Notes under the pieces: model-generated
What the model was told of the DNA's origin: nothing
Databases searched by the model: none
The model's input: only the letters and a program-made list of their open reading frames with translations
Source: a bacterium
GTDB taxonomy: Bacteria; Armatimonadota; Zipacnadia; Zipacnadales; Zipacnadaceae
Length of the DNA: 64,000 bases
NCBI GenBank assembly: GCA_030603495.1
Contig: JAUVXR010000001.1
Coordinates: 4,993 to 68,992, forward strand
Direction: 5' to 3'
In this document: positions 1 to 64,000 of the stretch, piece after piece
Layout: every line of letters begins with the position of its first letter
Position numbering within the stretch: the first letter of the stretch is position 1
Made by a program: the position numbers and the translations under genes

Positions 1-233
1 TGCTCCTCGCTCTCCCCCAGGGCCTTCTGCGCTCGATCGCGCTCAATTAACGCTAAGCATATAATCAGGCCAAATATAAGCAGAAGACCTATCGCCAAGA
101 ATCCCAGGTAGAGCTGGTGGGGGGCCACGTCAAGAATCAACAACTCCCCAAACCGCCATTCGTTGAAACTGAAGTAGTGGCCAATTGCGTAAACCATCCC
201 GGCCAACAGCAGTGGAATAAGGGAAAAGCACAT
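1..233 (-). CDS. partial polytopic membrane protein; only the N-terminal 78 codons are in the window and the gene continues past the window start
   Basis: ATG at 233 (rc) is followed by 78 sense codons open to the window edge. The translation MCFSLIPLLLAGMVYAIGHYFSFNEWRFGELLILDVAPHQLYLGFLAIGLLLIFGLIICLALIERDRAQKALGESEE contains two hydrophobic helices. It lies 17 nt downstream of the stop of the 972-aa gene on the same strand. It is absent from the ORF track because no stop codon falls inside the window. Confidence 0.35.
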   Translation of the reverse strand, partial: MCFSLIPLLLAGMVYAIGHYFSFNEWRFGELLILDVAPHQLYLGFLAIGLLLIFGLIICLALIERDRAQKALGESEE

Positions 234-250
234 CGCTTTGTATTTAGTTT

Positions 251-3169
251 TCACAAGGTCACCTTCTGGCTATCCTGAATCATCCGGATACGTCTCAAAC
301 GGGGCAAGATCTTGATAGAAACCTCTTTGGCTTCTGCGGGCCTCAATTCCAAGTCTATCTCAGACTTTTCCAGATAATGGTAGGCAGGTAAGTTGTGGTC
401 ATATATCTTCAGACGCCACTCCCCAGGGCGCAAACTCTCAAAGAAGAATTCACCACTATAGTTTGTGATCGTGCGCAGGACCTCGTCACCATTAGCGAGC
501 TCGACAAGAATGTTTCCCAGACCCCAAGGTTCCCGCGAGTTCTGGCCACTTCCGGTACGGCCATTCCCATTCCCATTTCCGTTGCCACTGCCATTCGAGC
601 TTCGCGGGTCACCGACGACGTAGACAGCCTGGCCGTCATGCACTGTGTGCCCATTCCCGTTGCCATTGCCGTTCACGGGGAGTACCATTACTGTTCCTGA
701 GACGCGGGCAGCCTCAATGACGCTAATGTCAAGCTCTGTTATCTGGCCGCCTATTATTTCCACCAGAATTGGCAGTTTGTGCTCTGTGACCCGATTCAGA
801 CCGATAGACTTTCTGTCCACGTATACTGAGTAAGCCCCCGCGGTAAGGCAGGGGAAAACGAAATAGCCTTGGTCGTCGGTGACGGCTGTTGCGCCAGTGG
901 TGGTGAGGATTGCCCGCGCAATACCTGCACTGTCCGGCGCGTCGGCATCGAAAACTCTGCCTCGGATGACACCGACATTCTTCTTTTTTCTGACAGGTAG
1001 GCTCAGGGGGATGGGGATGGTATATGTGAATGCGTAGGTGGTGTCGTTGTTCCTGCTTAACTCATGCCTATAATGCCGGATCTGGAAATCCAAGCTGTGA
1101 CCGTTGCGCAGGGCATAACGGGTGCGGAAGCTAAACTGATCGGTTGCTGGTCGGTCACGGGCATCGAAGTTGTACTTCACATACCACAGACTCATCTCCA
1201 GATCGTCGCTTGGCTTCCACATTGTTGAAGCTCCCAGGTTATTGCTTCCACCCAGTAGCCGGCTTCCTCTGAGAGCATCATCTTTACCAAATCCTCCGTA
1301 AAGAGTGAGCAAGAAGTCCCGCGTCGGCCTATACGTGGTAAAGACATTGAAGTGGTCGACCCGTCCACTTCCACCGCCGATGAGGTCCCTTTGTTTACCC
1401 CCACGCGCCTCAACACGAAAACTAGACCTGCCCGTTGACCGTCCTACCGACAGCCGCAACGCGTCCTCTTCGTAGTCGTAGTCCGCGGGTGCCAGCCGGT
1501 CGCGACGGCGGAAATCGTCATAATCAAGCGAAAGATACCACTTAGACGGCAAGCTATACCTGAGGCTCAATTGCAACAGGTTTTCCTTGGGGGCCGTTGT
1601 CGCATCGCCCCGCAAGGCTAGATTCTTTTTCCAGCGGCTGTAAGATGCGCGGCCCTGGAGACGGCCTCCGAGCGGGAAGCTCACTGACCCCCTGGTATAA
1701 TCGGCATCGTGATAGTAGCCGTAGTAATCGGGCCCCGCGTGCGTTTTGCTGAAGGAGTAATAAGTCTTCCGCCCTGCCTGGCCGTTCAACCCGACGCGAT
1801 AGGCATCGTCACGCACGCCCCCGCTCCGATTGCTGTCGCTCCTGCCGTATTCCACCTCAAGTTTCATCTTATCAGAGGGTTGGAACTCGCCCTCCACACT
1901 CCACACGGAATCATGGACAGCAGGCGTGTCGCCGTACGAGTCGTACTCCTTCCGCAACAGATTGAATTTCGTCCTTAGCCTGTCGTTGATGCGGTGGCCG
2001 ACATAGGCGCCAAACTGTTTCCTGTCCGGCCGGCTCCAGCGGCTGCGGAGGTAGCATGTCCCCAACTTAACACTGTCGTCGGGAGGATGAAAACTGACTC
2101 CCAGCCCCCGACCGTAAGCAAAATAAGAAGTCAATCGGGAAAGCACAAAGCTCTGATCGCCCAGGCGCACGTCGTAGTCGGTAGTGGCATAATTCAGCCA
2201 GTATTCGTCCCGCTTTCCGAAAATGCCCTTGCCCTGAGTATCGAAGGGCCGCAAGAGAAACTTTATCGCCTTGGTTCCCTCTTCGTCCAAAGTCCCCGCG
2301 CCGCGCAGCTCGGCCTGAACCCCATGCGCACCGTCCCTTCCGTGCACATCAATAGTAAGCGTGGCTGGTAGCCGGTGGTACATATCCGGCTCCCTGGTTA
2401 CCGTGGGGATAATGTCAACGCTTACCGCAAGCGCTGCACTTGGCCGCCCGTCGGCCAGCTCCTGGGCCTCTGCCCTTATCCGTATCGTATGCTTGCGCAG
2501 CCGCTGCTCATTCGGATCCGTCTGGACAGTCACACTGACGACTTTGTTGGCGCCGGCGGCCAGGGTAGTCTCGGCAGGCTCTATGGTCGCCGGATAGTTC
2601 TCCCTGCTCGTGACTTCCAGTTTTACTTCAAGCGTGGCGTTGCCCTGGTTAATTACCCACAACTTAACCTGATACTCATCACCCGCAATTACAGTGTCAG
2701 GCTTGTGCGCGAGCAAGAGAGCCAATTCCCCCACCGGTAGCACCGCGATAGCTACTGTGTCGGCATCCTGGATCGCATAATCTCGTTGGCTGCGGACAGA
2801 ATAGGTGACATCATAGCGCTGTGCCAACGCGCTGATAGGGACCCTGAGAGCTACTATGCGGGTGGTGGCCTCGGAGGGGCGCAGCGTAAAGCTGCTGGTG
2901 GGGATAATGGACTGCCAATCCGGCGGGAGTTTCACAGCCTCGATGAATTCTTCCTCGCGGTCCGTCTCGTTGGTGACCAGGAAACTGAGGCTGACGATGT
3001 GGCCCGGGGCCATGTCCTGCAGGGAGGGCGACACGGCGCGCACTTCTATGCCATTGCCCTTGCCTTGCGCTAGGGCCGTCGCTGCGCAGAGCAGCAGAGC
3101 AAGAGCGACTAGCGCAACTTTATTCAATCTCCAGGTGATGCCATGTCCCAAAGACATATTCATCTCCAT
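251..3169 (-). CDS. large secreted beta-rich surface or outer-membrane-like protein with (GN)n linkers and two C-terminal carboxypeptidase-regulatory-like (transthyretin-fold) domains
   Basis: 972-aa ORF. The N-terminus has a signal peptide (KVALVALALLLCAATALAQG). The central roughly 600 aa are rich in Y/G/R/D/S in alternating patterns typical of beta-barrel or beta-sandwich proteins. Segments GRVFDADAPDSAGIARAILTTTGATAVTDDQGYFVFPCLTAGAYSVYV and GTVMVLPVNG...GEFFFESLRPGEWRLKIY resemble the CarbopepD_reg fold. GNGNGNG runs are encoded by hexanucleotide-like repeats near nt 540-700. Confidence 0.7.
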   Translation of the reverse strand: MEMNMSLGHGITWRLNKVALVALALLLCAATALAQGKGNGIEVRAVSPSLQDMAPGHIVSLSFLVTNETDREEEFIEAVKLPPDWQSIIPTSSFTLRPSEATTRIVALRVPISALAQRYDVTYSVRSQRDYAIQDADTVAIAVLPVGELALLLAHKPDTVIAGDEYQVKLWVINQGNATLEVKLEVTSRENYPATIEPAETTLAAGANKVVSVTVQTDPNEQRLRKHTIRIRAEAQELADGRPSAALAVSVDIIPTVTREPDMYHRLPATLTIDVHGRDGAHGVQAELRGAGTLDEEGTKAIKFLLRPFDTQGKGIFGKRDEYWLNYATTDYDVRLGDQSFVLSRLTSYFAYGRGLGVSFHPPDDSVKLGTCYLRSRWSRPDRKQFGAYVGHRINDRLRTKFNLLRKEYDSYGDTPAVHDSVWSVEGEFQPSDKMKLEVEYGRSDSNRSGGVRDDAYRVGLNGQAGRKTYYSFSKTHAGPDYYGYYHDADYTRGSVSFPLGGRLQGRASYSRWKKNLALRGDATTAPKENLLQLSLRYSLPSKWYLSLDYDDFRRRDRLAPADYDYEEDALRLSVGRSTGRSSFRVEARGGKQRDLIGGGSGRVDHFNVFTTYRPTRDFLLTLYGGFGKDDALRGSRLLGGSNNLGASTMWKPSDDLEMSLWYVKYNFDARDRPATDQFSFRTRYALRNGHSLDFQIRHYRHELSRNNDTTYAFTYTIPIPLSLPVRKKKNVGVIRGRVFDADAPDSAGIARAILTTTGATAVTDDQGYFVFPCLTAGAYSVYVDRKSIGLNRVTEHKLPILVEIIGGQITELDISVIEAARVSGTVMVLPVNGNGNGNGHTVHDGQAVYVVGDPRSSNGSGNGNGNGNGRTGSGQNSREPWGLGNILVELANGDEVLRTITNYSGEFFFESLRPGEWRLKIYDHNLPAYHYLEKSEIDLELRPAEAKEVSIKILPRLRRIRMIQDSQKVTL

Positions 3170-3947
3170 TGTCTGCTACGATGAGGGCCTTGTAGTTGCC
3201 GGCGGGCAGCAGAGACAAGTCTATCTTGCAGCGGGTGGAGCAGCCAGGGTAGATACGCCGCCGCTCTCCATCAAAACGCCCCAGGGTCATCCCTTGTTCG
3301 TCAAAAATCTCCGCCCACACCAACGGCCGCAGCCATTGCTCGCCGGTGTTTTCCATGTCTAGCTGCAAGACGCGCTTGCCGTCGTTGACAACGAGCTGTA
3401 TGTCGGCGAAATTCATGTCCGTCTCGCCCGCGTAGCCAGGGTTCGATGAGAAGATGTGCGTCACCATCTGAATTCCGTAGCGTATGACCGTGCGGATCCT
3501 GACTTTGATCTTGCCTTCTTCTTCGGGCGGTTCCAGACTCTCCTCGGTCAGCGGCTCAACCATGAGCATACTCCAGTATGTGCCAGCCAACTCCTGGTCC
3601 GCTGGAGACCGGAACGCGTAGTAGATAGAAGCTGTCCCCTTCGGGGGAACGATGAGCTGCCTCGGCGACAAATTGATCCACGACGCGTTAGAGCGCGCCA
3701 CACTACCGGGGTCGAGGTACATCTTTTTGCCTCCGGCATAAAACAGGCAGTCCTTCTGATAGCATCTGACGGTCTGGGGCTTCTCGGAGCGGTTACGGAG
3801 TAGAATTTGACCTTCGGCACTCTCGCCCGGCTGCAGGGTAGCCTCACGCGTCAAGGACCCGACGACAACAATACCCGCCGCTGAAGCCACACTTGCCGCT
3901 GTTATCAAGAGGCAAGAGTAAAGTGTTAACGTTCTGAGAGCTTTCAT
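3120..3947 (-). CDS. secreted protein of unknown function (275 aa); a periplasmic chaperone-like role is speculative
   Basis: N-terminal signal peptide MKALRTLTLYSCLLITAASVASAAG. Its stop overlaps the start of the 972-aa gene, and it sits in the same-strand operon of secreted proteins. No catalytic motif was recognised. Confidence 0.6.
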   Translation of the reverse strand: MKALRTLTLYSCLLITAASVASAAGIVVVGSLTREATLQPGESAEGQILLRNRSEKPQTVRCYQKDCLFYAGGKKMYLDPGSVARSNASWINLSPRQLIVPPKGTASIYYAFRSPADQELAGTYWSMLMVEPLTEESLEPPEEEGKIKVRIRTVIRYGIQMVTHIFSSNPGYAGETDMNFADIQLVVNDGKRVLQLDMENTGEQWLRPLVWAEIFDEQGMTLGRFDGERRRIYPGCSTRCKIDLSLLPAGNYKALIVADNGDEYVFGTWHHLEIE

Positions 3948-4435
3948 TCGATATCCACCACCGTGTAAATAATAGTAGTCGCATAATTGTCCGCGAACAT
4001 CTGCGCCGAAACCCCGCTCAACTTCTCTTGAATGTAAATGGTGGTTCTGTTGCCCGAACCGGAGAAGAACACCGTATCACTAGTGGTGACTTGTTGGTAA
4101 GTCGTCCCATCACTAATGGCTCCATCACCATTCCCGTCGTTTGTCCTCGCCACCCACAATACGAGGTCCTCATGCCATGTGGTGTCGCTTCTTTTCACAT
4201 CCACGCGCCAGTTATCATCGCTGCCGCTTGTGCCGGTGATGTCAATTACGACTTCGTCGGCGTCGCTTGTGTAGATGCTGTTCAGGTCACTTCCAGGCCC
4301 CGCCTCTAAATCGGCTTCGTCTACGGTCTCGGCCCAGGCCCCGGTCACCGTAATGTTTATGGCGCCTGCGGGCACACATGTCACCAAGGCAAACAGGGCA
4401 GCGAGCGCTATGCTTGGCCAAACTCCTCGTCTCAT
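3944..4435 (-). CDS. small secreted protein (163 aa), candidate surface or pilin-like subunit
   Basis: Signal peptide MRRGVWPSIALAALFALVTCVPAGA. The mature part is T/S/D/G-rich and beta-strand-like. A 4-nt start/stop overlap (3944-3947) with the downstream gene indicates translational coupling. Confidence 0.6.
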   Translation of the reverse strand: MRRGVWPSIALAALFALVTCVPAGAINITVTGAWAETVDEADLEAGPGSDLNSIYTSDADEVVIDITGTSGSDDNWRVDVKRSDTTWHEDLVLWVARTNDGNGDGAISDGTTYQQVTTSDTVFFSGSGNRTTIYIQEKLSGVSAQMFADNYATTIIYTVVDIE

Positions 4436-4527
4436 CTCATTGGGCCTCCCCTTTTGCTTGGGATAAGAGGTGGTAGGGTATCACAATCCTACCACCTCCC
4501 GTACTTCCTGATTCAGTTCCTACTACG

Positions 4528-5091
4528 CTACGCCGCGTCTGTGAGAGTTAGCGTCACCGTAGCATCTGTTGCCCCCTGCACCACCACATCTGCCAATGTA
4601 GTGATCGAAAGGGTCCAGGTCAGAGTGGCGCCGGGAGACCCCGAATGGCCCGACCCGATGCCGGTAATGATGGAATCCACGGAGCTTGCGGCGCTAGTCA
4701 AATCTATGCCGTCCGCTACGAGGTCACCATCGTCACCGCCGTGACTGGCTCCCAAAGCAGTTGCTTCGACGTTGAGCGTAAGGCCGGCAGGAATAGCATT
4801 CAGCAGTACTGACACATCTACGGACCGCGTCTCCGCAGCCCCCACCGTCGAGGTGTACTCGACACTGGTGGTCTCTGCCGCACTGACAACGGGACTGAGC
4901 CCAGAGCCTTCAGCAGGCGCACTAATGGTGAAGTCCGCAGTCCCCGTCGTGCCCACGTCAATTATCTCACTTATTGTTATGCCCACGAGCTGATCATCGG
5001 TATCCGGGGCCGCCATCGCGGCTGACCCCATCAGCGCCAGCAGGGCACCTACGAACAGAAACGTCATGGTCTTTTTCAGTGTCTTTTTCAT
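4528..5091 (-). CDS. small secreted protein (187 aa), candidate surface or pilin-like subunit
   Basis: Signal peptide MKKTLKKTMTFLFVGALLALMGSAAMA. The mature region is T/S/A/G/V-rich with no Cys, a beta-sandwich-like composition. An RBS (AGGAGA) lies 8 nt upstream of the ATG at 5091. It is the first gene of the operon downstream of the response regulator. Confidence 0.65.
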   Translation of the reverse strand: MKKTLKKTMTFLFVGALLALMGSAAMAAPDTDDQLVGITISEIIDVGTTGTADFTISAPAEGSGLSPVVSAAETTSVEYTSTVGAAETRSVDVSVLLNAIPAGLTLNVEATALGASHGGDDGDLVADGIDLTSAASSVDSIITGIGSGHSGSPGATLTWTLSITTLADVVVQGATDATVTLTLTDAA

Positions 5092-5111
5092 CTCTTGTAC
5101 TCTCCTTTGTG

Positions 5112-5135
5112 TTCGGGTATAATACCCGTTGGTGT
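5112..5135 (-). promoter_or_regulatory. candidate promoter/operator: perfect inverted repeat GGGTAT-A-ATACCC containing a TATAAT-like hexamer, about 25 nt upstream of the first secreted-protein gene
   Basis: Sequence cgggtataatacccg at 5117-5131 has 6-bp perfect arms with a 1-nt spacer. It lies in the 475-bp intergenic region between the LytTR regulator and the operon it may control. No -35 element was assigned. Confidence 0.25.
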
Positions 5136-5567
5136 TTGGAGCGTCCGCCGCGTCGCCTCAAGGCCACGCTATTGGCAGATCGACTCCTTCGCTACTCATC
5201 GCCGCGAGCTCTGTTAGCAGAGATGCTTTGCGGCGATGTACTTCTTGTGTCGGCCTCGGGAAGGCCTGAGCTCGACATTGTGCCCCGGGCCACCTCCTTT
5301 CAGAGCGTGTATTGTCAAGGTAGGGCCAAACAGCACCGCCTCTCGGTTCGTTGGACAGCACTATGACCCACGTGGGACCAAACCTATTACAACCCTGTAC
5401 TGTCACAATCGCTATCATACCCAAAAAACGTCGACAAATGGGGTGACTACCTCTCGGTGGTGTATTTCCTCTGCGAATGGTGTAAATCCACTTTCTAGGG
5501 GGGCTTGACGGGTGGAACAAGGGGGATTGTGGGCGGCTGAGTTAGTATCTACGCCCGTGCAGTATCC

Positions 5568-6419
5568 TCAAATGCCCAACAAGGTGAACAGCTGCTTCGC
5601 CCGGGAACGAGAGACGGTGAGGTCATTAAACATCATGCCGGCGCTGCCGTCCTTGAGGATAACGTCGTAGGAGCCGTCCCCTACGGGAATCAGATGCTCA
5701 ACATATTTGAGGTTGATAAGCACACCGCGGTTAATGCGCTTGAACCCCTGGGAAGTGAGACGCTGTTCAAGCCGCTTGATGGTGTAATAAGTTGGGAAGG
5801 CCTTTTCCGCCGTGTGCAGCACAGTCCGCCCGCCCTCTCGCGCGGCATAGATAATCAGGGAAGAGTCAATCAGCCGAACTGTGGCCTCCTCGTAGTCCTT
5901 AATGGGAAGCATGTACAAGGGTGCGGACGGCTGTAGTCCGACGAGTTGCGCGACCATTTCACGCAGCACCTCAAGTGCAGGCGCTTTCTCGTCTAGTGCC
6001 CGTTCGATGCGCTCGATAGTGGCCGCAATGCGGTCCTGTAGCACTTCGAGTTTGTCCGATTTGACCACATAATCAAGTGTGGCCAATTCGAACGCCTTTA
6101 CTGCGTATTCGTCGTGGGCCGTGACAAAGACAATCAGCGGTGGGTGGTCCAATGTAACTACAATCTCTGCGACCTCAATGCCACTTATGTCTGGCATCTG
6201 GACGTCGAGGAACAGTACGTCCGGTGTCGTTTTCTCCACTAGCTCCAAACAATCCGTGCCATTGAATGCTTGGCCGACCACTTCGACTTTGCCGGTGGCT
6301 TCTAGCAGATCCTTGATTATTGTGGCCCACATCGGCTGGTCATCTACAACTACCGCGCGTATCATATAGCCATCAACCCACAGCGCAGGGTAGTATCTGG
6401 GACAACTCCTGCAGAGCAT
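5568..6419 (-). CDS. two-component response regulator with REC domain and LytTR DNA-binding domain (LytR/AlgR/AgrA family)
   Basis: N-terminal receiver motifs are present (MIRAVVVDDQP..., LFLDVQMPDISG, VFVTAHDEYAVKAFE). The C-terminus has a LytTR-like region (RINRGVLINLKYVEHL). The true start is probably the internal Met at about 6365 (MIRAVVVDD), because the upstream 18 codons are Cys/Pro-rich and atypical. Confidence 0.85.
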   Translation of the reverse strand: MLCRSCPRYYPALWVDGYMIRAVVVDDQPMWATIIKDLLEATGKVEVVGQAFNGTDCLELVEKTTPDVLFLDVQMPDISGIEVAEIVVTLDHPPLIVFVTAHDEYAVKAFELATLDYVVKSDKLEVLQDRIAATIERIERALDEKAPALEVLREMVAQLVGLQPSAPLYMLPIKDYEEATVRLIDSSLIIYAAREGGRTVLHTAEKAFPTYYTIKRLEQRLTSQGFKRINRGVLINLKYVEHLIPVGDGSYDVILKDGSAGMMFNDLTVSRSRAKQLFTLLGI

Positions 6420-7096
6420 TGCGCTCTTGGGTAGGGCAGTTCATGTAGCAATGCGTCGAATATAGACAGGGCGCAGCTAGCGACAGTTCTCCGTGCAGGC
6501 TGCGCGATACTATCATCCTAACGGGGTATTTCATCCGACTTAGGAACAACCCACTGCACAGATAACTACCCCCGTCTGCTGGCGCCCGCCAAGTCTGTTT
6601 GCCGGAGATGTAAGTCATCAGCATTTGGGGGACCAATTAGGGGCTGCATTAAGGTACAGTTGGGGCGTTCCGGCTCGAGGGTTTGCATCCCTCTCCATGC
6701 ACCGGGCTCTCTGAGTTGTCCAGATCCAGGATGATACGCGATCTCCCGGTGTGCGCCATGGCCTGCGACATCCAGATGGCACTGAGCCGGGCCAACCCCG
6801 CCACATTCTCCCTCCGGGTCAGTATTCCGGTCTCAAATCGATTCAGGGTGTTGGTACTGGCTGCCGGCTTGCCGCTCGCCTCCGGGCCTACCACCGTACG
6901 CATTCACCGGATCTAGGGCCAAACGCTCCGCATCGTCGGTCTCCTCGTAGCCTGCCAGTCGGCTGTAGACTGCTTGCCGCAGCAACCCCACCTGATGGTG
7001 CTGCACATTGCGGCCGCGCCCGACTCGCTAAGCCCGCCACTGCACAACTGATGTCCAGTGGAGCCGCCATGTGCCGCTTTTGCCCTAACACTCAAC

Positions 7097-8251
7097 TTAT
7101 ATAGTCGTTTGAGATCGAATTTGGTTGGGTTCTTCTTCGGGGGATTTCTTGAGGTGAATGGCCGCGGCCTCGCCGGCTGGCTCCCCTTCGTTTTCGTTGC
7201 TGTAGGCGAGAAAGTCAGGCAAAGCCTCAGCCGCAGCCTGCTTGGTGGCTCCATCCGAGTGCAGGTAGCGTGAAGTCGTGCTCAGGTCAGCGTGGCCCAG
7301 CAGTTCCTGGACTGTTTTCACATCCACTGCCGAGTGGAGCAGCATTGTGGCGTAGGCGTGACGCAGACTATGGGCCGTGATGCCGGCTCGGTCAAGCCCG
7401 GCTCTCTTCACAATGCGCTTGAAGATTCGATAGAACGTCGAGTTGCCCATGCGCTTGGCGCACCTATTAGGGAAGAGAAGCTCTGAGGTTGACTCTCGCC
7501 CGGCCAGGTATTGCTTGAGTATTTGCCGGGTCTGTCCCGGCAGAGGAATTACCCGTTCCTTGCCGCCTTTGCCCATAATCCGAATGCGGCTCAAATCGGC
7601 TGTCAGGTCAGAGATGCGCAGATTCAGGAGCTCAGAGCGGCGCAAACCCGCAGTGAGCAGCAGCATGATTATCGTACGGTCGCGAATGTCGCCAGCAGCT
7701 TGGACCAACCGTCGGCCTTGCTCTGAGGTGGGGCCCTGGGGCAAACTGCGCGTCTGTTTGGGCTTCACCACACCCTCCACTGGGTTAGACTCCACCAGGC
7801 CGCTGCGCCTCAAGTAGCTAAAGAACGAGCTCGTAGCATTCAGTGCCCGCGTAATTGTGGCTGCTGATAGTCCACTCATCGAGACGGCAAAGGCCTGTAG
7901 CTCGCGGCTGCTAATCTGGCGAACGTCCGTTGTTAGGTTATGAGACACCAGGAAGTCGTGCAGCCGCCTCAGATCCCGGCCATAGGCTTGCAGGGTAAGC
8001 GGAGAAGCTTGGCGGTACTGCTCAAGATAGGTCAGAAAAGAATCCACCAAGTACTGGAAGTCGTAGATTCCCTGTTCGTTGTCAGCGACAACGGCCGCTC
8101 CCGGTTGGCAACCGAGGCCTATTGTCGTTGCCTCGTTTTGATGTTCAGGCACAATGCTTCTCACATGTCTATCCCTAACTGGTGTCCGGGGGACCGCCAG
8201 AACATGACGTCCGCCACCATCTATATGCGGTTGCCTACAGGCCAGACTCAT
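7097..8251 (-). CDS. tyrosine site-specific recombinase/integrase (phage integrase family)
   Basis: The C-terminal catalytic region has HSLRHAYATMLL ... LGHADLSTTSRYLH (R-H-R-Y residues). A SAM-like N-domain is present (FLTYLEQYRQASPLTLQAYGRDL). The ORF-track start is probably too far upstream, because the first roughly 50 codons are low-complexity and Arg/Pro-rich. Confidence 0.8.
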   Translation of the reverse strand: MSLACRQPHIDGGGRHVLAVPRTPVRDRHVRSIVPEHQNEATTIGLGCQPGAAVVADNEQGIYDFQYLVDSFLTYLEQYRQASPLTLQAYGRDLRRLHDFLVSHNLTTDVRQISSRELQAFAVSMSGLSAATITRALNATSSFFSYLRRSGLVESNPVEGVVKPKQTRSLPQGPTSEQGRRLVQAAGDIRDRTIIMLLLTAGLRRSELLNLRISDLTADLSRIRIMGKGGKERVIPLPGQTRQILKQYLAGRESTSELLFPNRCAKRMGNSTFYRIFKRIVKRAGLDRAGITAHSLRHAYATMLLHSAVDVKTVQELLGHADLSTTSRYLHSDGATKQAAAEALPDFLAYSNENEGEPAGEAAAIHLKKSPEEEPNQIRSQTTI

Positions 8252-8288
8252 TGTGCGGTTTCACTATCACCTTTGGTGTCTTGGGTAT

Positions 8289-16848: not shown

Positions 16849-17556
16849 ATGGTGCGGTTCGAATGTGATCTCGGTACGACCCTCGTGGTCTTTCTTGACG
16901 GATATTGCCAGGACGAACAGTTCTATCGTAGACTGCAGCTTCGCCCACTGCGAACAACCGAGTCAGGGCGCAGTCAGCTGGGGAAGGTGGCCACTCCACT
17001 CGTCACGAGGCGGATCTGGCAGGTCCTCCACACGCATGAGGCGCTCTCGGCAGAGAATCTCATCAGAATGTTCGCTGCCCTGGTCGAAGGGGCCCGCATC
17101 GCATACTGTCCCTACCAAGCCGCTGGGGCCGCTAAACGCGGCAGGCAAATGCCGGCTCAGGGACCATGCGCTTACGTGACCTTTGGCACAGGGCCTACTT
17201 ACAACTCGTTAACAAAGGGGTGGCGAAAGAGGCTATTCGAGGAGCAACTGCCGGTGGTCAGACGGGAGCACGCGAATGATCCTGAGGCGGACGGAGGCCG
17301 GTACGTTCAGAATCTTGTGATGGTACCCAAGATCGAGGAACTGTGCTGCGCTCAATACGACGAGTGTATGGCTAACTGGGAGGACATAACTCAATTCCGC
17401 AGCAAAGCGCATGACTCGTACACGCACTTGGACGGTCTTCTGGACGCCTGGAAATCGATTATTGAAGACCTAGTGCCGCTACACGAAGGCAACCCTCCGT
17501 ATGGCCGTTGGCTCAACCTGTGGAAGCGTCATTATCGGCCACGCGGTAGCGTATGA
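16849..17556 (+). CDS. hypothetical protein (235 aa)
   Basis: Only sizeable plus-strand ORF in this region. Its composition is protein-like and no motif was recognised. Its 3' end overlaps the 3' end of the converging TPR gene. Confidence 0.4.
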   Translation: MVRFECDLGTTLVVFLDGYCQDEQFYRRLQLRPLRTTESGRSQLGKVATPLVTRRIWQVLHTHEALSAENLIRMFAALVEGARIAYCPYQAAGAAKRGRQMPAQGPCAYVTFGTGPTYNSLTKGWRKRLFEEQLPVVRREHANDPEADGGRYVQNLVMVPKIEELCCAQYDECMANWEDITQFRSKAHDSYTHLDGLLDAWKSIIEDLVPLHEGNPPYGRWLNLWKRHYRPRGSV

Positions 17557-19333
17557 TGCAGAATTCTCGCTCACCACACCAACGGAAGTCTCCACTCTGG
17601 TCGAGATCTGGTATCAGCTGCTTTTCGTCCAAACCAGCATCTCGCAGAATCACCCTCAACCGACTTACGGTATGACGGATCTTGTCATCGAAGCCAACGT
17701 CAGCTTGGTACTCCTCGTCATAGACCTTATCGAACAGTGTCGCTTTCGCGATGGGCTTGCCTTTTGTCTTAACCAGGTGCTCCAAAGCTGCTAACGGCAG
17801 CGGTCGTCCCCGCAACTCGACGGGCTTGTTGTCCACACGATAGTCTTTCTCCGGTGCCACGTCTTTGATCCACACAAAGTAGTGTTCCGGCTTGTGATCG
17901 GTCAGAAAAGCTGTCAGCCCGTCTTCGGTCGCACTCTCTCGGGGACGGTCGTGGGTCTCAATGGTGTACTTCCGCGGCTTCTCGGGTTCTGAGACAACCT
18001 CGGCTCCTGGCGCTCGACGCTTCTTCTCGTCTGGAGGCAGTTTAGATTTCTCTGCCACCACTGCCGCCAGTTCCTCCAGAATCCTGAGCATCTCTCCATG
18101 AGCAGCCTCCGATACTTCCGTACCGGCATTCTGCCTCGCCAGTTCGTTTGCTTCCTCAGCCACTAGCAGCACGTCCTTGTCCCGTTCCGACAACTGGAGT
18201 GCCTTGGCCTTGCTCAAAAGGGCGCTTGCTGCCACAACCGAGTCTTCAGCCGCTTGGGCGGCGGCCAGTGCCTGCTCAGCTGTTGCCACTGCGTCTAGGT
18301 AGTGCTCCCGTTCAAATAGCGCATCGCAGATACTGAGGAGTGCGTTGGCTTCACCACGCTTGTAGTTGCCGGCTTGTGCTGTCTCCAGTGCCGCGCGGCC
18401 CGTTATTAGGGCCGCCTTGCCCCGACCCAGCATACGCAGAGCCCGGGACTTGCCGATAAGTATGACACTTCTGAGAACCTCGTCACCAGCAGCTTCCGCG
18501 GCTTGCAATGCCTGCTCAGCTGCTTCCAGTGCTCCGTGAAACAATTTTCGTATGCGCAGTGCTTGGGATTCGGCAAAAAGCGCCCAAGATTGACAATACT
18601 TGTCTTCCGTGGTTTTGTAGATCAACTGAGCATCCTTAGCTGATGTCAGGGCTCCATCATCGTCACCCATCACAACTAGCGCATAAGACTTCACAATGTG
18701 CGCAAAGCCTTGGGCTGGCTTATCTCCTGCAACCCGCCCGGCCTGTAATGCTTCCTCGGCCGCTTGCAAGGCTTCCTTGTGTCGATACAACATGCGCAGT
18801 GCGTCAGACTTGCTGGCGAGTGCTCTGACTTCGGCAAGCTTGTCTTCTGCAGTTCTGGCGGCTAGCACAGCATCTTCGGCCGCTGACAAAGCTGCAGCAT
18901 GATTTGGCAATCGGCGTCGAGCCTCCGAGCGTAGCCAACACGCCCACGAGGTGAGAACCATGTCACCGATGGCACGGGATTTCTCTTCCGCCGAACGGGC
19001 AAGCCTGATTACATCCTCCCATTCGTAGTTGGCCAAGAGAAATAGAGCCTCACTGAGAAGAGCCAGTGATGAGTTGGGGGCAGACTTCATGATCTCTTGA
19101 GCCTGAGCTTCGGCTTCGTCCCGCCTGCCTTGGTGCATTAGCAGTTCAATTCTACGCAGGAATTCGGCGTCCATTGATACCTCCTTCCCAAAGCGCCTGG
19201 ACATCGCTCTTACCCAAGGATCTTTCGCCTCGGAGGGCTGGTGGTCCTCCACTTGGCACGACGCAACTTCACACGGCTGGCCACGGTTGGCTCCCAGTCG
19301 GAGTGTGCCCAGTATCATAGAAGTTCCTTGCAT
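17513..19333 (-). CDS. helical-repeat (TPR-like) protein with C-terminal OmpR/PhoB-type winged-helix DNA-binding domain (trans_reg_C-like)
   Basis: The central roughly 350 aa are repetitive A/E/L-rich helical hairpins with recurring A-x-x-A-L-x-x-A-x-x-A-x-D motifs. The C-terminal segment YFVWIKD...VELRGRPLPLAALEHLV...TLFDKVYDEEYQADVGFDDKIRHTVSRLRVILRD matches the winged helix of OmpR-family or SARP regulators. The real start is probably the internal Met near 19170-19200. Confidence 0.6.
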   Translation of the reverse strand: MQGTSMILGTLRLGANRGQPCEVASCQVEDHQPSEAKDPWVRAMSRRFGKEVSMDAEFLRRIELLMHQGRRDEAEAQAQEIMKSAPNSSLALLSEALFLLANYEWEDVIRLARSAEEKSRAIGDMVLTSWACWLRSEARRRLPNHAAALSAAEDAVLAARTAEDKLAEVRALASKSDALRMLYRHKEALQAAEEALQAGRVAGDKPAQGFAHIVKSYALVVMGDDDGALTSAKDAQLIYKTTEDKYCQSWALFAESQALRIRKLFHGALEAAEQALQAAEAAGDEVLRSVILIGKSRALRMLGRGKAALITGRAALETAQAGNYKRGEANALLSICDALFEREHYLDAVATAEQALAAAQAAEDSVVAASALLSKAKALQLSERDKDVLLVAEEANELARQNAGTEVSEAAHGEMLRILEELAAVVAEKSKLPPDEKKRRAPGAEVVSEPEKPRKYTIETHDRPRESATEDGLTAFLTDHKPEHYFVWIKDVAPEKDYRVDNKPVELRGRPLPLAALEHLVKTKGKPIAKATLFDKVYDEEYQADVGFDDKIRHTVSRLRVILRDAGLDEKQLIPDLDQSGDFRWCGEREFCIIRYRVADNDASTG

Positions 19334-19391
19334 TTGGGACGGAACACTTACAGTACAACAATCTTAAACGGATGGTAAGTGTTAGCCCCAT

Positions 19392-20045
19392 ATGGGAGCA
19401 ACAACACGACACATCACCGCGAGAAGTACCTATACTGGTCCTACAAACGATAGGACGACAGCTGCAATTCTGACATTCGGCAAGCCCAAGCTGGCTTCGG
19501 AGATAGTATGTGACATTGCAGAGAGGCTGACACTTTCTGTGCCTCCCAAGCCAACTCCTATTCTCAAAGAGCTTGAGAAGCGAGAGATCACAAAGCGCCT
19601 TACACCCTCCCTTCCACGGGGTCGTCCGGGCACAGTCTATGGCCTGACTGCCAAGGGACGTGCGTTGCGTGCACATCTGTGCGAGGAACATGGGCTATCC
19701 AGTGTCTACCGCCAACTCATAATCAACTGGCACTGCTACGGCTGGGTGGCATGCGGGCGGCAGAAGAAAGCTATCATTTGCGCAATGAGTGACGAGGCAT
19801 TGACACCCAAGGAGATCCTGCAGGAGATCAAGAAGCGCTACCGGCCCAGGACGCAGGGAGCTGGCGCTGAGCCGATGGGGATAAGCAGGCAAAATCTCAA
19901 TGATATACTACAGAAAGCGATACAGAGAGAAATAGTGATCAGAGAAGAGGAACACAGAAAAAGAAGGAAGCGCAAGCCACTGGCGATGTACAGACTGAGC
20001 AAGACTGGACTGAAAATCAAGCAGCTGCTGACTAGCGCGGCTTAG
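19392..20045 (+). CDS. putative DNA-binding protein with two winged-helix-like repeats (217 aa)
   Basis: Two basic wing-like segments are present (RGRPGTVYGLTAKGRAL and RKPLAMYRLSKTGLKI). It converges on the integrase gene with a 14-nt 3' overlap. Function is inferred only from these patterns. Confidence 0.4.
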   Translation: MGATTRHITARSTYTGPTNDRTTAAILTFGKPKLASEIVCDIAERLTLSVPPKPTPILKELEKREITKRLTPSLPRGRPGTVYGLTAKGRALRAHLCEEHGLSSVYRQLIINWHCYGWVACGRQKKAIICAMSDEALTPKEILQEIKKRYRPRTQGAGAEPMGISRQNLNDILQKAIQREIVIREEEHRKRRKRKPLAMYRLSKTGLKIKQLLTSAA

Positions 20046-21327
20046 GCGCTCTTGCCTTGGGTAGTTCCGGCTGAACGATCCCTGCTTGTGCCAACTGAGA
20101 TCTTATCATCTTGGCAATGCGCTTGTTGCGGAATAGAAGATCCAGGATGGGATCGACTGCTTCCCGTTTCTTTAGTGTAGCCACGACCTTGTCCTGCTGT
20201 TCCTTGAGCAACGAAAGCGACTCCTGCAACTGCTGGTTGGCTTTCTTCAGCGCACCCATCTCATCACTCTTGACCAGTTCGGCCGTGCCTTCTTCACTTA
20301 TTCCTTCCCTGTCGATGTAACGCTGCGGCTGACTGCTGGCCATGCTCCAGCCATACCGATAGCAAAGCTGGTACTGGTTCAACTTGTGGCAGTAGTAGGT
20401 GGCTGAGCTGTGGCGTAAGATATGCGGCGTTACTTTCTTGTTCAGTACTTCTTTACCCAGCCTGCTAAGCAGCATGCGAAGGGCATTGTACGTCAAGGGA
20501 AACAACCTGGCCTCGGGGTTATTGCTTTCAGGATAAGCTTGCAGCCAGGCGTCCAGAGGCTCGGTGCACATCGCTAGACTGATAGTCCGGCCTTTGGTCT
20601 TGGAGTACTCCTTACGGATCCGCATCATGTAGTAGTCGTCTTTTCGGGTAAGGTCGCCGATCTTGATGCTGAGCAGTTCGGAAGCGCGGGCTCCGCTGTC
20701 GAAGAGCACCATAATCAGAGCCCGGTTTCTTACCGGGCAATGCGTTGCCAGCCGCTCGATCTCTTCTCTGGTCAGAGCGGGTATCTCTTTCATCTCGCTG
20801 AACGTGTCTATCCACTCGACCATTTCCGGATACCTGCGGTTATCACCGAGCAGCCACTTGTAGAATTTCTTAAGGGCCTTCTTGAAGTCCACTTTCGTCT
20901 CAGCCGCGAAGGGCTGGCCCCGCTTCGTCTGGTAGACATCCTTTTCCAGATTCCCTACTATCCTCTCGATGTCTGCCTGGTTAGCCTGGTCGAAGGCCTT
21001 GTCCAGCCACCCGGACAGCGTCTTGAGCACGGAGCTATACTTGAGTAGTCTGCTGGGCCCAATCTTCTTCTTAGCCCGGCCTTTGATGGTCTTGCCCAGT
21101 TCGCAGTCGGCCAGGAATTTGAGAATGAGCTGCTTGTTGCGGGCCAGGAGGCTGCGGTCGCTTCTTAGAGACTTGAGTTTCCTCTCGTAAGCTTCCCCCA
21201 ACCGATGGATGTCGATTGCCATGGAAAAGGCAGGCATCGCTACTATATAAACTTTTCCCTTCTTTAGCACAAAAAGTGGTAATGCCCCCAGCGAGAAGAC
21301 ATAGTTCTTGTTCGGTTTTGGGGGCAT
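20032..21327 (-). CDS. tyrosine site-specific recombinase/integrase (431 aa)
   Basis: The catalytic region has HILRHSSATYYC and downstream conserved Tyr. A SAM-like N-domain and typical integrase spacing are present. The N-terminal roughly 60 aa may be an extension. Confidence 0.75.
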   Translation of the reverse strand: MPPKPNKNYVFSLGALPLFVLKKGKVYIVAMPAFSMAIDIHRLGEAYERKLKSLRSDRSLLARNKQLILKFLADCELGKTIKGRAKKKIGPSRLLKYSSVLKTLSGWLDKAFDQANQADIERIVGNLEKDVYQTKRGQPFAAETKVDFKKALKKFYKWLLGDNRRYPEMVEWIDTFSEMKEIPALTREEIERLATHCPVRNRALIMVLFDSGARASELLSIKIGDLTRKDDYYMMRIRKEYSKTKGRTISLAMCTEPLDAWLQAYPESNNPEARLFPLTYNALRMLLSRLGKEVLNKKVTPHILRHSSATYYCHKLNQYQLCYRYGWSMASSQPQRYIDREGISEEGTAELVKSDEMGALKKANQQLQESLSLLKEQQDKVVATLKKREAVDPILDLLFRNKRIAKMIRSQLAQAGIVQPELPKARAPKPR

Positions 21328-22006
21328 TCGGGAGCTGGCGTCGCTTCATCGCTGATAAGCGGTATCATTTCCATTGGTGGGTGATCAATCCACCACTGAG
21401 CCAGCATGTCACTACAAAGCGGCCATCGGGACCAAAAAGACGGTATGTCGTAGTGGTGGCAGAAGCAGGAGGTAAGCGGCCTGGACTGGAGTCATCGGCG
21501 CGCAAGGTTTTCACGAACTTATTCACTGCCAGGGAAGCGTGCTCCACGGCTTCTTCATCATGATCGGCGAACACGGCGCCGTCAAAACGCATCACCTTCC
21601 GATCGAGCGCAATCCGTCCAATGATCTTGTATTTCATGAGTATAGAAAGAAACGCTAATATATAAAGCCTGCGGCTAGCGTCGTGTCGAGAGACCGCCGG
21701 CCTTCCTGCCGATGGAGACAACAGAACAAGTCGTGCTGGCAGCAGGAGAAGAAGGTTAGGCATCGCCAGTTGCACTGCGTGGTTCCTAGTGCTTGCTGCC
21801 CTGATCTTTGATTTTGGCCGCGGTGAGATACGATTCTAGGATCCGCAGCCACAGCGGCGGCTTCCCTTCGAGGTGGTCTGCGAGCTCGGAGGTGTCGGAG
21901 GCACGATCGCGTGGCTGTCGAGATGTTGACTCGGGCTCATCAGCTCCGCTAGGCGAGTAGGTTGACTGCGAATGCTTATCCTGGTACTTGTATGATTCTT
22001 CGTAGT

Positions 22007-22288
22007 TCATTTGTCGCTGCGATAGCCCTCGCTGGCGTCGTTGTTGGATCTGTCAGCACCGTATCTGCCGTGGTATCTATTGACACGAGCAGGTATGCCA
22101 TACTCAACGATATGGCTCAGCTTCATATCGATGTCTTTGATAATATCGGCGATTTGCAGAATCGCCTGCCTGCATTTTTGTTCGAGATCTGCCGCTGTCA
22201 TTTGACCGTATTCCCATTGCAGAGTGCCGACACATATATAGTTTGTACTGAATGGCAGTCTGGGGGCTGGGGCAGTAGGAGATACCAC
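22007..22288 (-). CDS. small hypothetical protein (93 aa) in a lower-GC pocket
   Basis: Protein-like composition (MTAADLEQKCRQAILQIADIIKDIDMKLSHIVEYGIPARV) in a locally AT-richer segment between the integrase and the vWA gene. No motif was recognised. Confidence 0.3.
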   Translation of the reverse strand: MVSPTAPAPRLPFSTNYICVGTLQWEYGQMTAADLEQKCRQAILQIADIIKDIDMKLSHIVEYGIPARVNRYHGRYGADRSNNDASEGYRSDK

Positions 22289-22324
22289 CGGGGGGAGATA
22301 CTGGGGAGGTGGTCGAGTGAGCGG

Positions 22325-23656
22325 TTAGCGTGACTGCCTGACGACCGCGGTGGCCTCGGCGATTTCGTCAAGGTCGGAGGTCGGCTCGCCGGAGCCGGAG
22401 GTGAAGTAGACGGCGAAGAGGCGCTTGCCGTTTTGGCGGATGCGCTGCTGGTTGGGGGAGCTCACACTGGAGTAGCCGTCGGTGAACACAACCCCGGCTT
22501 CGTAGTCCGAATCCAGCAGATGCTCGATGACTGCGTCGAAGCTGGTGGAATAGCCGGCATCGTAGCTACCCTCAGCAAACTGTTGAAGTGATATCTCCTT
22601 TACGCTGCCGGCAAAGGCGAAGGCCTGGGTGGGAAAGTGGTCCCTGAGCTCGTCGACCAGGAAGACCTCCAGCTCCTGAAACGGCTCCATGCTGGGTGAG
22701 GTATCCAGGTAGATAGCCAGCTTGGGGATGCTGTGAGAGGGCTGCTTGTTCCAGTACAGCGGGATAACTCCGCTTACGCCGCAGGCCATGTAGATAAGCC
22801 CCAACCGGCTCAGGTTATAGGGGTAGAGCTGCGGGCCGGAGCTGCCGTCGAGAGCGCGGATGATCTGCCCGGCGCCCTGCTCCAGCTGCTGGCGGACCGT
22901 AATCCGGCGCAGCAGGTCAGTTACCTGGGCGACATCACATACTTGCTTGCCCACCAGGATCGGGGAGAACAGCTCCGAGAGTTGCTGGCTGAAGCCGCCG
23001 CCGCGTGGCGCCTCTTCCATGAGTTTCTCGACAGTGCCTTTGGCTACTTCTTCAAGCTGGCCCCCTTGGCCGTTGCCAGTGCCTGCTCGCAGCACTATGT
23101 CACCGTCGCCGGTTCCCCAGAACGGCCAGACGATCAAGTCCACCGGCTCGGCGCAGAACAGCAGCTTGTAGTAGAGGGAAGTGGGCGAAGGGACCTCGTC
23201 TTCTTCCCATATCTGCTGCCAGAGGGTTCTGAGGTCGAGGTCGTCTATTTGGACGGGGCTGAGGTCGGGTCGGGCCAGCGCGACGATCCCGTCTGTGGTT
23301 TCCTGTGGATAGATCCGGCGGCACAGCGACTTCATCTCCTGTTCGTGGGCGAGGGCCAGCACCTTGTTGATCGCAATATCCAGCGCGATGTTGGCCAAAT
23401 CCTGGTCCTTGGCCCCGGCAATCTGCCGATAGCCGGCATAGTGGAGCATCTCGTGGGTCAAGATCAGCCGGATCTGCTCTACTTTGAATCTGAGCACCCG
23501 CGGGTTGACGAAGATGTAGTCCTGCTTGGTCCGGGTATCGTACCCCCAGCAGGCGATATTGGGCAGGTCACTTACCTGCACGAGGTGGGAAACCTCCAGC
23601 AGACTAATTCCCAACCCGGCGCAGGCCTGGGTTAGTTTGTGGTTGAGGCTTGTCAT
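22325..23656 (-). CDS. vWA-domain protein with N-terminal HExxH metallopeptidase-like domain (443 aa), the MoxR-partner vWA protein
   Basis: An HExxH motif is present in LILTHEMLHYAGY. The C-terminal vWA has the MIDAS motif IYLDTSPSM. Its start overlaps the stop of the upstream MoxR-type AAA+ gene by 4 nt (ATGA), the classic MoxR-vWA pairing. Confidence 0.75.
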   Translation of the reverse strand: MTSLNHKLTQACAGLGISLLEVSHLVQVSDLPNIACWGYDTRTKQDYIFVNPRVLRFKVEQIRLILTHEMLHYAGYRQIAGAKDQDLANIALDIAINKVLALAHEQEMKSLCRRIYPQETTDGIVALARPDLSPVQIDDLDLRTLWQQIWEEDEVPSPTSLYYKLLFCAEPVDLIVWPFWGTGDGDIVLRAGTGNGQGGQLEEVAKGTVEKLMEEAPRGGGFSQQLSELFSPILVGKQVCDVAQVTDLLRRITVRQQLEQGAGQIIRALDGSSGPQLYPYNLSRLGLIYMACGVSGVIPLYWNKQPSHSIPKLAIYLDTSPSMEPFQELEVFLVDELRDHFPTQAFAFAGSVKEISLQQFAEGSYDAGYSTSFDAVIEHLLDSDYEAGVVFTDGYSSVSSPNQQRIRQNGKRLFAVYFTSGSGEPTSDLDEIAEATAVVRQSR

Positions 23657-24996
23657 TGGAACTCTCCTTTCTCAATGAAGCTGATGACACGACTGTGATC
23701 CTCCGCCGCCTCGCTGAACAGGAATGCCAGTGTCTTTTGCGGCAGGGGGATGCTTTCTAGCAAAGCCAGGAAGCCTTTGACCTTGTCTTTCATCTCCACG
23801 TCCCTGCGGCTGTAGATGCAGCGGTCGGCGATCGTCGCCACGATGGCGGCCAGCCGGGCGATCAGGTAAAGTATGGTCTTACCCTCGGCCTGGCGCTGCT
23901 GCTCTTCGTGGCCTTCCATCGCCGCCAGCACTTGCCCCAACCGCCATACCTGGGGACTGTGCTCCGACAGCTGGCTTTGAAGCTTGGCCAGTAAGGTCTC
24001 CACTTCATCGTAGGGCAGCAGCTCGGCGATTTCCGCGGCCTTCTCTTCCAGGTAGGAAAGCAACTCCTCTGGCTCGCGCAGCTTGCCCAGCTCCAATCTT
24101 AACTTGTCCTCCGGCAACAGCGCCCCCAGCAGCAGCGGCTTGATATTCTCGTGGATCTGCAGCAGCAGCCCCGGCTCGATCTGCAGGGGGACGCTGAGGG
24201 TGTAGGTGAGGGCCATCTGGGCAGCTTTGTCTAAGTCACCGCCACCGCCGGCCCCCAGGGCCAGGATCTCTTCAGACAACTGCACCGCCTTGCGCGGGGA
24301 GACGTAGCAGTCGGTCTGCGAGAGCAGGATCTCCATGAAGTTGCCCACGTATTCAGCCACCGTCTCGACTACCTGGCTGGTAGCGAGCCTCTGGTGGTTG
24401 CTTCTGATCTCGTCCAGCCTCCGGCGGATGGCCTCGATGTCCGGCTCTGATTGACCGGCGGATAGGTTCATCCTGATTATGCGCTCGTAGACCTGCGCCG
24501 GCGTGCCCTGCTGCAGCTCGGGGACGGGCACCACCGCATAGAACCGATCCAGCAGCGCCTGGTCTAACTTGAAGGTGGAGGCGTAGCTCTCCGGGTTCAT
24601 GGTGGCGATGAAACACTCGTAGTGGAGCTCCTTGCCGAAGCAGGTCTTTTCTTCCAGAATCTCCAGCCACAGGTTTTGGTTCTCTTTGTTGGCCCGGGTC
24701 AGCTCGTCTACTACGATCACCCTGGCATCCCAGATGGTGCGGTCGTGGCGGGAAAACTCCAGCTTGCCCTGGGCCAGTTGTTCGGGGATGGGAATCCCGG
24801 CGATGGAGACCAGGTCATCCTTGGTGCAGTCGTAGAACCGGAAGCCGTCGCTGCCGTGGATGCGACTGAGCTGCTTGGCCACGGTGGTCTTGCACACGCC
24901 GTGCCGGCCCAGCAGTATGAACGGCTTGCGCAGAGCCACGTTAGCTAAGAACACCGGCTCGATACTATCCCAACCAGCTACAATCTCTTCTAACAT
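23653..24996 (-). CDS. MoxR-family AAA+ ATPase (447 aa)
   Basis: Walker A is LLGRHGVCKTT and Walker B is RVIVVDELTRANKENQNLWLEILEE, the characteristic MoxR/AAA_3-5 sensor arrangement. It is followed by a long helical C-terminal region and is operonic with the vWA gene. Confidence 0.8.
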   Translation of the reverse strand: MLEEIVAGWDSIEPVFLANVALRKPFILLGRHGVCKTTVAKQLSRIHGSDGFRFYDCTKDDLVSIAGIPIPEQLAQGKLEFSRHDRTIWDARVIVVDELTRANKENQNLWLEILEEKTCFGKELHYECFIATMNPESYASTFKLDQALLDRFYAVVPVPELQQGTPAQVYERIIRMNLSAGQSEPDIEAIRRRLDEIRSNHQRLATSQVVETVAEYVGNFMEILLSQTDCYVSPRKAVQLSEEILALGAGGGGDLDKAAQMALTYTLSVPLQIEPGLLLQIHENIKPLLLGALLPEDKLRLELGKLREPEELLSYLEEKAAEIAELLPYDEVETLLAKLQSQLSEHSPQVWRLGQVLAAMEGHEEQQRQAEGKTILYLIARLAAIVATIADRCIYSRRDVEMKDKVKGFLALLESIPLPQKTLAFLFSEAAEDHSRVISFIEKGEFQ

Positions 24997-25009
24997 TTTG
25001 AATCTCCTT

Positions 25010-26152
25010 TCAATGTAGTCTTACCAGGTCAAAAGATCTGGGCCCCGAGCTTATCTGCTGCCAGATTGCCAACAGCGCGTCGGTCGTTTGGCTCTCAGTG
25101 ACAGTGCAGATGAGGCAGTTGCCCAGGTACTCGATGCGCAGGTGCGCAGCTATCTTCTCGAACAGCTCCTGGTCGCAGGGTCGGCCCAGGTAGACGGGCT
25201 GATTGCCAAACCAGACCACCAACTTGCTGCCCAGGAGCTTCGTTACCAGCTGTAGGTCGCTTCTCTCGGCTAAGCCGGAGGCAAAGGTTTCGAACTTGCT
25301 GGCGCGGCGTCTACCGAAGTAGGCACTCAGCCACTCAATGTCGTTCTGGTAGCGGATGGGCTGGCGGCCCGGCACAAGCTCGGCTACACGCAGCGATTCG
25401 GAGTACGGATTCAGCTCGAAGGGCCCCGGCTCGTGCGCGCTCAGCTCTTCTATAGCCTGCCTTAGCTCTGTGTCACTGTCCGCCAGGTTGAGGAAGAGGT
25501 TCGAGCCATATCCTGTGGTGGTGTAGTCTGCCGGCTCAACCGTTCTGTCCTTGCCCAGGACCCAGAAGTGGTACTCCCCGCCGCCCGAAAGCGGCTGGTG
25601 GTAGAGCTGCGTGGTGGCGAAAGTGAGGTGGTACTCGCCACAGTCGGAGGCAAGCTGCTCCCTGCTCTTCAGGTATTCGGCCAGCTGCCCGGCAGCCGCC
25701 TCTACGATGTCCTGCTTGAAGACGACAAACAACAGATCGGGGTCGGCGGTAGCCTGGCTGAGCAGCTCGCGCTTGGTGGCCGTGCGCTTGACTTTGGTGG
25801 CCGAAGCTAGCTTGGCCAACAGCTCTTCGCGCCGGTAACGGCTGTTGAGCAGGGAGCCGACAGTGGAACGGCCGCCGGGCATCTTTGACAGCACGCGGCG
25901 GAACTCCGCTTCGGTGATCTCCTCGGCTGAGCTGTGCAGCAGTCGCGTCTGGGTCCGACAGTAACCGCCGTAGGTGTGCTTGCCCACGCTGGCCAGGAAG
26001 CGAATCACCTGGAGCAGGTCGGTGCAAGTGATCTGCTCTCTCAGTTCGTAGAGGTGGTCGCTGACTTGGGCTAGAGCCTTGATGTCTCGTACTAGCATGG
26101 TGCTTGCTCCTTTCGTGAAATGCGGAAAGCCCGCGCTGGTTGGTGACAGCAA
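25010..26152 (-). CDS. hypothetical protein (about 360-380 aa) between the HerA-like ATPase and the MoxR gene
   Basis: Long open frame with protein-like composition and no recognisable catalytic motif. The likely start is at the Met near 26098 (MLVRDIK). The alternative-frame ORF 25536-26225 is a GC artefact. Confidence 0.5.
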   Translation of the reverse strand: MLSPTSAGFPHFTKGASTMLVRDIKALAQVSDHLYELREQITCTDLLQVIRFLASVGKHTYGGYCRTQTRLLHSSAEEITEAEFRRVLSKMPGGRSTVGSLLNSRYRREELLAKLASATKVKRTATKRELLSQATADPDLLFVVFKQDIVEAAAGQLAEYLKSREQLASDCGEYHLTFATTQLYHQPLSGGGEYHFWVLGKDRTVEPADYTTTGYGSNLFLNLADSDTELRQAIEELSAHEPGPFELNPYSESLRVAELVPGRQPIRYQNDIEWLSAYFGRRRASKFETFASGLAERSDLQLVTKLLGSKLVVWFGNQPVYLGRPCDQELFEKIAAHLRIEYLGNCLICTVTESQTTDALLAIWQQISSGPRSFDLVRLH

Positions 26153-26290
26153 ACCAAATACGGGCCTCCGTCAGGCTGGGGTACGGCATGGTCATGGTGT
26201 CGTTGTCCGGCGGTTGCCGGATCATGCGCTCGAAGGCACGTTCGCTATAGGCATCACTCCTTTCTTGAAGTTTCTATCAACCAAACATAC

Positions 26291-26316
26291 AAAAAGACCA
26301 CGGAGAGTCCTCTCCT
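26291..26316 (-). terminator. weak candidate intrinsic terminator (short GC hairpin followed by a T-run on the minus strand)
   Basis: On the minus strand, a GGAGAG-GA-CTCTCC hairpin is followed by GTGGTCTTTTTGT. It lies about 240 nt downstream of the ATPase stop, in an AT-rich gap. The stem is only 5-6 bp, so support is weak. Confidence 0.2.
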
Positions 26317-26553
26317 TGGCCGAAACAGGCGAAATAGCCCCTTCCAGAAACAGCAGTTTCACACAGCAACAGCTAGCTCTTCACATTTTCACTTTATTGG
26401 TATACCTCTTTTGTTTTGCATCTGTATAGCGCAAACTCAGGCGCCAACAAGCTAATGGGCTGTGCCCATCTAATTATCTAAAATCAAATCAATATATGGT
26501 TGCTGGAGAAGAGGCTTTTGCCGTTTAAATAGTCTGTACCGAATGGGGCTGGA

Positions 26554-28593
26554 TTACTCGTCGGCCTTCGGAAAGCCCTGCTCGAGCTGTTGGGCAGCCA
26601 CTACCACGACTCTGTCGCTCTCAATGCCGCTCTGCTGTATCTTTGCCCTTATGTAGTCCAGGGCGCGGCGGTCGGTGGCGACGCAGACCACCACGTCAAA
26701 GCCCGCGCCCAGATCAGCTTCAATATTGCCCAAGACATCAGACTTGCCGGTCTCGATCTCAATTGCTATTCGCCGTTCGCCTTTGACTGCTGTAATGTCC
26801 GGCCTGCCGTTAATTGGTTTTTCAATCTCTACCTCATAGCCCTGCTTTCTATAGTGCCGGGCAATCCGCTTCTTCCAGTACCGGTGCACAATGCCGTTGC
26901 GATAGTCTGGTATCTGATGGCCCAAATCCTGCAGAACTTGCCTGCCGGCTTTCGTGACCTCAAATAGCACAATCCTTCCTGTGGCCGTGATGACATCTTG
27001 CGGTCGGATTAGTCCAGCCTCTATAAGAGCTTTTTGCACGATATTTCCCCGGCGCCGATTCATCTTGAGTCTTGAGTATCTATCTACCACTGTGCTTGAA
27101 GGATATCGCACTATATCAATCAGCAGTTGTGATTCGCCATAGGATATATTAGGTTTGCCCTCTATATGTTTGTCTGGCGGTGAAATCGGGGAGATCGGGC
27201 GGAGGGAGTGTTGAGCTGCCTGAAATCGCTTGAAATACCTCGCCATCCTCTGGCCTATCGCTTCGTCGCTGATGGCTCCTTTTTGCACCTCAAACTCCGG
27301 CATCCTGATCACAAACGGGCTGCGGATCCGGTCCTGCAGCCTGACTACTGCCTCCCCCAGCTGCAGCCGGCCAAAGCAGTCCTTTTGCTCGTCTTCCAGC
27401 AGCATGCAGTTGGCCATGACATTAGTGTCCTTTCTGTGCTTTAGGTTCATGCAGATGGTGCAGTAGGTGTTGCCCAGCGCGGGAAGTGATATCTGGCAGG
27501 GATGCTGGTCGAGCACCACCATGCTCTCGCCCAACTCCCGGATCTCCCGGAAGGTGATCTCCATAACCGTCTCGCCGCCGGTCAGCGACTGCTTCTCGCG
27601 GTTCAGGATGTGATGGGCCTCTTCAATAATGATCGCGTGTTTGAACTGCTCCCTTCCTCCCTGGGCCAGGCGATAGTGGTGTATCCACAGCACTAACGTC
27701 TCGATGAAGAATATCTTGTCGGATTGGGTCAGCGCATCCAGCTCAAAGACTACCTTCTTGCTCAGCAGCTCTTCCAGCCCCAGGTTCTGTCCGGCGTTCA
27801 CCAACCGACCCATTTCACCGAAGCACAGCGTCGCCACCGCTCGCAGCGTCGAGCTCAGCCAGTTAGACTCTCTACCCTTGGCCGGATAGTTCCTGACCCA
27901 CCGCAGCACGTCCAGCAAAGTGGGATACCTGCTCGCGCCCTCGTAGACTCCGAACTCGCGGTAACAAGTGTCAATGGCCTTCTGCAGCAGGTACATCACC
28001 CCCTCGCCCAAAAAATAGGCGTGGGCAATTACTTCGATTACCTTCTTCAGCCAGATCTTGGGGTCAGTGCCCGCCGGTGGTATGAGAGGATTGAAACGCA
28101 GCGGGGCGATATTCCGCCCCACCGTGAAAACCAGCATGTCTTCAAAGCCGGGTTTGCCCAGCAGATCGCGGTAGTTTCGCTTCCAGTCGAATACCACAAA
28201 AGGCTTGCCCTTGAAGGCCAGCTGCTGGGCCACCATAAAGCCCAGGTTAGTCTTGCCCGCCCCGGAACGACCAAATATGCCTACGTGCTGGATCCATTCG
28301 TCCTCGCGCAAGCCAAAGGGGTATAGAACTTCATCGAGGTACACGACCTCTCCCAGGTGATAGCTACCCTCGGCGCTCAACTCGTCCGGAGGGATGAGAA
28401 ATAGGGGTTCATCCTGCAGATTATCGGGGAAAGTCTGCGAGGCGAGGATTTCTAAGTATTCAGTGATCTGGGCTTTGCCTGGTTCGTCTTCCAGCGTATA
28501 GGTCAGCCAGATGTCATCAGCTTGGGCGCCCAGTATCGGGCGCAGTCTCCGGCACAGCTCCTTTATCCGCTCCCTCTTTCGCTCACCGATCAT
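26554..28593 (-). CDS. FtsK/HerA-superfamily P-loop ATPase (679 aa) with C-terminal winged-helix and restriction-endonuclease-like domain; paralog of 8289-10415
   Basis: Walker A is IFGRSGAGKTNLG and Walker B is IIIEEAHHIL. The C-terminus has a wHTH-like segment (LLIDIVRYPSSTVVDRYSRLKMNRRRGNIVQKALIEAGLIRP) and then DITAVKGERRIAIEIETGKSDVLGNIEADLGAGFDVVVCVATDRRALDYIRAKI. This aligns with EIALGTAEKPQFEVANIEADLGMGYDQVIVAAHAQKDLDRIKEAV of the 708-aa protein. Confidence 0.8.
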   Translation of the reverse strand: MIGERKRERIKELCRRLRPILGAQADDIWLTYTLEDEPGKAQITEYLEILASQTFPDNLQDEPLFLIPPDELSAEGSYHLGEVVYLDEVLYPFGLREDEWIQHVGIFGRSGAGKTNLGFMVAQQLAFKGKPFVVFDWKRNYRDLLGKPGFEDMLVFTVGRNIAPLRFNPLIPPAGTDPKIWLKKVIEVIAHAYFLGEGVMYLLQKAIDTCYREFGVYEGASRYPTLLDVLRWVRNYPAKGRESNWLSSTLRAVATLCFGEMGRLVNAGQNLGLEELLSKKVVFELDALTQSDKIFFIETLVLWIHHYRLAQGGREQFKHAIIIEEAHHILNREKQSLTGGETVMEITFREIRELGESMVVLDQHPCQISLPALGNTYCTICMNLKHRKDTNVMANCMLLEDEQKDCFGRLQLGEAVVRLQDRIRSPFVIRMPEFEVQKGAISDEAIGQRMARYFKRFQAAQHSLRPISPISPPDKHIEGKPNISYGESQLLIDIVRYPSSTVVDRYSRLKMNRRRGNIVQKALIEAGLIRPQDVITATGRIVLFEVTKAGRQVLQDLGHQIPDYRNGIVHRYWKKRIARHYRKQGYEVEIEKPINGRPDITAVKGERRIAIEIETGKSDVLGNIEADLGAGFDVVVCVATDRRALDYIRAKIQQSGIESDRVVVVAAQQLEQGFPKADE

Positions 28594-28629
28594 CTTGCCC
28601 CATTTGTGGATGGTACCGACAGGCTTCCC

Positions 28630-29208
28630 TCAGGCTGGTCCGGCATTTGCCCCAGCCTCCTGTCTTTCTTTCCGGTCGCCCCAGAACAGCTCCCGGCGCT
28701 GTACAGCTGCTTTGTGCTCTGATGCAACCTGCAACAGCTTCTGTTTCAACTCGGCGGTATCGCTCCAGCATCTTATCCGCTCCCGGCAGATCTGGTCCTC
28801 CAGAGCGGTTACGTTGCTTTGCAATCGCGTTATTCCCACGTCGTTAGCAGAGACCTGGTTGATCTGCAGGCAGTAGAGCTGGGCCTGGCACTGCTGCAGT
28901 CGCGAGCTCAATTCCGCGATGTTGCGCGCACTTAGTTGCTCACGCTGCTTGATCAGCGCCAACAGCTGCAGCAAGCTGGCTCGTTGATAGCGCAAATGGT
29001 TCTCAATAACCGCACCGGCGGGATCGTCGCGAGACAGCCTGTGGGCCAGAAACTCTGCCACCACCTTAGCCTCCTGGGGAACGACTGCTCCCGCTGCCTC
29101 CAGGCCGGTCCAGAGAAGCTGCTCGCTTTCAGGCTGGGCAGTTGCCGAGAGATAGCCGGGGCTAACCGGTTCCTTCAATATCGGAATATCATAACGTGTG
29201 TGTATCAT
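28630..29208 (-). CDS. hypothetical coiled-coil protein (192 aa) upstream of the HerA-like ATPase
   Basis: Q/L/R-rich heptad-like sequence (LLQLLALIKQREQLSARNIAELSSRLQQCQAQLYCLQ). It ends 37 nt before the ATPase start on the same strand. Confidence 0.45.
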   Translation of the reverse strand: MIHTRYDIPILKEPVSPGYLSATAQPESEQLLWTGLEAAGAVVPQEAKVVAEFLAHRLSRDDPAGAVIENHLRYQRASLLQLLALIKQREQLSARNIAELSSRLQQCQAQLYCLQINQVSANDVGITRLQSNVTALEDQICRERIRCWSDTAELKQKLLQVASEHKAAVQRRELFWGDRKERQEAGANAGPA

Positions 29209-29435
29209 TTTATCGTTCCGGGGAATGGTAATTCTCCGGTAGTAACGGCAGGCAAATCGGCCTTATAAAGCTTGTACCGAAGTGTGGCTGGGTCAGCGGG
29301 GAGGGTACCGAGTCTGAGTGATCGCAGTGCATGTGCCTGGACCTTTTTGATTCTGGTCGCGGTTCTGCACCGTTTTTTTGCTTCTGCTTCTGATTCTGCC
29401 GCTATTACCCCCTCTTCTTCCAATATCAAAAACAA
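29205..29435 (-). CDS. small basic hypothetical protein (76 aa), first gene of the operon
   Basis: Its stop overlaps the start of the 192-aa gene (ATGA at 29205-29208). It is basic and helix-rich (KKRCRTATRIKKVQAHALRSLRLG) and could be a small DNA-binding regulator. Weak support. Confidence 0.3.
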   Translation of the reverse strand: MFLILEEEGVIAAESEAEAKKRCRTATRIKKVQAHALRSLRLGTLPADPATLRYKLYKADLPAVTTGELPFPGTIK

Positions 29436-29529
29436 ATCACCCCTTACTTACTCTCCCTAACCACTCTTCGCCCTTGACCCCTCACCCTTAAACCAACAAC
29501 TTCTCTTCCCCCACTTCATCCCCCACAGT

Positions 29530-29676
29530 CCCTCTCTGGCACCGATCCTCCCTCTCGCACCGATCATCCCTCTCGCACCAATCTCCCCTCTCGCACCAAT
29601 CTCCCCTCTGCCACCAAACGCCCTCTGCCACCAAACGCCCTCTGGCACCGAACTCCGCTCCGCCACCGGCGTGTCC
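29530..29676. repeat. array of about 8 contiguous degenerate 17-21 bp direct repeats (consensus CCTCTSGCACCRAWCNYC), iteron-like
   Basis: The units read directly are: ccctctctggcaccgatcctc, cctctcgcaccgatcatc, cctctcgcaccaatctcc (x2), cctctgccaccaaacgc (x2), cctctggcaccgaactccg, ctccgccaccggcgtgtcc. The minus-strand ORF translating them (GARGEIGARG...) is an artefact of the repeat. Confidence 0.8.
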
Positions 29677-29733
29677 CTGACCCCCAGCACAAACAGTCCT
29701 TGCTACATCCGCCGCGTACGTCTCAAGATCCCC

Positions 29734-29791
29734 GCGCGGGCGCGCAGAGCGCCCGCGCCTCGCAGCCAGTTGCATCGTCGAAGACGATGCA
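29734..29791. repeat. two adjacent perfect inverted repeats (GC-rich hairpins)
   Basis: GCGCGGGCGC-gcaga-GCGCCCGCGC at 29734-29758 has 10-bp arms. TGCATCGTC-gaa-GACGATGCA at 29771-29791 has 9-bp arms. Both lie in the non-coding, low-complexity junction. Confidence 0.7.
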
Positions 29792-30264
29792 CAGCAGTTA
29801 CGCAGCCCCAAACCGCCTTCGCAGCCCTAATCCACTATTCAACACCTTTCTTCTCTATTAGCCCAGCTTCCACCACACACAATGCATCCCAACGCATCAC
29901 CACCCACCACCCACCGCACCCAGTTGCTGCAGAGCACCTCCAACAGCCCACCTCACTCAGACCAACTCAATTCGGCTCCAACCAGCAACCTGCTTCAGTC
30001 AGCCATCGCAACCGCCAAATGACACTTTCCTCAATACTCCACGCCAGGCAAACGCCTTTGCAACCCACACTTCTCTTGAATGTACAGAATCCCAAACCAC
30101 CATTTCTACCAGCTTACTCCTGCAATTTTCCGCCAAGCTAAGAACATTTTCCATTTCCACACTCGTCTTCATATTCCACCCCAATCTACCCTTTCAATTC
30201 CTCTAATACCCATGATCAATCCCCACAAACTCTGCCCTCGGCCAGGCTCTCTCACCCCGCCAAC

Positions 30265-30560
30265 CCAGCGCCACGTCGGGCAGCAGTTCGAAGAACTGCC
30301 GATGCCCCGATATGTCAGCCTGCAGCACTCATCGTCGCGCCCCGAAGGGCGTGCGCTGTCTCGTCACACCACCCAACCCAAGACACCCAAGCCATAAGAT
30401 GCAGGGCCACGACCATGGGCACGCTGACACCCCTCACCACAGCCTTGCCCTCCCAGCCCAGCCTCCACGTCGGGCAGCAGTTCGAAGAACTGCCGATGCC
30501 CCGAGCTTCCTATTCCTCTGACAGAATCATCGTCGCGCCCCGCTAGGGCGTGCGCCGTCT
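30265..30560. repeat. duplicated roughly 70-bp bipartite module (40-bp perfect core plus a roughly 30-bp second block) present twice, 194 bp apart
   Basis: The core ccacgtcgggcagcagttcgaagaactgccgatgccccga occurs at 30271-30310 and again at 30465-30504. Each core contains the hairpin GCAGTTC-gaa-GAACTGC. The second block atcgtcgcgccccg..gggcgtgcgc.gtct occurs at 30331-30360 and 30529-30560. Confidence 0.8.
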
Positions 30561-31353
30561 GCCGGCATAGCCCGTGCCCCACCTTAGGAGGACAAAGGCG
30601 AGCATGGGCGGGCGTCTCCCTGCACAGCAGCTTCTCCCTCTTGCACCCGCACTGCTGTCTCGTTCCTGCCTAGGTTCCCTTCCCATTTCCCAATCAGCCA
30701 CATCCCCCAGCCAAATCTCGCTCACTCACAATAACCAGACAACATGCCATCCTGCTAACCAGTGCGTCAAAAACTCAGATTCAGGCCAGCCATTCAGGCC
30801 AGCCATACCACAGATAGCCAATGAGCGTGGATGATGCCACGTTAGGCGCCCTGGATAGGGCCGCGCCGACGCATGGCTGAGATTCGATACGCAGCCCCAC
30901 GATGAAGTACGCAGTTTAAGATCTCCCGCCCAGCTCCGCCCGTAGCATCCTTCATGTCATATCCAAGATGTCTCAACCCCACCCCGCCTCGAGTGCCCTG
31001 TCTTGGGAGATGTCTCAAAGGTCTCTTCCTTGCAGCACAATCCTCAGCCCATGCTCGCCGCCATAACGCAGCCTGTCGCAGTGCGCTTTGGTATGCGCGA
31101 ATGAAGCATGTTTGGGAAGTTATTAGGGGAATCTCAGAACCTGTCCCTACACTTTCGTAAGTCACAAATACTGGATCGTGCCAGATAATCCATACCTCCA
31201 CCACATTCTGCTGCCCATGCTCATCCCAGCCAGCTCTCGCTACGAATCCGATCTTGCAGCACTCGAGTCCGGTAACACCTCTACCTTTCGGCCATCACTC
31301 GATCTATCAAAAGAAGAGAGCCCGCTCTCACAAGCAGGCTCTTCTCTGGCCAC

Positions 31354-31647
31354 CTATTTAGCCCTTGCATTTCTGGCTACAACTTGGTCGATCAGGTCAG
31401 ATGCTTCTGTCTTGGTCATGTCGTCGTCAGACTCAACTCCCAGTATTCTCAAATAGGCTATCTGCTTCTCGGTTGCTTGCCCCTCATCATTGCGTCTTTC
31501 TTTTGCTATCTGTTTCATGCGCCTATCCTTGGCCATCTCTTGCATTACGGCCACGGCGTAGTCCTCTGTTGGCACCCCATGATCAAGCAAGCACTGCCAA
31601 ATCTCCCTGAGCTGCTCGGCATAATCTTGCATTTCCATTTTAACCAC
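31354..31647 (-). CDS. small hypothetical protein (97 aa)
   Basis: Charged, helical sequence (EKQIAYLRILGV...MTKTEASDLIDQV). It is an isolated gene in a lower-GC segment flanking the repeat-rich junction. Confidence 0.4.
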   Translation of the reverse strand: MVKMEMQDYAEQLREIWQCLLDHGVPTEDYAVAVMQEMAKDRRMKQIAKERRNDEGQATEKQIAYLRILGVESDDDMTKTEASDLIDQVVARNARAK

Positions 31648-32666
31648 CTCCTTTTAATGATTCATGTTTGGAGTTGCCTCCATCAGGCATGTGAATGCCT
31701 ATGAATGATTACCAACAGCAGCAGTTACCCGAGTCTCGAAGAGACCGAAAAGCTTAAATGACCGCAGGCGAGCTTGCTGAGAGGGGCTTGGTTTGGGTGG
31801 GCAGTGAATCAGTAAGTGAGTCTGGAGGAAGTTGAGCGTGGGCGAAACTTCCCGGAAGATCTTTTATGCTTTTCGCCCCGCCAGGGGTCAGTGTCCTGGT
31901 TAACAGGTGTTTGGGCAGCGTTTAGTTAGATAGACAGGAGAGAAGGAATGGCCCGAGAAGAGGGAAAACTGGCGGACGGCCTCCGCCTACTAGAGCCCAG
32001 CAAATATGACCACAGTCTGGCTGCACCTGGGCTGGTGAAAGTCCACAAGAGCGCCTGCAGTATTAATATGTCTCTGGTGGACAGCGGAGAGGGTAGAATT
32101 GCCCGACAGCCAGGATCTGCCTGTCCTGACCATTTCCTTTGGCCTGCAGCCTCGGCCGACAGAGAAGGGCATGTTGATCATCCACTTGCACATGAAGGGC
32201 CAGGAGTTTGAGGATGAAAGCGAAGCACACGCCTTCTCGCAGCGATTTCTGGGCACGCCGCCACAACCACCAGGTGAGCTCTCGCCAGAAGAAGGAGCCC
32301 AACTCTTGTCCTACAATGTCTTTCAAGGCTGAAAACTGTGGTGGACGCCAGCAACTATGATTACCTACTGGATAGTGAGATGGCTCTCCACGCCAGCCTC
32401 GCTACGAGCTACCGCTCGGCTACGTATTGCCTTGACCCGTCTCTACCCGAGTCTACATCCAATCCCCAAGAAATACCAAATACAAGGCCGCGCAGACGAC
32501 TGTTGGGTTGTCGTATTGTGGGTGCCTGGCTACTTAGAGCAAGTTGTCCTGCGCCCTACCGGCCTATCAGTCATCTCTTTCTTGTGACCAGGCAGCAAAA
32601 AGTATTTAAGAGGCACCTGCCTGATTCCTTCGGGGTTATACCAAGGCATAGCTCCGATCTTGGAAA

Positions 32667-33782
32667 ATGAATACCGCGGACTTCCCTGTAGCCGAATTGC
32701 ACCAGGTGTTCAGTGAGACTAGGACGCTAGAGCAACTCGTGGACAGGCTTTCTCAGGTCTCCCAATATCTCCCACCCGAGAACAATATCGAAGAGCTTGT
32801 CCCTGGCATTCTCGGCCTGTGGAGACACCTAGTCGCTACGAGGACTGATCCACACTTTTCGGGGACCTCGGAAAGTGTACCAGCATCCTTAGATACCCCT
32901 GAGCAGGAAACTGCTGGGTTTTCCCTAACCCATCAAATGCAGCACTTTCGGACCTTGAGAAAACGTGCGCTTCGTGGGACAGAAAGGTCAGGCTCAACGA
33001 GCGTACCACCTGAATCTCTACCGGGCAATCGGGTGCAAGTGCGGGGGGCAACCTGTACTGTTCATGGAATTGTACACAACACGGGTCGGCGTGTGCTACT
33101 TGCGCCGGAATTAAAAAACTACATCAGCACCGCCATCAGATATAGCCACCAGCCTCGCAAAGGCGAAACGTACCTATGCGAGTCATCTTTTGCTGACCAA
33201 TTTCATCTGGATCCGCACCACGAAATGGCTGACTCGAGCAGGTGGAAAGACTATGCGGCCCTTGAACGTACCGATGCTTCGTACTCGCATTTCTTTCCGG
33301 AGTATGCACCTTTGGCTGGGGTTCTGGCGGAAGAACGTATCGCCGAGCGCTTACTCAGGAGGCTAGCTAGCGAGCACAAGCAACTATGGTCCCCTCTCAT
33401 TCATTGTCTCAACCAGCCTTTGGCCAGTGTGAGCGACCTGGAGAGAGTTAGAGATCTCTACGCCTATATCGAGCTTCCACAGCCCCTTCAGACGGATTAC
33501 CATAGATTTGTTATTCTGTGCTTGAAAGAGCTAGTATGCAAGCCTTCGTGGCGCCGGGAATATGTTCGCTGGTTGAGTTCTTTGTACCGAGCCAAACATA
33601 TGGCTAGCCACGTTACAGAGTATATCCAGGAACATAATCTGCGCAGACTTCACATCCTCGTGGGACTTGCTCATGAATCATACATTGTATCTTTTCTCAA
33701 TGACATGAACTCTTACGGGGCAGGCGCACATGGTTGCTCAGTCAGCGGAAGCACTCATCAATCTCGCTGGAGCTCCGAATAA
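32667..33782 (+). CDS. hypothetical protein (371 aa)
   Basis: The only long plus-strand ORF in the 31.7-33.8 kb region, with protein-like composition. It converges on the 571-aa minus-strand gene with a 41-nt 3' overlap. Confidence 0.45.
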   Translation: MNTADFPVAELHQVFSETRTLEQLVDRLSQVSQYLPPENNIEELVPGILGLWRHLVATRTDPHFSGTSESVPASLDTPEQETAGFSLTHQMQHFRTLRKRALRGTERSGSTSVPPESLPGNRVQVRGATCTVHGIVHNTGRRVLLAPELKNYISTAIRYSHQPRKGETYLCESSFADQFHLDPHHEMADSSRWKDYAALERTDASYSHFFPEYAPLAGVLAEERIAERLLRRLASEHKQLWSPLIHCLNQPLASVSDLERVRDLYAYIELPQPLQTDYHRFVILCLKELVCKPSWRREYVRWLSSLYRAKHMASHVTEYIQEHNLRRLHILVGLAHESYIVSFLNDMNSYGAGAHGCSVSGSTHQSRWSSE

Positions 33783-35457
33783 CCACATCCCAGCTAGCCT
33801 TCCAGGCCTCGCCTTCGCCTGGCAAGTCCACACCCTCTAATGCTCCCGCTATTTCTGGTTGCATCACCTTGTGGTCTGTGCTCGTGCTGTTCCCGAAGTC
33901 AGGGTGCCCGTCGAATACTTGGGCAAATGTCGTCCACCAGGCCCTGGTTGCTTTGTTAAGTTCCCGGAGCCAATCTCCAGGCTCTTTCTCACCGTTAGCT
34001 TGCTGGATACTCCATACGCTATTGCTTAGAGCTTTGGTGGTGACAGGATCTGTTACGGGTTGGCCCTCTGCTTCTAATGAACTCTTAACCTTATCACTTG
34101 CATGGGCGGCATTTACCTTTTGCAAAACCTGGTCGGTGGCTTCCTTGACTTGTTTGTAAGCCAGGCCTACACATTTGCGGATCATGTACGGCGCTTCCTC
34201 GGTTTGCCGTCCAGATTCCCTGGCTGTCTGCCACTGCCTGCGGAGCTCTTTTGGAGTAGGCTGATTTGATTTGCTTGCTTCCCTGCTTTCAACGTAGGGC
34301 AGATAACACGGAATCCCTACTTGGCTAAGGGGCTGCGTCCGCTCTATGAAACCATCTGCCGCTCCTACGAGGGTTGCTTCATCGTCTGTGTCCCACATGT
34401 TCAAAGCGTCAGACAATACTCCCAGCCACTCTATCCGACACTGATTCTCGAATTCGGCGCATTCCACCATAAACTCAAATGATCTATCAATCGCCAGATA
34501 GTTAAGGAATATTGCTGCACGGCGTTCTGTGAGCTCGATTTCTTCCGAACCAGTTCGTTGGCGCCAGAATCGTTCAGCGGCCTCCAGGTATGTGTCTACA
34601 AGGCGCTCTATCACGATACGGGGGCCCCACAGTTCTTGATCTGATGCAAACGCAGTCGTCACTGCGTCCTCGTCTTGGAATGCCGAGCGCATCCTGTTGC
34701 CATTTTGTGTCCAGCCACCAATTGGCGCCGCCGCCAGAATCGGTACTCTCCGCCTGATGGTCGAGCTCTGCGGTACAAACGGGATCGGGCCATAGCAGTA
34801 CGGCGAGACAGCAATGCTACTCTTATAGCTCATCGCGTAGCGCTCTAAGTCTTTAAACAGATTGGCAAGCGTCTTGTAAGCCAGCGAACGGGTGATTCCT
34901 TCTTGTAGGCAATTGAAGCGCATCTGTAGCAGTCTCAGTGTGTAGTTGATTAGGGCCAGGTCCCTAGCTACCTGAGCCGCTGCTAACGTGTCCACGACTT
35001 CGAATTCTACCGCACGATGGGCTTTGTCCTGGCCTTTGAACTTGAGTACCAACCTGGCTAGACCGGAAGATAAGCTCTCTTCAGCTATCTCCCCAGGAAG
35101 ATACAGACGGACGCGATACCTCTTTTTTGTGCTCTCATCATGAATAACGCCATTCTGTGGTGAAATCATGCCGTGATCAAGCAGTATGTCTAAGCAGCGA
35201 CTAATCCCATGTGCAGATACGGTGCCCGCCAGGACTTGCTGCAACTGAGTAAATGAAATACCTTTTCTCGAGTTTCTCTCATCAATGAACTGTCGGGCGG
35301 TTCTGATCTTGGAGAAACTTAGCTCTGACTCGTCATCCGGCCTTTTCTCACGCTGCCCAACATGTTCATAAATAGCACAGGCAACGAAAATCTCTTCAGA
35401 AAACATCTGTGTAGGCTTCACTTGCTCAAATACGAAATCGCCGACTGGTGTGTCCAC
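33742..35457 (-). CDS. hypothetical protein (571 aa) with an N-terminal winged-helix-like segment; last gene of the pyr/PRTase operon
   Basis: Its start overlaps the stop of the upstream PRTase gene by 1 nt (35457). The N-terminus has ISFTQLQQVLAGTVSAHGISRCLDILLDHGMI (wHTH-like). The remainder is unassigned. Confidence 0.55.
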   Translation of the reverse strand: MDTPVGDFVFEQVKPTQMFSEEIFVACAIYEHVGQREKRPDDESELSFSKIRTARQFIDERNSRKGISFTQLQQVLAGTVSAHGISRCLDILLDHGMISPQNGVIHDESTKKRYRVRLYLPGEIAEESLSSGLARLVLKFKGQDKAHRAVEFEVVDTLAAAQVARDLALINYTLRLLQMRFNCLQEGITRSLAYKTLANLFKDLERYAMSYKSSIAVSPYCYGPIPFVPQSSTIRRRVPILAAAPIGGWTQNGNRMRSAFQDEDAVTTAFASDQELWGPRIVIERLVDTYLEAAERFWRQRTGSEEIELTERRAAIFLNYLAIDRSFEFMVECAEFENQCRIEWLGVLSDALNMWDTDDEATLVGAADGFIERTQPLSQVGIPCYLPYVESREASKSNQPTPKELRRQWQTARESGRQTEEAPYMIRKCVGLAYKQVKEATDQVLQKVNAAHASDKVKSSLEAEGQPVTDPVTTKALSNSVWSIQQANGEKEPGDWLRELNKATRAWWTTFAQVFDGHPDFGNSTSTDHKVMQPEIAGALEGVDLPGEGEAWKASWDVVIRSSSEIDECFR

Positions 35458-36476
35458 TATGCCTCACCTACCAGTTCTATGGTTCTATCAACTACGCTGA
35501 CCACTTCGTCCTGTAACAGGAAGTAACAGCAGCGCACAATCCGTTCATTGAAGCCTTGAAGTGCGACATTCATCCCTTCTTGTCTCAGTTCTGGGAGTGC
35601 TCTTCTAAGAAAACGGACCCCAAGCTGCAGGGATAGGTTGAAGTTGGCGCAATCCTGGCACAGTTCTGCCGAAGTAATTCCCCTAAAACGGTCCATGAAA
35701 GCGCAGAATCTCACAGCAGGTGTTTCGCCAAAACACAGATTCGCTCGCGGCTCTTCTACCTCTTCCCGATAGAATGCCATCGGTACACAATGAATCTTCC
35801 CATCCCCCTCGACGTACAGACGGATCTTGACAACACCCTCTGGCACAAAATGGGACGGGGCCGCAATGCTCGCCGATATAGACTCGTTTGGAAACAGAGA
35901 TGTATGGAGGACCCCTTCGTGAACTTGCCTAGCGGCGTAGTGCTCCAGCGTCCCAAACTCTCTCAGAGCCTGCCAAAACCGCTCAACTTCCAAGTTATCG
36001 CAACCGAGTTGTAAAACGACATGATCGTAGTCCAGGGGAAGACATGTCTCGTGGAGCAGTTCATTGAGGTCCGCTATCAGCAGCTGATAATCTCGCCCCC
36101 GAGGAATCTTCCAATAGCTCTTAGCGTAGTGGTCTGGAAGCAAGTGCAGTGGGACGTCTTCCCGGACCGCCAGCACAGCGACTTCGACCTTGGCGCCAAC
36201 ATTCTCCAGGAATGCCTTGGCCAAAGCTATCTGTCTGCCTGTTGCTATGGCGTCGTCCAGCACGACTATTTTCTTTCCTGCAAGTCCCCACCATGGATAG
36301 TAAAGGATCTTGTCACACACAATAACCTTTTCAATGATTTGTGCCTCATCACCCACTGCGATGCGCAACAGTGCGAGGCCCTTCCGTCCCACAGCAAATA
36401 TGTGGTCAAAGTCCTTTCTCAGGACCAAATCAATGAACTGCTGTATTTCATGTTCGAGCTCGCCGAATGCCTTCAT
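35457..36476 (-). CDS. phosphoribosyltransferase (PRTase type I fold) domain protein with Cys-rich C-terminal domain (339 aa); paralog of the C-terminal half of 46734-48614
   Basis: The PRPP-binding loop is GKKIVVLDDAIATGRQIA (compare canonical VLLVDDVxTTGxT). The C-terminal domain carries C-x5-C ... C-x2-C. Aligned blocks with the 626-aa protein: FDHIFAVGRKGLALL~CDYVVAIARKGARLL, GKKIVVLDDAIATG~GKKVLLFDDTVSTG, VVKIRLYVEGDGKIHCVPMAFY~ACKIRVYVDVGGCLSIVPIIF. Its start overlaps the stop of the upstream CN-hydrolase-like gene (ATGA). Confidence 0.7.
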   Translation of the reverse strand: MKAFGELEHEIQQFIDLVLRKDFDHIFAVGRKGLALLRIAVGDEAQIIEKVIVCDKILYYPWWGLAGKKIVVLDDAIATGRQIALAKAFLENVGAKVEVAVLAVREDVPLHLLPDHYAKSYWKIPRGRDYQLLIADLNELLHETCLPLDYDHVVLQLGCDNLEVERFWQALREFGTLEHYAARQVHEGVLHTSLFPNESISASIAAPSHFVPEGVVKIRLYVEGDGKIHCVPMAFYREEVEEPRANLCFGETPAVRFCAFMDRFRGITSAELCQDCANFNLSLQLGVRFLRRALPELRQEGMNVALQGFNERIVRCCYFLLQDEVVSVVDRTIELVGEA

Positions 36477-38191
36477 TGTTTGCTCCTGATACCAACGGCC
36501 CGAACTCGCCCTATCTTGTCTGGAAACTCTTCTACAAAAACCTGCACTATTGCCTCTGTCTCCGTCAATCCAGCCTCTTTTTTCCTTGCTATCCGGGCGA
36601 TGACTTCTTCCTCAGAGCACTTCTGTAGCAATTCCCTTCGACATCGAGTCACCGACCAATCGTCTCTTTTACTCAAATCATGCTTGTCCACATACTGCCT
36701 TCGCACAGACGTGTGGTTGACTTCCCTCTGGCGTTCTTTACACCACCCTATTCTGTCTGCCAGGCTCCGGTAGTCCGCGTGTTCCGGGCCGATTTCATCC
36801 GCGATTAGTGTCAAATACTTACTGAATTCGGACAGTTTGACGTACTGAAGCTCTTCCAATGTCTCGCCTGTCAGCGTTATCGCCCATGTGCGCACAAACC
36901 TATCCCATGTCGATAGGTTCACATATTCCTCATTGGAGAATACAGAGCGCAGCCGGGACACCAGGACCTCGTTTCCAAGATATCGGGAAAAGAATGTATG
37001 AGCTTCTCGGCTGGCATACAACGCCATCCGTTCATCACTAAACCCGTGGGCCAACAGGTCGCCCAGCAAAGTCCGGTAAGTGATTTCCCTGCCGAACTTG
37101 TCCGGTATCGTCTCTGAGTCGTAGTGCACAGGAATGAGAGCCACGGGACTGGTGGGCACGGGCTTTGGGACAAGCCCAAGAGTCCGATCGAGGTTCTGTC
37201 GTTCTGGTCTCGGGTCAACGTCCACTACTAGCATACCCTCGAATCCTGGGTCGAGGGGCCCATACATAGTGCCCTGACATCTCTCGTCGGTCAGCTGCTT
37301 GGTGTCGTACCAGGCTATGAGTGTGCTGCATCCAAACTCTGCATTATTGGCGAAAACTACTGGCTTTTGCCATTTTTTGATGCTTATATCAAACATATCC
37401 CAGAATTCTTGTCCTGTCTTGACCCGCTCATCGCTGCTTGGCTTGGAGATTGGAGTTGAAGCAACCACCACGTGGAGTGGAAACTCCGGGCTCGAGTATT
37501 CGGCGCAGTCTGGCGGATGCTCATTGCACAGGAAGACAACTGTTTTGTACGCTCCTACCTGACATTTGAAGTGAAAGGGGCCCTTTCCTTTCTTCATGAC
37601 GCGGGTTTCATACTGACTAGCATCTCTCTTGCCTCTAATGGCAGTATCGCCATCTGGTAAGAAGACCGGGCATAGGTTCTGCCGACGGTACTCCTCTTCG
37701 TCAATGGCAATACCTGCCTTCTCATAAGCGCCGTTTCTGATATCCTTGGCTCTGACATAGTGGGATCCCGCTATAATAGTCATTGGAGCTGCACGTGCCT
37801 TGCTCGCCGTATCCTGAAGACATCGGGCAGGTACGGAGAGTTCTGGGAAAACTACGAGATCGCAGCGCAAAAGTTTGCTCAAATCCAACACTTCTTGTAC
37901 TCGTTCTGCAACCCAGTCTATGTGACTGTTCTCCACAACTTGTTGAGAGTCTGTCACCGCCTGTTCTACCTCTTCGTCCTGCAGGCCCCTGGCCCAGCAT
38001 GTAATCGAGGAAGTTGGGGCCTTCCGCAGATTTTCCCAGCTATCCACCTCGCGGAGGGGATCAATGTAGCTTCCGGGTTCCTCCTCCACAGGAATCCATG
38101 GGATTGACCTAAGCTGAGCAATCGCTACCCTGAGGTGGTTCTTTGATGGCTTTGCTAGTGGTTCCAAGCTTCCCGAATTCGCGTGCATCAT
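36473..38191 (-). CDS. carbon-nitrogen hydrolase (nitrilase-superfamily)-like N-terminal domain protein with large C-terminal extension (572 aa); tentative
   Basis: Begins HLRVAIAQL. A Glu motif is present in DLVVFPELSVP. A candidate Lys follows, with a candidate Cys in TVVFLCNEHPPD, in E-K-C order and spacing like nitrilase-fold enzymes. It is paralogous to 43975-45900 (VFPELSVPARC ~ ILPELAAPQEC). The C-terminal roughly 300 aa are unassigned. Confidence 0.45.
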   Translation of the reverse strand: MMHANSGSLEPLAKPSKNHLRVAIAQLRSIPWIPVEEEPGSYIDPLREVDSWENLRKAPTSSITCWARGLQDEEVEQAVTDSQQVVENSHIDWVAERVQEVLDLSKLLRCDLVVFPELSVPARCLQDTASKARAAPMTIIAGSHYVRAKDIRNGAYEKAGIAIDEEEYRRQNLCPVFLPDGDTAIRGKRDASQYETRVMKKGKGPFHFKCQVGAYKTVVFLCNEHPPDCAEYSSPEFPLHVVVASTPISKPSSDERVKTGQEFWDMFDISIKKWQKPVVFANNAEFGCSTLIAWYDTKQLTDERCQGTMYGPLDPGFEGMLVVDVDPRPERQNLDRTLGLVPKPVPTSPVALIPVHYDSETIPDKFGREITYRTLLGDLLAHGFSDERMALYASREAHTFFSRYLGNEVLVSRLRSVFSNEEYVNLSTWDRFVRTWAITLTGETLEELQYVKLSEFSKYLTLIADEIGPEHADYRSLADRIGWCKERQREVNHTSVRRQYVDKHDLSKRDDWSVTRCRRELLQKCSEEEVIARIARKKEAGLTETEAIVQVFVEEFPDKIGRVRAVGIRSKQ

Positions 38192-38265
38192 AGATGCACC
38201 CCCATATTATGGCACTGATGATTCAATCTTGGACTTTGGGAACTCCGCGTGTGAAAGTGGCTCAG

Positions 38266-38931
38266 TTATGGGTGAAAGCTGTAACCCCCGTCTTTGTGCC
38301 AGGTCTCAGGGTCCGCAAGGTAGGCCCTGATCGATTTGTGCTCCTCTTGTGTCAAGTACCCGCCACTCATGCCGAGAGTCAGGCACGTCTCCAAGTCTGA
38401 TAGTCCGTGGAGTTGCACCCCAGCCTGCTGCAAGCGTCCAAGTCCGCCCTGCTGTCTATCGAATATGACGAGGCAGTCCGTCACTGAGCACTCGGCACCC
38501 CGAATTCCTTCGATAAAGGTGATTTTGCTCCCCCCATCAGTAATCAAGTCCTCACACAGTAGAACCGTTTTCCCTGATGGCAAGTGACCCTCTATTTGCG
38601 CCCCGACTCCGTGGCCTTTGGGCTCCTTTCGGACGTACACCATAGGCTTCCCAAGCCGGTCAGCTAGCCATGCAGCATATGGGATACCGGCAGTCTCTCC
38701 CCCTGCTATGTAGTCTGCCTCGATTCCAACGTCTTCGTAGAGCCAGTGAGAACATCCAGTCACGATGCCGCGTGCCCACGGGTACGAAATCAGAACTCGG
38801 CAGTCTACATAAATTGGGCTCAGGTTGCCAGAGACAAGCCTGAAAGGCTCCTCGACTGAGACCTTGACTGCGGAAGTCTCCCACAGAAGACTTGAAATGG
38901 TGTCTCTAACCTGCTCTCTCACCGCTGTCAC
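38266..38931 (-). CDS. pyrE: orotate phosphoribosyltransferase-like (PyrE family)
   Basis: FRLVSGNLSPIYVDCRVL matches the OPRTase N-terminal hood. The PRPP loop is GKTVLLCEDLITDGGSKI followed by IFDRQQGG, closely matching E. coli PyrE (GKRVMLVDDVITAGTAI ... LDRQERG). It overlaps the upstream pyrF-like gene by 26 nt. Confidence 0.7.
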   Translation of the reverse strand: MTAVREQVRDTISSLLWETSAVKVSVEEPFRLVSGNLSPIYVDCRVLISYPWARGIVTGCSHWLYEDVGIEADYIAGGETAGIPYAAWLADRLGKPMVYVRKEPKGHGVGAQIEGHLPSGKTVLLCEDLITDGGSKITFIEGIRGAECSVTDCLVIFDRQQGGLGRLQQAGVQLHGLSDLETCLTLGMSGGYLTQEEHKSIRAYLADPETWHKDGGYSFHP

Positions 38932-39673
38932 CTTCCGTTTCGAAATGCAATGCTATTTGGCAGAATGCTCCCGCGGCTTGGGTAACGTCGGCTGCCTTGT
39001 AGATACCGGAGCCGATTATGGCATACGCGGGGTGTCCCAATGTTGCGGCAAACGCCGTCTCGATATCGCCGCCCTGTCTTCCTATTCCCGGCAACAAGAA
39101 GCGAGGTGTTTGTATGGCCCCGCCAATCAACTTGGCATATTTCTCTACTGCACCAGGCCGGTTGCCAGGGACAACGAAATGAGTGACTCCTATATCAGCC
39201 GCAACTTTATACATTCGGGCAGGGGCATCATCACTGAGGTACCCGCCGTCCTTCGACAAGTACCGAGGATGAGTCATCTCTCCGCCTACGATAGCTATCA
39301 TGCCCTGTCCGATAATAGCGCGAAGCAGCGCCTCTTCTGTTTCTGGTCCTGCCTGAGGAAATACGATCGCGGCTGCGACTCCTGCCTCCTGCCAAACGCG
39401 CGTGAACTCTTCCGCAAGTTGAGGTATATCCGTGCCGGCCTTTTGATGATCATAGAGAATTGGCAGATTGGACTGCTCCTTTATTGCTCCAACAACATTG
39501 GCAAGTCCATATGTTAGACCCAGAATAGCACCTACCTTGTACCCTACTATCCCATTGACGGTGCTTGTAGCTCCCACGAGCTTCGCGAGTTCGTCTAGGG
39601 TCTCCACGTCGCAAGCAGGAATGATTCCGTAGTCTCTCTCAAAGAGCCTTTCTTCGTTGTGTATTGCCTTCAT
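38906..39673 (-). CDS. pyrF: orotidine-5'-phosphate decarboxylase family protein (divergent PyrF-like)
   Basis: ILYDHQKAGTDIP aligns to the D-x-K-x-x-D-I-P catalytic loop but with one extra residue in each spacer. LLPGIGRQGGD matches the PGIGAQGG phosphate-binding loop. The 255-aa length is typical. Divergence from the canonical motif is noted. Confidence 0.55.
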   Translation of the reverse strand: MKAIHNEERLFERDYGIIPACDVETLDELAKLVGATSTVNGIVGYKVGAILGLTYGLANVVGAIKEQSNLPILYDHQKAGTDIPQLAEEFTRVWQEAGVAAAIVFPQAGPETEEALLRAIIGQGMIAIVGGEMTHPRYLSKDGGYLSDDAPARMYKVAADIGVTHFVVPGNRPGAVEKYAKLIGGAIQTPRFLLPGIGRQGGDIETAFAATLGHPAYAIIGSGIYKAADVTQAAGAFCQIALHFETEGDSGERAG

Positions 39674-40209
39674 TGTTTTCCTCCGCTAGACGTTTCGGGC
39701 GCCAGTGGTGTGTTTCATAATCCACTGGACGCCAAGTCCACTACATGGACCGGACGGTCGAGTCACCCCAACACGCTTGGTGCCTTTTCCCCATCCTATT
39801 CTCCGTGGCCTCCGGTGTCAATATCTCTGCTGCCGGTACAGTTCGCCGTTGCACCTCCTTTCTCCTGCTGAGAACTTGCTGCCCTCGGCCCTAGCAGACA
39901 TCCACCGGCCGCAGCTTGCCAGCGCTTCGTGATAGTGCTGGGGGTTGCACCTGTTATAGAAGCAGGCTACCACTCGTTCGAGTTTTGCGGGTGAAGTATA
40001 GATCACCAGCCCCAACTTGGCTCTAGCAGTGTGGTTAAGCTGCTCGAACCTGACTATGGAGTTGCGTCGAGAACCACCAAATACTAACATGTGACCTGGA
40101 CTCGGTTTCGCACGCAAGGTGATATGAAGGGCCCGATTTCACAAGTATTCCGCTATGCTGGTCCCTGGCTTAATCTTCACATACACCCTGTTGCCTGACA
40201 CAGCACAAC

Positions 40210-43200
40210 TCACCGCACCTCTTCCACCTGCGTGCCGCGGTCGCTGCCACCCCATGTCAATCGGTACGCTCGAAACCGTACGACGTCATCCCGGTTCAGA
40301 CACGAGAACTTGGCTCGTGCCAGATGGAACAGCTCACTCCGGCCCGTGGTCACAATTATCTGCATGCGTTCAGCAAGGACTCTCAACAAGTCCAGCAGTC
40401 CGTAAATATTGAGTTCGTCCATCGCCTGCACAGGGTCGTCCAGTATGGCGAGTCTTAGTTGTCCTTCACGAGAAAGCGCCCCCGCCAAGAATGCTGAAAG
40501 TGCGATCAGATTCTGCTGCGCCTCGTTCATATAGGCCTGCACCAGCTTGCGATCGCTAACCGACTGGGATGTGGCTCCTCGCCTGGACAAAGCCCAGAAC
40601 CGGAGGCCGCTCTCATCGACAGTCCAGCTTATGTCGTCAAATACGGGATGGCGTGCGAGTCTTCGATGAATGGTTCTCATTAGATCTCTCAGCGGCTCGA
40701 GTCCCTCTCGAACCAGCCGAGCTTGCTCGCGCTCCACAAGGCGACCGCATTCTTTACCGGCATGTTCCCACCGCTTGTTCTCGGATATCTTCGCATCTGT
40801 CTCCTCTATTCTACGCTCGAGGTTGGCCATTTGTCCGTTAAGCTCTGCAAGCTGTCGCCGTGCCGATCTGACCTCGATAAACGCCAGAGCGGCACGACCC
40901 TCACGAATCAGATCTTCAATATGAGTAAGTTCTCGGCGAAGATCGTCTACTGAGCCGGCCTCTTCCTTGTCGGCTTGGGCGGCCGTTCCTTGTAGCACTC
41001 GCAGGTCGCTTTCGATTATTGTCGCGAAGTCACGCGTTTGCTGAAGTGCAGCACGGGCCGAACTTGCGGCCTCCCGAGCTGGTGCCAGGGCCGCTAATTC
41101 GTGTTCCAGCTGCTCAACCATCTTTGCCTTCTTCTTCTCCACTTCAACGGCACGATCAGCATGAGCTTGTTCCTCAGTCTGTATCTGCTCTACTTGCTGG
41201 CCCAATTCAGCCTCATCGGCTGATGGGTGCCACGCGGCGGCCTCGAGCCGCTCTCGCGCCTGCTCCATGTCTTCCGCCAGCGGTACCCGCTGGGCCCGCA
41301 ACTCACGGAGCTCACTTTGTATGGCTTCGCGATGCTCGGTCGCTCTATGAAGGCCTTCCCCCAACTCGAATGTCTGCGCTTGGAGCCGCTGCTCCTCTAT
41401 GTGTACCAGTTCAAGGGCCTTTAGCCATTCCTTCTGCTCGCGTGCGACATCCGCCGCCGTCGTATCAGGCGGGAGATCACAACCGGCCAGGGCTTTCACC
41501 CGCTCATCCTTACGCCGAGTTAGTCTCTCGAGTTGAGACTCGAGCTCCCTCTTCCTAGTCTCGGCTACGCGTAGGGCTGCCTCGGACTTCTCAAGACGCT
41601 GTCCCGCTTCGGCAAGATTTTCCCGCGCCTCGTCCCGACGCTGAGCCAAATCGCTCTCTTCTCTCGTAGGGGCGCCAATCTGCCGGTCTATCGCTGCCAA
41701 CAGGCCCTCTCGGCTAGGCCATTTGTGCGAACACAGTGGGCACTCGTTGCTGTCAGCGCCCTCCTGAAGCTCCCGCAGAATCTGAGCCCGGCGCTCCCGA
41801 CCGGACCGTACTTCAGCAAGCGCACGCTCAAGATTCTCAAGACGTATGGCCTGGCAGTCTCTTTCTTGCCTGTTTGCCAACACTTCTTCTGTGGCTGCAT
41901 AGACAGCGTGCTCTGCACGATCGTCCTCGGTAACTGCGCCCGCGTAACGCTCTTCCCTCTGGCCGTCAGCCTCCATTAGGCTGCGAAGCTTCGACAGCTT
42001 CTCAACCCGCGAGCTTGCTTCTTCGTGACGACGCTTCGCCTCTTCGACCACCGGCCGCAATGAGAATAGGCCCTCATTTGCTTCCCCTATATTGGCGCTT
42101 AGTTCCGCGCTTCGCCCCTCAAACACACCAATCTGGTCCGACATCTCGGCAAGACGCTTGCCACGTCGCGCCACCAACGGTCTTTCCCGAAGCCACCATT
42201 CGATCGCTTCCCGCCGCTGCGTACATTGCGCGCTTCTCTCTGCAATGCTCTTCAGAGAGTTCTCCAGTACGACGAGCGCTTCACGTAGTTCGCTTTCCCT
42301 TTCCGCCGCGTTCTTGCTCCGGCACTCAGCCGCTGATAGCTTCTCGGTCTCTTTATCGATCTCAGAGCGTACTGATTCAAGCTGTTGGCGAAGTTCCTCC
42401 AAATGAATCGTTCGGTTTATGGTCTCCTGCACGCTTCGACGCTGCATGTCTAGGTGCTCGGTCACCTGCTCAACAACCGCTGCAAGAGACTGATCGTCAG
42501 TAGGCCTCTCGTCGAGAATGCCATGAATACCCGCTGGCCTATGATATTCGGTGGTGCCTCGCAAAAACTCCTCCGGTTCACCTACAGCGTCAACACCCGC
42601 GCCAGCTTTCTCTACCAACACCGCCTCCGAACGTTGTTGGTCTCTCAGGCCGGCCATCTGCTGGTCGAGCGACTCTTTTTCCTTCTGCAGGCCTGCCTCC
42701 GTCTTGGAGAGTTCCTGTACGATGGATTCCAACTTCCTTGTTGTCCGTGCCAGCCCGCGGTCCCCCAGCAGACTCGCGAAGTGAGCCAAACGCGCCTTCG
42801 GGTCCTTCGTCGAGAGCAGTTGTTTCATCTGGCCCTGTCCCAGAAACAACCGCGCGCTGCATCGCGCGCGCAGTTCAGCTTCTCGTTCGTACGTTTCAGG
42901 GGCCACACCGAGCCACTGCCGCCAAAGTGCGCGTTCATCGAGCGGCGCCTCTTCGTCGAACTGCCGGCGCCCCGCCTCTTCCTCGACACAGTGAAACATC
43001 TGGCCAGCGGCAGCACGGAGCGTAACGTCAGCCGCTTGATCCTGCATGAACAGATTCCGTAGTGGTGAGTCGGTTGTCTCCGGCATCGCCTCGGTCGCCA
43101 CCTGATCCGCGAGCTCGACCACGGCCCCGCAGATCGCCCACTCCAAGGCTTGAACGAAGCTAGTCTTTCCTGTGGCATTCTCACCGTATAGCAGTGTAAT

Positions 43201-43974
43201 GTCCGAGGACAAGTCCACCCGGACCGGACTTGCTCCATCACCTACACGGAACGACCGGAAATTGTGCAATGTGAGATCCTGCAATCGAACCCCGGACCCC
43301 GAGCGTCGGGACAGCTTCTGCCTCCGCGCATCGCCTTCACCCCCTACCAGCTCCTGGTCAAGGTCCACAGTAGACTGGATCGTCGGAGCCCTTCCGTACG
43401 CACCTCGCATAATCTCCTGTGCAATCTGGTGCACGCCAGGCCGTGTACCTGCCAAACCGTCGGCCAGCTCGGCAGGTACTCCAGCCTCGCGCAGGAGCCT
43501 CGCCACTGCTGTCTTGCTAGACTCGGCAATAGGGGCCGACTGCGCAAGGGGCACAAAGGTAAGGTCCCCGAGTTGATCTGGCCACTCGGCACCATCATAA
43601 CTCACAACCTCCTTCATGCACTCGCTTCGAGAAGTCCTGATTCTGTGAAGGAGCGCTTCGCGCATGTCCAACGGCACACTGTCGAGCGATCTGACATCGA
43701 CCAGAAAGAGTAGGTAGGCGTCTGGCCCGATACCCCCGCGCAAATGCCATTGACGCACGATCGATCCTAGCTCATGCTGCGCCTCTTGCCATCTCTTGCT
43801 CAAGCGGTCCCACGTCTCGCAACATTGGATCCCGAGCACGCCGCAAGGGAAGCTGTACACTGCCTCTAATTCGTCCGTCTCCACCGTTGACTCCCTATGC
43901 AGTTTCAGATCAAGACCGCTCAAGCGTCGCTCGACTTGCGCAAGCAAATCATCGCGATGCAACCGTACTGTCAT
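40210..43974 (-). CDS. SMC/SbcC/RecF-like ABC ATPase with long coiled coils and a roughly 230-aa N-terminal extension (1254 aa)
   Basis: Walker A is ITLLYGENATGKTSFVQALEWAICG, at about residue 250. About 800 aa of E/R/L/A/Q-rich coiled coil follow. The C-terminal D-loop/Walker B is LAILDDPVQAMDELN. Its start codon is adjacent to the stop of the upstream 641-aa gene (43974/43975). Confidence 0.75.
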   Translation of the reverse strand: MTVRLHRDDLLAQVERRLSGLDLKLHRESTVETDELEAVYSFPCGVLGIQCCETWDRLSKRWQEAQHELGSIVRQWHLRGGIGPDAYLLFLVDVRSLDSVPLDMREALLHRIRTSRSECMKEVVSYDGAEWPDQLGDLTFVPLAQSAPIAESSKTAVARLLREAGVPAELADGLAGTRPGVHQIAQEIMRGAYGRAPTIQSTVDLDQELVGGEGDARRQKLSRRSGSGVRLQDLTLHNFRSFRVGDGASPVRVDLSSDITLLYGENATGKTSFVQALEWAICGAVVELADQVATEAMPETTDSPLRNLFMQDQAADVTLRAAAGQMFHCVEEEAGRRQFDEEAPLDERALWRQWLGVAPETYEREAELRARCSARLFLGQGQMKQLLSTKDPKARLAHFASLLGDRGLARTTRKLESIVQELSKTEAGLQKEKESLDQQMAGLRDQQRSEAVLVEKAGAGVDAVGEPEEFLRGTTEYHRPAGIHGILDERPTDDQSLAAVVEQVTEHLDMQRRSVQETINRTIHLEELRQQLESVRSEIDKETEKLSAAECRSKNAAERESELREALVVLENSLKSIAERSAQCTQRREAIEWWLRERPLVARRGKRLAEMSDQIGVFEGRSAELSANIGEANEGLFSLRPVVEEAKRRHEEASSRVEKLSKLRSLMEADGQREERYAGAVTEDDRAEHAVYAATEEVLANRQERDCQAIRLENLERALAEVRSGRERRAQILRELQEGADSNECPLCSHKWPSREGLLAAIDRQIGAPTREESDLAQRRDEARENLAEAGQRLEKSEAALRVAETRKRELESQLERLTRRKDERVKALAGCDLPPDTTAADVAREQKEWLKALELVHIEEQRLQAQTFELGEGLHRATEHREAIQSELRELRAQRVPLAEDMEQARERLEAAAWHPSADEAELGQQVEQIQTEEQAHADRAVEVEKKKAKMVEQLEHELAALAPAREAASSARAALQQTRDFATIIESDLRVLQGTAAQADKEEAGSVDDLRRELTHIEDLIREGRAALAFIEVRSARRQLAELNGQMANLERRIEETDAKISENKRWEHAGKECGRLVEREQARLVREGLEPLRDLMRTIHRRLARHPVFDDISWTVDESGLRFWALSRRGATSQSVSDRKLVQAYMNEAQQNLIALSAFLAGALSREGQLRLAILDDPVQAMDELNIYGLLDLLRVLAERMQIIVTTGRSELFHLARAKFSCLNRDDVVRFRAYRLTWGGSDRGTQVEEVR

Positions 43975-45900
43975 TTACTCGTCACCTCCCCGCGCCAGGC
44001 CCGGCACCTGTGCCAGGACGTGCCGCAGGCCCTCTCCTATAGCGCAAAGATCGTCTGCTCCATCCTCAAGCACGCAGTCCTCGATCGCCTGGATCGGTAT
44101 AAGCAGCAACGTAGCACGAGTTATATCTAGGTCATCCAAATCCTCACTGATAGGATAGGTCGATGCGCTCGGTCCTGTCAACCCTCCTAACGGTATGGCC
44201 TGGACCTCTAACTGTCCCCTCACACCGCATATGAGGTATATGTCCCCATCCTTCGCGTCCGAGCTAGCGTCCTCCACAACCCGTGCAGGAATATCGGACG
44301 ATAGCAAGTCACACCCATCGCGAGAATGTATCGACGGCCCGTTCTTTTCAAGCCGAACCGCCGCCCGTCTCCCCGTCGTACCTGAAATAGAAGCGGCTTG
44401 AAGGGGGAACCATGCATGTACCATTGTAAGTCCTGCAACAAGATGGCGAAGCCGATCTACATGGGTTGAATCCCAGGTGTCGGGTTGGGGCTTCAGATCA
44501 TCCGGCCAAAAAACGAAGGCTTCCTGCCCCAACATCTGCAGGCACTCGCCATTGATCCCCCAGCAGACTCGTCTCAGTTCTTCGTAGCTATTTCTCAGAC
44601 GCTGATAGAGCTGCTCCTGCACGGGACTCTGTTGAGACGGCTCCAGAAGATCCGTTCCGGTACTCGACCGCAGTTCGCATGGAAAGCCTCGCCAAGCCGC
44701 AAAGCGATATGCTTCGGGCACTGCCGCAGCGTCGCTAGTAAAGTCAACTCGGCCGTCAGACGGACGGATGCCTAGCCAAAGCCCCCCGGTAACAGGCTGA
44801 ATTCCGGCCGCGCCAAAGGGCCCCGGCGTCCGTGAGGGGAGCCGCGCTTTGACTAAGAATGCTGATGCCCGGCGAGGTCTGAAGTCATAGCGAACGATGC
44901 TCTCACCGCGTCTACAACAACACTCAGGCGGGTCCTTCGCGTATCTACGATGCCCGCCAACCAATATGCCGGTGCAACCGTACTCGTCACGTTCCTCGCA
45001 AATTGCTGCGGCGTTGACCCTCACGACACTTGCACCCGAAACGGCCGCGCCCACCGCTTGTGGCGAATCCACAAGTAGCCGATAGAAGCCTGCCGCCATG
45101 AGTTCATGGTCAGGCTTTTGGTTATGCTGAATGTGGATGATCGCATCAAGCGTCCTGGGTGGCTCATCCCCCTGGAAATGCTCCACGATGCCCTGCGCCA
45201 CTGAGCACCCGCCGTCAGCCCCAGGTGCGTCCACGTTGAGCATGTCCGAGCAGATGGTGAAAGCGAAGGACGCCTGGTCAATCACCAGAATGTGGACGGT
45301 TTCGCCAGCACAGAGCGATTCCCGTTCTTGAGCACTCGGGCTGATCTTTCTCTGGAAGACTACGCCTGGTTCGCCATGCCGATCCCGCCAAGCGATCAGC
45401 ATTGCGTTGACCCAGCTAGCGCTCGGGGATGCACGTGCCGCCATACGCCTGAGCTCTTCGTTCTGCCATTCTTGATCCGTCGCATAATCTTGCACAAATT
45501 GCTCATATTCTTCCCGGCTCAGGCGCTCGATACCTGATACGACAAGCATGCCCGGATCCGTCTGCGCCTCCGCGACTGCCTCCAACAGCCCTCTCACGCA
45601 TTCCTGCGGAGCCGCTAATTCGGGCAGGATTGCGGCATGAAGAGGCTGGAAATTCGCCGACACGCGTTCCTCCGGGTTAAGGACCAACTCGATGACTGAG
45701 TCGACGACTTGCTTCTGGTTGTCTCTCGAGTCACCCTCGATACGGCCCACTTCATCGCCGCTCTGAACAACAGCATAAAGAGGCTGTACAAGCAGGAAGT
45801 TAAGGTCTCCAGCAGGATTCCAGCCCAGATCTACTGTGTTAGTCCTCGGTTCCATGTCAAACCTCGCCCTGCGGACACGCGCGGTATGTCGCCTTGCCAC
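43975..45900 (-). CDS. CN-hydrolase (nitrilase-superfamily)-like protein, paralog of 36473-38191 (641 aa); tentative
   Basis: Shares HAAILPELAAPQECVRG with VFPELSVPARCLQD and TVHILVIDQASFAFTICSDML with TVVFLCNEHPPD of the 572-aa protein. It is co-oriented and contiguous with the SMC-like gene. Confidence 0.4.
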   Translation of the reverse strand: MARRHTARVRRARFDMEPRTNTVDLGWNPAGDLNFLLVQPLYAVVQSGDEVGRIEGDSRDNQKQVVDSVIELVLNPEERVSANFQPLHAAILPELAAPQECVRGLLEAVAEAQTDPGMLVVSGIERLSREEYEQFVQDYATDQEWQNEELRRMAARASPSASWVNAMLIAWRDRHGEPGVVFQRKISPSAQERESLCAGETVHILVIDQASFAFTICSDMLNVDAPGADGGCSVAQGIVEHFQGDEPPRTLDAIIHIQHNQKPDHELMAAGFYRLLVDSPQAVGAAVSGASVVRVNAAAICEERDEYGCTGILVGGHRRYAKDPPECCCRRGESIVRYDFRPRRASAFLVKARLPSRTPGPFGAAGIQPVTGGLWLGIRPSDGRVDFTSDAAAVPEAYRFAAWRGFPCELRSSTGTDLLEPSQQSPVQEQLYQRLRNSYEELRRVCWGINGECLQMLGQEAFVFWPDDLKPQPDTWDSTHVDRLRHLVAGLTMVHAWFPLQAASISGTTGRRAAVRLEKNGPSIHSRDGCDLLSSDIPARVVEDASSDAKDGDIYLICGVRGQLEVQAIPLGGLTGPSASTYPISEDLDDLDITRATLLLIPIQAIEDCVLEDGADDLCAIGEGLRHVLAQVPGLARGGDE

Positions 45901-46733
45901 CTTACCTGGCAGGCCCAGTCCAGAGCGCCTCCTCCGCCCCTGCCATACCGTCCATAGTCAGCCGTCGATCCGCCCTGCGTTCTCTTCTCCTCCTCTGTAC
46001 GCCCTTCTCATAACCCCCGTCGGTGACATCCACGTCCTGACACGCGCCGGTATTGCGTCCGTTAGCTCGCATACGTTCCTTGGAGTCTTCTCTCAGCCAC
46101 AACTTGGCCCTATTTCTCCTCTCTGTCAACCTTCGCGCCCGACTGCTGCAAAGCTTCCTTCACCTTCATCTTCAGCGTCTAGTTGCCAATATTGTTTTCC
46201 TCGACGCTTACACCAGCGCAGTCTCGGCCCCTCGCACCACAAAGACACACCTCTCGATGGACCTCTCACTCGGCACGCTGAACAGTCTGGAGACAGTATC
46301 GCGCACGGTGCCTTCTTTAGGTCGCTGAGTTGATATTGAGAATACCACGGATGGCGAACTTTGACAAGAATACGCGATTCTGCACACAGCAGGCCTTAGT
46401 ATGCGATGCGGAGACCCTAGCCCAAAACCAATCCCAGGGGCAGCGTCAGTATTTACAGTTCGCGGCCCAAAAAGCATGGTAAGGTAATCACCAGAAAGAA
46501 CTCAGGCAGGAAGGCGTAGCCAAGCAGCAGGAGACGCAGGTATTATCGTAGCAACGGCGAAAAGAAGACCGTGTATCGACACAGCGCACTTGACTATCGA
46601 CCACCAGCAGCAGTGGTGGCCTGGCCATGGCTGCAGGACCCCCGGCCCTCGTAGACGTCTACGGGACACAGCTCGCCCAGTGACAGCTAACTGAGGGGAT
46701 CCAACTACCATTGCTCCACGACCCTGCAGTTCT

Positions 46734-48614
46734 TCATTCGTCGCAGCATTCTGTCCCCTGGCTCAATATGCTCAGGACATACTGCAGGGCAAAAGGCGTC
46801 CGGTCCCTGAAATAGATAGCGAGTTGATCTTCATCCACTAGCCAAGACCCTATACTCATGCCCCACTTGGTGATAGTCTCGTTGGCGAAGGCAACGAAGG
46901 CAGCCCCAAGTCGAACAGATCCATGAAAATCCGAGCATTCGAGACACTGCTCTGGCTGATTACCTCCATACCAGCTCGAGGGTAATCTCTCACAGAATGG
47001 CATCCCCCATTCTCTCCGTCCCTTGCAGCTGGCGACTTGTTCAGGGGTTGGGTGTGTAATCTCTGGAAAGATAATAGGTACAATGGATAAGCAACCGCCC
47101 ACGTCTACGTATACCCTTATCTTACAAGCAGCCGACTCAGACACAAAGGAAGGCACCAAGACGTTCTTCGAAGAGAAGAACGTCGGGTTACTGACGGTCA
47201 ACAGCCGCCTGCCGAAGACTCTGGCTGTCGATGGTAACGCGAACAAGATGCCAGCAGATTGCAGCCACCCATAGCAAGCGTGAAGATCGAAGTTCTCGGT
47301 GTCCATTTGTATGACGGTTCTTCCAGGCTCAAACGGTGGGCACAGCGCAGCTAGGCTTAGCGCGATAGCCGCCTCTTCCTCTGCGTACTCATCTCTATGT
47401 AGTATTTTCCAGAAGACCCCCTGTCTAGCGTCAAGCAGTGTGGGCTCGTCTGCAGACAGCAAGAGGGCGCAGGGTGTAACCCGTGCACCTAGCTCTTGCA
47501 GGCGGCGTGCTGTCTCCACTATCCTGGTCCCGGTGCTCACTGTGTCATCAAAAAGCAACACTTTCTTCCCTTGGAACTCAGTGCCAGGTACGTGACCCAG
47601 CACGGGGAGTGGGATCAGAGCAGTTGCGGGCATGTCGTTCTGCTTCAGGACTTGGTGAAGTAGACGAGCGCCCTTCCTCGCAATAGCGACGACATAATCG
47701 CAGTTGTCCTTGACCGCCGCCTTGAGAAACTCGCCTACGCCTTCGAAGTACTGTTCGATATGAGCAGCAGTAAATGCCCCCGCTGGATCAAGGGCAATGT
47801 TGACCCCTTTCCTCAGTATCTCACCGGGTCGATATCTCCTCGTGTATGTCTGCTTGGTCACCCCTTCGCAGGCCTCAGTTGGTTTCGCGACCCCAACCGG
47901 AACGAGAAGCCCCGTTTCTAGCAGCGTGTCCAGAGCCTCACTGATCTGCTCGGGGGTGAGCCAACCCAGCCCTTCCTTTAATTCAGAGACAGAAAGCCCC
48001 GGCTTCTCGGTCGAGGTGACTGCACCAGTCAGATATCCCAGAATCGCCTGACAGTTGCCGAGATCAGGTTCCGAGAGGTGCACGTCGGATGGCGGGAGGA
48101 GCTTCTTATGGAATCCGGCCTCTACCATAAGAGAGACGATGCGATCCAAGTCTACGACTTCCACAGGAACCGGGTTCCTGGAGTTGTAGTCATGCACGCT
48201 CCGCTGCGCTTCGGCCGTCAGCTTCCCGTTGAAGACGAGTATGTACCTCTTAGGCCACTTCTCATCTACTTCGTGATGATGAACGAAGTGATCCATTGCG
48301 TCACTGAATTGGGGCTTAGCTTCGGTTCTCCATCGTGCTTCGGAAATGTCGCCCGTCTTGATTTGAACCAGCAGAACCTGAGTTGTGCCGAGCACATCAA
48401 GAGCTCCAGGCACTATGGCCACGATGTCCTTGCCGTGTTCCGACGAGCCGTGAATGATATCGCTGCGCAGCCGCTGGGCCTGAAGGAACCGGTTAACGAC
48501 GTCGCGCAGCTCCTCCTCACGCAGGGAGCGCAACAGGGCACCTAGCTCCTCAGCCCACCGAAAGTCGCTCTGCTCTGTCATCGGAATCCTCCTCCCGGAA
48601 CACCTCACGGGCAT
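46734..48614 (-). CDS. fusion protein: N-terminal restriction-endonuclease-like (Mrr/PD-(D/E)xK-like) domain, central region, C-terminal PRTase domain with Cys-rich tail (626 aa)
   Basis: The N-terminus has HGSSEHGKDIVAIVP ... VLLVQIKTGDI, a D ... Q-x-K arrangement like Mrr-type nucleases. The PRTase loop is GKKVLLFDDTVSTGTRI. The tail has CLECSDFHG and other Cys. The C-terminal half is paralogous to 35457-36476. Confidence 0.6.
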   Translation of the reverse strand: MPVRCSGRRIPMTEQSDFRWAEELGALLRSLREEELRDVVNRFLQAQRLRSDIIHGSSEHGKDIVAIVPGALDVLGTTQVLLVQIKTGDISEARWRTEAKPQFSDAMDHFVHHHEVDEKWPKRYILVFNGKLTAEAQRSVHDYNSRNPVPVEVVDLDRIVSLMVEAGFHKKLLPPSDVHLSEPDLGNCQAILGYLTGAVTSTEKPGLSVSELKEGLGWLTPEQISEALDTLLETGLLVPVGVAKPTEACEGVTKQTYTRRYRPGEILRKGVNIALDPAGAFTAAHIEQYFEGVGEFLKAAVKDNCDYVVAIARKGARLLHQVLKQNDMPATALIPLPVLGHVPGTEFQGKKVLLFDDTVSTGTRIVETARRLQELGARVTPCALLLSADEPTLLDARQGVFWKILHRDEYAEEEAAIALSLAALCPPFEPGRTVIQMDTENFDLHACYGWLQSAGILFALPSTARVFGRRLLTVSNPTFFSSKNVLVPSFVSESAACKIRVYVDVGGCLSIVPIIFPEITHPTPEQVASCKGRREWGMPFCERLPSSWYGGNQPEQCLECSDFHGSVRLGAAFVAFANETITKWGMSIGSWLVDEDQLAIYFRDRTPFALQYVLSILSQGTECCDE

Positions 48615-48928
48615 CTGCGCTCCGAGTATGCCATCGCTGCGCTATGAATGTCAAGATCAAGACCCGGACCCAGATACGTCCTTAACCCGCTGAAACGGCC
48701 TTCTGGCGCCATGGGCGGCCACTTCCGTTCGCGGCGCGCCGGGTGCATCCGCCTGTCGTGCAGTTGAGGAACCCTCTTCAGAACGCGTGAAGCTGCCAAC
48801 ACATGCGCACACTTTGCACAAACCTCGCAAATATTATCGCCACAACTCACTGCGTATCGGACGGGATCATGAGCCGCTCTCGTTGTCGATGCAAGCATTC
48901 TCACCGAGGCCCTTGTGGCGCCGGACAT
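48605..48928 (-). CDS. small Cys-rich hypothetical protein (107 aa)
   Basis: Has a CGDNICEVCAKCAH cluster. It overlaps the start of the 626-aa gene by 10 nt on the same strand. Weak support. Confidence 0.25.
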   Translation of the reverse strand: MSGATRASVRMLASTTRAAHDPVRYAVSCGDNICEVCAKCAHVLAASRVLKRVPQLHDRRMHPARRERKWPPMAPEGRFSGLRTYLGPGLDLDIHSAAMAYSERRCP

Positions 48929-49165
48929 TCCGGAGAGGGAACCCCAAAATCGACACTGTAACTATACCCCTGTAAATCTCCGTCGAAGGGAGGGCGTTTC
49001 CGAAGAACCGCCTACCTGCGGGGGCAGACAGCAGACACAATCCCACCCGGGCACACGCAAGACTACCCATCCCAAGCCGATGAAGGTCATAGTCACCCGG
49101 CGCCGGGTGCTAGGGTGCAGATCCGCTACGGAATCTGAGCTACCAGTTGTCTTGGGAGGGCTACT

Positions 49166-49750
49166 TCAGCCACTTGGAAGGTGATCCGCAGCGAGGTGCA
49201 TCACTTCGCCCTCTCCGGTACCGTGCAGCCCTGTTAGCCCTGTTGGCAGCTGACTATCGTGCGCTGTTCTCCGAAGCTCGTCAAGCGCAGCGAGCTGAGC
49301 CGCCTCGTTTGCGAGACCGACGATCTCTCCCAGCCGCCGCCCAGAGTAGAGCTGTTGCTCCCCAGGGGGAAGGGATATAACGTACTGCCGGATCTCCTCG
49401 GGTAGACGGAGCAGACTCATAACCTGCGTAACCCTGGCTCTGCTCAACTTGTACCTTCGCGCAATCGCCGCTCGATTGTTAACCACTTCGGCCTCCAAGA
49501 GTTCCTGAAACTCATAGGCAAGTAGCAGAGGATGCCTGTAAGCACTGCCTTGAGATTCCTCAATGTCGGGTTTTGCCCGTCGTTTCAGGCTTTCTGGGCA
49601 AAATGTAAACCGCTCGAAAAAGTTCCTGCAGTTGTCCGCCCCGGGGAGCCAAGAGAGGACAACAGGGGGGACTGTAGCCGCCTGTTCAGCGGTGTCCCCT
49701 TTGTTTTCCGATGGCCCAAGCTTACTCGCCGGCTGCCAACACAGGATCAA
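49166..49750 (-). CDS. putative DNA-binding protein with ParB/KorB-like helix-turn-helix
   Basis: The segment RAAIARRYKLSRARVTQVMSLLRLPEEIRQYV resembles the ParB/Spo0J HTH. Its start overlaps the integrase stop (ATGA at 49747-49750). The true start may be internal or a non-ATG codon. Confidence 0.45.
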   Translation of the reverse strand: MILCWQPASKLGPSENKGDTAEQAATVPPVVLSWLPGADNCRNFFERFTFCPESLKRRAKPDIEESQGSAYRHPLLLAYEFQELLEAEVVNNRAAIARRYKLSRARVTQVMSLLRLPEEIRQYVISLPPGEQQLYSGRRLGEIVGLANEAAQLAALDELRRTAHDSQLPTGLTGLHGTGEGEVMHLAADHLPSG

Positions 49751-50673
49751 ACTGCTCTTGAAGCTGCGCTCTCGGCAGATAGCGGATGCGCCGTGATTGC
49801 CTCACGCAGTTGCTGTGCGCCCACATGCAAGTAGATGGCCGTCGTATCCAGCCGGCTGTGGCCCAGCAGATGCTGGATGGAGACCAGATCAGCGTTACCA
49901 GTCTGCAGCAGAAGCGTCGCGAAAGAATGCCTCAACGTATGCATGCTCACGCCGGACCGGTTGATGCCACTCCGGTTGAGGGTGTTCTTCCAGATGATTT
50001 GCAGGCGGGTTGGGTAGATGCGGTTGCCGCGGTTCGTGGTAAACAGGTAATCATGTCTCTTCGTGCGGCGATACTCTAGCCAATCAGCAATCGCCTGGCT
50101 CAGCTCCTCGACCAGCGGAATGATGCGCGTCTTGTTCCCCTTCCCGCGCACAACACGCAGTGTCCGAGCGCTTAGATCAGCATCGCCCGTTTTCAAGCTG
50201 AGCAACTCGCCTCGCCGTAAGCCGGCGTAGATGAACGTGGCCAATATCGCATGGTCACGAAACGCGCAGTACTCAGTGCGCTGCTGCAGAGCCGCATCCA
50301 GTAGTTTCTGCAGGGATTCCTTGCTGAGATAGACGGGGAGGGTCTTCTCACGGCGCGGCATACTAATCTTTGCCATGACCCCTGGCGAGGCCAAGTCCCT
50401 CTCACACAGATACTTCCAGAAGCTCTTCAGCGAACAGACCCGGCGAGCTACACTGTTGCTGCACAGCCCGCGCTCGTACATCGCCACGATCCACGAGCGG
50501 ACCATTTCCACGGTGATCTCCGCAGGCTTATCTACCGCGTAGTTTTCTTGCAAATGTGTGAAGAATTGTGTCAGATCGGAGCGATAAGACGTGGCGGTAA
50601 GGCGGCTGCAGCCCCTCTCGGCCTGCAGGTAGAGCAGGAATTCCTGAGCGAGTGTGTCTATAATGCTTTGCAC
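49747..50673 (-). CDS. tyrosine recombinase (XerC/XerD-like integrase, 308 aa)
   Basis: SAM-like N-domain (LQAERGCSRLTATSYRSDLTQF). Catalytic region HTLRHSFATLLL ... LLGHSRLDTTAIYLHV. It ends about 170 nt from the 3' end of rnpB. Confidence 0.85.
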   Translation of the reverse strand: MQSIIDTLAQEFLLYLQAERGCSRLTATSYRSDLTQFFTHLQENYAVDKPAEITVEMVRSWIVAMYERGLCSNSVARRVCSLKSFWKYLCERDLASPGVMAKISMPRREKTLPVYLSKESLQKLLDAALQQRTEYCAFRDHAILATFIYAGLRRGELLSLKTGDADLSARTLRVVRGKGNKTRIIPLVEELSQAIADWLEYRRTKRHDYLFTTNRGNRIYPTRLQIIWKNTLNRSGINRSGVSMHTLRHSFATLLLQTGNADLVSIQHLLGHSRLDTTAIYLHVGAQQLREAITAHPLSAESAASRAV

Positions 50674-50839
50674 TTATGTGCACATCCTTTCTGTGCACCA
50701 GAAGCGCGAAGCCAACTAATCTGCGCTCAGGAGTTGCATTTTCCTGCCGGAATTCACTGCTTTGCCACAAGTGAGTACCATAAGAATGGTTATGTGCCGC
50801 TTTTCGCGCTCACTTGTGAACCTCCGGCCCCAATTTGTC

Positions 50840-51360
50840 CACAGAGAGTGAGTCTATAAGCCGAGTTCTGTGCCTGCCCCCGCTGGGGCAGGTGACGATC
50901 ATTTATCTGGGAGGGCTGTTGCCAGCCCCCTCTAGCGGCCTACCCGAGAGCTAAAAGCGGGCTACTTCTTCTCCAGACCCGGCCACCCCATCGGTCCTGG
51001 GGTCCAACAACGCACTTGGCATTGTTCGGCCCATAGTCATCCGGTGCCGTAGCACCTGGCCAACCTGGACCCAGCCCCAACCAATGAAGTGATAGGGTCT
51101 GGAGGCGCTCTCCTATTGGGCCTTGCTCCGGGCGGGGTTTGGCCAGCCGCCGGGTCACCCCGACGCTGGTGAGCTCTTACCTCACCATTTCACCCTTGCC
51201 TGTGCCCCCAAGGGGGCCATCGGCGGTGTAGTTTCTGTGCCACTTTCCGCGGGTCACCCCGCCTGGCCTTTCGCCAGCGCCCTGCCCTGTGGAGCTCGGA
51301 CTTTCCTCACCGGCTACAAGAGCCGGCGCGACCGCCCGACCCACTCTCCAATTATATTAT
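50840..51360 (-). ncRNA. rnpB: RNase P RNA, bacterial type A (rnpB)
   Basis: The reverse complement carries the universal blocks: GAGGAAAGUCCGAGCUCCACAGGGCAGGG, ACCGCCGAUGGCC, GGUAAGGGUGAAAUGGUGAGGUAAGAGCUCACC, CCGGAGCAAGGCCCAAUAGGAG, GGGUAGGCCGCUAGAG and the 3' ACAGAACUCGGCUUAUAGACUCACUCUC. The 3' end pairs with the 5' GGAGAGUGGGUC (P1). It is about 520 nt, with a roughly 150-nt expansion relative to E. coli M1 RNA. Ends are approximate to within 10 nt. Confidence 0.85.
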
Positions 51361-51513
51361 ACCCGATCCTCGTGCAGGGGTAAATATACTCCAGACGAAA
51401 ATACAAACCGACGCATTCACTCCCACCTACTGGCGAGTGCAAAAGAAGGAGGCGGCCATTGGAGGAATATCCACAAGTACTATCGAACTAACAAGCAATC
51501 TGCATTTTGACAC

Positions 51514-53190
51514 TTGGCTGAGGTGAGAGAAATGTCTGAGACGTACATACCTGAAGTTGACATGGTATCGTTGTATTTGGAAATCGCCAGAAACCTAGTC
51601 GAGCCGCTCGAAATAATCAGGGAGGCTATTAGCAACTCGCACGACGCTACGGCTGCCGAAATCTCAATTATAGTGGACCCGGACACAAACGGCGCTCACA
51701 CGATTGAGATTGTCGACGACGGAGAAGGAATGGATGAAGATGGGATTAAGCGCTTCTTCGATCTCGGCCGCTCTGAGAAGCTTCCTGACCGCATCGGAGA
51801 AAAGGGCCTCGGCACCAAGACCTACTTCCGAAGCCAGCGCATCGAGGTAGAGACTCAGCGTAATGATCAATCATCGAAGATGATATCCGCCCGCATGGAA
51901 GACCCTTGGCAAAAGCTCCAGAACGACGAAATGCCAACTGTTGACATTGATTTCCGTAACAGAGAGCCAGGCAAAGATGGCACCACAGTGCGCATCATTG
52001 GTTATTGTATCGACCAGCCTGAGCGCTTTTTCAACTTTAAAATTCTCGAGGACTACATCCGCTGGTTTACGGCTGCTGGAAGCTTCAAGACCAAGTTCGC
52101 AGATTATCCGTACCTGCACAAGCAAGTGAAAAACCTTGGTGTTGCACCAAGACTGTTTCTCACTGCCCCGACTAGAAATGGCAACAAAGAGGACCACGAG
52201 ATCCCTGGCACCCATTGGTTCGCGCCCCCCAATGAGACACCCAAAGTGCCCCAAGGAGATACTGATTTGACCCCGTCGGACTTGTATTGCAGACACTTCG
52301 GCCCCTTCGAAAAGAGTACGACCACCCAACGCAAACAAGTTTCTGTACAAGTCTACGGAACCGTCTCGGGGGAGCACTCTCGCCGCACGGCATCCCATCT
52401 CCGTCAAGGCCACACATTGAAGTCTCGGTTTGGGTGCTATCTATGCAAGGACTTCATTCCATTCACGAGGCGAAATCAGTTAGTGGCGTCGGATGAAGCC
52501 TACTTACACTTCCACATATTGGTGAACTCACAAGCATTCTCAATGACGAGTGACCGCAATAGTCTGGCGAACGAAGACGATGCCGCAGTTCAGTGGGCAC
52601 TGGAGGCAGCTAAGGAGATCATAGATGGCAATATCAAGCCCATTGCAGAGCGGACCTACTTTGCCATGCGGAAGCAAGAAGAAGAGGAGGAGAAGCTCCA
52701 AAGGCAACGGGACAAGCTGGCTGCACGTAGAGGCGAGTTTAGTGGATTACCTAATCTGCGACAACCCAGCGACCAATGGCCCGTTCTCAAGCGCCCAACT
52801 TGCGAAGCACAGGTCGCAGTACTTTTCGCGGCAGTGCTGGGAAACCAGGAGACCCGCGAACTCCTCCCCTGCAAGCTGAAGATAGGGACATACTCGCAGG
52901 ACTCCCCCACGGATATGATTTGCGTCGACGACAATGGTAAGCCGGTACTTGTGGAGTTGGAATACAAATTGAGCAATCTTTTCCAGCATGGCCATGCTCT
53001 TGACACGTTTGATTATGTTGTGTGTTGGGATCGGGACATCGAGGTGGGCGAGAGCCGCCCCGTCGCCGGCAAGAACCTTACCTTGGCCGAGAAGGACAAT
53101 CAATGGTTTCTGACATGGGGGGCGAAGATCCGTGTTCCAGTGATCGCTCTGCAGGAGATACTAGCACGCTACGCAGCTGAAGCCACGTAG
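51514..53190 (+). CDS. GHKL-superfamily ATPase (histidine-kinase/MutL/MORC-like ATP-binding domain) protein (558 aa)
   Basis: Bergerat-fold motifs are present: N-box EAISNSHDA, then IVDDGEGMDEDGIKRFFDLGRSEK (D-x-G-x-G), then GEKGLGTK (G-x-x-G-x-G). The C-terminal roughly 300 aa are unassigned. It is the first plus-strand gene right of rnpB. Confidence 0.65.
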   Translation: MAEVREMSETYIPEVDMVSLYLEIARNLVEPLEIIREAISNSHDATAAEISIIVDPDTNGAHTIEIVDDGEGMDEDGIKRFFDLGRSEKLPDRIGEKGLGTKTYFRSQRIEVETQRNDQSSKMISARMEDPWQKLQNDEMPTVDIDFRNREPGKDGTTVRIIGYCIDQPERFFNFKILEDYIRWFTAAGSFKTKFADYPYLHKQVKNLGVAPRLFLTAPTRNGNKEDHEIPGTHWFAPPNETPKVPQGDTDLTPSDLYCRHFGPFEKSTTTQRKQVSVQVYGTVSGEHSRRTASHLRQGHTLKSRFGCYLCKDFIPFTRRNQLVASDEAYLHFHILVNSQAFSMTSDRNSLANEDDAAVQWALEAAKEIIDGNIKPIAERTYFAMRKQEEEEEKLQRQRDKLAARRGEFSGLPNLRQPSDQWPVLKRPTCEAQVAVLFAAVLGNQETRELLPCKLKIGTYSQDSPTDMICVDDNGKPVLVELEYKLSNLFQHGHALDTFDYVVCWDRDIEVGESRPVAGKNLTLAEKDNQWFLTWGAKIRVPVIALQEILARYAAEAT

Positions 53191-53631
53191 CATACGGGCG
53201 ATACAAAAGGAGGGACCAGCCCGCTGCGGCGTACTAAAGCTTGTCGATTCCTGCGGGGCCGGTCACCGGGATGCCCGCCAGCGGCCGTAGCACTGCCGTT
53301 ACGTCCCAGGCCCAGGGCCAACTCCTGGCGAACCATTGATCCAGGCGACTGGCCAAAGCGCGTATTCTGCCTGTCATTTTGCGCTTCCTCCTACAATGGA
53401 GTTCCACGCCTTACATTCCTTCTCCTGCACACTTGGGCAAGTCGCATCGGCTCTTGGATAAGCCTCGGGTTACATTTTCGTTAACTCAACAGATTCCCCA
53501 AGATTCTTTGCCGCCGCTGGTGGGCTCTCAGGAGCCGCTGTAGCGATTTGGTCTGAATCTGCACTCATTTGCGCTCGTGTAAAGCCCAAAAAGCCCACTT
53601 GTAATTATGGAAGCGGGAAAACGCAGACGCG

Positions 53632-54234
53632 GTGATCACGATGAATCAGACGGATGGCAATGGACGGTTTAATCTGCCGGAGACGGCACAGATATACGCG
53701 ACCCTAGCGGTGTGCGAGGATACCGAGGAGGCCAGCGAGGTGCTGCAGGCCCAGGGCCTGGAGGTATCACCGCGGCGGCTGGGCTACTATCAGCGGCACG
53801 GCGCGCACCGGATCAAGCAGATGCGCGAGTCGGGGTTGGCGAATCAGTTGGTGGGCCAACAGGCCCGGCATATGAGCCGCATCAAGCGTATGGATCAGTT
53901 TAGCGAGTGGATTGAGCAGCAGATGATGCGCCCAGAAGGGCCCAGTGAACTGCTCGACCGCGAGCGGGCCGCCATAATTCACCGCTATCGGGAGATGATG
54001 GAGACACTTATTCAGTCGGATAGTCCGGAGGGAGCTACAGACCAAGACGAAGAGGTCGAACCACAGTACCAGCAACGGGTCCAGAGGGGCTTGAGCCTGT
54101 TGGAGCTTATCAGTGATGGACAAGAGCCAGACGAGATGTTTGAGCAGCTTATACTCGACGCCACCCGGCGCGTGGCAGCCGCATCTGGCGCAACTTTCCC
54201 ACCATCTGGGGCAGATAAGTCCCCACTGGAATGA
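53632..54234 (+). CDS. putative terminase small subunit (200 aa)
   Basis: Acidic, helix-rich protein immediately upstream of, and overlapping, the large terminase gene. Assignment is by position and composition only. Confidence 0.4.
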   Translation: MITMNQTDGNGRFNLPETAQIYATLAVCEDTEEASEVLQAQGLEVSPRRLGYYQRHGAHRIKQMRESGLANQLVGQQARHMSRIKRMDQFSEWIEQQMMRPEGPSELLDRERAAIIHRYREMMETLIQSDSPEGATDQDEEVEPQYQQRVQRGLSLLELISDGQEPDEMFEQLILDATRRVAAASGATFPPSGADKSPLE

Positions 54235-55717
54235 ACAACTCCAACAATACGAGCAGCCACCCGCGCCTATAGAAGAGTTCATCATCAGTCCGCTTTACCT
54301 GGGCCTGAAAGGTAAGATCTATCCCGGGGTCCTGGAGAGCGTCCAGGCGATCTTTGAAGGCGACTACAACGAGGCGGTGCTGTGCTGGGGCATCGGCGCA
54401 GGCAAATCGTTTCTCTCGTCGCTGTCCATCGCCTATATGCTGCATCGCACGCTGTGCCTGCGCGATCCGCAAGAGCACTTCGGACTGGCGCCGGGAAGTA
54501 CCATCGCCTTCCTCAACATGGCGCCCAGTGCCCAGCAGGCGAGACGCGTAGTCTTCACTGAGATTCGTAACCGGATCGCCAACTCACCGTGGTTTCACAG
54601 TGGCTTTGCCCAGGGCGAAGCCCTGAAGACCGAGCTGCGTTTCCCCAAGAATATCGTGGTGGTGCCGGGCTGCTCGGCAGAGACTTTTCCGCTGGGCTAC
54701 AACGTCCTGGGGGCGGTGGTAGACGAGGCCGCCTGGTTCATCGAGACCGAGGAGGGGAAAGACTACGCCGAAGAGATCTACAACGCCCTGCAGCGGCGTA
54801 TTCGCAGCCGCTTTCTCGATGGCGGGCTGGTTATTCTGATCTCGTCGCCCCGCCACACCGAAGACTTCATCGAAAAGAAGCTGCGCGAGGCCGAAACCAA
54901 TCCCAAGATCTACGCTTCGCGGCAGCCGGTCTGGCAAGTTAAGCCCAAGAGTATATACTGCGGGAAGACCTTTGATTTCCAGGGTATGGAGGTGCCGGTC
55001 GAGTATCAGGCGGATTTTCAGCGCAATCCCCAGCGCGCGCTGCGTGATATCGCCGCCCGGCCCACCGACGCGCTGGAGGCCTTCTTCACCGATCCGCAGG
55101 CCACTGAAGCGGCGTGCGATGCGACGTTGCCACCTGCGCTCGACGAGATGGGCCGCTGGCGGGCGGACTTCCAGGCTCCCGACAAGCTGCCCCGGCACGT
55201 CCACATTGATCTGGGAATCAGTCGGGACGCATGTGGGATCGCCGCCGCTTATTGTCGCTCAGCGCTGGACAATCCTGATGAGCCAGAGGTAGTGGTCGAA
55301 CTGGCCTGGCAGCTGAAGGCACCCGAGGGCGGCGAGGTGGATCTGAGCCGCGTGCGCCAGCTCGTCGTGGACCTGCGCCGCCGGGGCTTCAATATCGCCC
55401 AGGTCAGCTACGACGGCTTCCAGTCGGTTGACTCGCGACAGATCCTGCAGCGCCAGGGCTTCCAGACAAAGCTCGTATCCGTGGACCGCGACCTGGCTGC
55501 CTACGAGACGCTCAAGGAGCTGATCAATACCGGTCGCCTGCGTATGCCGCTGTACGAGCCGCTGCTGCGCGAGCTGCGCAGTCTGGAGCTGGTGCGCGGG
55601 CGGAAGGTGGACCACCCGCCCAGAGGCTCAAAAGACTGTAGCGACGCGGTCGCCGGGGCCGTCAGCGAAGCGGTCCGCGCCTGGGGCGGCGGCGAGATAA
55701 CAGGGCATGTGGTGTGA
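54113..55717 (+). CDS. phage terminase large subunit
   Basis: Walker A is LCWGIGAGKSF and Walker B is AVVDEAAWF. A C-terminal nuclease-like half has acidic residues. The ORF-track start overlaps the upstream gene by 120 nt, so the true start is likely further downstream. Confidence 0.8.
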   Translation: MMDKSQTRCLSSLYSTPPGAWQPHLAQLSHHLGQISPHWNEQLQQYEQPPAPIEEFIISPLYLGLKGKIYPGVLESVQAIFEGDYNEAVLCWGIGAGKSFLSSLSIAYMLHRTLCLRDPQEHFGLAPGSTIAFLNMAPSAQQARRVVFTEIRNRIANSPWFHSGFAQGEALKTELRFPKNIVVVPGCSAETFPLGYNVLGAVVDEAAWFIETEEGKDYAEEIYNALQRRIRSRFLDGGLVILISSPRHTEDFIEKKLREAETNPKIYASRQPVWQVKPKSIYCGKTFDFQGMEVPVEYQADFQRNPQRALRDIAARPTDALEAFFTDPQATEAACDATLPPALDEMGRWRADFQAPDKLPRHVHIDLGISRDACGIAAAYCRSALDNPDEPEVVVELAWQLKAPEGGEVDLSRVRQLVVDLRRRGFNIAQVSYDGFQSVDSRQILQRQGFQTKLVSVDRDLAAYETLKELINTGRLRMPLYEPLLRELRSLELVRGRKVDHPPRGSKDCSDAVAGAVSEAVRAWGGGEITGHVV

Positions 55718-55870
55718 GCGGAGCAGCCAGGACTCAGAACACAGGAGTCGGAATACGCAACACACGGCGATGGTAGTTAGGTCCAGAACAGCCGTGGCCT
55801 GGACTGATGAGAACGGGGTGGGCGGCTACAAAGCCGGCGATCACGGCTTTCACAAAGGAGAACTTCAAGC

Positions 55871-57112
55871 ATGTCAGAGGCGTTGATTAAGGCTTATGTG
55901 GTCGGGAATGAGGCGCGGCCTGGGGAGAGTAAGCAGCTCCCGCAGTCACCGTGGCACGAGGACTACGTCAACGGGCAGGCCGTCGAGCCGCCGTACGATC
56001 TGGACGCGCTGGCCGAGCTCTATGAGACCAATGCCGCGCACAAGGCCTGCGTGGACGCCAAGGTGGTCAACTGCGTGGGACTGGGCCACCGGTTCGTACC
56101 TACCACCAGCCAGCCAGACCAGGTCTCCCCGGCTAACCTGGCGCTGCTCGAGCACCTGTTTGCCAACTGCAATCTGCAGATGACCTTCACCGAGGTGATG
56201 CGGGCAGTCTGGACCGACGTGGAGTGCCTGGGGAACGGCTACGTGGAAGTGACGCGCAATAGCCTGGGCAGCATTGACGGCTTCTACCACGTGCTGGCCA
56301 CCACGATGCGGATCAAGCCCAACGGGGAGGGCTTCGTGCAGCTCCGGGGCACCCAGAAGTGCCACTTCCAGCCCCTGGGCACCGACGCGAGCGAAGACCC
56401 CCTCACCGGCGAGACCCAGAACGAGATCATCCATTTCAAAAAATATACCCCGCAGTCGGGCCTATACGGTATCCCCGACATCGTTGCCGCCCTGGCGGCG
56501 GCGGCCGGTGACAAGGCCGCGCGTGAATACAACATTGACTTCTTCGAGCACAATGCCGTCCCGCGCATGGCGATAGTCGTCGAGGGCGGACAGCTTTCCA
56601 AAGAACTGCTCTGGCAGATCCAGAACTACATGGAGACCGAGATCAAGGGGCATGGCCACAAGACGCTGGTTCTGGACGTGCCGGGCAACGATGTGAAGGT
56701 GCGCATCGAGCCGCTGACGGTGGGGCGGCAGGACGAGGCCTCGTTCCTGGACTACCGCAAGGCCAACCGCGACGAGATCCTGATGGTCCACCGCGTCCCG
56801 CCAAGCAAGATCACCATCGTCGAGAATGCCAACCTGGCCAACTCCCGGGACCAGGATAAGACCTTCCGCGAGCAGGTCATCCGCCCCGAGCAGCGTCGGA
56901 TTGAGTACCAGATCAACCGGATGATCCGCGAGCAGATGGGCATCGGCGACTGGGAGTTCACCTTCCGCGAGGCCGACCTGGGCGAGGAGCGCGAGCACGC
57001 GGAGATTGCCCGCATCTACGCCGATTTGGGCGCCTGGACAGTGGACGAAATCCGCCAGCGCCAAGGCCTCTCGCCGTTAGTAGAAGCTGGCCACGAGGTC
57101 GAGGCTGAGTAG
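55871..57112 (+). CDS. phage portal protein (HK97-family-like)
   Basis: 413 aa, directly after the large terminase. Composition and length fit HK97-type portals. The order terminase-portal-protease-capsid is canonical. Confidence 0.6.
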   Translation: MSEALIKAYVVGNEARPGESKQLPQSPWHEDYVNGQAVEPPYDLDALAELYETNAAHKACVDAKVVNCVGLGHRFVPTTSQPDQVSPANLALLEHLFANCNLQMTFTEVMRAVWTDVECLGNGYVEVTRNSLGSIDGFYHVLATTMRIKPNGEGFVQLRGTQKCHFQPLGTDASEDPLTGETQNEIIHFKKYTPQSGLYGIPDIVAALAAAAGDKAAREYNIDFFEHNAVPRMAIVVEGGQLSKELLWQIQNYMETEIKGHGHKTLVLDVPGNDVKVRIEPLTVGRQDEASFLDYRKANRDEILMVHRVPPSKITIVENANLANSRDQDKTFREQVIRPEQRRIEYQINRMIREQMGIGDWEFTFREADLGEEREHAEIARIYADLGAWTVDEIRQRQGLSPLVEAGHEVEAE

Positions 57113-58176
57113 TGAAGGCACTGCTCGTCGGCCAACTTGGCCTGGGTGGTGCAGAGACACAGATCGAAGCGACGGCAAGACAATTAAGACAGCTTGGCCT
57201 GAGGATTGATGTCACGGCTGAAGACCGGCCAGACTGTCAGGGCTATGACGTGCTGCATGTCTTCAATGCGCCGGATCCGAGGCTGACGCTACGACGGATC
57301 GAGGCAGGCAAACGCCGAGGCGTGCCGGTTGCGCTCTCGACGATCTACTGGAGCGGGTACGAGCTGTATATGCAGTGGGCGAAACGCGGCTGGCGCACTG
57401 CCGAAGAGCAGGCGTTTCACTGGAACGAGCGCAAGCAGCGGCTCAGGCCCGTATTCGCCGATGCGGATATGTGGCTGCCGAATTCGCACGCCGAATACGG
57501 AATGCTGGTCGCCGACTTCGGCGTCAGCCGGCTGTACCGGGCGGTGCCCAATGCGGTAGATGCTGGCTTTGCACAGCTTGCTGAGCCGGTAGGACAGGCG
57601 TCTCGCCTGTCCATCTGCCCGACAGGCGGGACGCCTGTCGTACCGAAACTCAACCCTCCCGAATCCGACGTCCTGATGGTCGGGCGCTGGGAACTGCGCA
57701 AGAATCAGTTGGGGCTGCTGGAGGCGCTGGCGGATACTGATTACCAAATCCTAATAATCGGTGGCGAGAACAGCCACGACCGCGAGCACAATCAGGCGGC
57801 GCACAGCCTGGCCCAGCAGCGTGGCAATGTGCAGATACTGCCGGCGACGACGGACCGCGTCTTCCTGGCCAACTTGATGAGGAATACCAAGGTGCTGGCC
57901 CAGCCTAGCTTCTACGAGACGCCCGGGCTGGCGGCACTGGAGGCCGCAGCATGCGGCGCAGCAGTCGTAGTATCTGAGCGAGGCTGCACGCGGGAGTACT
58001 TCGGCGACGAGGCGTATTACTGCGATCCAATAGATGCTGACAGCATTCGTCGAGCCGTTGAGGCAGCCTTGACCAGCCGCCCATCCGCAGCGCTCAAAGA
58101 GCGCATCAGGCGAGAGTTTACCTGGCGGCGAGCCGCAGAAGAGACAAGACTAGCCTACGAACGACTGCTGGCATGA
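57112..58176 (+). CDS. glycosyltransferase, GT-B fold (GT4-like)
   Basis: The C-terminal motif is FYETPGLAALEAAACGAAVVVSERG (E-x7-E-like donor-binding signature of GT4). Its start is coupled to the portal stop (ATGA... at 57112). Confidence 0.7.
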   Translation: MKALLVGQLGLGGAETQIEATARQLRQLGLRIDVTAEDRPDCQGYDVLHVFNAPDPRLTLRRIEAGKRRGVPVALSTIYWSGYELYMQWAKRGWRTAEEQAFHWNERKQRLRPVFADADMWLPNSHAEYGMLVADFGVSRLYRAVPNAVDAGFAQLAEPVGQASRLSICPTGGTPVVPKLNPPESDVLMVGRWELRKNQLGLLEALADTDYQILIIGGENSHDREHNQAAHSLAQQRGNVQILPATTDRVFLANLMRNTKVLAQPSFYETPGLAALEAAACGAAVVVSERGCTREYFGDEAYYCDPIDADSIRRAVEAALTSRPSAALKERIRREFTWRRAAEETRLAYERLLA

Positions 58177-58392
58177 GTATCGCTACATCTCGGAGGTCGG
58201 CCAGGGCGCAGACGATTTCCTCGGCCACGCACCCGAATACCTCGGCGGCGAGGCGGATGTGTGGTGGGCGATTAGATAGACCACGGACAATCAAAGGGGC
58301 ACAGGCTGGAAGCCTGTGCCACCGGTAAGGCATTCCCATTCCGAGGCCGCAGATCATTCTGCGGCCTCTTTGTTTGCCAAGGAGGTGAGCAG

Positions 58393-59265
58393 GTGAGTGA
58401 GGTGAGTCAGGAGAGTAAGTTCGCGGTGACGCTGCCGCTGGTTAAGGCCTGGCAGGACGAGCAGGGGCAGATGTGGGTCGAAGGGGTGGCCTCCTCGACC
58501 AGCCTGGACCGCCAGCGCGAGCGCATGACCAGAAAGGCCATCGCCAAGATGCAGCAGTACCAGGGCATTGATCTCTTGCCCAGCCATCAGGCCGGGCCCC
58601 TGGAGGAGTTAGGGACGGTCGAGCAGTGCTGGGCGGATAACGACAGCTTCCGGCTGAAGGCGCGATTGGATGAGAGCAGCCCGCAGGCTATGCGGCTGTT
58701 CAAGCGCCTGGCCGAGGGCCGCCAGTACAGCCTGAGCGTGGGCGGGCGTGTGACGGGGGCGTACTGGGACTTTGACCCGGAGGCCGGCGCGCGCATCCGG
58801 CATATTGACGACGTCACGCTGGATCACGTGGCGGTATGCCGGCCGCAGCAGGCAGCCAATCCCGATACCTACCTGGCGGCGCTGGCCAAGGCAGCCGAGC
58901 TGGTCACAGAAGATAGCCCGCCGCAAGCTGCCGACGACAACGAGGACCTCATCCGCCGACTGGGGCAGACGGCGCTGGAGGCCTGCCGACGGCTGTGGCC
59001 CTTCGGCAAGAGCACGACGGAAGCCGAGGTCAGGGCCGAACCGCAGGAGCCCGGAGAGCTGGAGACCCTGCGCGCGGAAGTGACCATGCTGCGCAAACAG
59101 CGAGCGGAAATGACTGTCAAGACGGCGCCCGCCGCCCCACAGCCAGACAGTGGATCGGCGGACCGAGACGTAACCGAACCGGAACCGGGCCGGCGGCAAT
59201 CGCTGGTTGCCGAGCAGCGCCCGGGGACAGATAAGCAACGCAACTTCTGGAAAGGAGTGCTTTAG
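58393..59265 (+). CDS. HK97-family prohead protease with C-terminal scaffold-like charged/coiled region
   Basis: The N-terminal KFAVTLPLVKAWQDEQGQMWVEGVASSTSLDRQRERMTRKAI resembles the conserved block of Peptidase_S78/U35 prohead proteases. The C-terminal half is E/R/A-rich. It sits immediately upstream of the capsid gene. Confidence 0.6.
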   Translation: MSEVSQESKFAVTLPLVKAWQDEQGQMWVEGVASSTSLDRQRERMTRKAIAKMQQYQGIDLLPSHQAGPLEELGTVEQCWADNDSFRLKARLDESSPQAMRLFKRLAEGRQYSLSVGGRVTGAYWDFDPEAGARIRHIDDVTLDHVAVCRPQQAANPDTYLAALAKAAELVTEDSPPQAADDNEDLIRRLGQTALEACRRLWPFGKSTTEAEVRAEPQEPGELETLRAEVTMLRKQRAEMTVKTAPAAPQPDSGSADRDVTEPEPGRRQSLVAEQRPGTDKQRNFWKGVL

Positions 59266-60210
59266 ATGGGAAACGACGAGATGCTGGAAAAGGCAATTGA
59301 CACCTCCGACATCGCCGACGGCGGCTTGCTGAATACCCAGCAGGCAAACAAGTACATCGAGATGACGGTAGACAACTCCGTCATGCTCAAAGAGGCGCGC
59401 GTGGTGCGGATGCGCGGGCCGGCGCAGGAACTGGACAAGATCGCCACGACCGGGCGCGTCAGCCAGCTCAAGACCGAGGGCGTAGCCCCCGAGACGCTGG
59501 CCGAGCCGGCCTTCGATAAGGTGAACCTCAGCTCCGTGGAGATCATCACCCCCTTTGAGATCACCTTCGAGGCGCTGGAAGACACCATCGAGCGGGGTAA
59601 CTTCGAGGATACGGTAATCTCGGTAATGGCCAAGCAGACCGCTACCGACCTCGAGGAGCTCGCGGCGCTGGGCGATGATGAGTCGGGCGATACCTATCTC
59701 GCCGGTCTAGACGGCTGGCGCGTGCTGGCCGATGACGGCCACATCGTGGACTTCGAGGGCGCGACGCTTGATCGCGCCGGCCTGTCGGCGATGTACCGGG
59801 CCCTGCCAGATGCGTACAAGCGCAATCACAGCGATCTGCGCTACTACTTCGCGCCCGCCGCAGTCCAGGACTGGAACGACACCTTCGCCGACCGGCCCAC
59901 CGCCGCCGGCGATGTCGCCCTCACGGGCGGCGTGGCGCCTCCGTATATGGGCGTGCCGCTGGTGTCGGTGCCGGTAATCCCGACCAACCTGGAAGGGATC
60001 TCGGGCTACGCGAGCGGCCCGAAGCTCAGCTTCGGTCTGCTCACACTGCGCGATAACCTGATCTTCGGCATCCAGCGCCAGGTCAGGATTGACCGCGACA
60101 AGGACATCCTGCGCGGAGTGAATATCTACGTCATCTCCACGCGGATCGCTGTAGCCTATGAAGAGAGCGACGCCGTGGTAGTCGGCATCAATCTGGGTCT
60201 GACTGCTTAA
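59266..60210 (+). CDS. major capsid protein (HK97-fold-like)
   Basis: 314 aa, directly after the protease/scaffold gene. Length and composition fit HK97-like MCPs. The call rests mainly on gene order. Confidence 0.55.
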   Translation: MGNDEMLEKAIDTSDIADGGLLNTQQANKYIEMTVDNSVMLKEARVVRMRGPAQELDKIATTGRVSQLKTEGVAPETLAEPAFDKVNLSSVEIITPFEITFEALEDTIERGNFEDTVISVMAKQTATDLEELAALGDDESGDTYLAGLDGWRVLADDGHIVDFEGATLDRAGLSAMYRALPDAYKRNHSDLRYYFAPAAVQDWNDTFADRPTAAGDVALTGGVAPPYMGVPLVSVPVIPTNLEGISGYASGPKLSFGLLTLRDNLIFGIQRQVRIDRDKDILRGVNIYVISTRIAVAYEESDAVVVGINLGLTA

Positions 60211-60225
60211 GCGAACGGCTGACGG

Positions 60226-61485
60226 ATGTTACGGGGAACCCCTCTTTTCCAAAAGAGCGGTTCCCCGCACCCCTTCCGCAGAAAATTCTGCCAGCAAACA
60301 GCAGGCGGATGTTGGTACCGCAACATTCGTCCCTACGGACGGCCACAGGACAGTTTCAGGATGATAGCAACCTTGCGACGGGGGCGCAGCCTGCGCCTGC
60401 ACCGAGCCGGGGTGACATTGCACCGCGATGAGCCTCAACAGTTGACTCGAGTTACGGACTATGTCTACGCCGCAGCAGCGCACAAACAGCGCCTGGAACT
60501 GGAACCGACGCCGGTTATGATGGCAATGCAGCGTGAAGGCCAGCACCGGCGCGTAGCCCCATGGCAAGTCGGAGATATGAAGCGAAGCGGCTGGAAGATA
60601 CAGCCGCTGGAAAAGGCGTTGCGTCCGGGCGCACAGGTTCTGGTGATTCGCAATATGGGCCTGGGCGACGTGCTGATGCTCACTCCCGCGTTACGTGCGC
60701 TGCACGAGCAGCGGCGCGTGCGGGTGCAGCTAGCGACCTACGCCTGTTACCTGCCACTGCTGTGGGGGCTGGACTGGATTGAAGCGACCTACGCGCTGGG
60801 CACCGACTACCACGTTGAGCGGTTTGACGCGGTAGTAGACCTGAACTGGGCGGTGGAAAGCGGCAAGCAGGTCGAACAGCGCCCTCGCCAGGATATCTTC
60901 GCCGAACGACTAGGGGTAAGCCTGCGCCAGCGGTGCCCTTTCTATCAAGTAGCCAGAAGCGAACGGCAGTGGGCGCAGCGACAGCTCGTGCCGTGGCGCC
61001 GCCCTATAGTGGGCATACAGCTCCACGCAAGCTGCGCGCAACGGTCCTACCCGGCTAGGCATATCTTACGTCTGACCGAACTGCTCCAGGCCAAGGGCTG
61101 CACCGTGGCCTTCTACGGCGAGCGATGGAGTGAGAAACTGCCCAGCGGGGTGATTGATCTGATCGGCGCTGCTAGCCTGCGCCAAGCCGCCGCGCTGATC
61201 GAACAGATGGCGGCGATGGTCTGCCCGGACAGCGGCCTGCTGCACTTGGCCGTGGCGGTAGGGACGCCCACGGTAGGCCTATTCGGTCCGATTCCGCCGG
61301 AGTTACGCACCGTCGGCTACCCGCAGTGCACAACCGTCAGCGTACCCGGCGCATGTCCGGACCAGCCGTGTTTCGACGCCGGGGCCAGCAGCTGCCGGCG
61401 CTGCCGGTGCATGGGAGCCATTAAGCCCGAGGCAGTAGTAGCGGCGGCCCAGATGCTGGTAGCGGAGCGGGCACAGCGGCCTTGA
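60226..61485 (+). CDS. glycosyltransferase family 9 (ADP-heptose:LPS heptosyltransferase-like)
   Basis: VLVIRNMGLGDVLMLTPALRALHE matches the N-terminal signature of GT9 heptosyltransferases (ilvir..alGDvll.tPal..Lk). The C-terminus has GLLHLAVAVGTPTVGLFGP (sshLAaAlg.P.v.lfG). Confidence 0.7.
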   Translation: MLRGTPLFQKSGSPHPFRRKFCQQTAGGCWYRNIRPYGRPQDSFRMIATLRRGRSLRLHRAGVTLHRDEPQQLTRVTDYVYAAAAHKQRLELEPTPVMMAMQREGQHRRVAPWQVGDMKRSGWKIQPLEKALRPGAQVLVIRNMGLGDVLMLTPALRALHEQRRVRVQLATYACYLPLLWGLDWIEATYALGTDYHVERFDAVVDLNWAVESGKQVEQRPRQDIFAERLGVSLRQRCPFYQVARSERQWAQRQLVPWRRPIVGIQLHASCAQRSYPARHILRLTELLQAKGCTVAFYGERWSEKLPSGVIDLIGAASLRQAAALIEQMAAMVCPDSGLLHLAVAVGTPTVGLFGPIPPELRTVGYPQCTTVSVPGACPDQPCFDAGASSCRRCRCMGAIKPEAVVAAAQMLVAERAQRP

Positions 61486-61600
61486 ACTGCTGTGGGAGGG
61501 CCACCCGTGGCGCGACCACACTTGCGGCAGTTATGCCCGGCAGGGGACCAGATATCGTTGCTACGGTACGGCACAGCATACAATAGGAGTGTTGAACACT

Positions 61601-64000
61601 ATGCACAAGCGGCATTTGTGGATAGACGTACGGGGAGCCAGTCTGTACTGGCCGGCTGCCGGCAACGTGGACGTATCGGCCACGGGAAAGGGCACGATAG
61701 CCTACTGGGCTAAAGCACCCACCCATTTCCAGTACCGCCGCGAGCAGTACTTCTGGCGCGCCTGGGTGAACGACAACAACTACGTGGGCAACCGTGGCCG
61801 GGGTATCCAAGTTGTCAGCGATGGCACCCCCTATTACTCCGGCACGATCAGTGACAATATTGCCGAGGAGGACCGCGGTCAACCCGAGTTCCACGTGTTC
61901 ACTTGGGATTTCGAGGCAGGGGTCATAAAGGCCTACTACAACGACGCCGTTGCGGCACACGACCCGGTCACCGGCGTACCCGCACCGTACGGCAGCCCCG
62001 TGGGCATCTATCTGGGGGCCGATTACGCTGCGGACTGGGCCAGCGTGCCCGTCTGGACCCAGTCCGCCCGCGATCAGTTGTTCTACGTGCTGGGCATCTG
62101 GGACGAGGTGATGTCGGAGACGCAGATTTCGGCGCTCTACCAGAAGGGCCACCGCACTTACATCTGCCAGCCCGCCGATGGCCCTGGCAATCTCACCTTC
62201 CGGCTGAAGTTCGATAACGGTCTAGCGGCGGACATCGCTGAAGGCGAGGGCGACTGGGCGCAGGACGAGGGCACGAGCACGGACCGGTTTTGCCTGATCG
62301 AAGACGGTATCCGGACATTGGGTACGGCGATATATCCGATAGGAATACCCCGCCACGATGCCAGCGATGACGACCGTAAGCCGCTGCACGCGATCTGTCC
62401 GGTCTTCTACGACACTAGCAGCAGGCGAGCCCACACCACTGATACCAACGAAACCAACTATGCCCGGCTGGTGCTGGACGGATTGGACCAGAAAAAGGGC
62501 GGCGCGGGGTACAAGCCCGTGCCCAACCCGGGGACCTATCGGCAATTAATCCACGTTCCCGACAACGGGGTAACCCCTGCGGGCTACGAGATGGGGATCG
62601 GCCCTATCGCCTATATCCACCATCCGTTCGCCGGCTCCGGGGTCTTCGACTGGGGGAGTGGTCGCAGTTTCGAGGTGGTTAGTGACGGCGCCAACTCTCC
62701 CAGCAGCTTCAAGACCAACCTGGGCGACTTCGCCGATGACTACTGGAACGGTGCGGTACTGACCTTCCTGAGCGGGAACTGCACTGGCCGACGGCTCTTC
62801 GTGACCGATTGGGACAACACCACCAAGTTCATAACAGTTGAAAGCGCTCTTCCCGCGACGCCTGATGCCGATAGCATTGCGGTAGTCAACCCCTACTCGC
62901 GGATATGCGGCCAGAACGACGATCAGACGTTCCCCCAGTATTGTATCGAGGCCAGTCTCTGGGCGCGCCACGACAGCGCGCGGCATTTCGTGCTGCTCGA
63001 ATGGCAAGTGGCGCCGCTGACCACGCCAACTCTCCGCTACGAAAAGGGGCGAACGGTCACAGTGCCCGGATGTCCTCAGGCGCAAGCGGGCCGCGGCTCC
63101 AACTACGGGACGTGGTACTGGGACGACGGCTACTACGATCAGCCGGGGGGCACTAACCTGGAGATCTGGCTGGAGAAGGTGGAGATCGGTGGCCCCCAGA
63201 CTTACCAGATATTGCGGCGCGATGCCCGCAAGCACGGCCCGGCCTTGGCCGACAACTTTATGCTAATGACCCGCGACAGCGACGGTAACCCCGGAGAGTC
63301 GGTGAAGGTCTGGCACCAGCAGAAGATGGCCTGGCACAAGCAACGGCCAACCAAGATCACCGACTACCAGACCGTCACCGCCGATCTCCAGGCACCAGGG
63401 ACGTGGCGGCATACCACGGGCGCACCTATACCGATTGACTACGACGAAGAAAACGAGGTGGTTACCGCCGCCCTCTCGGGCGTGGACTCTGGCGGCGTCA
63501 CGCGCCTGGGCTACATCCAGGGCCATTGGGATGAACAGAGTGGGCGGATTGCCTGGGCAGATGAGACACCGCCGCCGGGCAAGTCCAACCCGGTGCTGGA
63601 GACCTCGACCCTGCGCTTCGAACGGGAGTCGGACTCACCTGAGTCTGGCGTGTGGGTTGGCGGCGTCATCGAGGCGATTGACGGCACCTGGTCGTTGATC
63701 TACGGGGGCGGGACCGATGCTGCTGACGAGACCGGGATGTATGTGCTCCACGGCGCGCCGGACCGCTGGTCCTTTGATCACGCCAGCCAGTTCGCTGGCG
63801 AGATCGTTACCAAGGGTGGCAAGGGCACCGATCTGCTCATGCCGTGGGGTAGCGGCATCCAGCCGTGGGGCAACGCCCACATCTACGGACCAGTGCTGAA
63901 CAACCCCTATGCCCAGGCCACCGATCGGCAATACCTGGCATTCATGAGTGCCAAGACCATCTGCCACAACGGCACGGTCTGGAACGACACCCTGCGGCCA
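61601..64000 (+). CDS. large structural-type protein, 5' partial within the window (at least 800 codons, runs off the end); possibly tail-fibre or lectin-like
   Basis: ATG at 61601 is preceded by AGGAG 10 nt upstream. The frame was read codon-by-codon to position 64000 with no stop. The protein is W/Y/G/D/T-rich and beta-like (YWAKAPTHFQYRREQYFWRAWVNDNNYVGNRGRGIQVVSDGTPYYSGTISDN). It is missing from the ORF track because it has no in-window stop. Minus-strand ORFs 61421-62152, 62546-63235 and 63635-63967 are antisense artefacts. Confidence 0.6.
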   Translation, partial: MHKRHLWIDVRGASLYWPAAGNVDVSATGKGTIAYWAKAPTHFQYRREQYFWRAWVNDNNYVGNRGRGIQVVSDGTPYYSGTISDNIAEEDRGQPEFHVFTWDFEAGVIKAYYNDAVAAHDPVTGVPAPYGSPVGIYLGADYAADWASVPVWTQSARDQLFYVLGIWDEVMSETQISALYQKGHRTYICQPADGPGNLTFRLKFDNGLAADIAEGEGDWAQDEGTSTDRFCLIEDGIRTLGTAIYPIGIPRHDASDDDRKPLHAICPVFYDTSSRRAHTTDTNETNYARLVLDGLDQKKGGAGYKPVPNPGTYRQLIHVPDNGVTPAGYEMGIGPIAYIHHPFAGSGVFDWGSGRSFEVVSDGANSPSSFKTNLGDFADDYWNGAVLTFLSGNCTGRRLFVTDWDNTTKFITVESALPATPDADSIAVVNPYSRICGQNDDQTFPQYCIEASLWARHDSARHFVLLEWQVAPLTTPTLRYEKGRTVTVPGCPQAQAGRGSNYGTWYWDDGYYDQPGGTNLEIWLEKVEIGGPQTYQILRRDARKHGPALADNFMLMTRDSDGNPGESVKVWHQQKMAWHKQRPTKITDYQTVTADLQAPGTWRHTTGAPIPIDYDEENEVVTAALSGVDSGGVTRLGYIQGHWDEQSGRIAWADETPPPGKSNPVLETSTLRFERESDSPESGVWVGGVIEAIDGTWSLIYGGGTDAADETGMYVLHGAPDRWSFDHASQFAGEIVTKGGKGTDLLMPWGSGIQPWGNAHIYGPVLNNPYAQATDRQYLAFMSAKTICHNGTVWNDTLRP

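Follow-up and report, generated by a model that had tools for sequence, protein, structure and literature searches.

Our analysis of a 64-kb stretch of bacterial DNA (the window) points to an operon for a probable chaperone-usher-type machinery that assembles surface fibers; it is divergent in sequence, had no name before, and is known here from sequences and predicted structures alone. The evidence consists of a conserved gene module, chaperone-like and usher-like predicted folds, homology between two small secreted proteins (types A and B), and an N-terminal extension that distinguishes one of them from the other. Among Proteobacteria, chaperone-usher pili are the textbook adhesins, and they serve as drug targets; their distribution is usually taken to be largely proteobacterial, and they are detected with usher and PapD sequence models. 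The cassette described here would add a whole class missed by those models, in hosts that belong mostly to uncultured environmental phyla without characterized surface appendages. Moreover, a different usher architecture, plug-less and with other periplasmic domains, would reveal what the usher mechanism cannot do without.

Layout and spread of the cassette

All five open reading frames of the initial annotation (regulator, A, B, 275 aa, and 972 aa) are present on the minus strand with matching sizes and domains, in the layout it described for the four secreted proteins: two subunits, a mid-size protein, and a giant one.

5568..6419, minus strand: response regulator, 283 aa, REC + LytTR
4528..5091, minus strand: type A small subunit, 187 aa, with signal peptide; proposed major (polymerizing) fiber subunit
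4465..4500, minus strand: 13-bp GC-rich hairpin directly 3' of gene A; proposed attenuator or mRNA stabilizer
3944..4435, minus strand: type B small subunit, 163 aa; proposed tip or initiator subunit
3120..3947, minus strand: chaperone-like protein, 275 aa, two domains, PapD-like and WxLIP-like; proposed periplasmic subunit chaperone
251..3169, minus strand: usher-like protein, 972 aa, with signal peptide, two Ig-like domains, a barrel, and two transthyretin-like domains; proposed outer-membrane protein
1..254 (254 to 3, running off the window), minus strand: N terminus of a histidine kinase, whose GTG start overlaps the usher stop

The four non-regulator proteins all have signal-peptide-like N termini, as read from their sequences and seen as N-terminal helices in the AF2 models. 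The cassette genes overlap or are closely spaced (4 nt are shared between the type B stop and the start of the 275-aa gene, and 50 nt between the 275-aa and 972-aa genes), so that subunit, chaperone, and usher genes are clustered in one operon. No tRNA integration site was found adjoining the locus. The host is likely diderm, as the usher analogy presupposes, because the operon encodes a predicted outer-membrane barrel and the window elsewhere encodes a family-9 heptosyltransferase (Pfam Glyco_transf_9).

The gene arrangement is far beyond chance: about 80 independent loci, fetched from over 15 diderm phyla, share the A-B-chaperone-usher module. A full-length usher-like gene lies directly 3' of the chaperone-like gene in almost all of 87 loci, and one to five small genes of a single family lie 5' of it, the commonest order being A-B-chaperone-usher (48 loci). 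In a set of 83 non-redundant loci spanning over 15 phyla, three families alone are conserved, namely the small, chaperone-like, and usher-like proteins; this co-occurrence bears out the view that they form a related set and not a collection of unrelated secreted proteins. At least 304 species-level genomes carry the cassette, and 738 clusters were obtained at 50% identity (E ≤ 1e-30). Unlike those of proteobacterial chaperone-usher pili, its hosts are mostly of other phyla (Armatimonadota, Zixibacteria, Ignavibacteria, Planctomycetota, Synergistota, and others), and proteobacterial MAGs contribute only a few of the loci. The homologues in the fetched loci are annotated as hypothetical proteins throughout, no named homologue of the cassette proteins was found in databases, and our literature search found no paper describing the cassette. 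The cyanobacterial CT pilus cluster was considered as the same system and rejected as a different one.

Predicted chaperone and usher folds

The AF2 model of the 275-aa protein consists of two beta-sandwiches in the boomerang-like, two-domain arrangement of PapD, which is the fold that the initial annotation had proposed looking for in this protein. Its best fold matches are an enterococcal WxLIP, the single best structural match and also the sole sequence match, and then the pilus chaperones CfaA, CsuC, SafB, and FimC, listed alongside. The model has a long F1-G1-like hairpin (residues about 134 to 165), of which residues 147 to 165 carry alternating bulky hydrophobics like those of the type A extension. 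A C-terminal transmembrane helix is absent; the final strand of domain 2 (residues 265 to 274) reaches almost to the C terminus at residue 275.

The 972-aa protein comprises two N-terminal Ig-like domains of the NEW3/CARDB type (Pfam; residues 41 to 254), a barrel (264 to 719) with 24 to 26 strands in the AF2 model, and two transthyretin-like domains (724 to 830 and 888 to 961), with GN-rich linkers of low pLDDT at residues 834 to 878. The barrel pore, also named in advance as a check, thus appeared in the predicted structure, its strand count agreeing with the 24-strand barrel of an usher. Ushers top both fold searches, the FimD and PapC pores being the closest barrel match. The two C-terminal domains, which had been read as carboxypeptidase-regulatory-like, match CarboxypepD_reg (Pfam, E 4.2e-11). 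The remark that ushers lack such features holds at the family level; the position of the two domains is that of the usher's C-terminal beta-sandwich domains. In the DSSP map, the barrel lacks an inserted plug domain (about 80 residues); its largest insertion between strands has about 14 residues (308 to 321). Judged by these predicted folds, the cassette appears to represent a new and highly divergent offshoot of the chaperone-usher machinery.

The proposal of a noncanonical, chaperone-usher-like surface-structure locus is therefore supported by predicted structure and not by sequence. For the window's 275-aa protein, neither PapD_N nor PapD_C of Pfam gave a match, and 73 chaperone-like members gave none to PapD_N and one to PapD_C (E 0.0032). 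An apparent homology to eight E. coli chaperones by hhalign (90.8% at first) was rejected: the score came from aligned signal peptides and fell to a nonsignificant 16% once these were trimmed. Similarly, Usher (PF00577), PapC_N, and PapC_C are absent, at E ≤ 1, from the complete match table of the window's 972-aa protein and from the 25 most widely matched families listed for 33 members, hhalign against six E. coli ushers gave 5.5% with signal peptides untrimmed, and the 972-aa profile found no usher among PDB sequences. These results bear on whether poor annotation in MAGs has hidden the cassette's place in a clade already known, such as the archaic sigma/Csu-type or the alternate CFA/I-type fimbriae. 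We consider this highly improbable: the Pfam Usher and PapD models recognize all known clades, yet they are unmatched here in member-by-member scans at E ≤ 1 (for Usher, among the families listed) with the lone exception of the PapD_C match above; no SCPU or fimbrial model is among the families listed for 91 small proteins (E ≤ 1); the domain composition of the usher differs; and no database homologue is named.

The barrel could also be read as a SusC/TonB-receptor-like channel with carboxypeptidase-regulatory-like domains, part of an outer-membrane uptake or porin complex for which the small and 275-aa proteins would be substrate-binding accessories. CarboxypepD_reg domains are found in SusC-like receptors, some 972-aa homologues match Porin_4 or OMP_b-brl weakly, and TonB-dependent receptors and porins do occur in the fold-search lists. 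They rank below the ushers, however, and neither Plug nor TonB_dep_Rec is matched among the Pfam families listed; the CarboxypepD_reg domains of the 972-aa protein are C-terminal, not N-terminal; the obligate neighbor is a PapD-like protein; and no lipobox was seen when the small-protein sequences were read by eye. An uptake function is thus very unlikely.

Small subunits, strand complementation, and related systems

Types A and B are homologous paralogues (hhalign 96.8%, E 2e-10). The type A family comprises 118 upstream open reading frames in the fetched loci, whereas type B (68 open reading frames) usually occurs once per locus, immediately 5' of the chaperone gene, and is the more conserved of the two (mean column identity, 37% versus 31%). 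The distance from the signal-peptide cleavage site to a core glycine is 21 residues in A and 6 in B, with tight interquartile ranges over these 118 and 68 sequences, which corresponds to an extension of ~15 residues past the cleavage site that is absent from B. In A, this extension carries alternating bulky hydrophobics (V36-x-[YFV]38-x-V40). As a sequence pattern, the difference fits that expected of a polymerizing subunit and a tip subunit, and the features of the small proteins fit donor-strand subunits more generally. Profile searches of PDB sequences with types A and B, and Pfam scans of each member, returned noise only, and hhalign against E. coli K-12 pilins gave nonsignificant values of 24 to 44% with signal peptides untrimmed.

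From these features, we infer strand complementation, an order of assembly, the existence of a fiber, and binding by the regulator, in the following model. Sec would export all four structural proteins, and the 275-aa protein would cap newly exported subunits in the periplasm, its F1-G1-like hairpin entering their presumed incomplete beta-sandwich as in the donor-strand complementation of PapD-like chaperones. The 972-aa protein would serve as the outer-membrane platform, with its N-terminal Ig-like and C-terminal transthyretin-like domains in the periplasm, docking chaperone-subunit complexes, and its barrel acting as the exit pore. Type B, which lacks the extension, would go in first and form the fiber tip; type A would then polymerize by donor-strand exchange, each ~15-residue N-terminal strand inserting into the preceding subunit. 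The hairpin 3' of gene A would raise the amount of A in proportion to that of the machinery. The adjacent LytTR regulator would switch the operon on in this genome, acting at a direct repeat upstream of gene A, with the signal coming from the PAS kinase(s) encoded at the operon end.

The likeness to chaperone-usher pili (type 1/Fim, P/Pap, CFA/I, and Csu) extends to (i) the gene order, with subunits followed by a two-domain periplasmic chaperone and a large outer-membrane protein; (ii) a predicted FimD/PapC-like barrel flanked by periplasmic beta-sandwich domains; (iii) the presence of an N-terminal extension in one of two subunit classes; and (iv) a hairpin 3' of the major-subunit gene. Several differences count against membership. 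The cassette proteins have no detectable sequence homology to the PapD_N, PapD_C, Usher, and fimbrial families; the barrel has no inserted plug; the flanking domains come from other families, with two CARDB/NEW3-type Ig domains in place of the usher NTD and two transthyretin-like (CarboxypepD_reg) domains in place of CTD1 and CTD2; and the cassette contains neither a gene for a two-domain lectin adhesin nor a conserved pilin disulfide in its small proteins.

The WxL/WxLIP (DUF916-DUF3324) clusters of Firmicutes (PMC10599100; PDB 9i1y and 9i25) offer the closest relative of the 275-aa protein in structure and its only one in sequence. They typically pair one WxLIP with two partner proteins, and AF2 models of WxLIP-WxL show the equivalent long hairpin completing the partner's beta-sandwich (PMC10599100). 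On this basis, the same machinery could have a nonfilamentous product, the barrel and chaperone exporting A and B and holding them at the surface as monomers or small oligomers, in a diderm counterpart of the Gram-positive WxL-WxLIP complex. The missing adhesin gene would suit such a complex, as would the fact that the fiber is proposed here by inference. We nevertheless judge it rather unlikely. The alternating-hydrophobic extension confined to A is hard to explain without strand exchange between subunits, and the occurrence of several A paralogues together with the hairpin after A fits a stoichiometrically dominant polymer subunit. The partners also lack WxL-domain similarity: the WxL model is not among the Pfam families listed for the 91 A and B proteins at E ≤ 1 (for type A, the best 25 of 31 families). 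Furthermore, the 275-aa protein lacks the C-terminal transmembrane helix of WxLIP. Other differences from the WxL clusters are the predicted outer-membrane barrel, an obligate fourth component of the cassette, and the diderm hosts.

A third point of comparison to the fiber assembly system proposed here is the Pam pili of CPR bacteria, another chaperone-usher-like system outside Proteobacteria. According to the preprint (bioRxiv 10.64898/2026.03.03.709456), their Ig-like pilins assemble by donor-strand exchange and are accompanied in the same operon by PapD/FimC-like chaperones, homologous to PapD; the pilins are reported there to be exclusive to CPR. Compared by description and not by sequence, Pam differs in that its chaperones are anchored by a transmembrane helix and in that the preprint's abstract and the passages searched name no outer-membrane barrel component. 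The cassette offers a concrete, testable link from the chaperones of chaperone-usher systems to WxLIP proteins, which are enigmatic in enterococci, listeriae, and lactobacilli. Going further, we tentatively raise the possibility, which we do not favor, that it is a deep, separate donor-strand branch linking the proteobacterial chaperone-usher pathway, the Gram-positive WxL-WxLIP proteins, and the CPR Pam pili; PapD-like strand-complementation chaperoning would then be ancient and nearly pan-bacterial, WxLIP proteins would be membrane-tethered pilus chaperones instead of host-binding adhesins, and the plug-less usher would be gated by its transthyretin-like domains.

Regulator, promoter region, and hairpin

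The response regulator has the REC + LytTR architecture of AgrA, BtsR, and LytR (Pfam Response_reg, E 3.6e-21; LytTR, E 1.8e-16). Its true start is probably Met19, at about 6365, because the REC domain starts at residue 23. The nearest NCBIfam models are BtsR and LytR, and in this the regulator departs from them, scoring far below both equivalog cutoffs. Contrary to the initial annotation, it is not an orphan, since a PAS histidine kinase starts at the usher stop codon. This is the membrane protein running off the window that had been suggested as a possible sensor: it has two hydrophobic segments, and its N terminus is 55% identical over 49 aa to a 749-aa PAS-HisKA-HATPase_c protein at the same position in an 89%-identical relative (L002). 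A partner kinase of the PAS-HisKA type is a further difference from the LytTR regulators named above, as is the lineage-specific association with the cassette. The close relatives L002 and L008 also have a LytTR regulator 5' of the cassette, and eight regulators scanned from other loci include none of the LytTR type, their outputs being LuxR, NtrC, OmpR, or DUF4388. LytTR was therefore rejected as a defining part of the cassette, and the association appears specific to this lineage.

A search for LytTR-type direct repeats in the intergenic region at 5.1 to 5.6 kb, as had been suggested, yielded one candidate:

5458..5492, minus strand: imperfect direct repeat AGTGGATTTACACCA / AGAGGAAATACACCA, 15-nt units, 20 nt start to start; candidate LytTR site
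5414..5419, minus strand: TATGAT, a −10-like hexamer 38 nt downstream of the repeat; putative gene A promoter, read from sequence

The candidate repeat pair, about two helical turns apart and upstream of the proposed target operon in the manner of known LytTR sites, may bind the regulator. Its motif occurs nowhere else in the window (2 matches versus 0.38 expected), and it is kept in L002 and L008 amid diverged flanks. TATGAT, the putative gene A promoter, is likewise kept in L008, where gene A starts about 60 nt further on. The hexamer was missed by a consensus promoter scan, which is no surprise if the promoter depends on an activator; the consensus promoter and terminator scan gave no more sites than in shuffled sequence, and an Rfam scan of the gene A leader region returned no match. 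Downstream of gene A, hairpins of differing sequence occupy the same place in L001, L002, L003, and L008. We propose that this hairpin, as an attenuator or as an mRNA stabilizer, increases the output of A relative to that of the genes further downstream. More broadly, folding at z < −2 is seen in 28 of 47 A-to-B junctions and stems of 8 bp or longer in 34, the hairpin lying 3' of the last A gene across phyla.

A conserved four-gene cassette and its regulator

The four-gene cassette probably encodes an export and assembly machine of the chaperone-usher (CU) kind, whose most likely product would be a polymeric fibre. The initial annotation had read the locus as a non-canonical CU-like surface-structure system, an interpretation now supported by the conservation of the module and by the PapD-like and usher-like folds modelled for two of its proteins. 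The genes noted there were all recovered in the ORF list, as five co-directional genes.

Genes and noncoding features of the locus
5568-6419, minus strand: REC-LytTR regulator, 283 aa
5458-5492, minus strand: imperfect direct repeat (15 nt, period 20 nt) in the regulator-A intergenic region
4528-5091, minus strand: small protein A, 187 aa
4465-4500, minus strand: GC-rich hairpin, 3' of the final A gene
3944-4435, minus strand: small protein B, 163 aa
3120-3947, minus strand: chaperone-like protein, 275 aa
251-3169, minus strand: usher-like protein, 972 aa

Pfam identified REC and LytTR domains in the regulator and, in the 972-aa protein, two CarboxypepD_reg stretches together with NEW3/CARDB-type Ig domains near the N terminus; A, B, and the 275-aa protein had no match in Pfam or NCBIfam. 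The genes for B, the 275-aa protein, the 972-aa protein, and the next ORF overlap or share start/stop codons, which makes them a single translationally coupled unit. The adjacent ORF (254->3), which leaves the window and has two hydrophobic segments, resembles the N terminus of a PAS-HisKA-HATPase kinase that occupies the corresponding place in a relative with an 89%-identical usher-like protein, so that the regulator is not the orphan it was first taken for. Two start codons deserve comment. In the annotated regulator ORF, 18 codons precede the REC domain (6365-6419), and Met19 (MIRAVVVDD...) would be the better-fitting start judging from the 264-aa homologue in L002, a close relative. The 50-nt overlap of the chaperone-like and usher-like genes (3120-3169) presupposes that the usher-like gene starts at the first ATG of its ORF; since the exact 972-aa product is absent from the protein collection, the start called elsewhere may be Met3 or Met5.

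For the 972-aa protein we found 32 homologues, none with a functional name, preceded by an ~270-aa protein and one to four small ORFs in otherwise unrelated surroundings. The best-conserved component is the 275-aa protein. Its clusters number at least 419 at 90% identity and, at 50% identity, 738 (E ≤ 1e-30) or 4,989 (E ≤ 0.001); 304 species-level genomes contain a relative. According to MAG labels, the hosts include Armatimonadota, Zixibacteria, Ignavibacteria, Desulfobacterota, Riflebacteria, Planctomycetota, Nitrospirota, Synergistota, Spirochaetota, Verrucomicrobiota, Atribacterota, Dictyoglomaceae, KSB1, Krumholzibacteriia, and Bacteroidota. In almost all fetched loci long enough to show it, a full-length usher-like gene lies directly 3' of the chaperone-like gene, and the small upstream ORFs constitute one family with two subfamilies, type A (187-aa-like, n = 118) and type B (163-aa-like, n = 68), the commonest order being A-B-chaperone-usher (48 loci). 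In an all-against-all comparison of 83 loci, the small-subunit, chaperone-like, and usher-like families were the only conserved ones among the neighbours. Because the module is conserved across loci, the alternative that these are simply unrelated secreted proteins is ruled out. In three loci (L022, L049, and L081), the cassette, complete with its outer-membrane barrel gene, lies in MAGs labelled Clostridia; the hosts could be Firmicutes lineages that are diderm, or the contigs could have been mis-binned or the genes transferred horizontally.

Modelled folds and relation to known systems

The AF2 model of the 275-aa protein, built from a 73-sequence alignment (pLDDT 91.5), consists of two beta-sandwich domains and has no C-terminal helix. 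Many of its single-domain matches in fold searches belong to the PapD-like superfamily (Hydin, CEP192, VAP, and OCRL), in line with the PapD-like fold suspected earlier. In the model of the 972-aa protein (pLDDT 84.5), a signal helix is followed by two Ig-like domains (residues 41-254), a barrel of ~26 consecutive strands (264-719) with a conserved loop at 295-330, and, on its C-terminal side, two beta-sandwich domains (724-830 and 888-961) with disordered GN-rich linkers between them. In an independent Foldseek search, the top eight hits were FimD chains (E 5e-15 to 2e-13); PapC scored 9e-11, TonB-dependent receptors 2e-8 or weaker, and LptD 2e-7; only non-barrel Ig-repeat axoneme chains ranked between the ushers and the other barrels. 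The beta-barrel envisaged for this protein is present in the model. Its second N-terminal Ig-like domain (residues 152-239, window about 2453-2716) weakly matches Cep192_D3, HYDIN_VesB, and ASH, as it does in most family members, and on these PapD-like matches the usher-like platform may itself contain a chaperone-like domain.

At the sequence level, no chaperone- or usher-family member reached the Pfam Usher, PapD_N, or fimbrial models at E ≤ 1 among the matches listed, the sole exception in the per-member scan being one stray PapD_C match. In untrimmed profile-profile comparisons with six E. coli K-12 CU operons, the usher-like protein scored 5.5% against ushers, and the small proteins scored 24-44% against pilins, only over the C-terminal strand. 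A score of 90.8% between the chaperone-like protein and E. coli chaperones was a signal-peptide artefact, mature sequences giving only 16%. The sole sequence link joins the 275-aa family to WxLIP (E 0.002 over 180 residues against PDB sequences), and 21 of its 73 members have sub-threshold WxLIP_PGBD matches. The cassette is therefore CU-like by architecture and fold, yet lies outside the curated CU families.

Literature and family-database searches found no paper or curated family describing the cassette. Nearest to it in concept are the classical, alternate, and archaic CU pili, WxL-WxLIP clusters, and the recently reported Pam pili of CPR bacteria, whose chaperones are PapD-like but membrane-anchored (bioRxiv 10.64898/2026.03.03.709456). 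The cassette shares its principle with CU pili, but its sequences are unrecognisable, its usher has no inserted plug and has other periplasmic domains, its chaperone is nearer to WxLIP, and its taxonomic range differs.

Subunits, donor strands, and expression

By hhalign (96.8%, E 2e-10), protein A is a homologue of protein B, but mature B is aligned from its first residue and mature A only from 16 residues in. In the complete families, the median distance from the cleavage site to a conserved core glycine is 21 residues in A and 6 in B, with very small spread in both, and bulky hydrophobics alternate in the extra A segment (V36, [YFV]38, V40), which spans about residues 28-43. In Fim and Pap pili, an N-terminal donor strand is present on the subunits that polymerise and absent from the one at the distal tip; in its sequence pattern, the A/B difference matches this rule. 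In the chaperone-like protein, Arg156 is invariant, and a loop modelled at low confidence (134-156) leads into a stretch of strongly conserved alternating residues (147-165), which includes a strand at 157-165. The equivalent WxLIP loop is predicted to turn into a strand completing the WxL beta-sandwich (PMC10599100); as modelled, this would be donor-strand complementation, though the term is not used there.

Type A sequences vary more and often occur in several copies, whereas type B is better conserved and usually present once. Hairpins of unrelated sequence occur at the equivalent place after A in most other loci (z < -2 in 28 of 47 junctions), which fits a highly expressed major subunit.

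LytTR regulators such as AgrA and BtsR use paired repeats. The repeat at 5458-5492, found where LytTR-type repeats had been anticipated upstream of A, resembles these in geometry and is a candidate binding site. It occurs once in the 64-kb window, lies 38 nt upstream of a TATGAT hexamer, and is kept in two close relatives that also have a LytTR regulator, the downstream sequence diverging. In 19 of the 83 loci, two-component proteins are encoded close to the cassette, with varied output domains (LuxR, NtrC, OmpR, and DUF4388); signal-dependent control is therefore recurrent, but its tie to a LytTR regulator is particular to this lineage. Between the putative promoter and gene A, an ~200-nt leader (5092-5410, minus strand) is conserved between the window and L002. 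It holds a 9-bp perfect hairpin, CATCGCCGC...GCGGCGATG (5197-5238), and has no Rfam match. The leader is missing in L008, another close relative, where gene A begins ~60 nt past TATGAT.

Surrounding DNA and host envelope

Beyond the regulator, an 84-aa ORF (6649-6903, minus strand) matches positions 87-154 of the 435-position DDE_Tnp_1_4 model (E 5e-8, below cut-off) and is a transposase remnant between the regulator and an integrase gene. The DNA at 7097-57112 resembles a mobile element or defence island; it also encodes HerA/DUF87-like and AAA ATPases, a 1254-aa SMC/AAA_23 protein, and ThiF-family and HATPase_c_3 proteins, and many of its large ORFs have no Pfam match.

Features of the surrounding DNA
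7097-8251, 20032-21327, and 49747-50673: tyrosine integrases (three)
55871-57112: phage portal
59266-60210: phage-capsid-family ORF
60226-61485: GT9 heptosyltransferase

A GT4 glycosyltransferase, which also matches a "GT4-conflict" model, the phage-capsid-family ORF, and the GT9 heptosyltransferase stand side by side at 57112-61485. The presence of the heptosyltransferase suggests that the host is an LPS-bearing diderm.

What the first reader, a model, noticed from the sequence alone, without database searches (positions are those of the whole stretch)
22325..29435. MoxR AAA+ / metallopeptidase-vWA pair operonic with a HerA-like ATPase-nuclease and unknown partners
The MoxR-type AAA+ ATPase and the HExxH-plus-vWA protein with MIDAS motif DTSPSM form a classic chaperone-like pair. 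Their stop and start overlap by 4 nt. They are co-transcribed downstream of a 380-aa unknown protein, the 679-aa HerA-like ATPase-nuclease, a coiled-coil protein and a small basic protein. vWA-MoxR modules have been proposed as regulators of NTP-dependent conflict systems. Coupling to a HerA-type motor with a fused nuclease-like tail is not a described configuration. The 380-aa and 192-aa proteins are candidate sensor or effector components.
Basis: partly seen in the sequence, partly recalled or inferred. Interest (0 to 1): 0.65.

Follow-up and report, generated by a model that had tools for sequence, protein, structure and literature searches.

The report
MoxR-vWA-protease trio on mobile element
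The region holds two separable gene modules of a rare, undescribed integrating mobile element from uncultured bacteria, a three-gene chaperone/protease set and a DNA-motor pair, and not one six-gene defence operon.

Summary
The domain calls are correct. There is a MoxR AAA+ ATPase and an HExxH-plus-vWA protein with a complete MIDAS; their genes overlap by ATGA. There is also a HerA/FtsK-type ATPase with a winged-helix and a nuclease-like tail. The operon model is not supported.

Across about 70 related loci the invariant unit is a tight triad, always in the order unknown ~360-aa protein (X), MoxR, peptidase-vWA. The HerA gene and its small upstream partner (p192) form a second conserved pair. 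That pair lies upstream on the same strand in 11 of 16 informative loci, 0.45 to 5.7 kb away. In at least five loci opposite-strand cargo genes lie in between. In five loci it is absent within 7-10 kb.

In the window the two modules are separated by a 452-nt AT-rich spacer and differ in GC3. The 76-aa 'small basic protein' is not a gene.

Both modules belong to a family of integrase-bearing elements known only from MAGs and metagenomes. X has a confident predicted structure with no known fold match.

The triad has the gene order of the MoxR-vWA 'ternary systems'. Its peptidase-vWA architecture resembles that of jumbo-phage MoxR/peptidase-vWA pairs. It is a member of neither group by profile. 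Moderately interesting; a new variant of a known kind.

The parts
22325..23656 (-). Peptidase-vWA protein (443 aa). It has an N-terminal minigluzincin/DUF2201_N-like HExxH domain, a helical middle part, and a short C-terminal vWA domain with a complete MIDAS.
   Evidence: Pfam DUF2201_N has E 1.4e-3, below cut-off. The family profile hits selecase MJ1213 (4qhj/4qhf) at E 0.01-0.03. HExxH plus D93 and DxSxS...T...D are invariant in 24 homologues. PHROG phrog_1314 has E 8.5e-12 over residues 40-125.
23653..24996 (-). MoxR-type AAA+ ATPase (447 aa) with a ~250-aa helical C-terminal extension.
   Evidence: AAA_3 and AAA_5 score above cut-off; bpMoxR scores 20.4 bits, below its cut-off of 27. PDB 2r44. 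Identity to relatives is 49-54%, always between X and vWA. ATGA overlap with the vWA gene.
25010..26101 (-). Protein X (363 aa from ATG 26101; the ORF runs to a TTG at 26152). It is the conserved third component of the triad and has an orphan fold.
   Evidence: X sits immediately upstream of MoxR in every locus with enough upstream DNA except one (L015), at about 33% identity. Only 15 cluster representatives exist among 1.8 billion proteins. No Pfam, NCBIfam, PADLOC, PHROG or PDB sequence hit. AF2 model pLDDT 89 with no fold match.
26102..26553 (.). AT-rich 452-nt spacer between the HerA stop and the X start. It contains a weak hairpin plus T-run at 26302-26315(-).
   Evidence: Sequence read. 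The only terminator-like hit is a 5-bp stem, and no sigma-70-like promoter was found. The position corresponds to a variable cargo slot in other loci.
26554..28593 (-). HerA/FtsK-superfamily ATPase (679 aa) fused to a MarR-type winged helix and a Cas4/RecB-like PD-(D/E)xK-fold domain that lacks the catalytic Lys.
   Evidence: DUF87 is above cut-off. The best NCBIfam match is CedD at 1.2e-21, below its cut-off. The Walker motifs, H570, E591, D599 and E612 are invariant. The C-terminal profile hits Cas4 4r5q at E 1e-3 and MarR-family regulators.
28630..29208 (-). p192, the small partner gene always found immediately upstream of this HerA type.
   Evidence: Homologues of 143-192 aa abut HerA in L001, L004, L014, L017, L022 and L034. 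ORFs of 143-152 aa at the same position in L068-L070 are called genes that were not compared by sequence.
29205..29435 (-). 76-aa ORF: probably not a gene, and more likely part of the 5' leader.
   Evidence: In-frame stop in L001 and no other homologue. GC3 0.44 and a TTG start.
22007..22288 (-). 93-aa ORF 36 nt downstream of the vWA gene. It is a small backbone gene shared with other elements.
   Evidence: Homologues in 6 other loci of the same element family. No significant Pfam hit.
20032..21327 (-). Tyrosine recombinase (431 aa), with a divergent HTH regulator at 19392-20045(+). This integrase module recurs downstream of the triad.
   Evidence: Phage_integrase 8.6e-13. XerA-like 2e-24. The same integrase plus opposite-strand small regulator lies 1.7-7 kb downstream of the triad in L001, L004, L007, L014 and L069. 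In L068 an integrase is present but the opposite-strand ORF is only 50 aa.
8289..10415 (-). Second HerA-wHTH-nuclease-like paralogue (708 aa), next to a second integrase (7097-8251).
   Evidence: It aligns over its full length with HerA1 at 24% identity and shares the domain order. Integrase Pfam 4.4e-43.

Best explanation
The interval contains two separable backbone modules of a rare family of integrase-bearing mobile elements. The family is known only from MAGs and metagenomes of uncultured, mostly sediment and subsurface, bacteria.

Module 1 is X, MoxR and peptidase-vWA (26101 to 22325). It is a tight, translationally coupled operon. I infer that it works as an ATP-driven 'capture, remodel, cut' machine.
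- The vWA MIDAS captures a carboxylate of a client. The client is most likely X itself or a protein that X recruits.
- The MoxR ring remodels the client.
- The minigluzincin-type HExxH domain, fused N-terminally to the vWA, cleaves it.

Module 1 has a fixed architecture and sits among other conserved small element genes. I therefore infer that it serves the element's own life cycle, such as maturation or assembly of an element protein or establishment in a new host. I do not think it is a swappable immunity cassette.

Module 2 is p192 plus HerA-wHTH-nuclease-like (29208 to 26554). It is a DNA-translocating motor with a sequence-reading winged helix and a DNA-binding or cutting fold. Its inferred role is handling the element's own DNA.

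Shown: gene content, order, motif conservation, modularity, and mobile-element context.
Inferred: the client, the cleavage, and the biological role.
For: Triad invariance:
- X, MoxR and vWA occur in that order in every locus with enough upstream DNA except one, among about 70 fetched loci (gene calls).
- Gaps or overlaps within the triad are 13 nt or less in most loci. All three genes carry the same AAAGGAG ribosome-binding site.
- All catalytic and ligand residues are invariant.
- The architecture is constant. Nearly all of the 49 homologues are 411-536 aa, and no domain swaps are seen.

Separability from HerA:
- HerA is directly adjacent in the window, L001 and L033.
- In L014 and L022 it is about 0.9-1.2 kb away, with small same-strand ORFs in between.
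- In L070, L068, L069, L004, L034 and L007 it is about 0.9-6 kb away. Opposite-strand genes lie in between in L004, L007, L068, L069 and L070; they include HD-domain genes, an acetyltransferase and unknowns.
- In L050 it is about 5.7 kb away.
- In L017 it lies downstream of the vWA gene.
- In L003, L008, L026, L036 and L071 it is absent within 7-10 kb.
- GC3 is 0.79-0.82 for the triad and 0.66-0.69 for p192 and HerA.
- A HerA paralogue in the window has no triad next to it.

Mobile-element context:
- An integrase, usually with a divergent HTH regulator, lies downstream in six distinct loci.
- Other loci carry RadC, an orphan N6/N4 methyltransferase, and many small co-directional ORFs. Small-ORF families are shared by 13-14 loci.
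- Only 6 loci were found among 185,579 species genomes, all of them MAGs. There were 50 metagenome loci.

Precedent:
- Jumbo phages carry a MoxR plus N-terminal-metallopeptidase-vWA pair that has been proposed to aid virion assembly, and ATV uses a MoxR/vWA pair (PMC7824862).
- phiRSL1 ORF091 and ORF092 show the same 4-nt-overlapped pair.

Co-inheritance: pairwise identities of HerA, MoxR and vWA rise and fall together between loci, which suggests they are inherited together on the element.
Against: - No experiment or complex model links X to the vWA MIDAS or to the peptidase.
- X evolves faster than its partners (about 33% against about 50% identity). The gene order equals that of the VMAP conflict systems. 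Both observations fit a sensor role in a conflict system equally well.
- The window lies in an island with real defence systems, including Lamassu at 40.2-45.9 kb.
- All loci were found by searching with the vWA protein. 'Backbone gene' therefore rests on synteny, not on an unbiased census of the element family.
- The element type (conjugative, viral or other) is undetermined. No relaxase, T4SS, capsid or terminase was recognised in the flanks examined.
- HerA is near the triad in 11 of 16 loci, so a functional link between the modules is not excluded.
Confidence: 0.5

Rival explanations
1. The triad is a self-contained MoxR-vWA ternary conflict system, either defence or anti-defence, carried by mobile elements. 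X is the sensor or adaptor and is analogous to VMAP. On sensing an invader or a host defence protein, MoxR remodels the complex and releases the metallopeptidase effector.
For: - The gene order, third component then MoxR then vWA, is the strictly preserved order of VMAP ternary systems. A metallopeptidase is occasionally an effector there.
- X is the fastest-evolving component.
- The MoxR proteins give weak bpMoxR hits, and the distant relative in L071 gives a significant one.
- Neighbours include RM, NACHT/STAND, HD-domain proteins and RadC. In the window they include Lamassu and PRTase systems.
Against: - X has no VMAP-C or other VMAP profile hit.
- The peptidase is N-terminal to the vWA domain, not C-terminal.
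- The architecture is constant across all 49 homologues. Conflict systems typically show repeated effector displacement.
- There are no PADLOC hits for X or the vWA protein, and only marginal ones for MoxR.
- The triad keeps synteny with conserved small element genes.
Confidence: 0.3
2. One six-gene operon in which MoxR-vWA regulates a HerA-nuclease effector as a new NTP-dependent defence system, with the 380-aa and 192-aa proteins acting as sensors or effectors.
For: - All genes are co-directional in the window and in L001.
- HerA lies upstream of the triad on the same strand in 11 of 16 loci.
- HerA gives weak hits to PADLOC HerA, mad8 and DndH models.
- No convincing promoter or terminator was found in the 452-nt spacer.
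Against: - Opposite-strand genes separate HerA from the triad in L004, L007, L068, L069 and L070.
- HerA is absent within 7-10 kb in five loci.
- p192 travels with HerA, not with the triad.
- GC3 differs between the two halves.
- A HerA paralogue stands alone elsewhere in the window.
- The catalytic Lys of the nuclease motif is missing.
- The 76-aa gene is not real.

Confidence: 0.1
3. A housekeeping MoxR-vWA chaperone pair of the host, for example for metal-cofactor insertion or maturation of a respiratory complex, that happens to lie in a genomic island.
For: MoxR-vWA pairs are widespread chaperone/co-chaperone pairs (established knowledge; summarised).
Against: - Only 6 loci were found in one genome for each of 185,579 species. 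They are scattered over unrelated MAGs labelled Clostridia, Nitrospirae and 'bacterium'.
- The pair is always found with integrase, RadC, methyltransferase or arrays of small ORFs.
- No client operon is nearby.
Confidence: 0.03

Closest known systems
Jumbo-phage MoxR / metallopeptidase-vWA pair (group 2.2 jumbo phages, Iyer et al. 2021, PMC7824862; example examined here: Ralstonia phage phiRSL1 ORF091/ORF092)
   Same: A MoxR-type AAA+ gene is followed by a gene for a protein with an N-terminal zincin-like domain and a C-terminal vWA/MIDAS domain, with a 4-nt overlap in phiRSL1. The pair sits on a mobile genetic element among small ORFs. The vWA halves align (hhalign probability 68%, E 5e-5). 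The MoxR and peptidase regions hit phage families phrog_1297 and phrog_1314.
   Different: There is no X-like third gene in phiRSL1. phiRSL1 ORF092 has HMCQH rather than HExxH. tblastn of the window vWA protein finds nothing in 50,697 phage records or in IMG/VR. The elements here show no recognised virion genes.
MoxR-vWA-centric ternary conflict systems (VMAP, iSTAND and related; Kaur, Burroughs, Iyer & Aravind 2020, PMC7159879)
   Same: Three core genes in the fixed order third component, MoxR, vWA. The third component is the most divergent. The proposed logic is also the same: the vWA captures a peptide and MoxR remodels the complex.
   Different: X has no VMAP-C, iSTAND or beta-propeller signature. 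The enzymatic domain is N-terminal to the vWA and never varies. The MoxR scores below the bpMoxR cut-off. The hosts are uncultured anaerobes' mobile elements rather than multicellular actinobacteria or cyanobacteria.
DUF2201 (PF13203 metallopeptidase + PF09967 VWA-like) proteins and minigluzincins (selecase MJ1213)
   Same: The ~100-residue N-terminal HExxH domain matches DUF2201_N and selecase weakly. Three distant family members carry precomputed PF13203 hits.
   Different: The window protein is below the Pfam cut-off (18.8 against 23.2 bits). No PF09967 hit was found.
HerA/VirB4-clade DNA-translocating ATPases (CedD/CedB of the crenarchaeal Ced DNA-import system, PMC11868833; HerA of HerA-NurA; antiphage HerA)
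   Same: A FtsK/HerA P-loop core with invariant Walker A and B motifs. The best curated match is CedD (E 1.2e-21, residues 80-431).
   Different: The score is far below the CedD cut-off (77 against 600 bits). There is no transmembrane segment. The protein has a unique C-terminal MarR-type wHTH plus Cas4-like fold with D...ExE. Its partner is a ~150-190-aa protein, not NurA, Sir2 or DUF4297.

Membership tests
MoxR AAA+ ATPases | AAA+ core of the MoxR/AAA_3/AAA_5 type with Walker A, Walker B and the ALLDRF region | tested here: met
   AAA_3 38 bits (cut-off 27) and AAA_5 36.8 bits (cut-off 22). GRHGVCKT, VVDE and ALLDRF are readable in the translation. PDB 2r44 hit.
MoxR AAA+ ATPases | Adjacent, co-oriented vWA-domain partner gene | tested here: met
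   ATGA overlap with the vWA gene. The pairing is conserved in all loci.
vWA domain with MIDAS | DxSxS...T...D metal-ion-dependent adhesion site | tested here: met
   D318, S320, S322, T371 and D393 are invariant in 24 homologues.
vWA domain with MIDAS | Significant match to a curated vWA profile | tested here: inconclusive
   Only VWA_CoxE at 12.9 bits (cut-off 26.4). hhalign to the phiRSL1 ORF092 vWA region gives probability 68%.
DUF2201_N / minigluzincin metallopeptidases | HExxH zinc site in a ~100-residue N-terminal domain that matches the family profile | tested here: inconclusive
   HExxH plus D93 is invariant. PF13203 scores 18.8 bits, below the 23.2 cut-off. Selecase 4qhj/4qhf at E 0.01-0.03. 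Relatives P0042, P0044 and P0045 carry PF13203 hits.
VMAP-type MoxR-vWA ternary conflict system | Strict gene order: third component, MoxR, vWA | tested here: met
   X, MoxR, vWA in all loci with enough sequence but one. The order is defined in PMC7159879.
VMAP-type MoxR-vWA ternary conflict system | Third component carries a VMAP-C (or iSTAND / beta-propeller) domain | tested here: not met
   X has zero Pfam families at E <= 0.1. It has no fold match.
VMAP-type MoxR-vWA ternary conflict system | Variable effector domains fused C-terminally to the vWA core | tested here: not met
   The single enzymatic domain is N-terminal and is the same in all 49 homologues.
HerA/FtsK superfamily ATPase | DUF87/HerA central P-loop domain with Walker A and Walker B | tested here: met
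   PF01935 scores 32.6 bits (cut-off 23.2). G108, G111, G113, K114 and E325 are invariant.
Known HerA defence systems (HerA-Sir2, HerA-DUF4297, HerA-NurA, Dnd/MADS) | Full-length match to a system-specific HerA model plus the cognate partner gene | tested here: not met
   PADLOC hits are partial, with E 6e-8 to 3e-2. No partner was detected. p192 has no PADLOC hit.
PD-(D/E)xK nuclease | Catalytic D...(D/E)xK triad | tested here: not met
   Aligned to the Cas4 D...EIK motif, the family has D599...E612-x-E (or A). The Lys is absent. A nearby Lys in the window protein is not conserved.
Integrative mobile element | Integrase plus defined att boundaries, or an empty site in a relative | tested here: inconclusive
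   Integrases recur downstream of the triad. Only a 13-nt repeat was found, at 7069 and 50792, and that is within chance expectation. No empty site is available.

The most novel reading that the evidence does not exclude
X-MoxR-peptidase-vWA is a further, undescribed kind of MoxR-vWA ternary machine built around an orphan-fold third subunit. Together with the p192/HerA-wHTH-nuclease-like motor, it forms the core apparatus of a new class of integrative element in uncultured anaerobes. Such an element could be a capsid-less or novel-capsid DNA-transfer agent. In that reading the HerA motor reads and moves the element's DNA, and the MoxR-protease matures a structural or transfer protein.
Probability: 0.2. 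Interest if true: 0.7.

Novelty: new variant of a known kind. Interest (0 to 1): 0.4.

Why it matters
MoxR-vWA pairs are among the most widespread chaperone-like modules whose clients are still unknown. This family has a fixed third partner, an in-built protease and fully conserved active sites. That gives a compact three-protein system in which the client of a MoxR-vWA pair could be identified directly.

The finding also points to a coherent but unannotated family of integrating elements. These elements carry the HerA-wHTH-nuclease-like motors, the triad, and shared small ORFs, with a cargo slot between the modules. They are absent from the plasmid, phage and IMG/VR collections searched here.

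The work also corrects an attractive but unsupported 'new defence operon' reading.

Tried and rejected
- Word-seeded protein searches for X found only 2 and then 5 proteins. The exhaustive HMMER search gave 15 representatives.
- The first AF2 run, with 5 sequences, failed (pLDDT 41). The 18-sequence run succeeded.
- The vWA protein has no tblastn hit in plasmids, phages or IMG/VR. MoxR and HerA have only distant hits.
- The Rfam E-value scan of 26.0-32.7 kb found nothing credible.
- The promoter and terminator scan of the spacer found only a 5-bp hairpin, which is no more than shuffled sequence gives.
- The att-site search found a single 13-mer with no extension. I rejected it as evidence.
- The p192 match to VMAP-M15 (E 0.04) and the 76-aa ORF were both rejected.
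- I considered a conjugative (Ced/VirB4-like or TraB-like) or viral identity for the element. No relaxase, T4SS, capsid or terminase was detected in the flanks, so this is left open.

Full report
**What is in the interval**

All genes lie on the minus strand. In the order of transcription they are:

| Feature | Coordinates | Size |
|---|---|---|
| 76-aa ORF | 29435-29205 | 76 aa |
| p192 | 29208-28630 | 192 aa |
| HerA-like gene | 28593-26554 | 679 aa |
| Spacer | 26553-26102 | 452 nt |
| X | 26101-25010 | 363 aa |
| MoxR | 24996-23653 | 447 aa |
| Peptidase-vWA | 23656-22325 | 443 aa |

- MoxR scores above the Pfam cut-offs for AAA_3 and AAA_5. Its nearest solved structure is the MoxR protein 2r44.
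- The last protein has HEMLH at residues 68-72 and YLDTSPSM at 316-323.
- In an alignment of 24 homologues, H68, E69, H72 and D93 are invariant. So is the full MIDAS: D318, S320, S322, T371 and D393.
- Its N-terminal ~100 residues resemble DUF2201_N and the minigluzincin selecase, but only weakly.
- The MoxR stop and vWA start overlap as ATGA. X, MoxR and vWA each have an AAAGGAG ribosome-binding site.
- That site, together with a 362-aa homologue, places the true start of X at ATG 26101 and not at the upstream TTG.

**The HerA-like protein**

- DUF87 scores above its cut-off. The Walker A residues and E325 of the Walker B box are invariant.
- The closest curated model is CedD, the VirB4/HerA-clade ATPase needed for DNA import in Sulfolobales. 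The match has E 1.2e-21 but is far below the family cut-off.
- A profile of the C-terminal 200 residues hits MarR-type winged-helix regulators and a Cas4 exonuclease.
- The Cas4 D...EIK motif aligns to D599...E612-I-E. The fold is therefore nuclease-like, but the catalytic lysine is missing in all seven relatives.
- A paralogue with the same full architecture lies at 8289-10415, next to a second integrase. It has no MoxR-vWA beside it.

**The 76-aa ORF is not a gene**

- It has a TTG start. Its GC3 is 0.44, against 0.66-0.82 for the neighbouring genes.
- It is interrupted by a stop codon in a relative whose DNA is 90% identical across this region.
- It has no homologue anywhere else.

**Comparative genomics**

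The peptidase-vWA protein has only 49 relatives in the 5.8-billion-cluster collection, all from MAGs or metagenomes. I gathered about 70 loci and scanned them with profiles of the five proteins.

The triad:
- MoxR and vWA are always adjacent.
- X sits immediately upstream in every locus with enough sequence except one (L015).
- Against the window, identity is about 50-54% for MoxR, about 50% for vWA and about 33% for X.

The HerA pair:
- p192 and HerA form a second conserved pair, with 57-60% identity for HerA and 33% for p192.
- Of 16 distinct loci with at least 7 kb upstream, 11 have this pair upstream on the same strand.
- The distance varies. It is 0.45 kb in the window and L001 (and in L033, which has less flank). 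It is about 0.9-1.2 kb in L014, L022 and L070, and about 2.5-6 kb in L004, L007, L034, L050, L068 and L069.
- In L004, L007, L068, L069 and L070 the intervening genes are on the opposite strand. They include HD-domain genes, an acetyltransferase and unknowns.
- In L017 the pair lies downstream of the vWA gene.
- In L003, L008, L026, L036 and L071 it is absent within 7-10 kb.

In the window the two modules also differ in GC3: 0.79-0.82 for the triad and 0.66-0.69 for p192 and HerA. The spacer shows only a 5-bp hairpin and no consensus promoter. This neither proves nor excludes read-through. The six-gene operon is therefore not a conserved unit. The conserved units are the triad and the p192-HerA pair.

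**Context**

- Downstream of the triad, a tyrosine recombinase recurs. It usually has a divergent small HTH gene next to it (window 20032-21327 and 19392-20045; also L001, L004, L007, L014, L068 and L069).
- Other loci add RadC, an orphan N6/N4 methyltransferase, a ThiF-like E1 and long runs of small co-directional ORFs. Several small-ORF families are shared by 13-14 loci but are missing from the window.
- The family occurs in only 6 of 185,579 species genomes. These are MAGs labelled Clostridia, Nitrospirae or simply 'bacterium'.
- The family has no vWA hit in 72,556 plasmids, 50,697 phages or IMG/VR.
- The window and the 88%-identical relative are collinear from 16.8 to 31.9 kb.
- I conclude that both modules are backbone genes of an undescribed family of integrating elements. 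A variable cargo slot lies between them.
- Element boundaries could not be fixed. The only flanking repeat is a 13-mer at 7069 and 50792, which is within chance expectation.

**Protein X**

- No profile library and no PDB sequence search recognises X.
- Exhaustive HMMER over 1.8 billion representatives finds 15.
- With 18 of these sequences, AlphaFold2 gives a confident four-part model (pLDDT 89.2, pTM 0.68).
- Low-scoring hits to SAP-type helix pairs coincide with the conserved 'SSTTK' segment that includes the invariant K110. This is a lead for DNA binding, nothing more.

**Mechanism**

Shown:
- The three genes are tightly coupled.
- The ATPase motifs are present in the window protein.
- The MIDAS and the zinc site are invariant.
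- The architecture is fixed.

Inferred from established MoxR-vWA biology (CbbQO, RavA-ViaA, the ATV pair p618/p892; summarised):
- The vWA MIDAS captures a carboxylate of a client.
- The MoxR ring remodels the client.
- The fused peptidase can then cut it.

X is the obvious candidate for the client or the recruiter.

Two considerations make me favour a role in the element's own life cycle (confidence about 0.5) over a conflict-system role (about 0.3). First, the architecture never varies, whereas conflict systems show repeated effector displacement. Second, the triad keeps synteny with other conserved element genes.

The conflict reading is not excluded. The gene order equals that of VMAP ternary systems, X is the fastest-evolving part, and the surroundings are rich in defence genes.

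**Comparison with known systems**

The closest architectural relative is the jumbo-phage MoxR plus N-terminal-metallopeptidase-vWA pair, which has been proposed to assist virion assembly (PMC7824862).
- In phiRSL1, ORF091 and ORF092 form such a pair with a 4-nt overlap.
- The vWA half of ORF092 aligns to this family (hhalign 68%, E 5e-5).
- ORF092 has HMCQH instead of HExxH, and there is no X.

The closest organisational relative is the MoxR-vWA ternary system of Kaur et al. 2020. The triad fails that family's domain criteria: there is no VMAP-C, the effector is not C-terminal or variable, and bpMoxR is below cut-off.

**Verdict**

The exceptions are the 76-aa gene, the start of X, and the assumed co-transcription.
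- The interpretation as a HerA-coupled MoxR-vWA defence operon is only partly supported.
- What is there is a new variant of a known kind. It is a mobile-element MoxR/peptidase-vWA module with an orphan third subunit, next to, but separable from, a HerA-wHTH-nuclease-like motor module.

Noticed in passing
window 40210-45900 (-): A Lamassu defence system: LmuB-like SMC ATPase (1254 aa, PADLOC LmuB E 1e-61) followed by an LmuA-like protein (641 aa, E 1.8e-14).
   Followed up: partly
window 33742-39673 and 46734-48614 (-): A cluster with three phosphoribosyltransferase-domain proteins, an OMP-decarboxylase-like protein and two ~570-aa unknowns. One unknown has a weak RT-nitrilase (DRT) hit, and there are ShosT-like and OloB-like hits. 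This is probably further nucleotide-centred defence cargo.
   Followed up: partly
window 29450-31300: A ~1.9-kb G-rich stretch (on the minus strand; GC skew about -0.2 on the plus strand) with no credible ORF, upstream of p192. It contains about 7 copies of an 18-nt tandem repeat (29529-29660) and a perfect 40-nt repeat 194 nt apart (30271 and 30465). It is conserved at 76-90% in L001, where the 18-mer has only 2.8 copies. No Rfam match. It could be an origin or iteron region, or HerA-wHTH binding sites.
   Followed up: partly
window 7097-17556: A second integrase (7097-8251), the HerA paralogue, small membrane and zinc-ribbon proteins (10460-11233), a 554-aa ThiF/E1-like protein (11508-13172), a polytopic membrane protein (14215-15132) and a 257-aa putative lipoprotein with a second MIDAS-like 'VDNSGS' motif (15129-15902). 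In L008 a ThiF gene and a weak HerA hit also lie downstream of the triad, so this block may belong to the same element.
   Followed up: partly
window 7069 and 50792; rnpB at 50841-51347 (-): The 13-mer ATGTGCCGCTTTT occurs just past the end of integrase 2 and about 40 nt past the 3' end of the RNase P RNA gene, which has a third integrase (49747-50673) beside it. It could be an att pair bounding a ~44-kb island. A 13-mer match is expected by chance, and the flanks do not align.
   Followed up: partly
window 55871-60210 (+): A phage portal (PBSX type, E 3e-45) and an HK97-type major capsid protein (E 1.4e-7) are interleaved with glycosyltransferase-like ORFs. This may be a prophage remnant, a GTA-like cluster or an encapsulin-like cluster. 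It lies beyond rnpB and appears unrelated to the triad element.
   Followed up: no
L005 and L006 (ENA ERZ25748669 NODE_66, 41,915 bp; ERZ25746724 NODE_266, 42,106 bp): Two assemblies of the same element have nearly equal length but different break points. This suggests a ~42-kb circular (excised or episomal) form. The contig ends could not be fetched to test for overlap.
   Followed up: no
L038:7437-9974 and L065:4169-6700: In a distant subgroup the MoxR ORF is about 845 aa, roughly twice the usual length, which suggests a fusion with an extra domain. The vWA proteins of this subgroup carry long acidic or low-complexity linkers, as in phiRSL1 ORF092.
   Followed up: no
L071 (JGI 3300041084, Ga0452213_005782): The most distant triad found (390 aa, MoxR with a significant bpMoxR hit, 572-aa vWA). 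It sits after more than 20 tiny co-directional ORFs, which looks like a phage early region.
   Followed up: no

Follow-up and report, generated by a model that had tools for sequence, protein, structure and literature searches.

PyrE converts orotate and PRPP to OMP, and PyrF converts OMP to UMP. In the 64,000-nucleotide stretch of bacterial DNA analysed here (the window), genes for both enzymes are followed on the same strand by three genes from outside pyrimidine biosynthesis, in an integrase-bearing defence island. Does the pair share a function with its neighbours, or is it there by accident? The original prediction, a candidate nucleotide-modifying system, appears to hold for the linkage of the genes and holds for the nitrilase fold and the defence island, but not for a special PyrF or for a nucleoside natural-product pathway, as there is no sign of a natural-product gene cluster. 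Our best reading is that the cassette is a rare, undescribed five-gene set built around a three-gene conflict- or defence-type module. That this module is functionally tied to UMP/PRPP metabolism, a reading drawn from sequence comparison of three loci, has in our judgement an even chance of being right.

Results

The cassette consists of five ORFs of 255, 221, 572, 339 and 571 aa, all on the minus strand and spanning 33742-39673, exactly as predicted. Their boundaries had been described as overlapping or abutting throughout, which is true of pyrF/pyrE (26 nt), 572/339 (4 nt) and 339/571 (1 nt), but not of pyrE and the 572-aa gene, which lie 74 nt apart. Scans reported no minus-strand terminator-like site in this gap and a weak promoter-like site ahead of the nitrilase gene. 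A candidate sigma-70-like promoter, TTGACA-17-TAGGAT (39793..39821, minus strand; 10/12 matches in a consensus scan), lies approximately 120 nt upstream of the PyrF-like start and is possibly the promoter of the cassette; the leader fold there is not significant (z -0.91). Low GC3 (0.51-0.60) is common to the whole cassette including pyrF-pyrE, whereas the neighbours differ.

The first gene (38906..39673, minus strand) encodes a 255-aa OMP decarboxylase-family protein (Pfam PF00215, OMPdecase, 47.9 bits, cut-off 27) that falls far under the cut-off of the NCBIfam pyrF equivalogs (51.5 versus 208), aligns over its full length to the M. thermautotrophicus OMPDC and keeps D22, K46, D75, K78 and D82. 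Its catalytic loop, thought to carry one-residue insertions, is real (Y74-DHQKAGTD-82, DxxKxxxD) but is not a special insertion variant. The protein has 1,540 homologues at E <= 0.001 (49-62% identity among the 120 listed) and belongs to a divergent, mostly archaeal clade, some members of which lie in pyrF-pyrE-pyrD-pyrK-pyrC operons; the loop YDHQKA[GS]TDIP is kept in the 12 clade members compared, with Y74 and H76 nearly invariant. Because this loop is common to the whole clade, which numbers over 1,500 proteins and occurs in ordinary archaeal pyr operons, the PyrF-like protein is no special variant. The second gene (38266..38931, minus strand) was correctly recognized as an orotate phosphoribosyltransferase (OPRT): the 221-aa PyrE is of the canonical bacterial type (TIGR00336, 109.7 bits, cut-off 106.8; NF001729, 213 bits, cut-off 245), its top PDB match is the OPRT 4ohc (168.5 bits), and it carries the flexible loop R101-KEPKGHG-108 and the PRPP loop C126-EDLITDGGS-135. 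All OPRT and OMPDC catalytic motifs checked are intact, as in canonical pyrF-pyrE pairs and pyr operons, and the two proteins are apparently functional UMP-making enzymes. Unlike in canonical pyr operons, the two genes are at the start of an operon that continues with three non-pyr genes in an integrase-bearing defence island, and no pyrB, pyrC or pyrD was found near it.

The third gene (36473..38191, minus strand) encodes a 572-aa protein with a nitrilase-superfamily (CN-hydrolase) domain at approximately residues 15-370 and a C-terminal helical domain at approximately 372-565. The nitrilase fold, on which the prediction depended, is confirmed, with residues E117, K188, E195, C222 and E224 and an intact E-K-C triad. 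In PADLOC, no system model matches the cassette, which has weak domain matches only, and the sole defence models matched by the 572-aa protein are RT_UG5-nitrilase and RTasNitrilase (E 1e-8, over ~85-125 residues). A nitrilase-superfamily domain bearing K, C-x-E and E motifs also occurs in the class 3 defence reverse transcriptases DRT1/UG1 and UG5, and in DRT1 it acts as a toxic effector (PMC13275509). In contrast to DRT1/UG5, the cassette has no reverse transcriptase, its nitrilase domain occupies the N-terminus and has a phosphoribosyltransferase (PRTase) as its partner or fused to it, and the similarity is weak. Relatives of the domain are fused to AAA_16/TPR, to NACHT plus FGE-sulfatase or to an IF-2B-type sugar-phosphate-binding domain, adjoin HerA-like partners at two loci (L018 and L026), and at another (L027) lie in a defence-island setting. 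Judged by these sequence relatives, the domain looks like an effector, and we propose the 572-aa protein as the effector subunit.

The proposed partner of this subunit is the 339-aa PRTase-like protein (35457..36476, minus strand), which barely passes the Pfam PF00156 (Pribosyltran) cut-off (27.1 versus 26.3 bits). It has a PPi loop (G30-RKG-33) and an intact PRPP loop (L73-DDAIATG-80), and the predicted Cys-rich tail is indeed present as a cluster in the C-terminal domain that probably binds metal: C258, C273 and C276 are invariant in four sequences, and C248 is kept only in a 626-aa paralogue encoded nearby. A weak PADLOC match to ShosT (2.4e-4) points to the PRPP-binding type I PRTase fold that is also a defence component of ShosTA, type III-A retrons and Ophion; the ShosT PRTase binds PRPP (PMC11961720), and PRTases of defence systems group in a single clade (bioRxiv 2025.09.30.679545). 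Type III retrons share a winged-helix partner with the cassette. Unlike all of these, the cassette lacks a pyrophosphatase domain, DprA-like antitoxin, RT/ncRNA, radical-SAM or PHP partner, and its C-terminal Cys-cluster domain and nitrilase partner are unique to it in this comparison.

The last gene (33742..35457, minus strand) encodes a 571-aa protein with a candidate winged helix-turn-helix (wHTH) at residues ~49-120, a long helical remainder and no Pfam, NCBIfam or PADLOC match. The wHTH that had been proposed is backed indirectly: residues 64-133 resemble residues 204-275 of the 626-aa protein, ahead of its PRTase domain (E 4e-5), the stretch is kept in two homologues, and an AF2 model of low confidence (pLDDT 36), otherwise unusable, has an H-H-H-beta-beta pattern over it. 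The segment is probably a winged helix, and the protein could be a third module subunit with a possible role as sensor, regulator or DNA-binding protein.

The surrounding island bears out the mobile and defence context, with a Lamassu-like LmuA/LmuB pair, an Mrr-type nuclease fusion, three integrases and rnpB. The Lamassu-like system detected by PADLOC (40210..48614, minus strand) lies outside the cassette and is partly paralogous to it. It comprises a 1254-aa LmuB (40210-43974; 9.8e-62), a 641-aa LmuA-like protein (43975-45900; 1.8e-14) with CN-hydrolase-like motifs E94/K185/C217, and the 626-aa protein (46734-48614), in which an N-terminal Mrr nuclease (Pfam Mrr_cat, 21.9 bits) precedes a wHTH and a PRTase/Cys cluster; all three are on the minus strand. 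The cassette PRTase is paralogous to the C-terminal half of the 626-aa protein (25% over 301 aa, E 2e-23), which precedes the LmuA-like gene. In hhalign, the nitrilase-like profile matched the 641-aa protein, apparently an amidase-type LmuA, with probability 65% and E 6e-5, and the alignment brings the PE, K..S..E and IC.D motifs together. The island thus holds a second nitrilase-like, wHTH and PRTase/Cys-cluster set, attached to LmuB, whereas the cassette has no LmuB or other SMC/ATPase, and the 571-aa protein has no similarity to the PADLOC LmuB and LmuC models.

The nitrilase-like protein was the sole route to the related loci, so pyr genes played no part in their selection. Hardly any relatives of the three non-pyr genes are among the matches listed, which include two other loci with the full module, both metagenomic and very distant, with module proteins 25-27% identical to those of the window. 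pyrF-pyrE adjoin the module in both, and the recurrence of the gene set in such divergent loci makes the predicted linkage appear genuine. Gene order and strand at the L016/L017 locus are those of the window: a PyrF-like protein (46% identity), an extra type-2 PyrF, PyrE (55%), a 56-aa ORF and then the module, consisting of a 577-aa nitrilase-like protein (27%), a 380-aa PRTase with Cys cluster (25%, E 2e-28) and a 541-aa wHTH protein (27%; E 1e-6 to the 571-aa protein) directly 3' of the PRTase gene. pyrE overlaps the 56-aa ORF, and 10 nt separate the end of this ORF from the nitrilase gene. A TTGACA-17-TATATT, read directly from the sequence, lies ~170 nt upstream of the first gene, and an integrase fragment, a UvrD-like helicase gene and a HEPN gene lie downstream. 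At the L013-L015 locus, a single 886-aa protein (P0259) is a nitrilase+PRTase fusion (E 2e-42 and 3e-33), which indicates that the two proteins act together; in its PRPP loop, Q replaces the first acidic residue. Directly after the PRTase domain comes a 567-aa homologue of the 571-aa protein (E 3e-15), and then PyrE (31% identical to that of the window) and a canonical PyrF, convergent to the module, so co-transcription is not universal. These pyr genes lie inside an apparent housekeeping run (ksgA, ispE, pyrF, pyrE) and may be the host's own.

Could the pair simply have been picked up? In this explanation, which we consider unlikely, a defence module tends to settle, or once landed, downstream of pyrE in an ordinary pyrF-pyrE pair and the genes were later mobilized together, with no biochemical link. 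The housekeeping role of the PyrF-like clade in archaeal pyr operons, the canonical PyrE, the 74-nt gap with its promoter-like site, and the convergent pair beside ksgA and ispE at L013 all agree with it. The PyrF type is also interchangeable among loci (divergent clade in the window, divergent clade plus type 2 at L017, canonical type 1 at L013), which fits the use of whatever pyrF-pyrE is nearby and a generic need for OMPDC activity equally well. Against this, pyrE is immediately adjacent in 3/3 known full-module loci, found without reference to pyr genes, while neither pyrE nor pyrF was matched in the seven loci (0/7) where the nitrilase-like domain belongs to different architectures; by our estimate, chance adjacency to one given gene is ~1 in 1,000 per locus. 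The linkage has persisted despite divergence of the module proteins to a level far below that of PyrE and PyrF between the window and L017, and the pyr genes of these two loci belong to mobile or variable regions and match the module in composition. Two PyrF classes in tandem at L017, unlike in canonical pyr loci, would also be odd for a purely housekeeping locus.

Discussion

The adjacency of pyrF-pyrE to a module of defence-enzyme type in three loci suggests that the module acts on the pyrimidine/PRPP pool. The nitrilase-like domain would be the output enzyme, either toxic or metabolite-destroying, given that its relatives occupy the effector position of STAND NTPases, the LmuA position or sites beside HerA-like ATPases, and that the nitrilase of DRT1, to which it is related, acts as a toxic effector. 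The PRTase/Cys-cluster subunit would recognize PRPP or a phosphoribosyl nucleotide, and the wHTH protein would trigger or regulate the module. In PurF, an amide-hydrolysing (glutaminase) domain is joined to a PRTase domain, and the B. subtilis enzyme also carries a Cys-ligated cluster. By analogy, the PRTase subunit could be a co-catalyst that forms a PRPP/amide-nitrogen sink with the nitrilase; the likeness is architectural only, as the PurF glutaminase is an Ntn hydrolase rather than a CN-hydrolase, and there is no sequence relationship to the cassette beyond the PRPP loop. NadE, whose glutaminase is a CN-hydrolase domain and which appears among the structural matches of the nitrilase-like domain, is likewise an analogy only. 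Alternatively, the subunit could be a ligand sensor, as are the PRTase folds of PurR and PyrR. PyrE and PyrF would share the PRPP/pyrimidine node with the module: on activation, it would drain or corrupt the pool while pyrF-pyrE keep up the carrier's UMP supply. Such a built-in metabolic counterweight is a tentative and somewhat doubtful proposal, and a role of pyrF-pyrE in feeding the module its substrate is less likely still.

The original prediction included a route to a non-canonical pyrimidine nucleotide. Cast as lethal synthesis, with a toxin, chain terminator or signal as the product, it would have the CN-hydrolase act on a nitrile or amide precursor to give an orotate analogue, PyrE and PyrF give a UMP analogue, and the second PRTase give a further nucleotide. 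Nitrilases do convert nitriles and amides to carboxylates, and OPRT requires a carboxylated base. pyrF-pyrE head co-directional operons in two loci, the two PyrF classes at L017 could mean two substrates, and nucleotide-analogue-making defence systems and the PRTase of Ophion provide precedents. Nevertheless, we rate this as quite improbable, given that we detect no substrate-pocket novelty in PyrE or PyrF, which are typical clade members of interchangeable class, that the host's ordinary pyrF-pyrE seem to serve at L013, that the nitrilase-like domain elsewhere is the output domain of sensor-type proteins and not a pathway enzyme, and that no other tailoring genes are present.

A PRPP-responsive regulatory or salvage unit outside defence is also conceivable, with the wHTH and PRTase fold controlling pyrF-pyrE and the CN-hydrolase acting as a ureidopropionase- or ureidosuccinase-like amidohydrolase. 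In B. subtilis PurR, a winged helix is joined to a PRPP-sensing PRTase fold, and PyrR likewise has a PRTase fold; faint NCBIfam and PDB matches to PyrR were seen, and the structural neighbours of the nitrilase-like domain include beta-alanine synthase and carbamoylases. Structural scores are alike for every branch of nitrilases, so the domain has no particular closeness to the carbamoylases. Further, relatives of the domain occur as fusions to STAND NTPases or in defence islands, the module proteins are fast-evolving and extremely rare among the matches listed, the cassette in the window has Lamassu-like genes next to it in an island with integrases, and no Rfam pyr leader was found; we therefore consider such a unit very unlikely.

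The defence-type module tied to UMP/PRPP metabolism, our preferred reading, may extend to a further gene. A convergent 371-aa ORF (32667..33782, plus strand) has no family match, shares 41 nt with the end of the 571-aa gene and has a cassette-like GC3 of 0.53. Its C-terminal part faintly resembles a convergent 235-aa ORF after the L017-type cassette (VGLAHE, E 0.23), and it is possibly associated with the cassette.

Cassette organization and the pyrimidine enzymes

The cassette consists of five minus-strand genes, found exactly where the original prediction had placed them (33742-39673), which encode a PyrF-like protein (255 aa), a PyrE (221 aa) and proteins of 572, 339 and 571 aa. Overlapping or abutting boundaries had been claimed for the whole set; they are seen for pyrF-like/pyrE (26-nt overlap), 572/339 (4 nt) and 339/571 (1 nt), but pyrE and the 572-aa gene lie 74 nt apart. 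A scan of this gap gave no terminator-like site on the minus strand. Upstream of the pyrF-like gene is a sigma-70-like site (TTGACA-17-TAGGAT, 39821-39793, minus strand), and a good Shine-Dalgarno sequence precedes the gene. The structure of the pyrF leader is not significant (z -0.91), and neither the window nor two related metagenomic loci (L013 and L017) gave an Rfam match to a pyr or PyrR element. GC3 is 0.51-0.60 in the 32.7-39.7 kb block, compared with 0.60-0.62 in the upstream Lamassu-like genes and ~0.8 in the prophage-like genes. A 99-aa ORF (39818-40117, minus strand) occupies part of the 536 nt that separate LmuB from the pyrF-like gene; its resemblance to an IS3/rve transposase C-terminus (YN..H..L) was an impression without Pfam support and was discarded. 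A 20-nt near-repeat at the RBS and start (GGAG.AAACAATGAAGGCA) is common to the pyrF-like gene (39664-39683) and the 339-aa PRTase gene (36467-36486), with a third copy upstream of the LmuA-like gene (46183-46202), and may be due to chance or a common translation-initiation context.

To judge from its sequence, the 221-aa protein is an orotate phosphoribosyltransferase (PyrE). It passes the TIGR00336 equivalog (109.7 bits, cut-off 106.8), scores 213 bits with NF001729 (under the cut-off of 245), matches a solved bacterial OPRT (PDB 4ohc) at 168.5 bits, and has both the OPRT flexible loop (RKEPKGHG) and the PRPP loop (EDLITDGGS). The PyrF-like protein passes Pfam PF00215 (OMPdecase, 47.9 bits, cut-off 27) and falls far below both NCBIfam equivalogs (PRK13813, 51.5 versus 208; TIGR01740, 26.5 versus 92.3). 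Its loop, D75-H-Q-K78-A-G-T-D82, has DxxKxxxD spacing instead of DxKxxD, and the protein had been taken for a special, insertion-bearing variant. This does not hold: the loop is a trait of the clade, kept as YDHQKA[GS]TDIP across a 12-member sample, and a special active site is therefore ruled out. Throughout the clade, D22, K46, D75, K78 and D82 do not vary. Homologues number more than 1,500, with 120 listed at 49-62% identity, and those with a named organism are mostly archaeal, with a few bacterial records. On Aenigmarchaeota-type contigs, members of the clade stand at the pyrF position of pyrF-pyrE-pyrD-pyrK-pyrC operons, a place that favours true OMPDC activity, and further members have a PyrE after them. 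The simplest view of the "divergent PyrF" is that of a true OMP decarboxylase whose clade is under-annotated. Both pyr enzymes are ordinary members of their own families. With regard to a nucleoside natural-product gene cluster, Pfam scans of the cassette neighbours returned defence and mobile-element genes, not biosynthetic ones. Synthesis of a non-canonical pyrimidine nucleotide, one of the roles first proposed for the five genes, is distinctly unlikely in our estimation.

The three-gene module

The nitrilase fold predicted for the 572-aa protein was recovered. Its AF2 model, built from an alignment with 32 relatives, is usable (pLDDT 76, pTM 0.79) and has the four-layer alpha-beta-beta-alpha arrangement, and E117, K188 and C222 are invariant in 33 sequences, as expected of a Glu-Lys-Cys triad. 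The protein also has a second Glu, E195 (K+7), which is D in L013, and a C-x-E Glu, E224 (C+2), which is invariant in the three cassette nitrilase proteins. There was no Pfam or NCBIfam hit, the curated CN_hydrolase model included, and none to PDB sequences even at E 10, so it is the predicted fold and the motifs that point to membership of the nitrilase superfamily. Matches to defence models were limited to weak ones, with RT-associated nitrilases.

Word-indexed homologue searches with the 572-aa and 339-aa proteins retrieved each protein itself alone, whereas a full HMMER search of 1.8 billion representatives gave 137 distant relatives of residues ~15-370 of the 572-aa protein. Searches of plasmids with tblastn yielded nothing for the 572-aa, 339-aa and 641-aa proteins or for P0259, a nitrilase-like relative, and one irrelevant hit for the 626-aa protein; scans of viral contigs gave nothing useful. 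Among the matches listed, a metagenome profile scan with the nitrilase alignment returned only non-cassette nitrilase loci (L020-L022), and a genome-contig profile scan with the PRTase alignment only generic PRTases (L010-L012).

The 339-aa protein belongs, in minimal form, to the type I PRTases. Its score with Pfam PF00156 is just above the threshold (27.1 bits, cut-off 26.3), and its loops are intact, with GRKG at 30-33 (PPi loop) and LDDAIATG at 73-80 (PRPP loop); a PDB profile search with the PRTase family gave generic PRPP-loop matches only. In its C-terminal domain, C258, C273 and C276 are invariant in four relatives and C248 is kept only in the 626-aa paralog. For the 571-aa protein there was no family hit, relaxed Pfam scans of three proteins of its family gave no consistent match, and an AF2 model from two sequences reached a pLDDT of 36; the wHTH that had been proposed for it is plausible.

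Recurrence of the gene set

Two further types of locus with the full module were reached through the nitrilase protein alone, not through the pyr genes. When the 137 nitrilase hits were searched with the window proteins by local phmmer, P0200 stood out: its C-terminal half is homologous to the 339-aa PRTase over the full length (E 6e-35). The complete member of its cluster, P0259 (886 aa; IMG "predicted amidohydrolase"), is a fusion of a 572-like part (27% over 566 aa, E 2e-42) and a 339-like part (E 3e-33). Its locus, L013, also turned up in two other samples (L014 and L015). In L013 the fusion gene overlaps by 8 nt the gene after it, whose 567-aa product is homologous to the 571-aa protein (E 3e-15). 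Beyond these are convergent genes for a PyrE (31% identical to that of the window) and a canonical type-1 PyrF, then ispE and ksgA; the pyr side of this locus is convergent to the module and looks like housekeeping.

The second type, L016/L017, was found through the best nitrilase hit, P0123, and has the gene order and strand of the window. Its genes encode a PyrF-like protein of the same divergent clade (46% identity to the window), an additional type-2 PyrF, a PyrE (55% identity), a 56-aa ORF, a nitrilase-like protein (577 aa, 27%), a PRTase-Cys protein (380 aa, 25%, E 2e-28) and a wHTH protein (541 aa, 27%). The 56-aa ORF of L017 is overlapped by pyrE and stops 10 nt short of the nitrilase gene, and a TTGACA-17-TATATT site is found ahead of the first gene. 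The cassette is followed by a convergent 235-aa ORF, an integrase fragment, a DUF429-like/UvrD-helicase pair and a HEPN gene. The tandem OMP decarboxylases ahead of pyrE (L017:6310-8028) measure 240 aa (divergent clade) and 327 aa (type 2). A convergent, family-less ORF lies beyond the last cassette gene both in the window (32667-33782, plus strand) and at an L017-type locus (L023:2631-3338, minus strand); common to the two are only a weak C-terminal VGLAHE (E 0.23) and an N-terminal G..H motif.

Taken together, the three layouts make pyrE an immediate neighbour in 3/3 known full-module loci, and neither pyrE nor pyrF was found at seven loci where the nitrilase-like domain is part of a different architecture. 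Module proteins are ~25-27% identical between any two loci, PyrE and PyrF are far better conserved between the window and L017, and the class of PyrF varies among the three full-module loci. An accidental or hitch-hiking adjacency of pyrFE and module would agree with the convergent, housekeeping-like pyr genes of L013 and with a PyrF-like clade that is housekeeping in archaea. Against this stands the constant presence of pyrE next to the module, and we consider such an adjacency unlikely. The view of pyrFE as ordinary passengers, suggested by the housekeeping role of the PyrF-like clade in archaea, was dropped as the main reading once L013 and L017 were known.

Relation to known defence systems and a possible role

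No PADLOC model describes the gene set, and no description of it was found in the searchable literature. In contrast to Lamassu, the cassette has no LmuB, and its five proteins match neither LmuB nor LmuC models; the LmuB/LmuA matches belong to separate upstream genes (40210-45900). The likeness to ShosTA is confined to a 54-residue PRPP-loop match of the 339-aa protein to ShosT (E 2.4e-4), and neither a pyrophosphatase domain nor a DprA-like protein, the hallmarks of that system, was found in the cassette. Unlike type III-A retrons and DRT1-UG5, the cassette has no RT domain, nor do the neighbouring large ORFs that were scanned. The domain types of the cassette are already known in defence, and it is the tie to core UMP-synthesis genes that is unusual. 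To our knowledge, this would be the first case of core pyrimidine-biosynthesis genes travelling within a defence-type operon.

The DRT1 nitrilase is a toxic effector whose substrate is stated to be unknown (PMC13275509), ShosT PRTase binds PRPP with an acceptor likewise stated to be unknown (PMC11961720), and defence PRTases have been reported as one clade (bioRxiv 2025.09.30.679545). This work supports the view of the nitrilase as the output of a conflict or defence module. Two questions are at stake, namely what defence nitrilases hydrolyse and to what defence PRTases transfer phosphoribose. The cassette unites both enzyme types in one complex, to go by the fusion, and its conserved neighbourhood ties them to the enzymes that turn orotate and PRPP into UMP; fusion and pyrFE linkage thus give a short, concrete list of candidate substrates.

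The mechanism that we infer from the linkage, the fusion, the folds and the intact motifs centres on PRPP, which would be the one metabolite common to PyrE and a PRTase fold. The nitrilase-PRTase fusion recalls PurF, in which an amide-hydrolysing domain is joined to a PRTase and a Cys-ligated cluster, and NadE, whose glutaminase domain is a CN-hydrolase and which is among the structural matches of the nitrilase-like domain. That the module is directed at the PRPP/pyrimidine pool and tied to UMP/PRPP metabolism is, on the three loci, a general reading for which we judge the prospects to be about even. Only tentatively can this be widened to a scheme in which the PRPP/pyrimidine-nucleotide node is what defence nitrilases (DRT1/UG5, amidase-type Lamassu, STAND fusions) and also defence PRTases (ShosT, type III retrons, Ophion) work on. 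The nitrilase-PRTase pair would then resemble PurF, as two enzymes that together break down PRPP or a pyrimidine nucleotide or channel it elsewhere, and PyrE/PyrF would be a co-inherited metabolic antidote or substrate feeder. The specific role that we favour for PyrE/PyrF, a co-inherited metabolic counterweight, is itself doubtful. If the reading of the PRPP node is true, the cassette holds a new kind of metabolic immunity partner inside a defence operon; if the pyr link is accidental, it is still a new, rare three-gene module of known defence parts.

The nitrilase-like domain elsewhere and the Lamassu-like neighbour

The nitrilase-like domain also heads proteins of 1,000-2,400 aa at the N-terminus, and is found N-terminal to AAA_16/TPR and to NACHT+FGE-sulfatase proteins. 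In two relatives (P0137 and P0140) and at L027:7001-9364 it is fused to an IF-2B-type sugar-phosphate-binding domain (ribose-1,5-bisphosphate / methylthioribose-1-phosphate isomerase-like), which is another tie of the domain to phosphoribose-binding folds; L027 is a defence island with AbiE and DUF4391+SNF2 genes beside the fusion. Instead of a PurF-like partner, the PRTase fold of the module could serve to sense a ligand, as the PRTase folds of PurR and PyrR do, a role that would also fit a nitrilase domain otherwise joined to sensor modules and the IF-2B fusions. A PRPP-responsive regulatory unit outside defence is very improbable in our view. The doubling of the trio described below, its rapid divergence and its rarity agree with a module for conflict or defence whose output is the nitrilase. 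Two unrelated metagenomic loci (L018:1724-5502 and L026:782-4308) encode a nitrilase-like protein of 426 or 573 aa and, directly after it, a HerA/FtsK-like ATPase, the two ATPases being 31% identical, and one locus adjoins ParDE and a transposase; the pair is a candidate for a separate two-gene defence system.

Upstream of the cassette is a Lamassu-like three-gene system (40210-48614, minus strand) of 626-aa, 641-aa and 1254-aa proteins. PADLOC assigned the 641-aa protein to LmuA (1.8e-14) and the adjoining protein to LmuB (9.8e-62). In hhalign, the nitrilase family profile matched the 641-aa protein at a probability of 65% (E 6e-5) with the PE, K..S..E and IC.D motifs aligned, and this LmuA-like protein with CN-hydrolase-like motifs is apparently of the amidase type. 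The 626-aa protein, encoded by the gene before it, combines an Mrr-type nuclease, a wHTH and a PRTase/Cys cluster; it is paralogous to the 339-aa protein (E 2e-23), and a wHTH-like segment is common to it and the 571-aa protein. The likeness of the 626-aa and 641-aa proteins to those of the cassette means that the trio of nitrilase-like domain, PRTase/Cys cluster and wHTH occurs twice in one island, and that one of the two copies is joined to an SMC-type sensor. Lamassu with a PRTase-bearing accessory gene may not have been reported before. The first 228 residues of the 1254-aa LmuB match nothing.

Island setting

The sole hit in an Rfam scan of the window was bacterial class A RNase P RNA (50841-51347, minus strand, 278 bits), which at 507 nt has large insertions relative to the 367-position model. 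Directly beside rnpB is a tyrosine integrase (49747-50673, minus strand), an arrangement suggesting that rnpB was the integration site of an island that comprises the entire defence-rich stretch; a search of the window for an att-like repeat of the rnpB 3' end gave none. Further integrases are at 7097-8251 and 20032-21327, two HerA/mad8-like ATPases at 8289-10415 and 26554-28593, a ThiF/E1-like protein at 11508-13172, a MoxR ATPase at 23653-24996 and a GHKL-ATPase protein at 51514-53190. Phage portal and capsid genes (55871-57112 and 59266-60210) are interleaved with GT4 and GT9 glycosyltransferases. The stretch at 29200-32660 is ORF-poor and C-rich with a GC skew of ~-0.2, and may consist of decayed genes or non-coding DNA. 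It contains 18-nt tandem repeats (29534-29668), an exact 40-nt direct repeat (30271 and 30465) and a small DUF3072-like ORF (31354-31647, minus strand).

Follow-up and report, generated by a model that had tools for sequence, protein, structure and literature searches.

Gene content of the locus

Within the window (the whole stretch of DNA analysed, 64,000 nucleotides long), the minus strand of positions 35457-48614 carries three open reading frames with a phosphoribosyltransferase (PRTase) domain, each of which matches Pfam PF00156: a 339-aa protein (35457-36476; 27.1 bits), a 221-aa protein (38266-38931; 44.6 bits) and a 626-aa protein (46734-48614; 25.8 bits). The preliminary description of this DNA had counted the same three frames, yet its picture of a simple expansion of PRTases finds no support, as one of them is an ordinary orotate phosphoribosyltransferase (OPRT) and the two paralogs lie in separate units. 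The span is made up of three adjacent units, and not of one system, in a region where defence-type genes abound. These are a five-gene cassette (33742-39673) for PyrF, PyrE, a nitrilase-like protein, the 339-aa PRTase with a cysteine-bearing C-terminal domain (PRTase-Cys) and a winged-helix/helical protein of 571 aa; a Lamassu LmuA/LmuB pair; and a solo Mrr–winged-helix–PRTase-Cys fusion of 626 aa, a single-protein derivative of the PRTase-Cys module.

The cassette begins on the minus strand with pyrF (38906..39673), which encodes an OMP decarboxylase of 255 aa and of a divergent, archaeal-like type (47.9 bits against Pfam OMPdecase). Aligned with the M. thermautotrophicus OMPDC, the protein retains D22, K46, the 'EMTHP' motif and 'PGIGRQGGD', and differs from it in a motif that here reads D75-x2-K78-x3-D82. 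A promoter-like site upstream of pyrF (39793..39821, minus strand; TTGACA-17-TAGGAT, 10/12 matches) comes from a consensus scan and is weak evidence only. The pyrF gene overlaps pyrE (38266..38931, minus strand) by 26 nt, and the 221-aa PyrE passes the NCBIfam TIGR00336 cut-off (109.7 against 106.8) and scores 213 bits with PRK00455. This third 'PRTase' is thus an ordinary OPRT, an integral neighbour of the PRTase-Cys family and no further paralog, and has no similarity to the 339-aa protein beyond the fold.

The next gene (36473..38191, minus strand) encodes a 572-aa nitrilase-like, or C-N hydrolase-like, protein whose C-terminal part is long and helical. This candidate effector enzyme matches the PADLOC models RT_UG5-nitrilase (1.3e-8) and RTasNitrilase (1.4e-7) and does not match Pfam CN_hydrolase. 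The Glu of a 'VFPE' motif and an invariant Cys222 within C-[NS]-[ED] are conserved in five homologs. PRTase-Cys follows (35457..36476, minus strand), and then its 571-aa partner (33742..35457, minus strand), which has a winged-helix-like N-terminus (about residues 16-120) and a helical core, and for which no relative was found in Pfam, PADLOC, NCBIfam or the PDB. The overlap is 4 nt between the 572- and 339-aa genes and 1 nt between the 339- and 571-aa genes; the 339-aa gene is translationally coupled to the nitrilase-like gene upstream and the 571-aa gene downstream.

Adjoining the cassette is the Lamassu pair, a separate system composed of an SMC-like ATPase, LmuB (1254 aa; 40210..43974, minus strand; PADLOC LmuB E 9.8e-62; Pfam SMC_N and AAA_23), and an LmuA-like protein (641 aa; 43975..45900, minus strand; PADLOC LmuA PDLC03850, E 1.8e-14). 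HerA/mad8-like genes, E1-like genes and two integrases also occur in the window. No reverse transcriptase, the lack of which had been remarked on earlier, and no msr/msd RNA was found at the locus.

The PRTase-Cys family

PRTase-Cys forms a protein family of its own, and a rare one, since 1.84 billion protein representatives include only about 40 clusters of it. In PADLOC and NCBIfam the family matches nothing beyond the generic PRPP loop, the only PADLOC defence model matched by the 339-aa protein being ShosT, weakly (E 2.4e-4), and a description of the family was not found in the searchable literature; the PRTase-Cys/pyrF/pyrE gene cassette is apparently undescribed. The 339-aa and 626-aa proteins are paralogs, as had been proposed (BLASTP aligns 301 residues at 25% identity, E 3e-22, the aligned part of the 626-aa protein being residues 293-589).

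The PRTase core (residues 1 to about 140 of the 339-aa protein) is a minimal type I domain with an intact PRPP-binding loop. In both paralogs an acidic DD pair is followed by xxxTG, which settles an earlier doubt as to whether the loop had degenerated. G80 is invariant (42/42 family members), and the residues of an R-K-G loop upstream are kept in 39/42, 35/42 and 38/42; in P0053 and P0020, G-K-[AS] and Q-D replace R-K-G and D-D. The segment in the place of the catalytic flexible loop found in type I PRTases is short, and the family alignment shows no conservation of it. The family profile matches solved PRTases over only its first ~110 positions (best 1vdm, E 2e-8), and weakly the PurR PRTase domain (1p4a; positions 7-134, E 1e-4).

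The C-terminal domain, which is probably zinc-binding, carries PLDxDH, KxR and Cys4 motifs. The cysteine-rich tails reported for both proteins are borne out by a pattern C-x~10-C-x~15-C-x2-C, in which C248/C258/C273/C276 of the 339-aa protein correspond to C530/C541/C557/C560 of the 626-aa protein and which is occupied in 32/42, 37/42, 30/42 and 37/42 family members. Both D-x-D-H and K-x-R are strongly conserved and may mark a second catalytic site.

Conserved neighbours and exchangeable partners

The contexts compared were those that reach neighbouring genes, namely seven loci outside the window and three found through pyrF. In every locus where neighbours were reached, PRTase-Cys adjoins pyrF-like and/or pyrE-like genes (the window, L002/L003, L004, L037, L051, L087, L088, L086, L091, L092 and L093). 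Gene order varies, with pyrFE upstream in some loci and downstream or convergent in others. This adjacency, which is kept whatever the order of the genes and in many cases brings stop and start codons to overlap, ties PRTase-Cys to the ordinary OPRT/OMP-decarboxylase pair.

The window PyrE is 55% and 51% identical to the cassette PyrE of L037 and L051, and the window PyrF 43-54% identical to the PRTase-Cys-adjoining PyrF of L002, L004, L037, L051, L087 and L092. Between loci whose PyrF identity is 43-57%, PRTase-Cys is only about 25% identical. Metagenomes yield more than 500 matches to the PyrF family, mostly lacking PRTase-Cys, which is present in only five of the best 80 pyrF loci; in L061 the same PyrF family is found inside a full pyrB-pyrI-pyrD-pyrK-pyrC-pyrE-pyrF operon. 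Cassette pyrF genes form no clade apart from those of ordinary contexts, and therefore the cassette may in some genomes adjoin the host's only pyrFE.

Fusions connect PRTase-Cys with its other partners. The 572-aa protein is homologous (E 4e-16) to the N-terminal part of P0020, a nitrilase-like–PRTase-Cys fusion (P0020/L093). Proteins of about 1000-1160 aa have PRTase-Cys fused to a 571-aa-like region; the 571-aa protein is homologous to the region after PRTase-Cys in such fusions (P0071, P0050, P0110, P0039 and P0036), as well as to genes downstream of PRTase-Cys in L037, L090, L085 and L093. Since gene fusions of each kind exist, PRTase-Cys is functionally tied to both the nitrilase-like and the 571-aa protein. 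The N-terminus of the latter matches the small proteins L87_172 and L88_121, both of which match the 626-aa protein as well, at its residues 199-274. The winged-helix-like region stands in the next gene (571 aa), after PRTase-Cys in a fusion (L002, L004) or before it (626 aa).

The accompanying enzyme is exchangeable, being nitrilase-like, SIR2, SLOG, an Mrr nuclease or none. In L051 the nitrilase-like gene gives way to SIR2_2, L088 has a SLOG gene (LDcluster4), and in the 626-aa protein the Mrr domain occupies the extra-enzyme position. The nitrilase-like (amidase) gene is absent in L087 and none was seen on the short L092 contig. L087 is a minimal form, pyrF-pyrE-PRTase-Cys, surrounded by archaeal genes for ribosomal and RNase P proteins. 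The L090 relative adjoins an integrase-like gene fragment, tyrosine-recombinase-like by sequence reading.

The Mrr–PRTase-Cys fusion

The 626-aa frame (46734..48614, minus strand) runs from an Mrr-like nuclease through a winged-helix-like region to a PRTase core and the Cys4 C-domain. Translation probably begins at M12 (48581), in agreement with the 615 aa of the public gene call. The N-terminal PD-(D/E)xK domain put forward earlier is upheld by several lines of evidence. Residues 12-176 (48087..48581, minus strand), taken alone, match the whole of Pfam Mrr_cat PF04471 (22.8 bits, where the gathering score is 21), and the domain matches the N-terminal, nuclease part of the PADLOC OloB model (E 1.8e-8). 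An AlphaFold2 model of the protein, built from 63 sequences, has pLDDT >90 at residues 11-176, and Foldseek matches this model to MspJI (E 2.4e-4, probability 1.0). D63, Q84 and K86, as D63...Q84-x-K86, are conserved in about 50 relatives.

The linker (residues ~181-290; 47745..48074, minus strand) is a putative winged helix, with weak Pfam matches to HTH_20 (E 0.0019), MarR_2 and RPA_C and a model pLDDT of only 57-81; it is homologous to the 571-aa N-terminus through L87_172. The PRTase-Cys module (residues 293-626; 46737..47738, minus strand) has the PRPP loop FDDTVSTG and Cys4 residues C530, C541, C557 and C560. The C-domain (residues 430-620) is modelled at a pLDDT of ~90 and the PRTase core (residues 300-426) poorly. 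The DxDH motif of the fusion is degenerate (E-x-G-R), whereas the free paralog retains D-x-D-H.

A search for homologs of the fusion yielded one full-length relative among the 1.84 billion representatives, P0003 (43% identity), although its 2.4-kb contig shows no neighbour gene. The fusion gene has its own promoter-like site, and the 834-bp gap before lmuA contains a terminator-like hairpin (46568..46585, minus strand), which, coming from a consensus scan, is weak evidence only.

A possible role and its alternatives

Lamassu adjacency, the HerA/mad8-like and E1-like genes, the integrases, the fast divergence of PRTase-Cys and the rarity of the family together make up the signature of a conflict system. 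The reading that we prefer, though tentatively and at somewhat less than an even chance, is that the cassette is such a system, anti-phage or toxin-antitoxin-like, in which PRTase-Cys gates an effector. PRTase-Cys would act as a PRPP/pyrimidine-nucleotide-binding switch, like PurR and PyrR, the PRTase-fold regulators of purine and pyrimidine genes, and would read flux through the co-expressed UMP-synthase pair (PyrE/PyrF). Infection would perturb the nucleotide state, and PRTase-Cys with its DNA-binding partner would then release the effector, which may be the nitrilase-like hydrolase in the cassette and DNA cleavage by the Mrr domain in the 626-aa protein. In its favour count the gene overlaps, the two kinds of fusion, the adjacency to pyrFE, the exchange of effectors, the conserved R-K-G loop, acidic pair and G80, the PurR match and the analogy with type III retrons. 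Counted against this reading were the ribosomal-protein/RNase P context of L087, which also fits a housekeeping role, the lack of a separate clade of cassette PyrF, and the lack of a Pfam CN_hydrolase match for the nitrilase-like domain. The switch would make no use of a second catalytic site, and the PRTase core, poorly modelled as it is, may serve in sensing or in catalysis, both roles being compatible with the evidence.

A catalytic PRTase-Cys would suit a toxin of the ShosT/PsyrT kind, wasting PRPP or making an unwanted nucleotide, with PyrE/PyrF as metabolic antidote or competitor (drawing PRPP into UMP, or decarboxylating the product) and with phage shut-off or inhibition of the pair unleashing it. 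The retained PRPP and R-K-G loops and the weak ShosT match are consistent with this, the stop/start overlaps with pyrF hint at a need for fixed stoichiometry, and L088 has a SLOG protein; proteins of this class neutralise toxins of the PsyrT and ShosT types. There is also precedent in ShosT, a toxin that is both PRTase and pyrophosphatase; host shut-off sets it off, and it upsets purine metabolism (PMC11961720). Yet the ShosT similarity is confined to the ~55-residue PRPP loop, the flexible loop and the substitutions in P0053 and P0020 speak against catalysis, and the need for extra effector enzymes (nitrilase-like, SIR2, Mrr) is left unexplained, which makes this toxin rather unlikely. The obligate pyrFE adjacency, the housekeeping neighbourhood of L087, the PurR match, the standing of the cassette PyrF genes as ordinary members of a genuine PyrF family, and helix-turn-helix regions fused or adjacent (HTH_17 in P0039, P0050 and P0071, besides the winged-helix-like regions) would all accord with a housekeeping function, PRTase-Cys and the winged-helix protein being a split PurR/PyrR-like regulator of pyrF-pyrE, responsive to PRPP or UMP, and the window then holding a UMP-synthase operon acquired horizontally and regulated in this way. 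Such a regulator is decidedly unlikely, for PRTase-Cys is far rarer than the accompanying PyrF and diverges very fast, its nitrilase-like, SIR2_2 and Mrr partners and multidomain proteins of ~1100 aa are unusual for a metabolic repressor, and the window copy is flanked by Lamassu and by other genes of defence type, integrases being close by.

A biosynthetic pathway is still less probable, in which PyrE/PyrF, PRTase-Cys and the amidase would make a modified pyrimidine nucleotide as second messenger or as an antimetabolite blocking phage replication, akin in spirit to the products of viperin or Ophion. The cassette does hold three nucleotide-building enzymes and a C-N hydrolase, its optional partners SIR2 and SLOG are nucleotide- or NAD-processing enzymes, and the Ophion system, which modifies nucleotides, cannot do without its PRTase (bioRxiv 10.1101/2025.09.30.679545). 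However, PyrF and PyrE are undiverged from housekeeping enzymes, a sign that their substrates are the ordinary orotate and OMP, the amidase can be dispensed with, neither a receptor nor an effector for such a signal is evident, and the large non-enzymatic 571-aa partner goes unexplained. The preliminary description had cast the fusion and the free paralog as a cooperating sensor/effector pair; they share a strand within 13 kb, the loss of D-x-D-H in the fusion alone could indicate a division of labour, and PRTases commonly form dimers. This pairing is very improbable, given that the free paralog is coupled to the nitrilase-like and 571-aa genes in a separate transcription unit, that a complete Lamassu pair intervenes, that the ten cassette loci elsewhere have no Mrr fusion in their recovered sequence, and that 25% identity excludes a recent duplication; a functional link in trans may nonetheless exist. 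Least credible of all, and only barely conceivable, is that the adjacent Lamassu system uses the 626-aa protein as a further effector. The 626-aa gene is the immediate upstream neighbour of lmuA and shares its strand, its product has an Mrr-type nuclease domain, and Mrr-type LmuA effectors occur in some Lamassu variants, but the protein has no PADLOC LmuA match, a complete LmuA is already present, and the hairpin-bearing gap and own promoter-like site separate the two.

Comparison with known systems

The competence protein ComFC, a zinc finger joined to a PRTase domain, resembles PRTase-Cys in having a four-cysteine motif and a PRTase-like domain. The order is reversed, however, the cysteines of PRTase-Cys being C-terminal and not N-terminal, there is no ComF family match in NCBIfam or Pfam, and no competence gene was seen in 11 related loci, so that the ComF-like alternative raised earlier falls away. 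PurR and PyrR likewise combine the PRTase fold with a nucleic-acid-binding element beside nucleotide-biosynthesis genes, and the family profile matches PurR; this match is weak, though, and PRTase-Cys differs in its great rarity and rapid divergence, in its nuclease, SIR2 and nitrilase-like partners, and in the Cys4 C-domain absent from both regulators. In its N-terminal 165 residues the 626-aa protein shares fold and D...QxK with Mrr/type IV and type IIS nuclease domains (AF1548, the FokI cleavage domain, MspJI, LlaBIII) and matches the N-terminal part of Olokun OloB, a PD-(D/E)xK nuclease (bioRxiv 10.1101/2025.07.10.664194). Unlike these, the protein has neither an OloA partner nor a known kind of DNA-modification reader, and its nuclease is fused to PRTase-Cys, as in one other protein among the representatives searched.

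In ShosTA/PsyrTA (PMC11961720, PMC12961424) a phage-defence module is centred on a type I PRTase domain, a domain that the cassette shares, ShosT being the only defence model matched and a SLOG-type protein standing beside one relative (L088). The match covers the PRPP loop only, the window has no DprA/SLOG antitoxin, and the cassette has extra domains and partners, as well as a UMP-synthase link undescribed for ShosTA. In type III retrons a PRTase-like protein is paired with a winged-helix protein, and the two are sometimes fused (Mestre et al. 2020, PMC7736814). The present locus differs from these in lacking a reverse transcriptase and msr/msd RNA, and PRTase-Cys has no significant match to the PADLOC retron PRTase models, an extra C-domain of ~200 aa (DxDH, KxR, Cys4) and an obligate PyrE/PyrF link. 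Nevertheless, by analogy the closest counterpart is this PRTase and winged-helix effector pair, a combination seen in both the cassette and the 626-aa protein, and the cassette may work by the same logic.

Organization of the locus

All genes of interest between 33742 and 48614 lie on the minus strand. The ORF for the 626-aa fusion protein (46734-48614) is followed, after an 834-bp gap, by ORFs for a 641-aa protein (43975-45900) and a 1254-aa protein (40210-43974), which abut at 43974/43975 and are matched by the PADLOC models for LmuA (E 1.8e-14) and LmuB (E 9.8e-62; Pfam SMC_N/AAA_23), respectively; this pair alone has the arrangement required of Lamassu, an SMC-like LmuB adjoining an LmuA effector, and forms a complete two-gene system; the 626-aa protein has no LmuA match. 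A 537-bp gap separates LmuB from a cassette of five genes, encoding proteins of 255 aa (38906-39673; Pfam OMPdecase), 221 aa (38266-38931; Pfam PRTase domain, NCBIfam PyrE; 26-nt overlap with the preceding ORF), 572 aa (36473-38191; 75-nt spacer from the 221-aa ORF; PADLOC RT-nitrilase matches), 339 aa (35457-36476; 4-nt overlap with the 572-aa ORF; Pfam PRTase domain) and 571 aa (33742-35457; 1-nt overlap with the 339-aa ORF). The two intergenic stretches (45901-46733 and 39674-40209) hold no convincing ORF and no Rfam match, their only features being consensus promoter- or terminator-like sites. A 107-aa ORF with a C-x2-C...C motif (48605-48928, minus strand), which stops 24 nt short of M12, the probable start of the fusion gene, may be spurious.

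Beyond the fusion gene, a ParB-HTH-like gene (49166-49750) stands beside a gene for a XerC/D-like tyrosine integrase (49747-50673, minus strand), with rnpB directly upstream of the latter. The RNase P RNA (bacterial class A; 50841-51347, minus strand; Rfam 278 bits) is 507 nt long against a model of 367 positions, and hence carries insertions. The arrangement looks like an element integrated beside rnpB; a search within the window for a duplicated rnpB 3' end as an att site returned no more than a non-significant match of 13 bp at 7069-7081. Elsewhere in the window are genes for two HerA/mad8-like ATPases (mad8 matches with E 1.2e-19 and 1.8e-7), an E1-like protein (PADLOC E1-E2, about 5e-6) and a MoxR-type AAA ATPase (8289-10415, 11508-13172, 23653-24996 and 26554-28593, all minus strand) and a second integrase (20032-21327), and the left two-thirds of the window as a whole have the look of a large defence island. 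On the plus strand, there is a GHKL-type ATPase gene (51514-53190; HATPase_c_3, weak TmtA/REase_II PADLOC matches) and, some way after it, one for a phage portal protein (55871-57112). Beyond 54 kb the GC content climbs to 62-64%, suggesting a prophage or a different genomic segment.

The PRTase-Cys family

The preliminary description had recognised three PRTase-domain proteins, two of them paralogs with Cys-rich tails, and had asked whether the PRPP loop was intact. Pfam indeed detects the domain in the 339-, 221- and 626-aa proteins, and the paralogy is upheld by the 25% identity of the 339-aa protein to residues 293-589 of the 626-aa protein (E 3e-22), the four tail cysteines being kept in both; between the 339-aa protein and PyrE there is no similarity beyond the fold. 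The PRPP loop, taken as a hydrophobic strand and two acidic residues followed by xxx-[TS]-G, is intact in both paralogs (VVLDDAIATG in the 339-aa and LLFDDTVSTG in the 626-aa protein), and their Pfam PF00156 scores of 27.1 and 25.8 bits, respectively, place both in the type I PRTase fold.

Of the 42 family members, 39 and 41 retain the acidic pair and all retain G80; the segment between the R-K-G loop (39, 35 and 38 of 42) and the PRPP loop is short and unconserved. Immediately after the PRTase core comes a D-x-D/E-H motif (35, 31 and 36 of 42 for D, D/E and H), replaced by E-x-G-R in the 626-aa protein and in P0003, a relative recovered by the HMMER search; the other conserved positions are K217-x-R219 (K in 40 and R in 42 of 42) and the four cysteines (32, 37, 30 and 37 of 42). 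Only the first ~110 positions of the family profile find matches among solved PRTases, PurR included; the core of the 626-aa protein was modelled by AlphaFold2 at a pLDDT below 50, and for the C-domain no relative is recognised.

Word-indexed homolog searches, whether started from the 626-aa protein, the 339-aa protein or the family alignment, recovered essentially the query alone; HMMER, run exhaustively over 1.84 billion cluster representatives, yielded 127 matches. P0003 (43% identity) is the only full-length relative of the 626-aa protein among them. About 85 matches cover the nuclease domain only, in stand-alone proteins of ~170-200 aa and in proteins of ~520 aa, a length that fits OloB, and about 40 cover the PRTase-plus-Cys module, here named PRTase-Cys. 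The latter occurs alone (~335 aa), in extended form (~450-515 aa), at the N-terminus of proteins of ~1000-1160 aa, several of them with a preceding HTH_17/MAD1-like domain, and at the C-terminus of a nitrilase-like protein (P0020). A scan of genome contigs seeded with the 626-aa protein and P0003 found only a Bryobacterales relative of the N-domain, tblastn of the 339-aa protein against plasmids gave no match, and neither did a search of viral contigs for the 626-aa type of fusion. In the protein collection every protein of the window is a singleton. In the known or presumed HTH_17/MAD1-like forms of ~1100 aa (P0050, P0071, P0039, P0110 and P0123; N-terminal HTH_17 confirmed by Pfam for P0039, P0050 and P0071 only) the four cysteines are mostly lost (five of six), and most forms that do not carry this domain retain them. 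The pattern hints that the Cys4 element and the HTH may stand in for each other in function, both binding nucleic acid, for instance.

The nuclease domain of the 626-aa protein

The N-terminal region of the 626-aa protein, earlier described as PD-(D/E)xK-like from the sequence, is a genuine Mrr-type PD-(D/E)xK domain, a view borne out by Pfam, structure prediction, Foldseek and conserved residues alike. When residues 12-176 were scanned alone they matched PF04471 (Mrr_cat) over model positions 2-115 of 115 with 22.8 bits, above the gathering score of 21; the match is absent when the whole protein is scanned at E<=0.01. An AlphaFold2 model from 3 sequences was unusable (pLDDT 41), but one from a 63-sequence alignment was good for the N- and C-domains, though not for the PRTase core; here residues 11-176 have a pLDDT above 90 and form the alpha-beta-beta-beta-alpha-beta core with the D...(E/Q)xK residues that define the fold. 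The best solved Foldseek match of this domain is MspJI (E 2.4e-4), and D63 and Q84-x-K86 are conserved across about 50 relatives. The first outcome that would have refuted the preliminary description, an N-terminal domain of another fold, did not occur. Residues ~181-290 give weak winged-helix matches (HTH_20, MarR_2, RPA_C).

By PADLOC, the N-terminus also matches the Olokun nuclease OloB (E 1.8e-8). The likeness is confined to ~150 residues, the remainder of the protein being PRTase-Cys, and no OloA match was found among 10 neighbouring proteins, so that the locus does not qualify as Olokun.

Partner proteins of the cassette

The 572-aa protein has no Pfam CN_hydrolase match, and it matches the PADLOC RT-nitrilase models (1e-8 and 1e-7); the 'VFPE' Glu and an invariant Cys222 (C-[NS]-[ED]) are conserved and a Lys/Arg can be plausibly aligned. 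The N-terminal part of P0020 is homologous to it (E 4e-16), and P0020 is a true fusion of a nitrilase-like protein with PRTase-Cys, since its frame stays open to the contig end and carries 'NLCPVFLPDG', as does the 572-aa protein. Motifs in the N-terminal region of LmuA, 'ILPELAAP' (PEL..P) and 'FTICSD' (ICSD), also recall the 572-aa protein; that LmuA carries a nitrilase-like effector akin to it was not established (hhalign probability 5.8%).

The 571-aa protein has homologs in the ~1100-aa fusions, where the homologous region comes after PRTase-Cys, and in the genes downstream of PRTase-Cys in four related loci on other contigs (L037, L085, L090 and L093). PDB profile searches with its family and with the 572-aa protein returned nothing. 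Its N-terminal ~100 residues, a small protein of loci L087 and L088, the C-terminal extension of PRTase-Cys in L002 and L004, and residues 199-274 of the 626-aa protein are mutually related, and this shared element is predicted to be winged-helix-like.

Association with UMP synthesis

The 255-aa and 221-aa proteins qualify as OMP decarboxylase (PyrF) and PyrE. PyrF matches PF00215 with 47.9 bits (gathering score 27) and, aligned to solved OMP decarboxylase, keeps D22, K46 and Q200 together with the spaced D-x2-K-x3-D motif, though it reaches no NCBIfam equivalog cut-off; PyrE scores 109.7 with TIGR00336 (cut-off 106.8) and 213 with PRK00455, below its cut-off of 245. The surroundings of most loci of the PyrF family are ordinary, for example an Lhr helicase, PAS/GAF proteins or old yellow enzyme, and in L061 the gene closes a pyrB-pyrI-pyrD-pyrK-pyrC-pyrE-pyrF operon. 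The idea that the OMPdecase-like gene encodes a diverged, non-PyrF enzyme is rejected in view of this full pyr operon and of the lack of a separate cassette clade.

The gene order of the window recurs on the contig of P0061 (OMPdecase-like, OPRT-like, nitrilase-like, PRTase-Cys, 449 aa, 258 aa), where PyrF is 51% identical and the other genes only about 25%. A metagenome scan was seeded on PyrF, and among its 80 best loci the cassette occurs, in differing form, in L004, with pyrFE at the opposite end; in L037, where pyrF and pyrE are separated by another OMPdecase gene of more canonical type (10721-11713); and in L051, with a SIR2_2 gene (11426-12490) in the nitrilase-like position. Look-ups from the PRTase-Cys side, for which selection is independent of pyrF, showed pyrF-like and/or pyrE-like genes wherever they reached neighbouring genes. 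PRTase-Cys stands with pyrF and pyrE on an archaeal contig (L087) and with a divergent OMPdecase, SLOG and OPRT-like genes in L088; a ~1120-aa fusion is followed by pyrF in L086 and L091, a 981-aa fusion by pyrF and pyrE with a 4-nt overlap in L092, and in L093 pyrE is convergent. The L090 contig stops short of the expected pyrFE position, and those of L084 and L085 are too short for neighbours. In contexts that reach neighbouring genes, then, the rare and fast-evolving PRTase-Cys module is obligately accompanied by ordinary UMP-synthase genes. That gene order varies and that stop and start codons often overlap speaks for a functional link rather than chance.

L088 encodes SLOG (LDcluster4) and HD-CE proteins (1218-1748 and 5298-6026). 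In L087 (1-9200) the minimal pyrF-pyrE-PRTase-Cys set comes directly after Rpp30, Rpp14 and ribosomal protein genes. The cassette thus adjoins RNase P protein genes there, and the island that holds it in the window adjoins the RNase P RNA gene, which is probably a coincidence.

A possible conflict system and its alternatives

The preliminary description had paired the 626-aa and 339-aa proteins as sensor and effector. This proposal finds no support: the two appear to belong to different transcription units with Lamassu between them, and ten cassette loci elsewhere have no Mrr fusion in the sequence recovered. Judged from sequence, the free 339-aa paralog belongs to the cassette and not to the fusion.

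The most far-reaching reading, which we consider possible rather than probable, is that the PRTase-Cys cassettes of archaea and bacteria form a new immune or toxin-antitoxin-like class. The ordinary UMP-synthesis enzymes OPRT and OMP decarboxylase would be part of the system, as the component that is monitored or that neutralises, and disturbed pyrimidine/PRPP metabolism would be the trigger. The effectors would be swappable: SIR2, SLOG, a nitrilase-like amidase or, in the 626-aa form, an Mrr nuclease gated by a nucleotide-binding PRTase domain. In the mechanism that we prefer, likewise possible rather than probable, PRTase-Cys would be a ligand switch in the style of PurR or PyrR for PRPP or a pyrimidine nucleotide, whose level would be set by the co-expressed PyrE and PyrF. 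Acting with the winged-helix partner, this switch would control an effector, which in the 626-aa protein would be the fused Mrr nuclease.

Three other accounts are the main rivals. PRTase-Cys might be a catalytic toxin resembling ShosT, with PyrE and PyrF as a metabolic antidote, although the ShosT match (E 2.4e-4) covers residues 55-108 only; it might be a housekeeping regulator of pyrFE, for which the archaeal context of L087 is the best argument; or the cassette might be a pathway for a modified nucleotide. A conflict system is favoured because the enzymes are exchangeable (nitrilase-like, SIR2, SLOG, Mrr nuclease), because the family shows HTH fusions, rarity and fast divergence, and because the region in the window holds Lamassu, HerA/mad8-like and E1-like genes and two integrases. 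An integrase-like gene fragment adjoining L090 points the same way; its tyrosine-recombinase-like character was judged by reading the sequence alone. Should PRTase-Cys prove instead to regulate pyrFE, it would represent a new class of PRTase-fold regulators, chiefly archaeal.

Comparison with known systems

No ORF of the 33-51 kb region has an RT domain (Pfam, PADLOC), so that the locus does not qualify as a type III retron, and Rfam at gathering thresholds finds RNase P RNA only, and no retron ncRNA, in the whole window; the initial statement that this is not a retron holds. The alternative of a ComF-like protein is likewise set aside, since the cysteines are C-terminal and no ComF model is matched (Pfam, NCBIfam); PRTase-Cys is accompanied in 11 loci by pyrF/pyrE and by nitrilase-like, SIR2, SLOG and winged-helix proteins, with no ComF-type competence locus. 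No DprA/SLOG gene is present in the window cassette (Pfam, PADLOC), which therefore does not qualify as ShosTA or PsyrTA, and among the relatives only L088 has a SLOG gene. No model of PADLOC (2023) or NCBIfam (2026) covers PRTase-Cys, the 571-aa protein or the cassette, and full-text literature searches linking PRTase, orotate PRTase or OMP decarboxylase to defence found no description of the cassette.

PRTase domains act as effectors or toxins in type III retrons, ShosTA, PsyrTA and Ophion, and little is known of their control. One of two unusual properties of PRTase-Cys is its set of fusions, to a nitrilase-like protein, to the winged-helix partner, to HTH_17 and to the Mrr nuclease, which lay out the wiring of the module. 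Should the cassette prove to be an immune system, it would clearly exemplify the recruitment of core nucleotide-biosynthesis enzymes for defence, and the 626-aa protein would be a candidate nuclease under the control of a ligand, either a nucleotide or PRPP.

Other defence PRTases are ShosT, PsyrT and OpnC of Ophion (PMC11961720; bioRxiv 10.1101/2025.09.30.679545), which resemble PRTase-Cys in sequence over the PRPP loop only. Among described architectures the nearest is the effector pair of type III retrons, a PRTase-like and a winged-helix protein that are sometimes fused (PMC7736814). The cassette would fall among the PRTase-based conflict modules, and the other unusual property, the strict genomic link to both UMP-making enzymes, would appear to set it apart from them and would gain in importance with a confirmed immune role.
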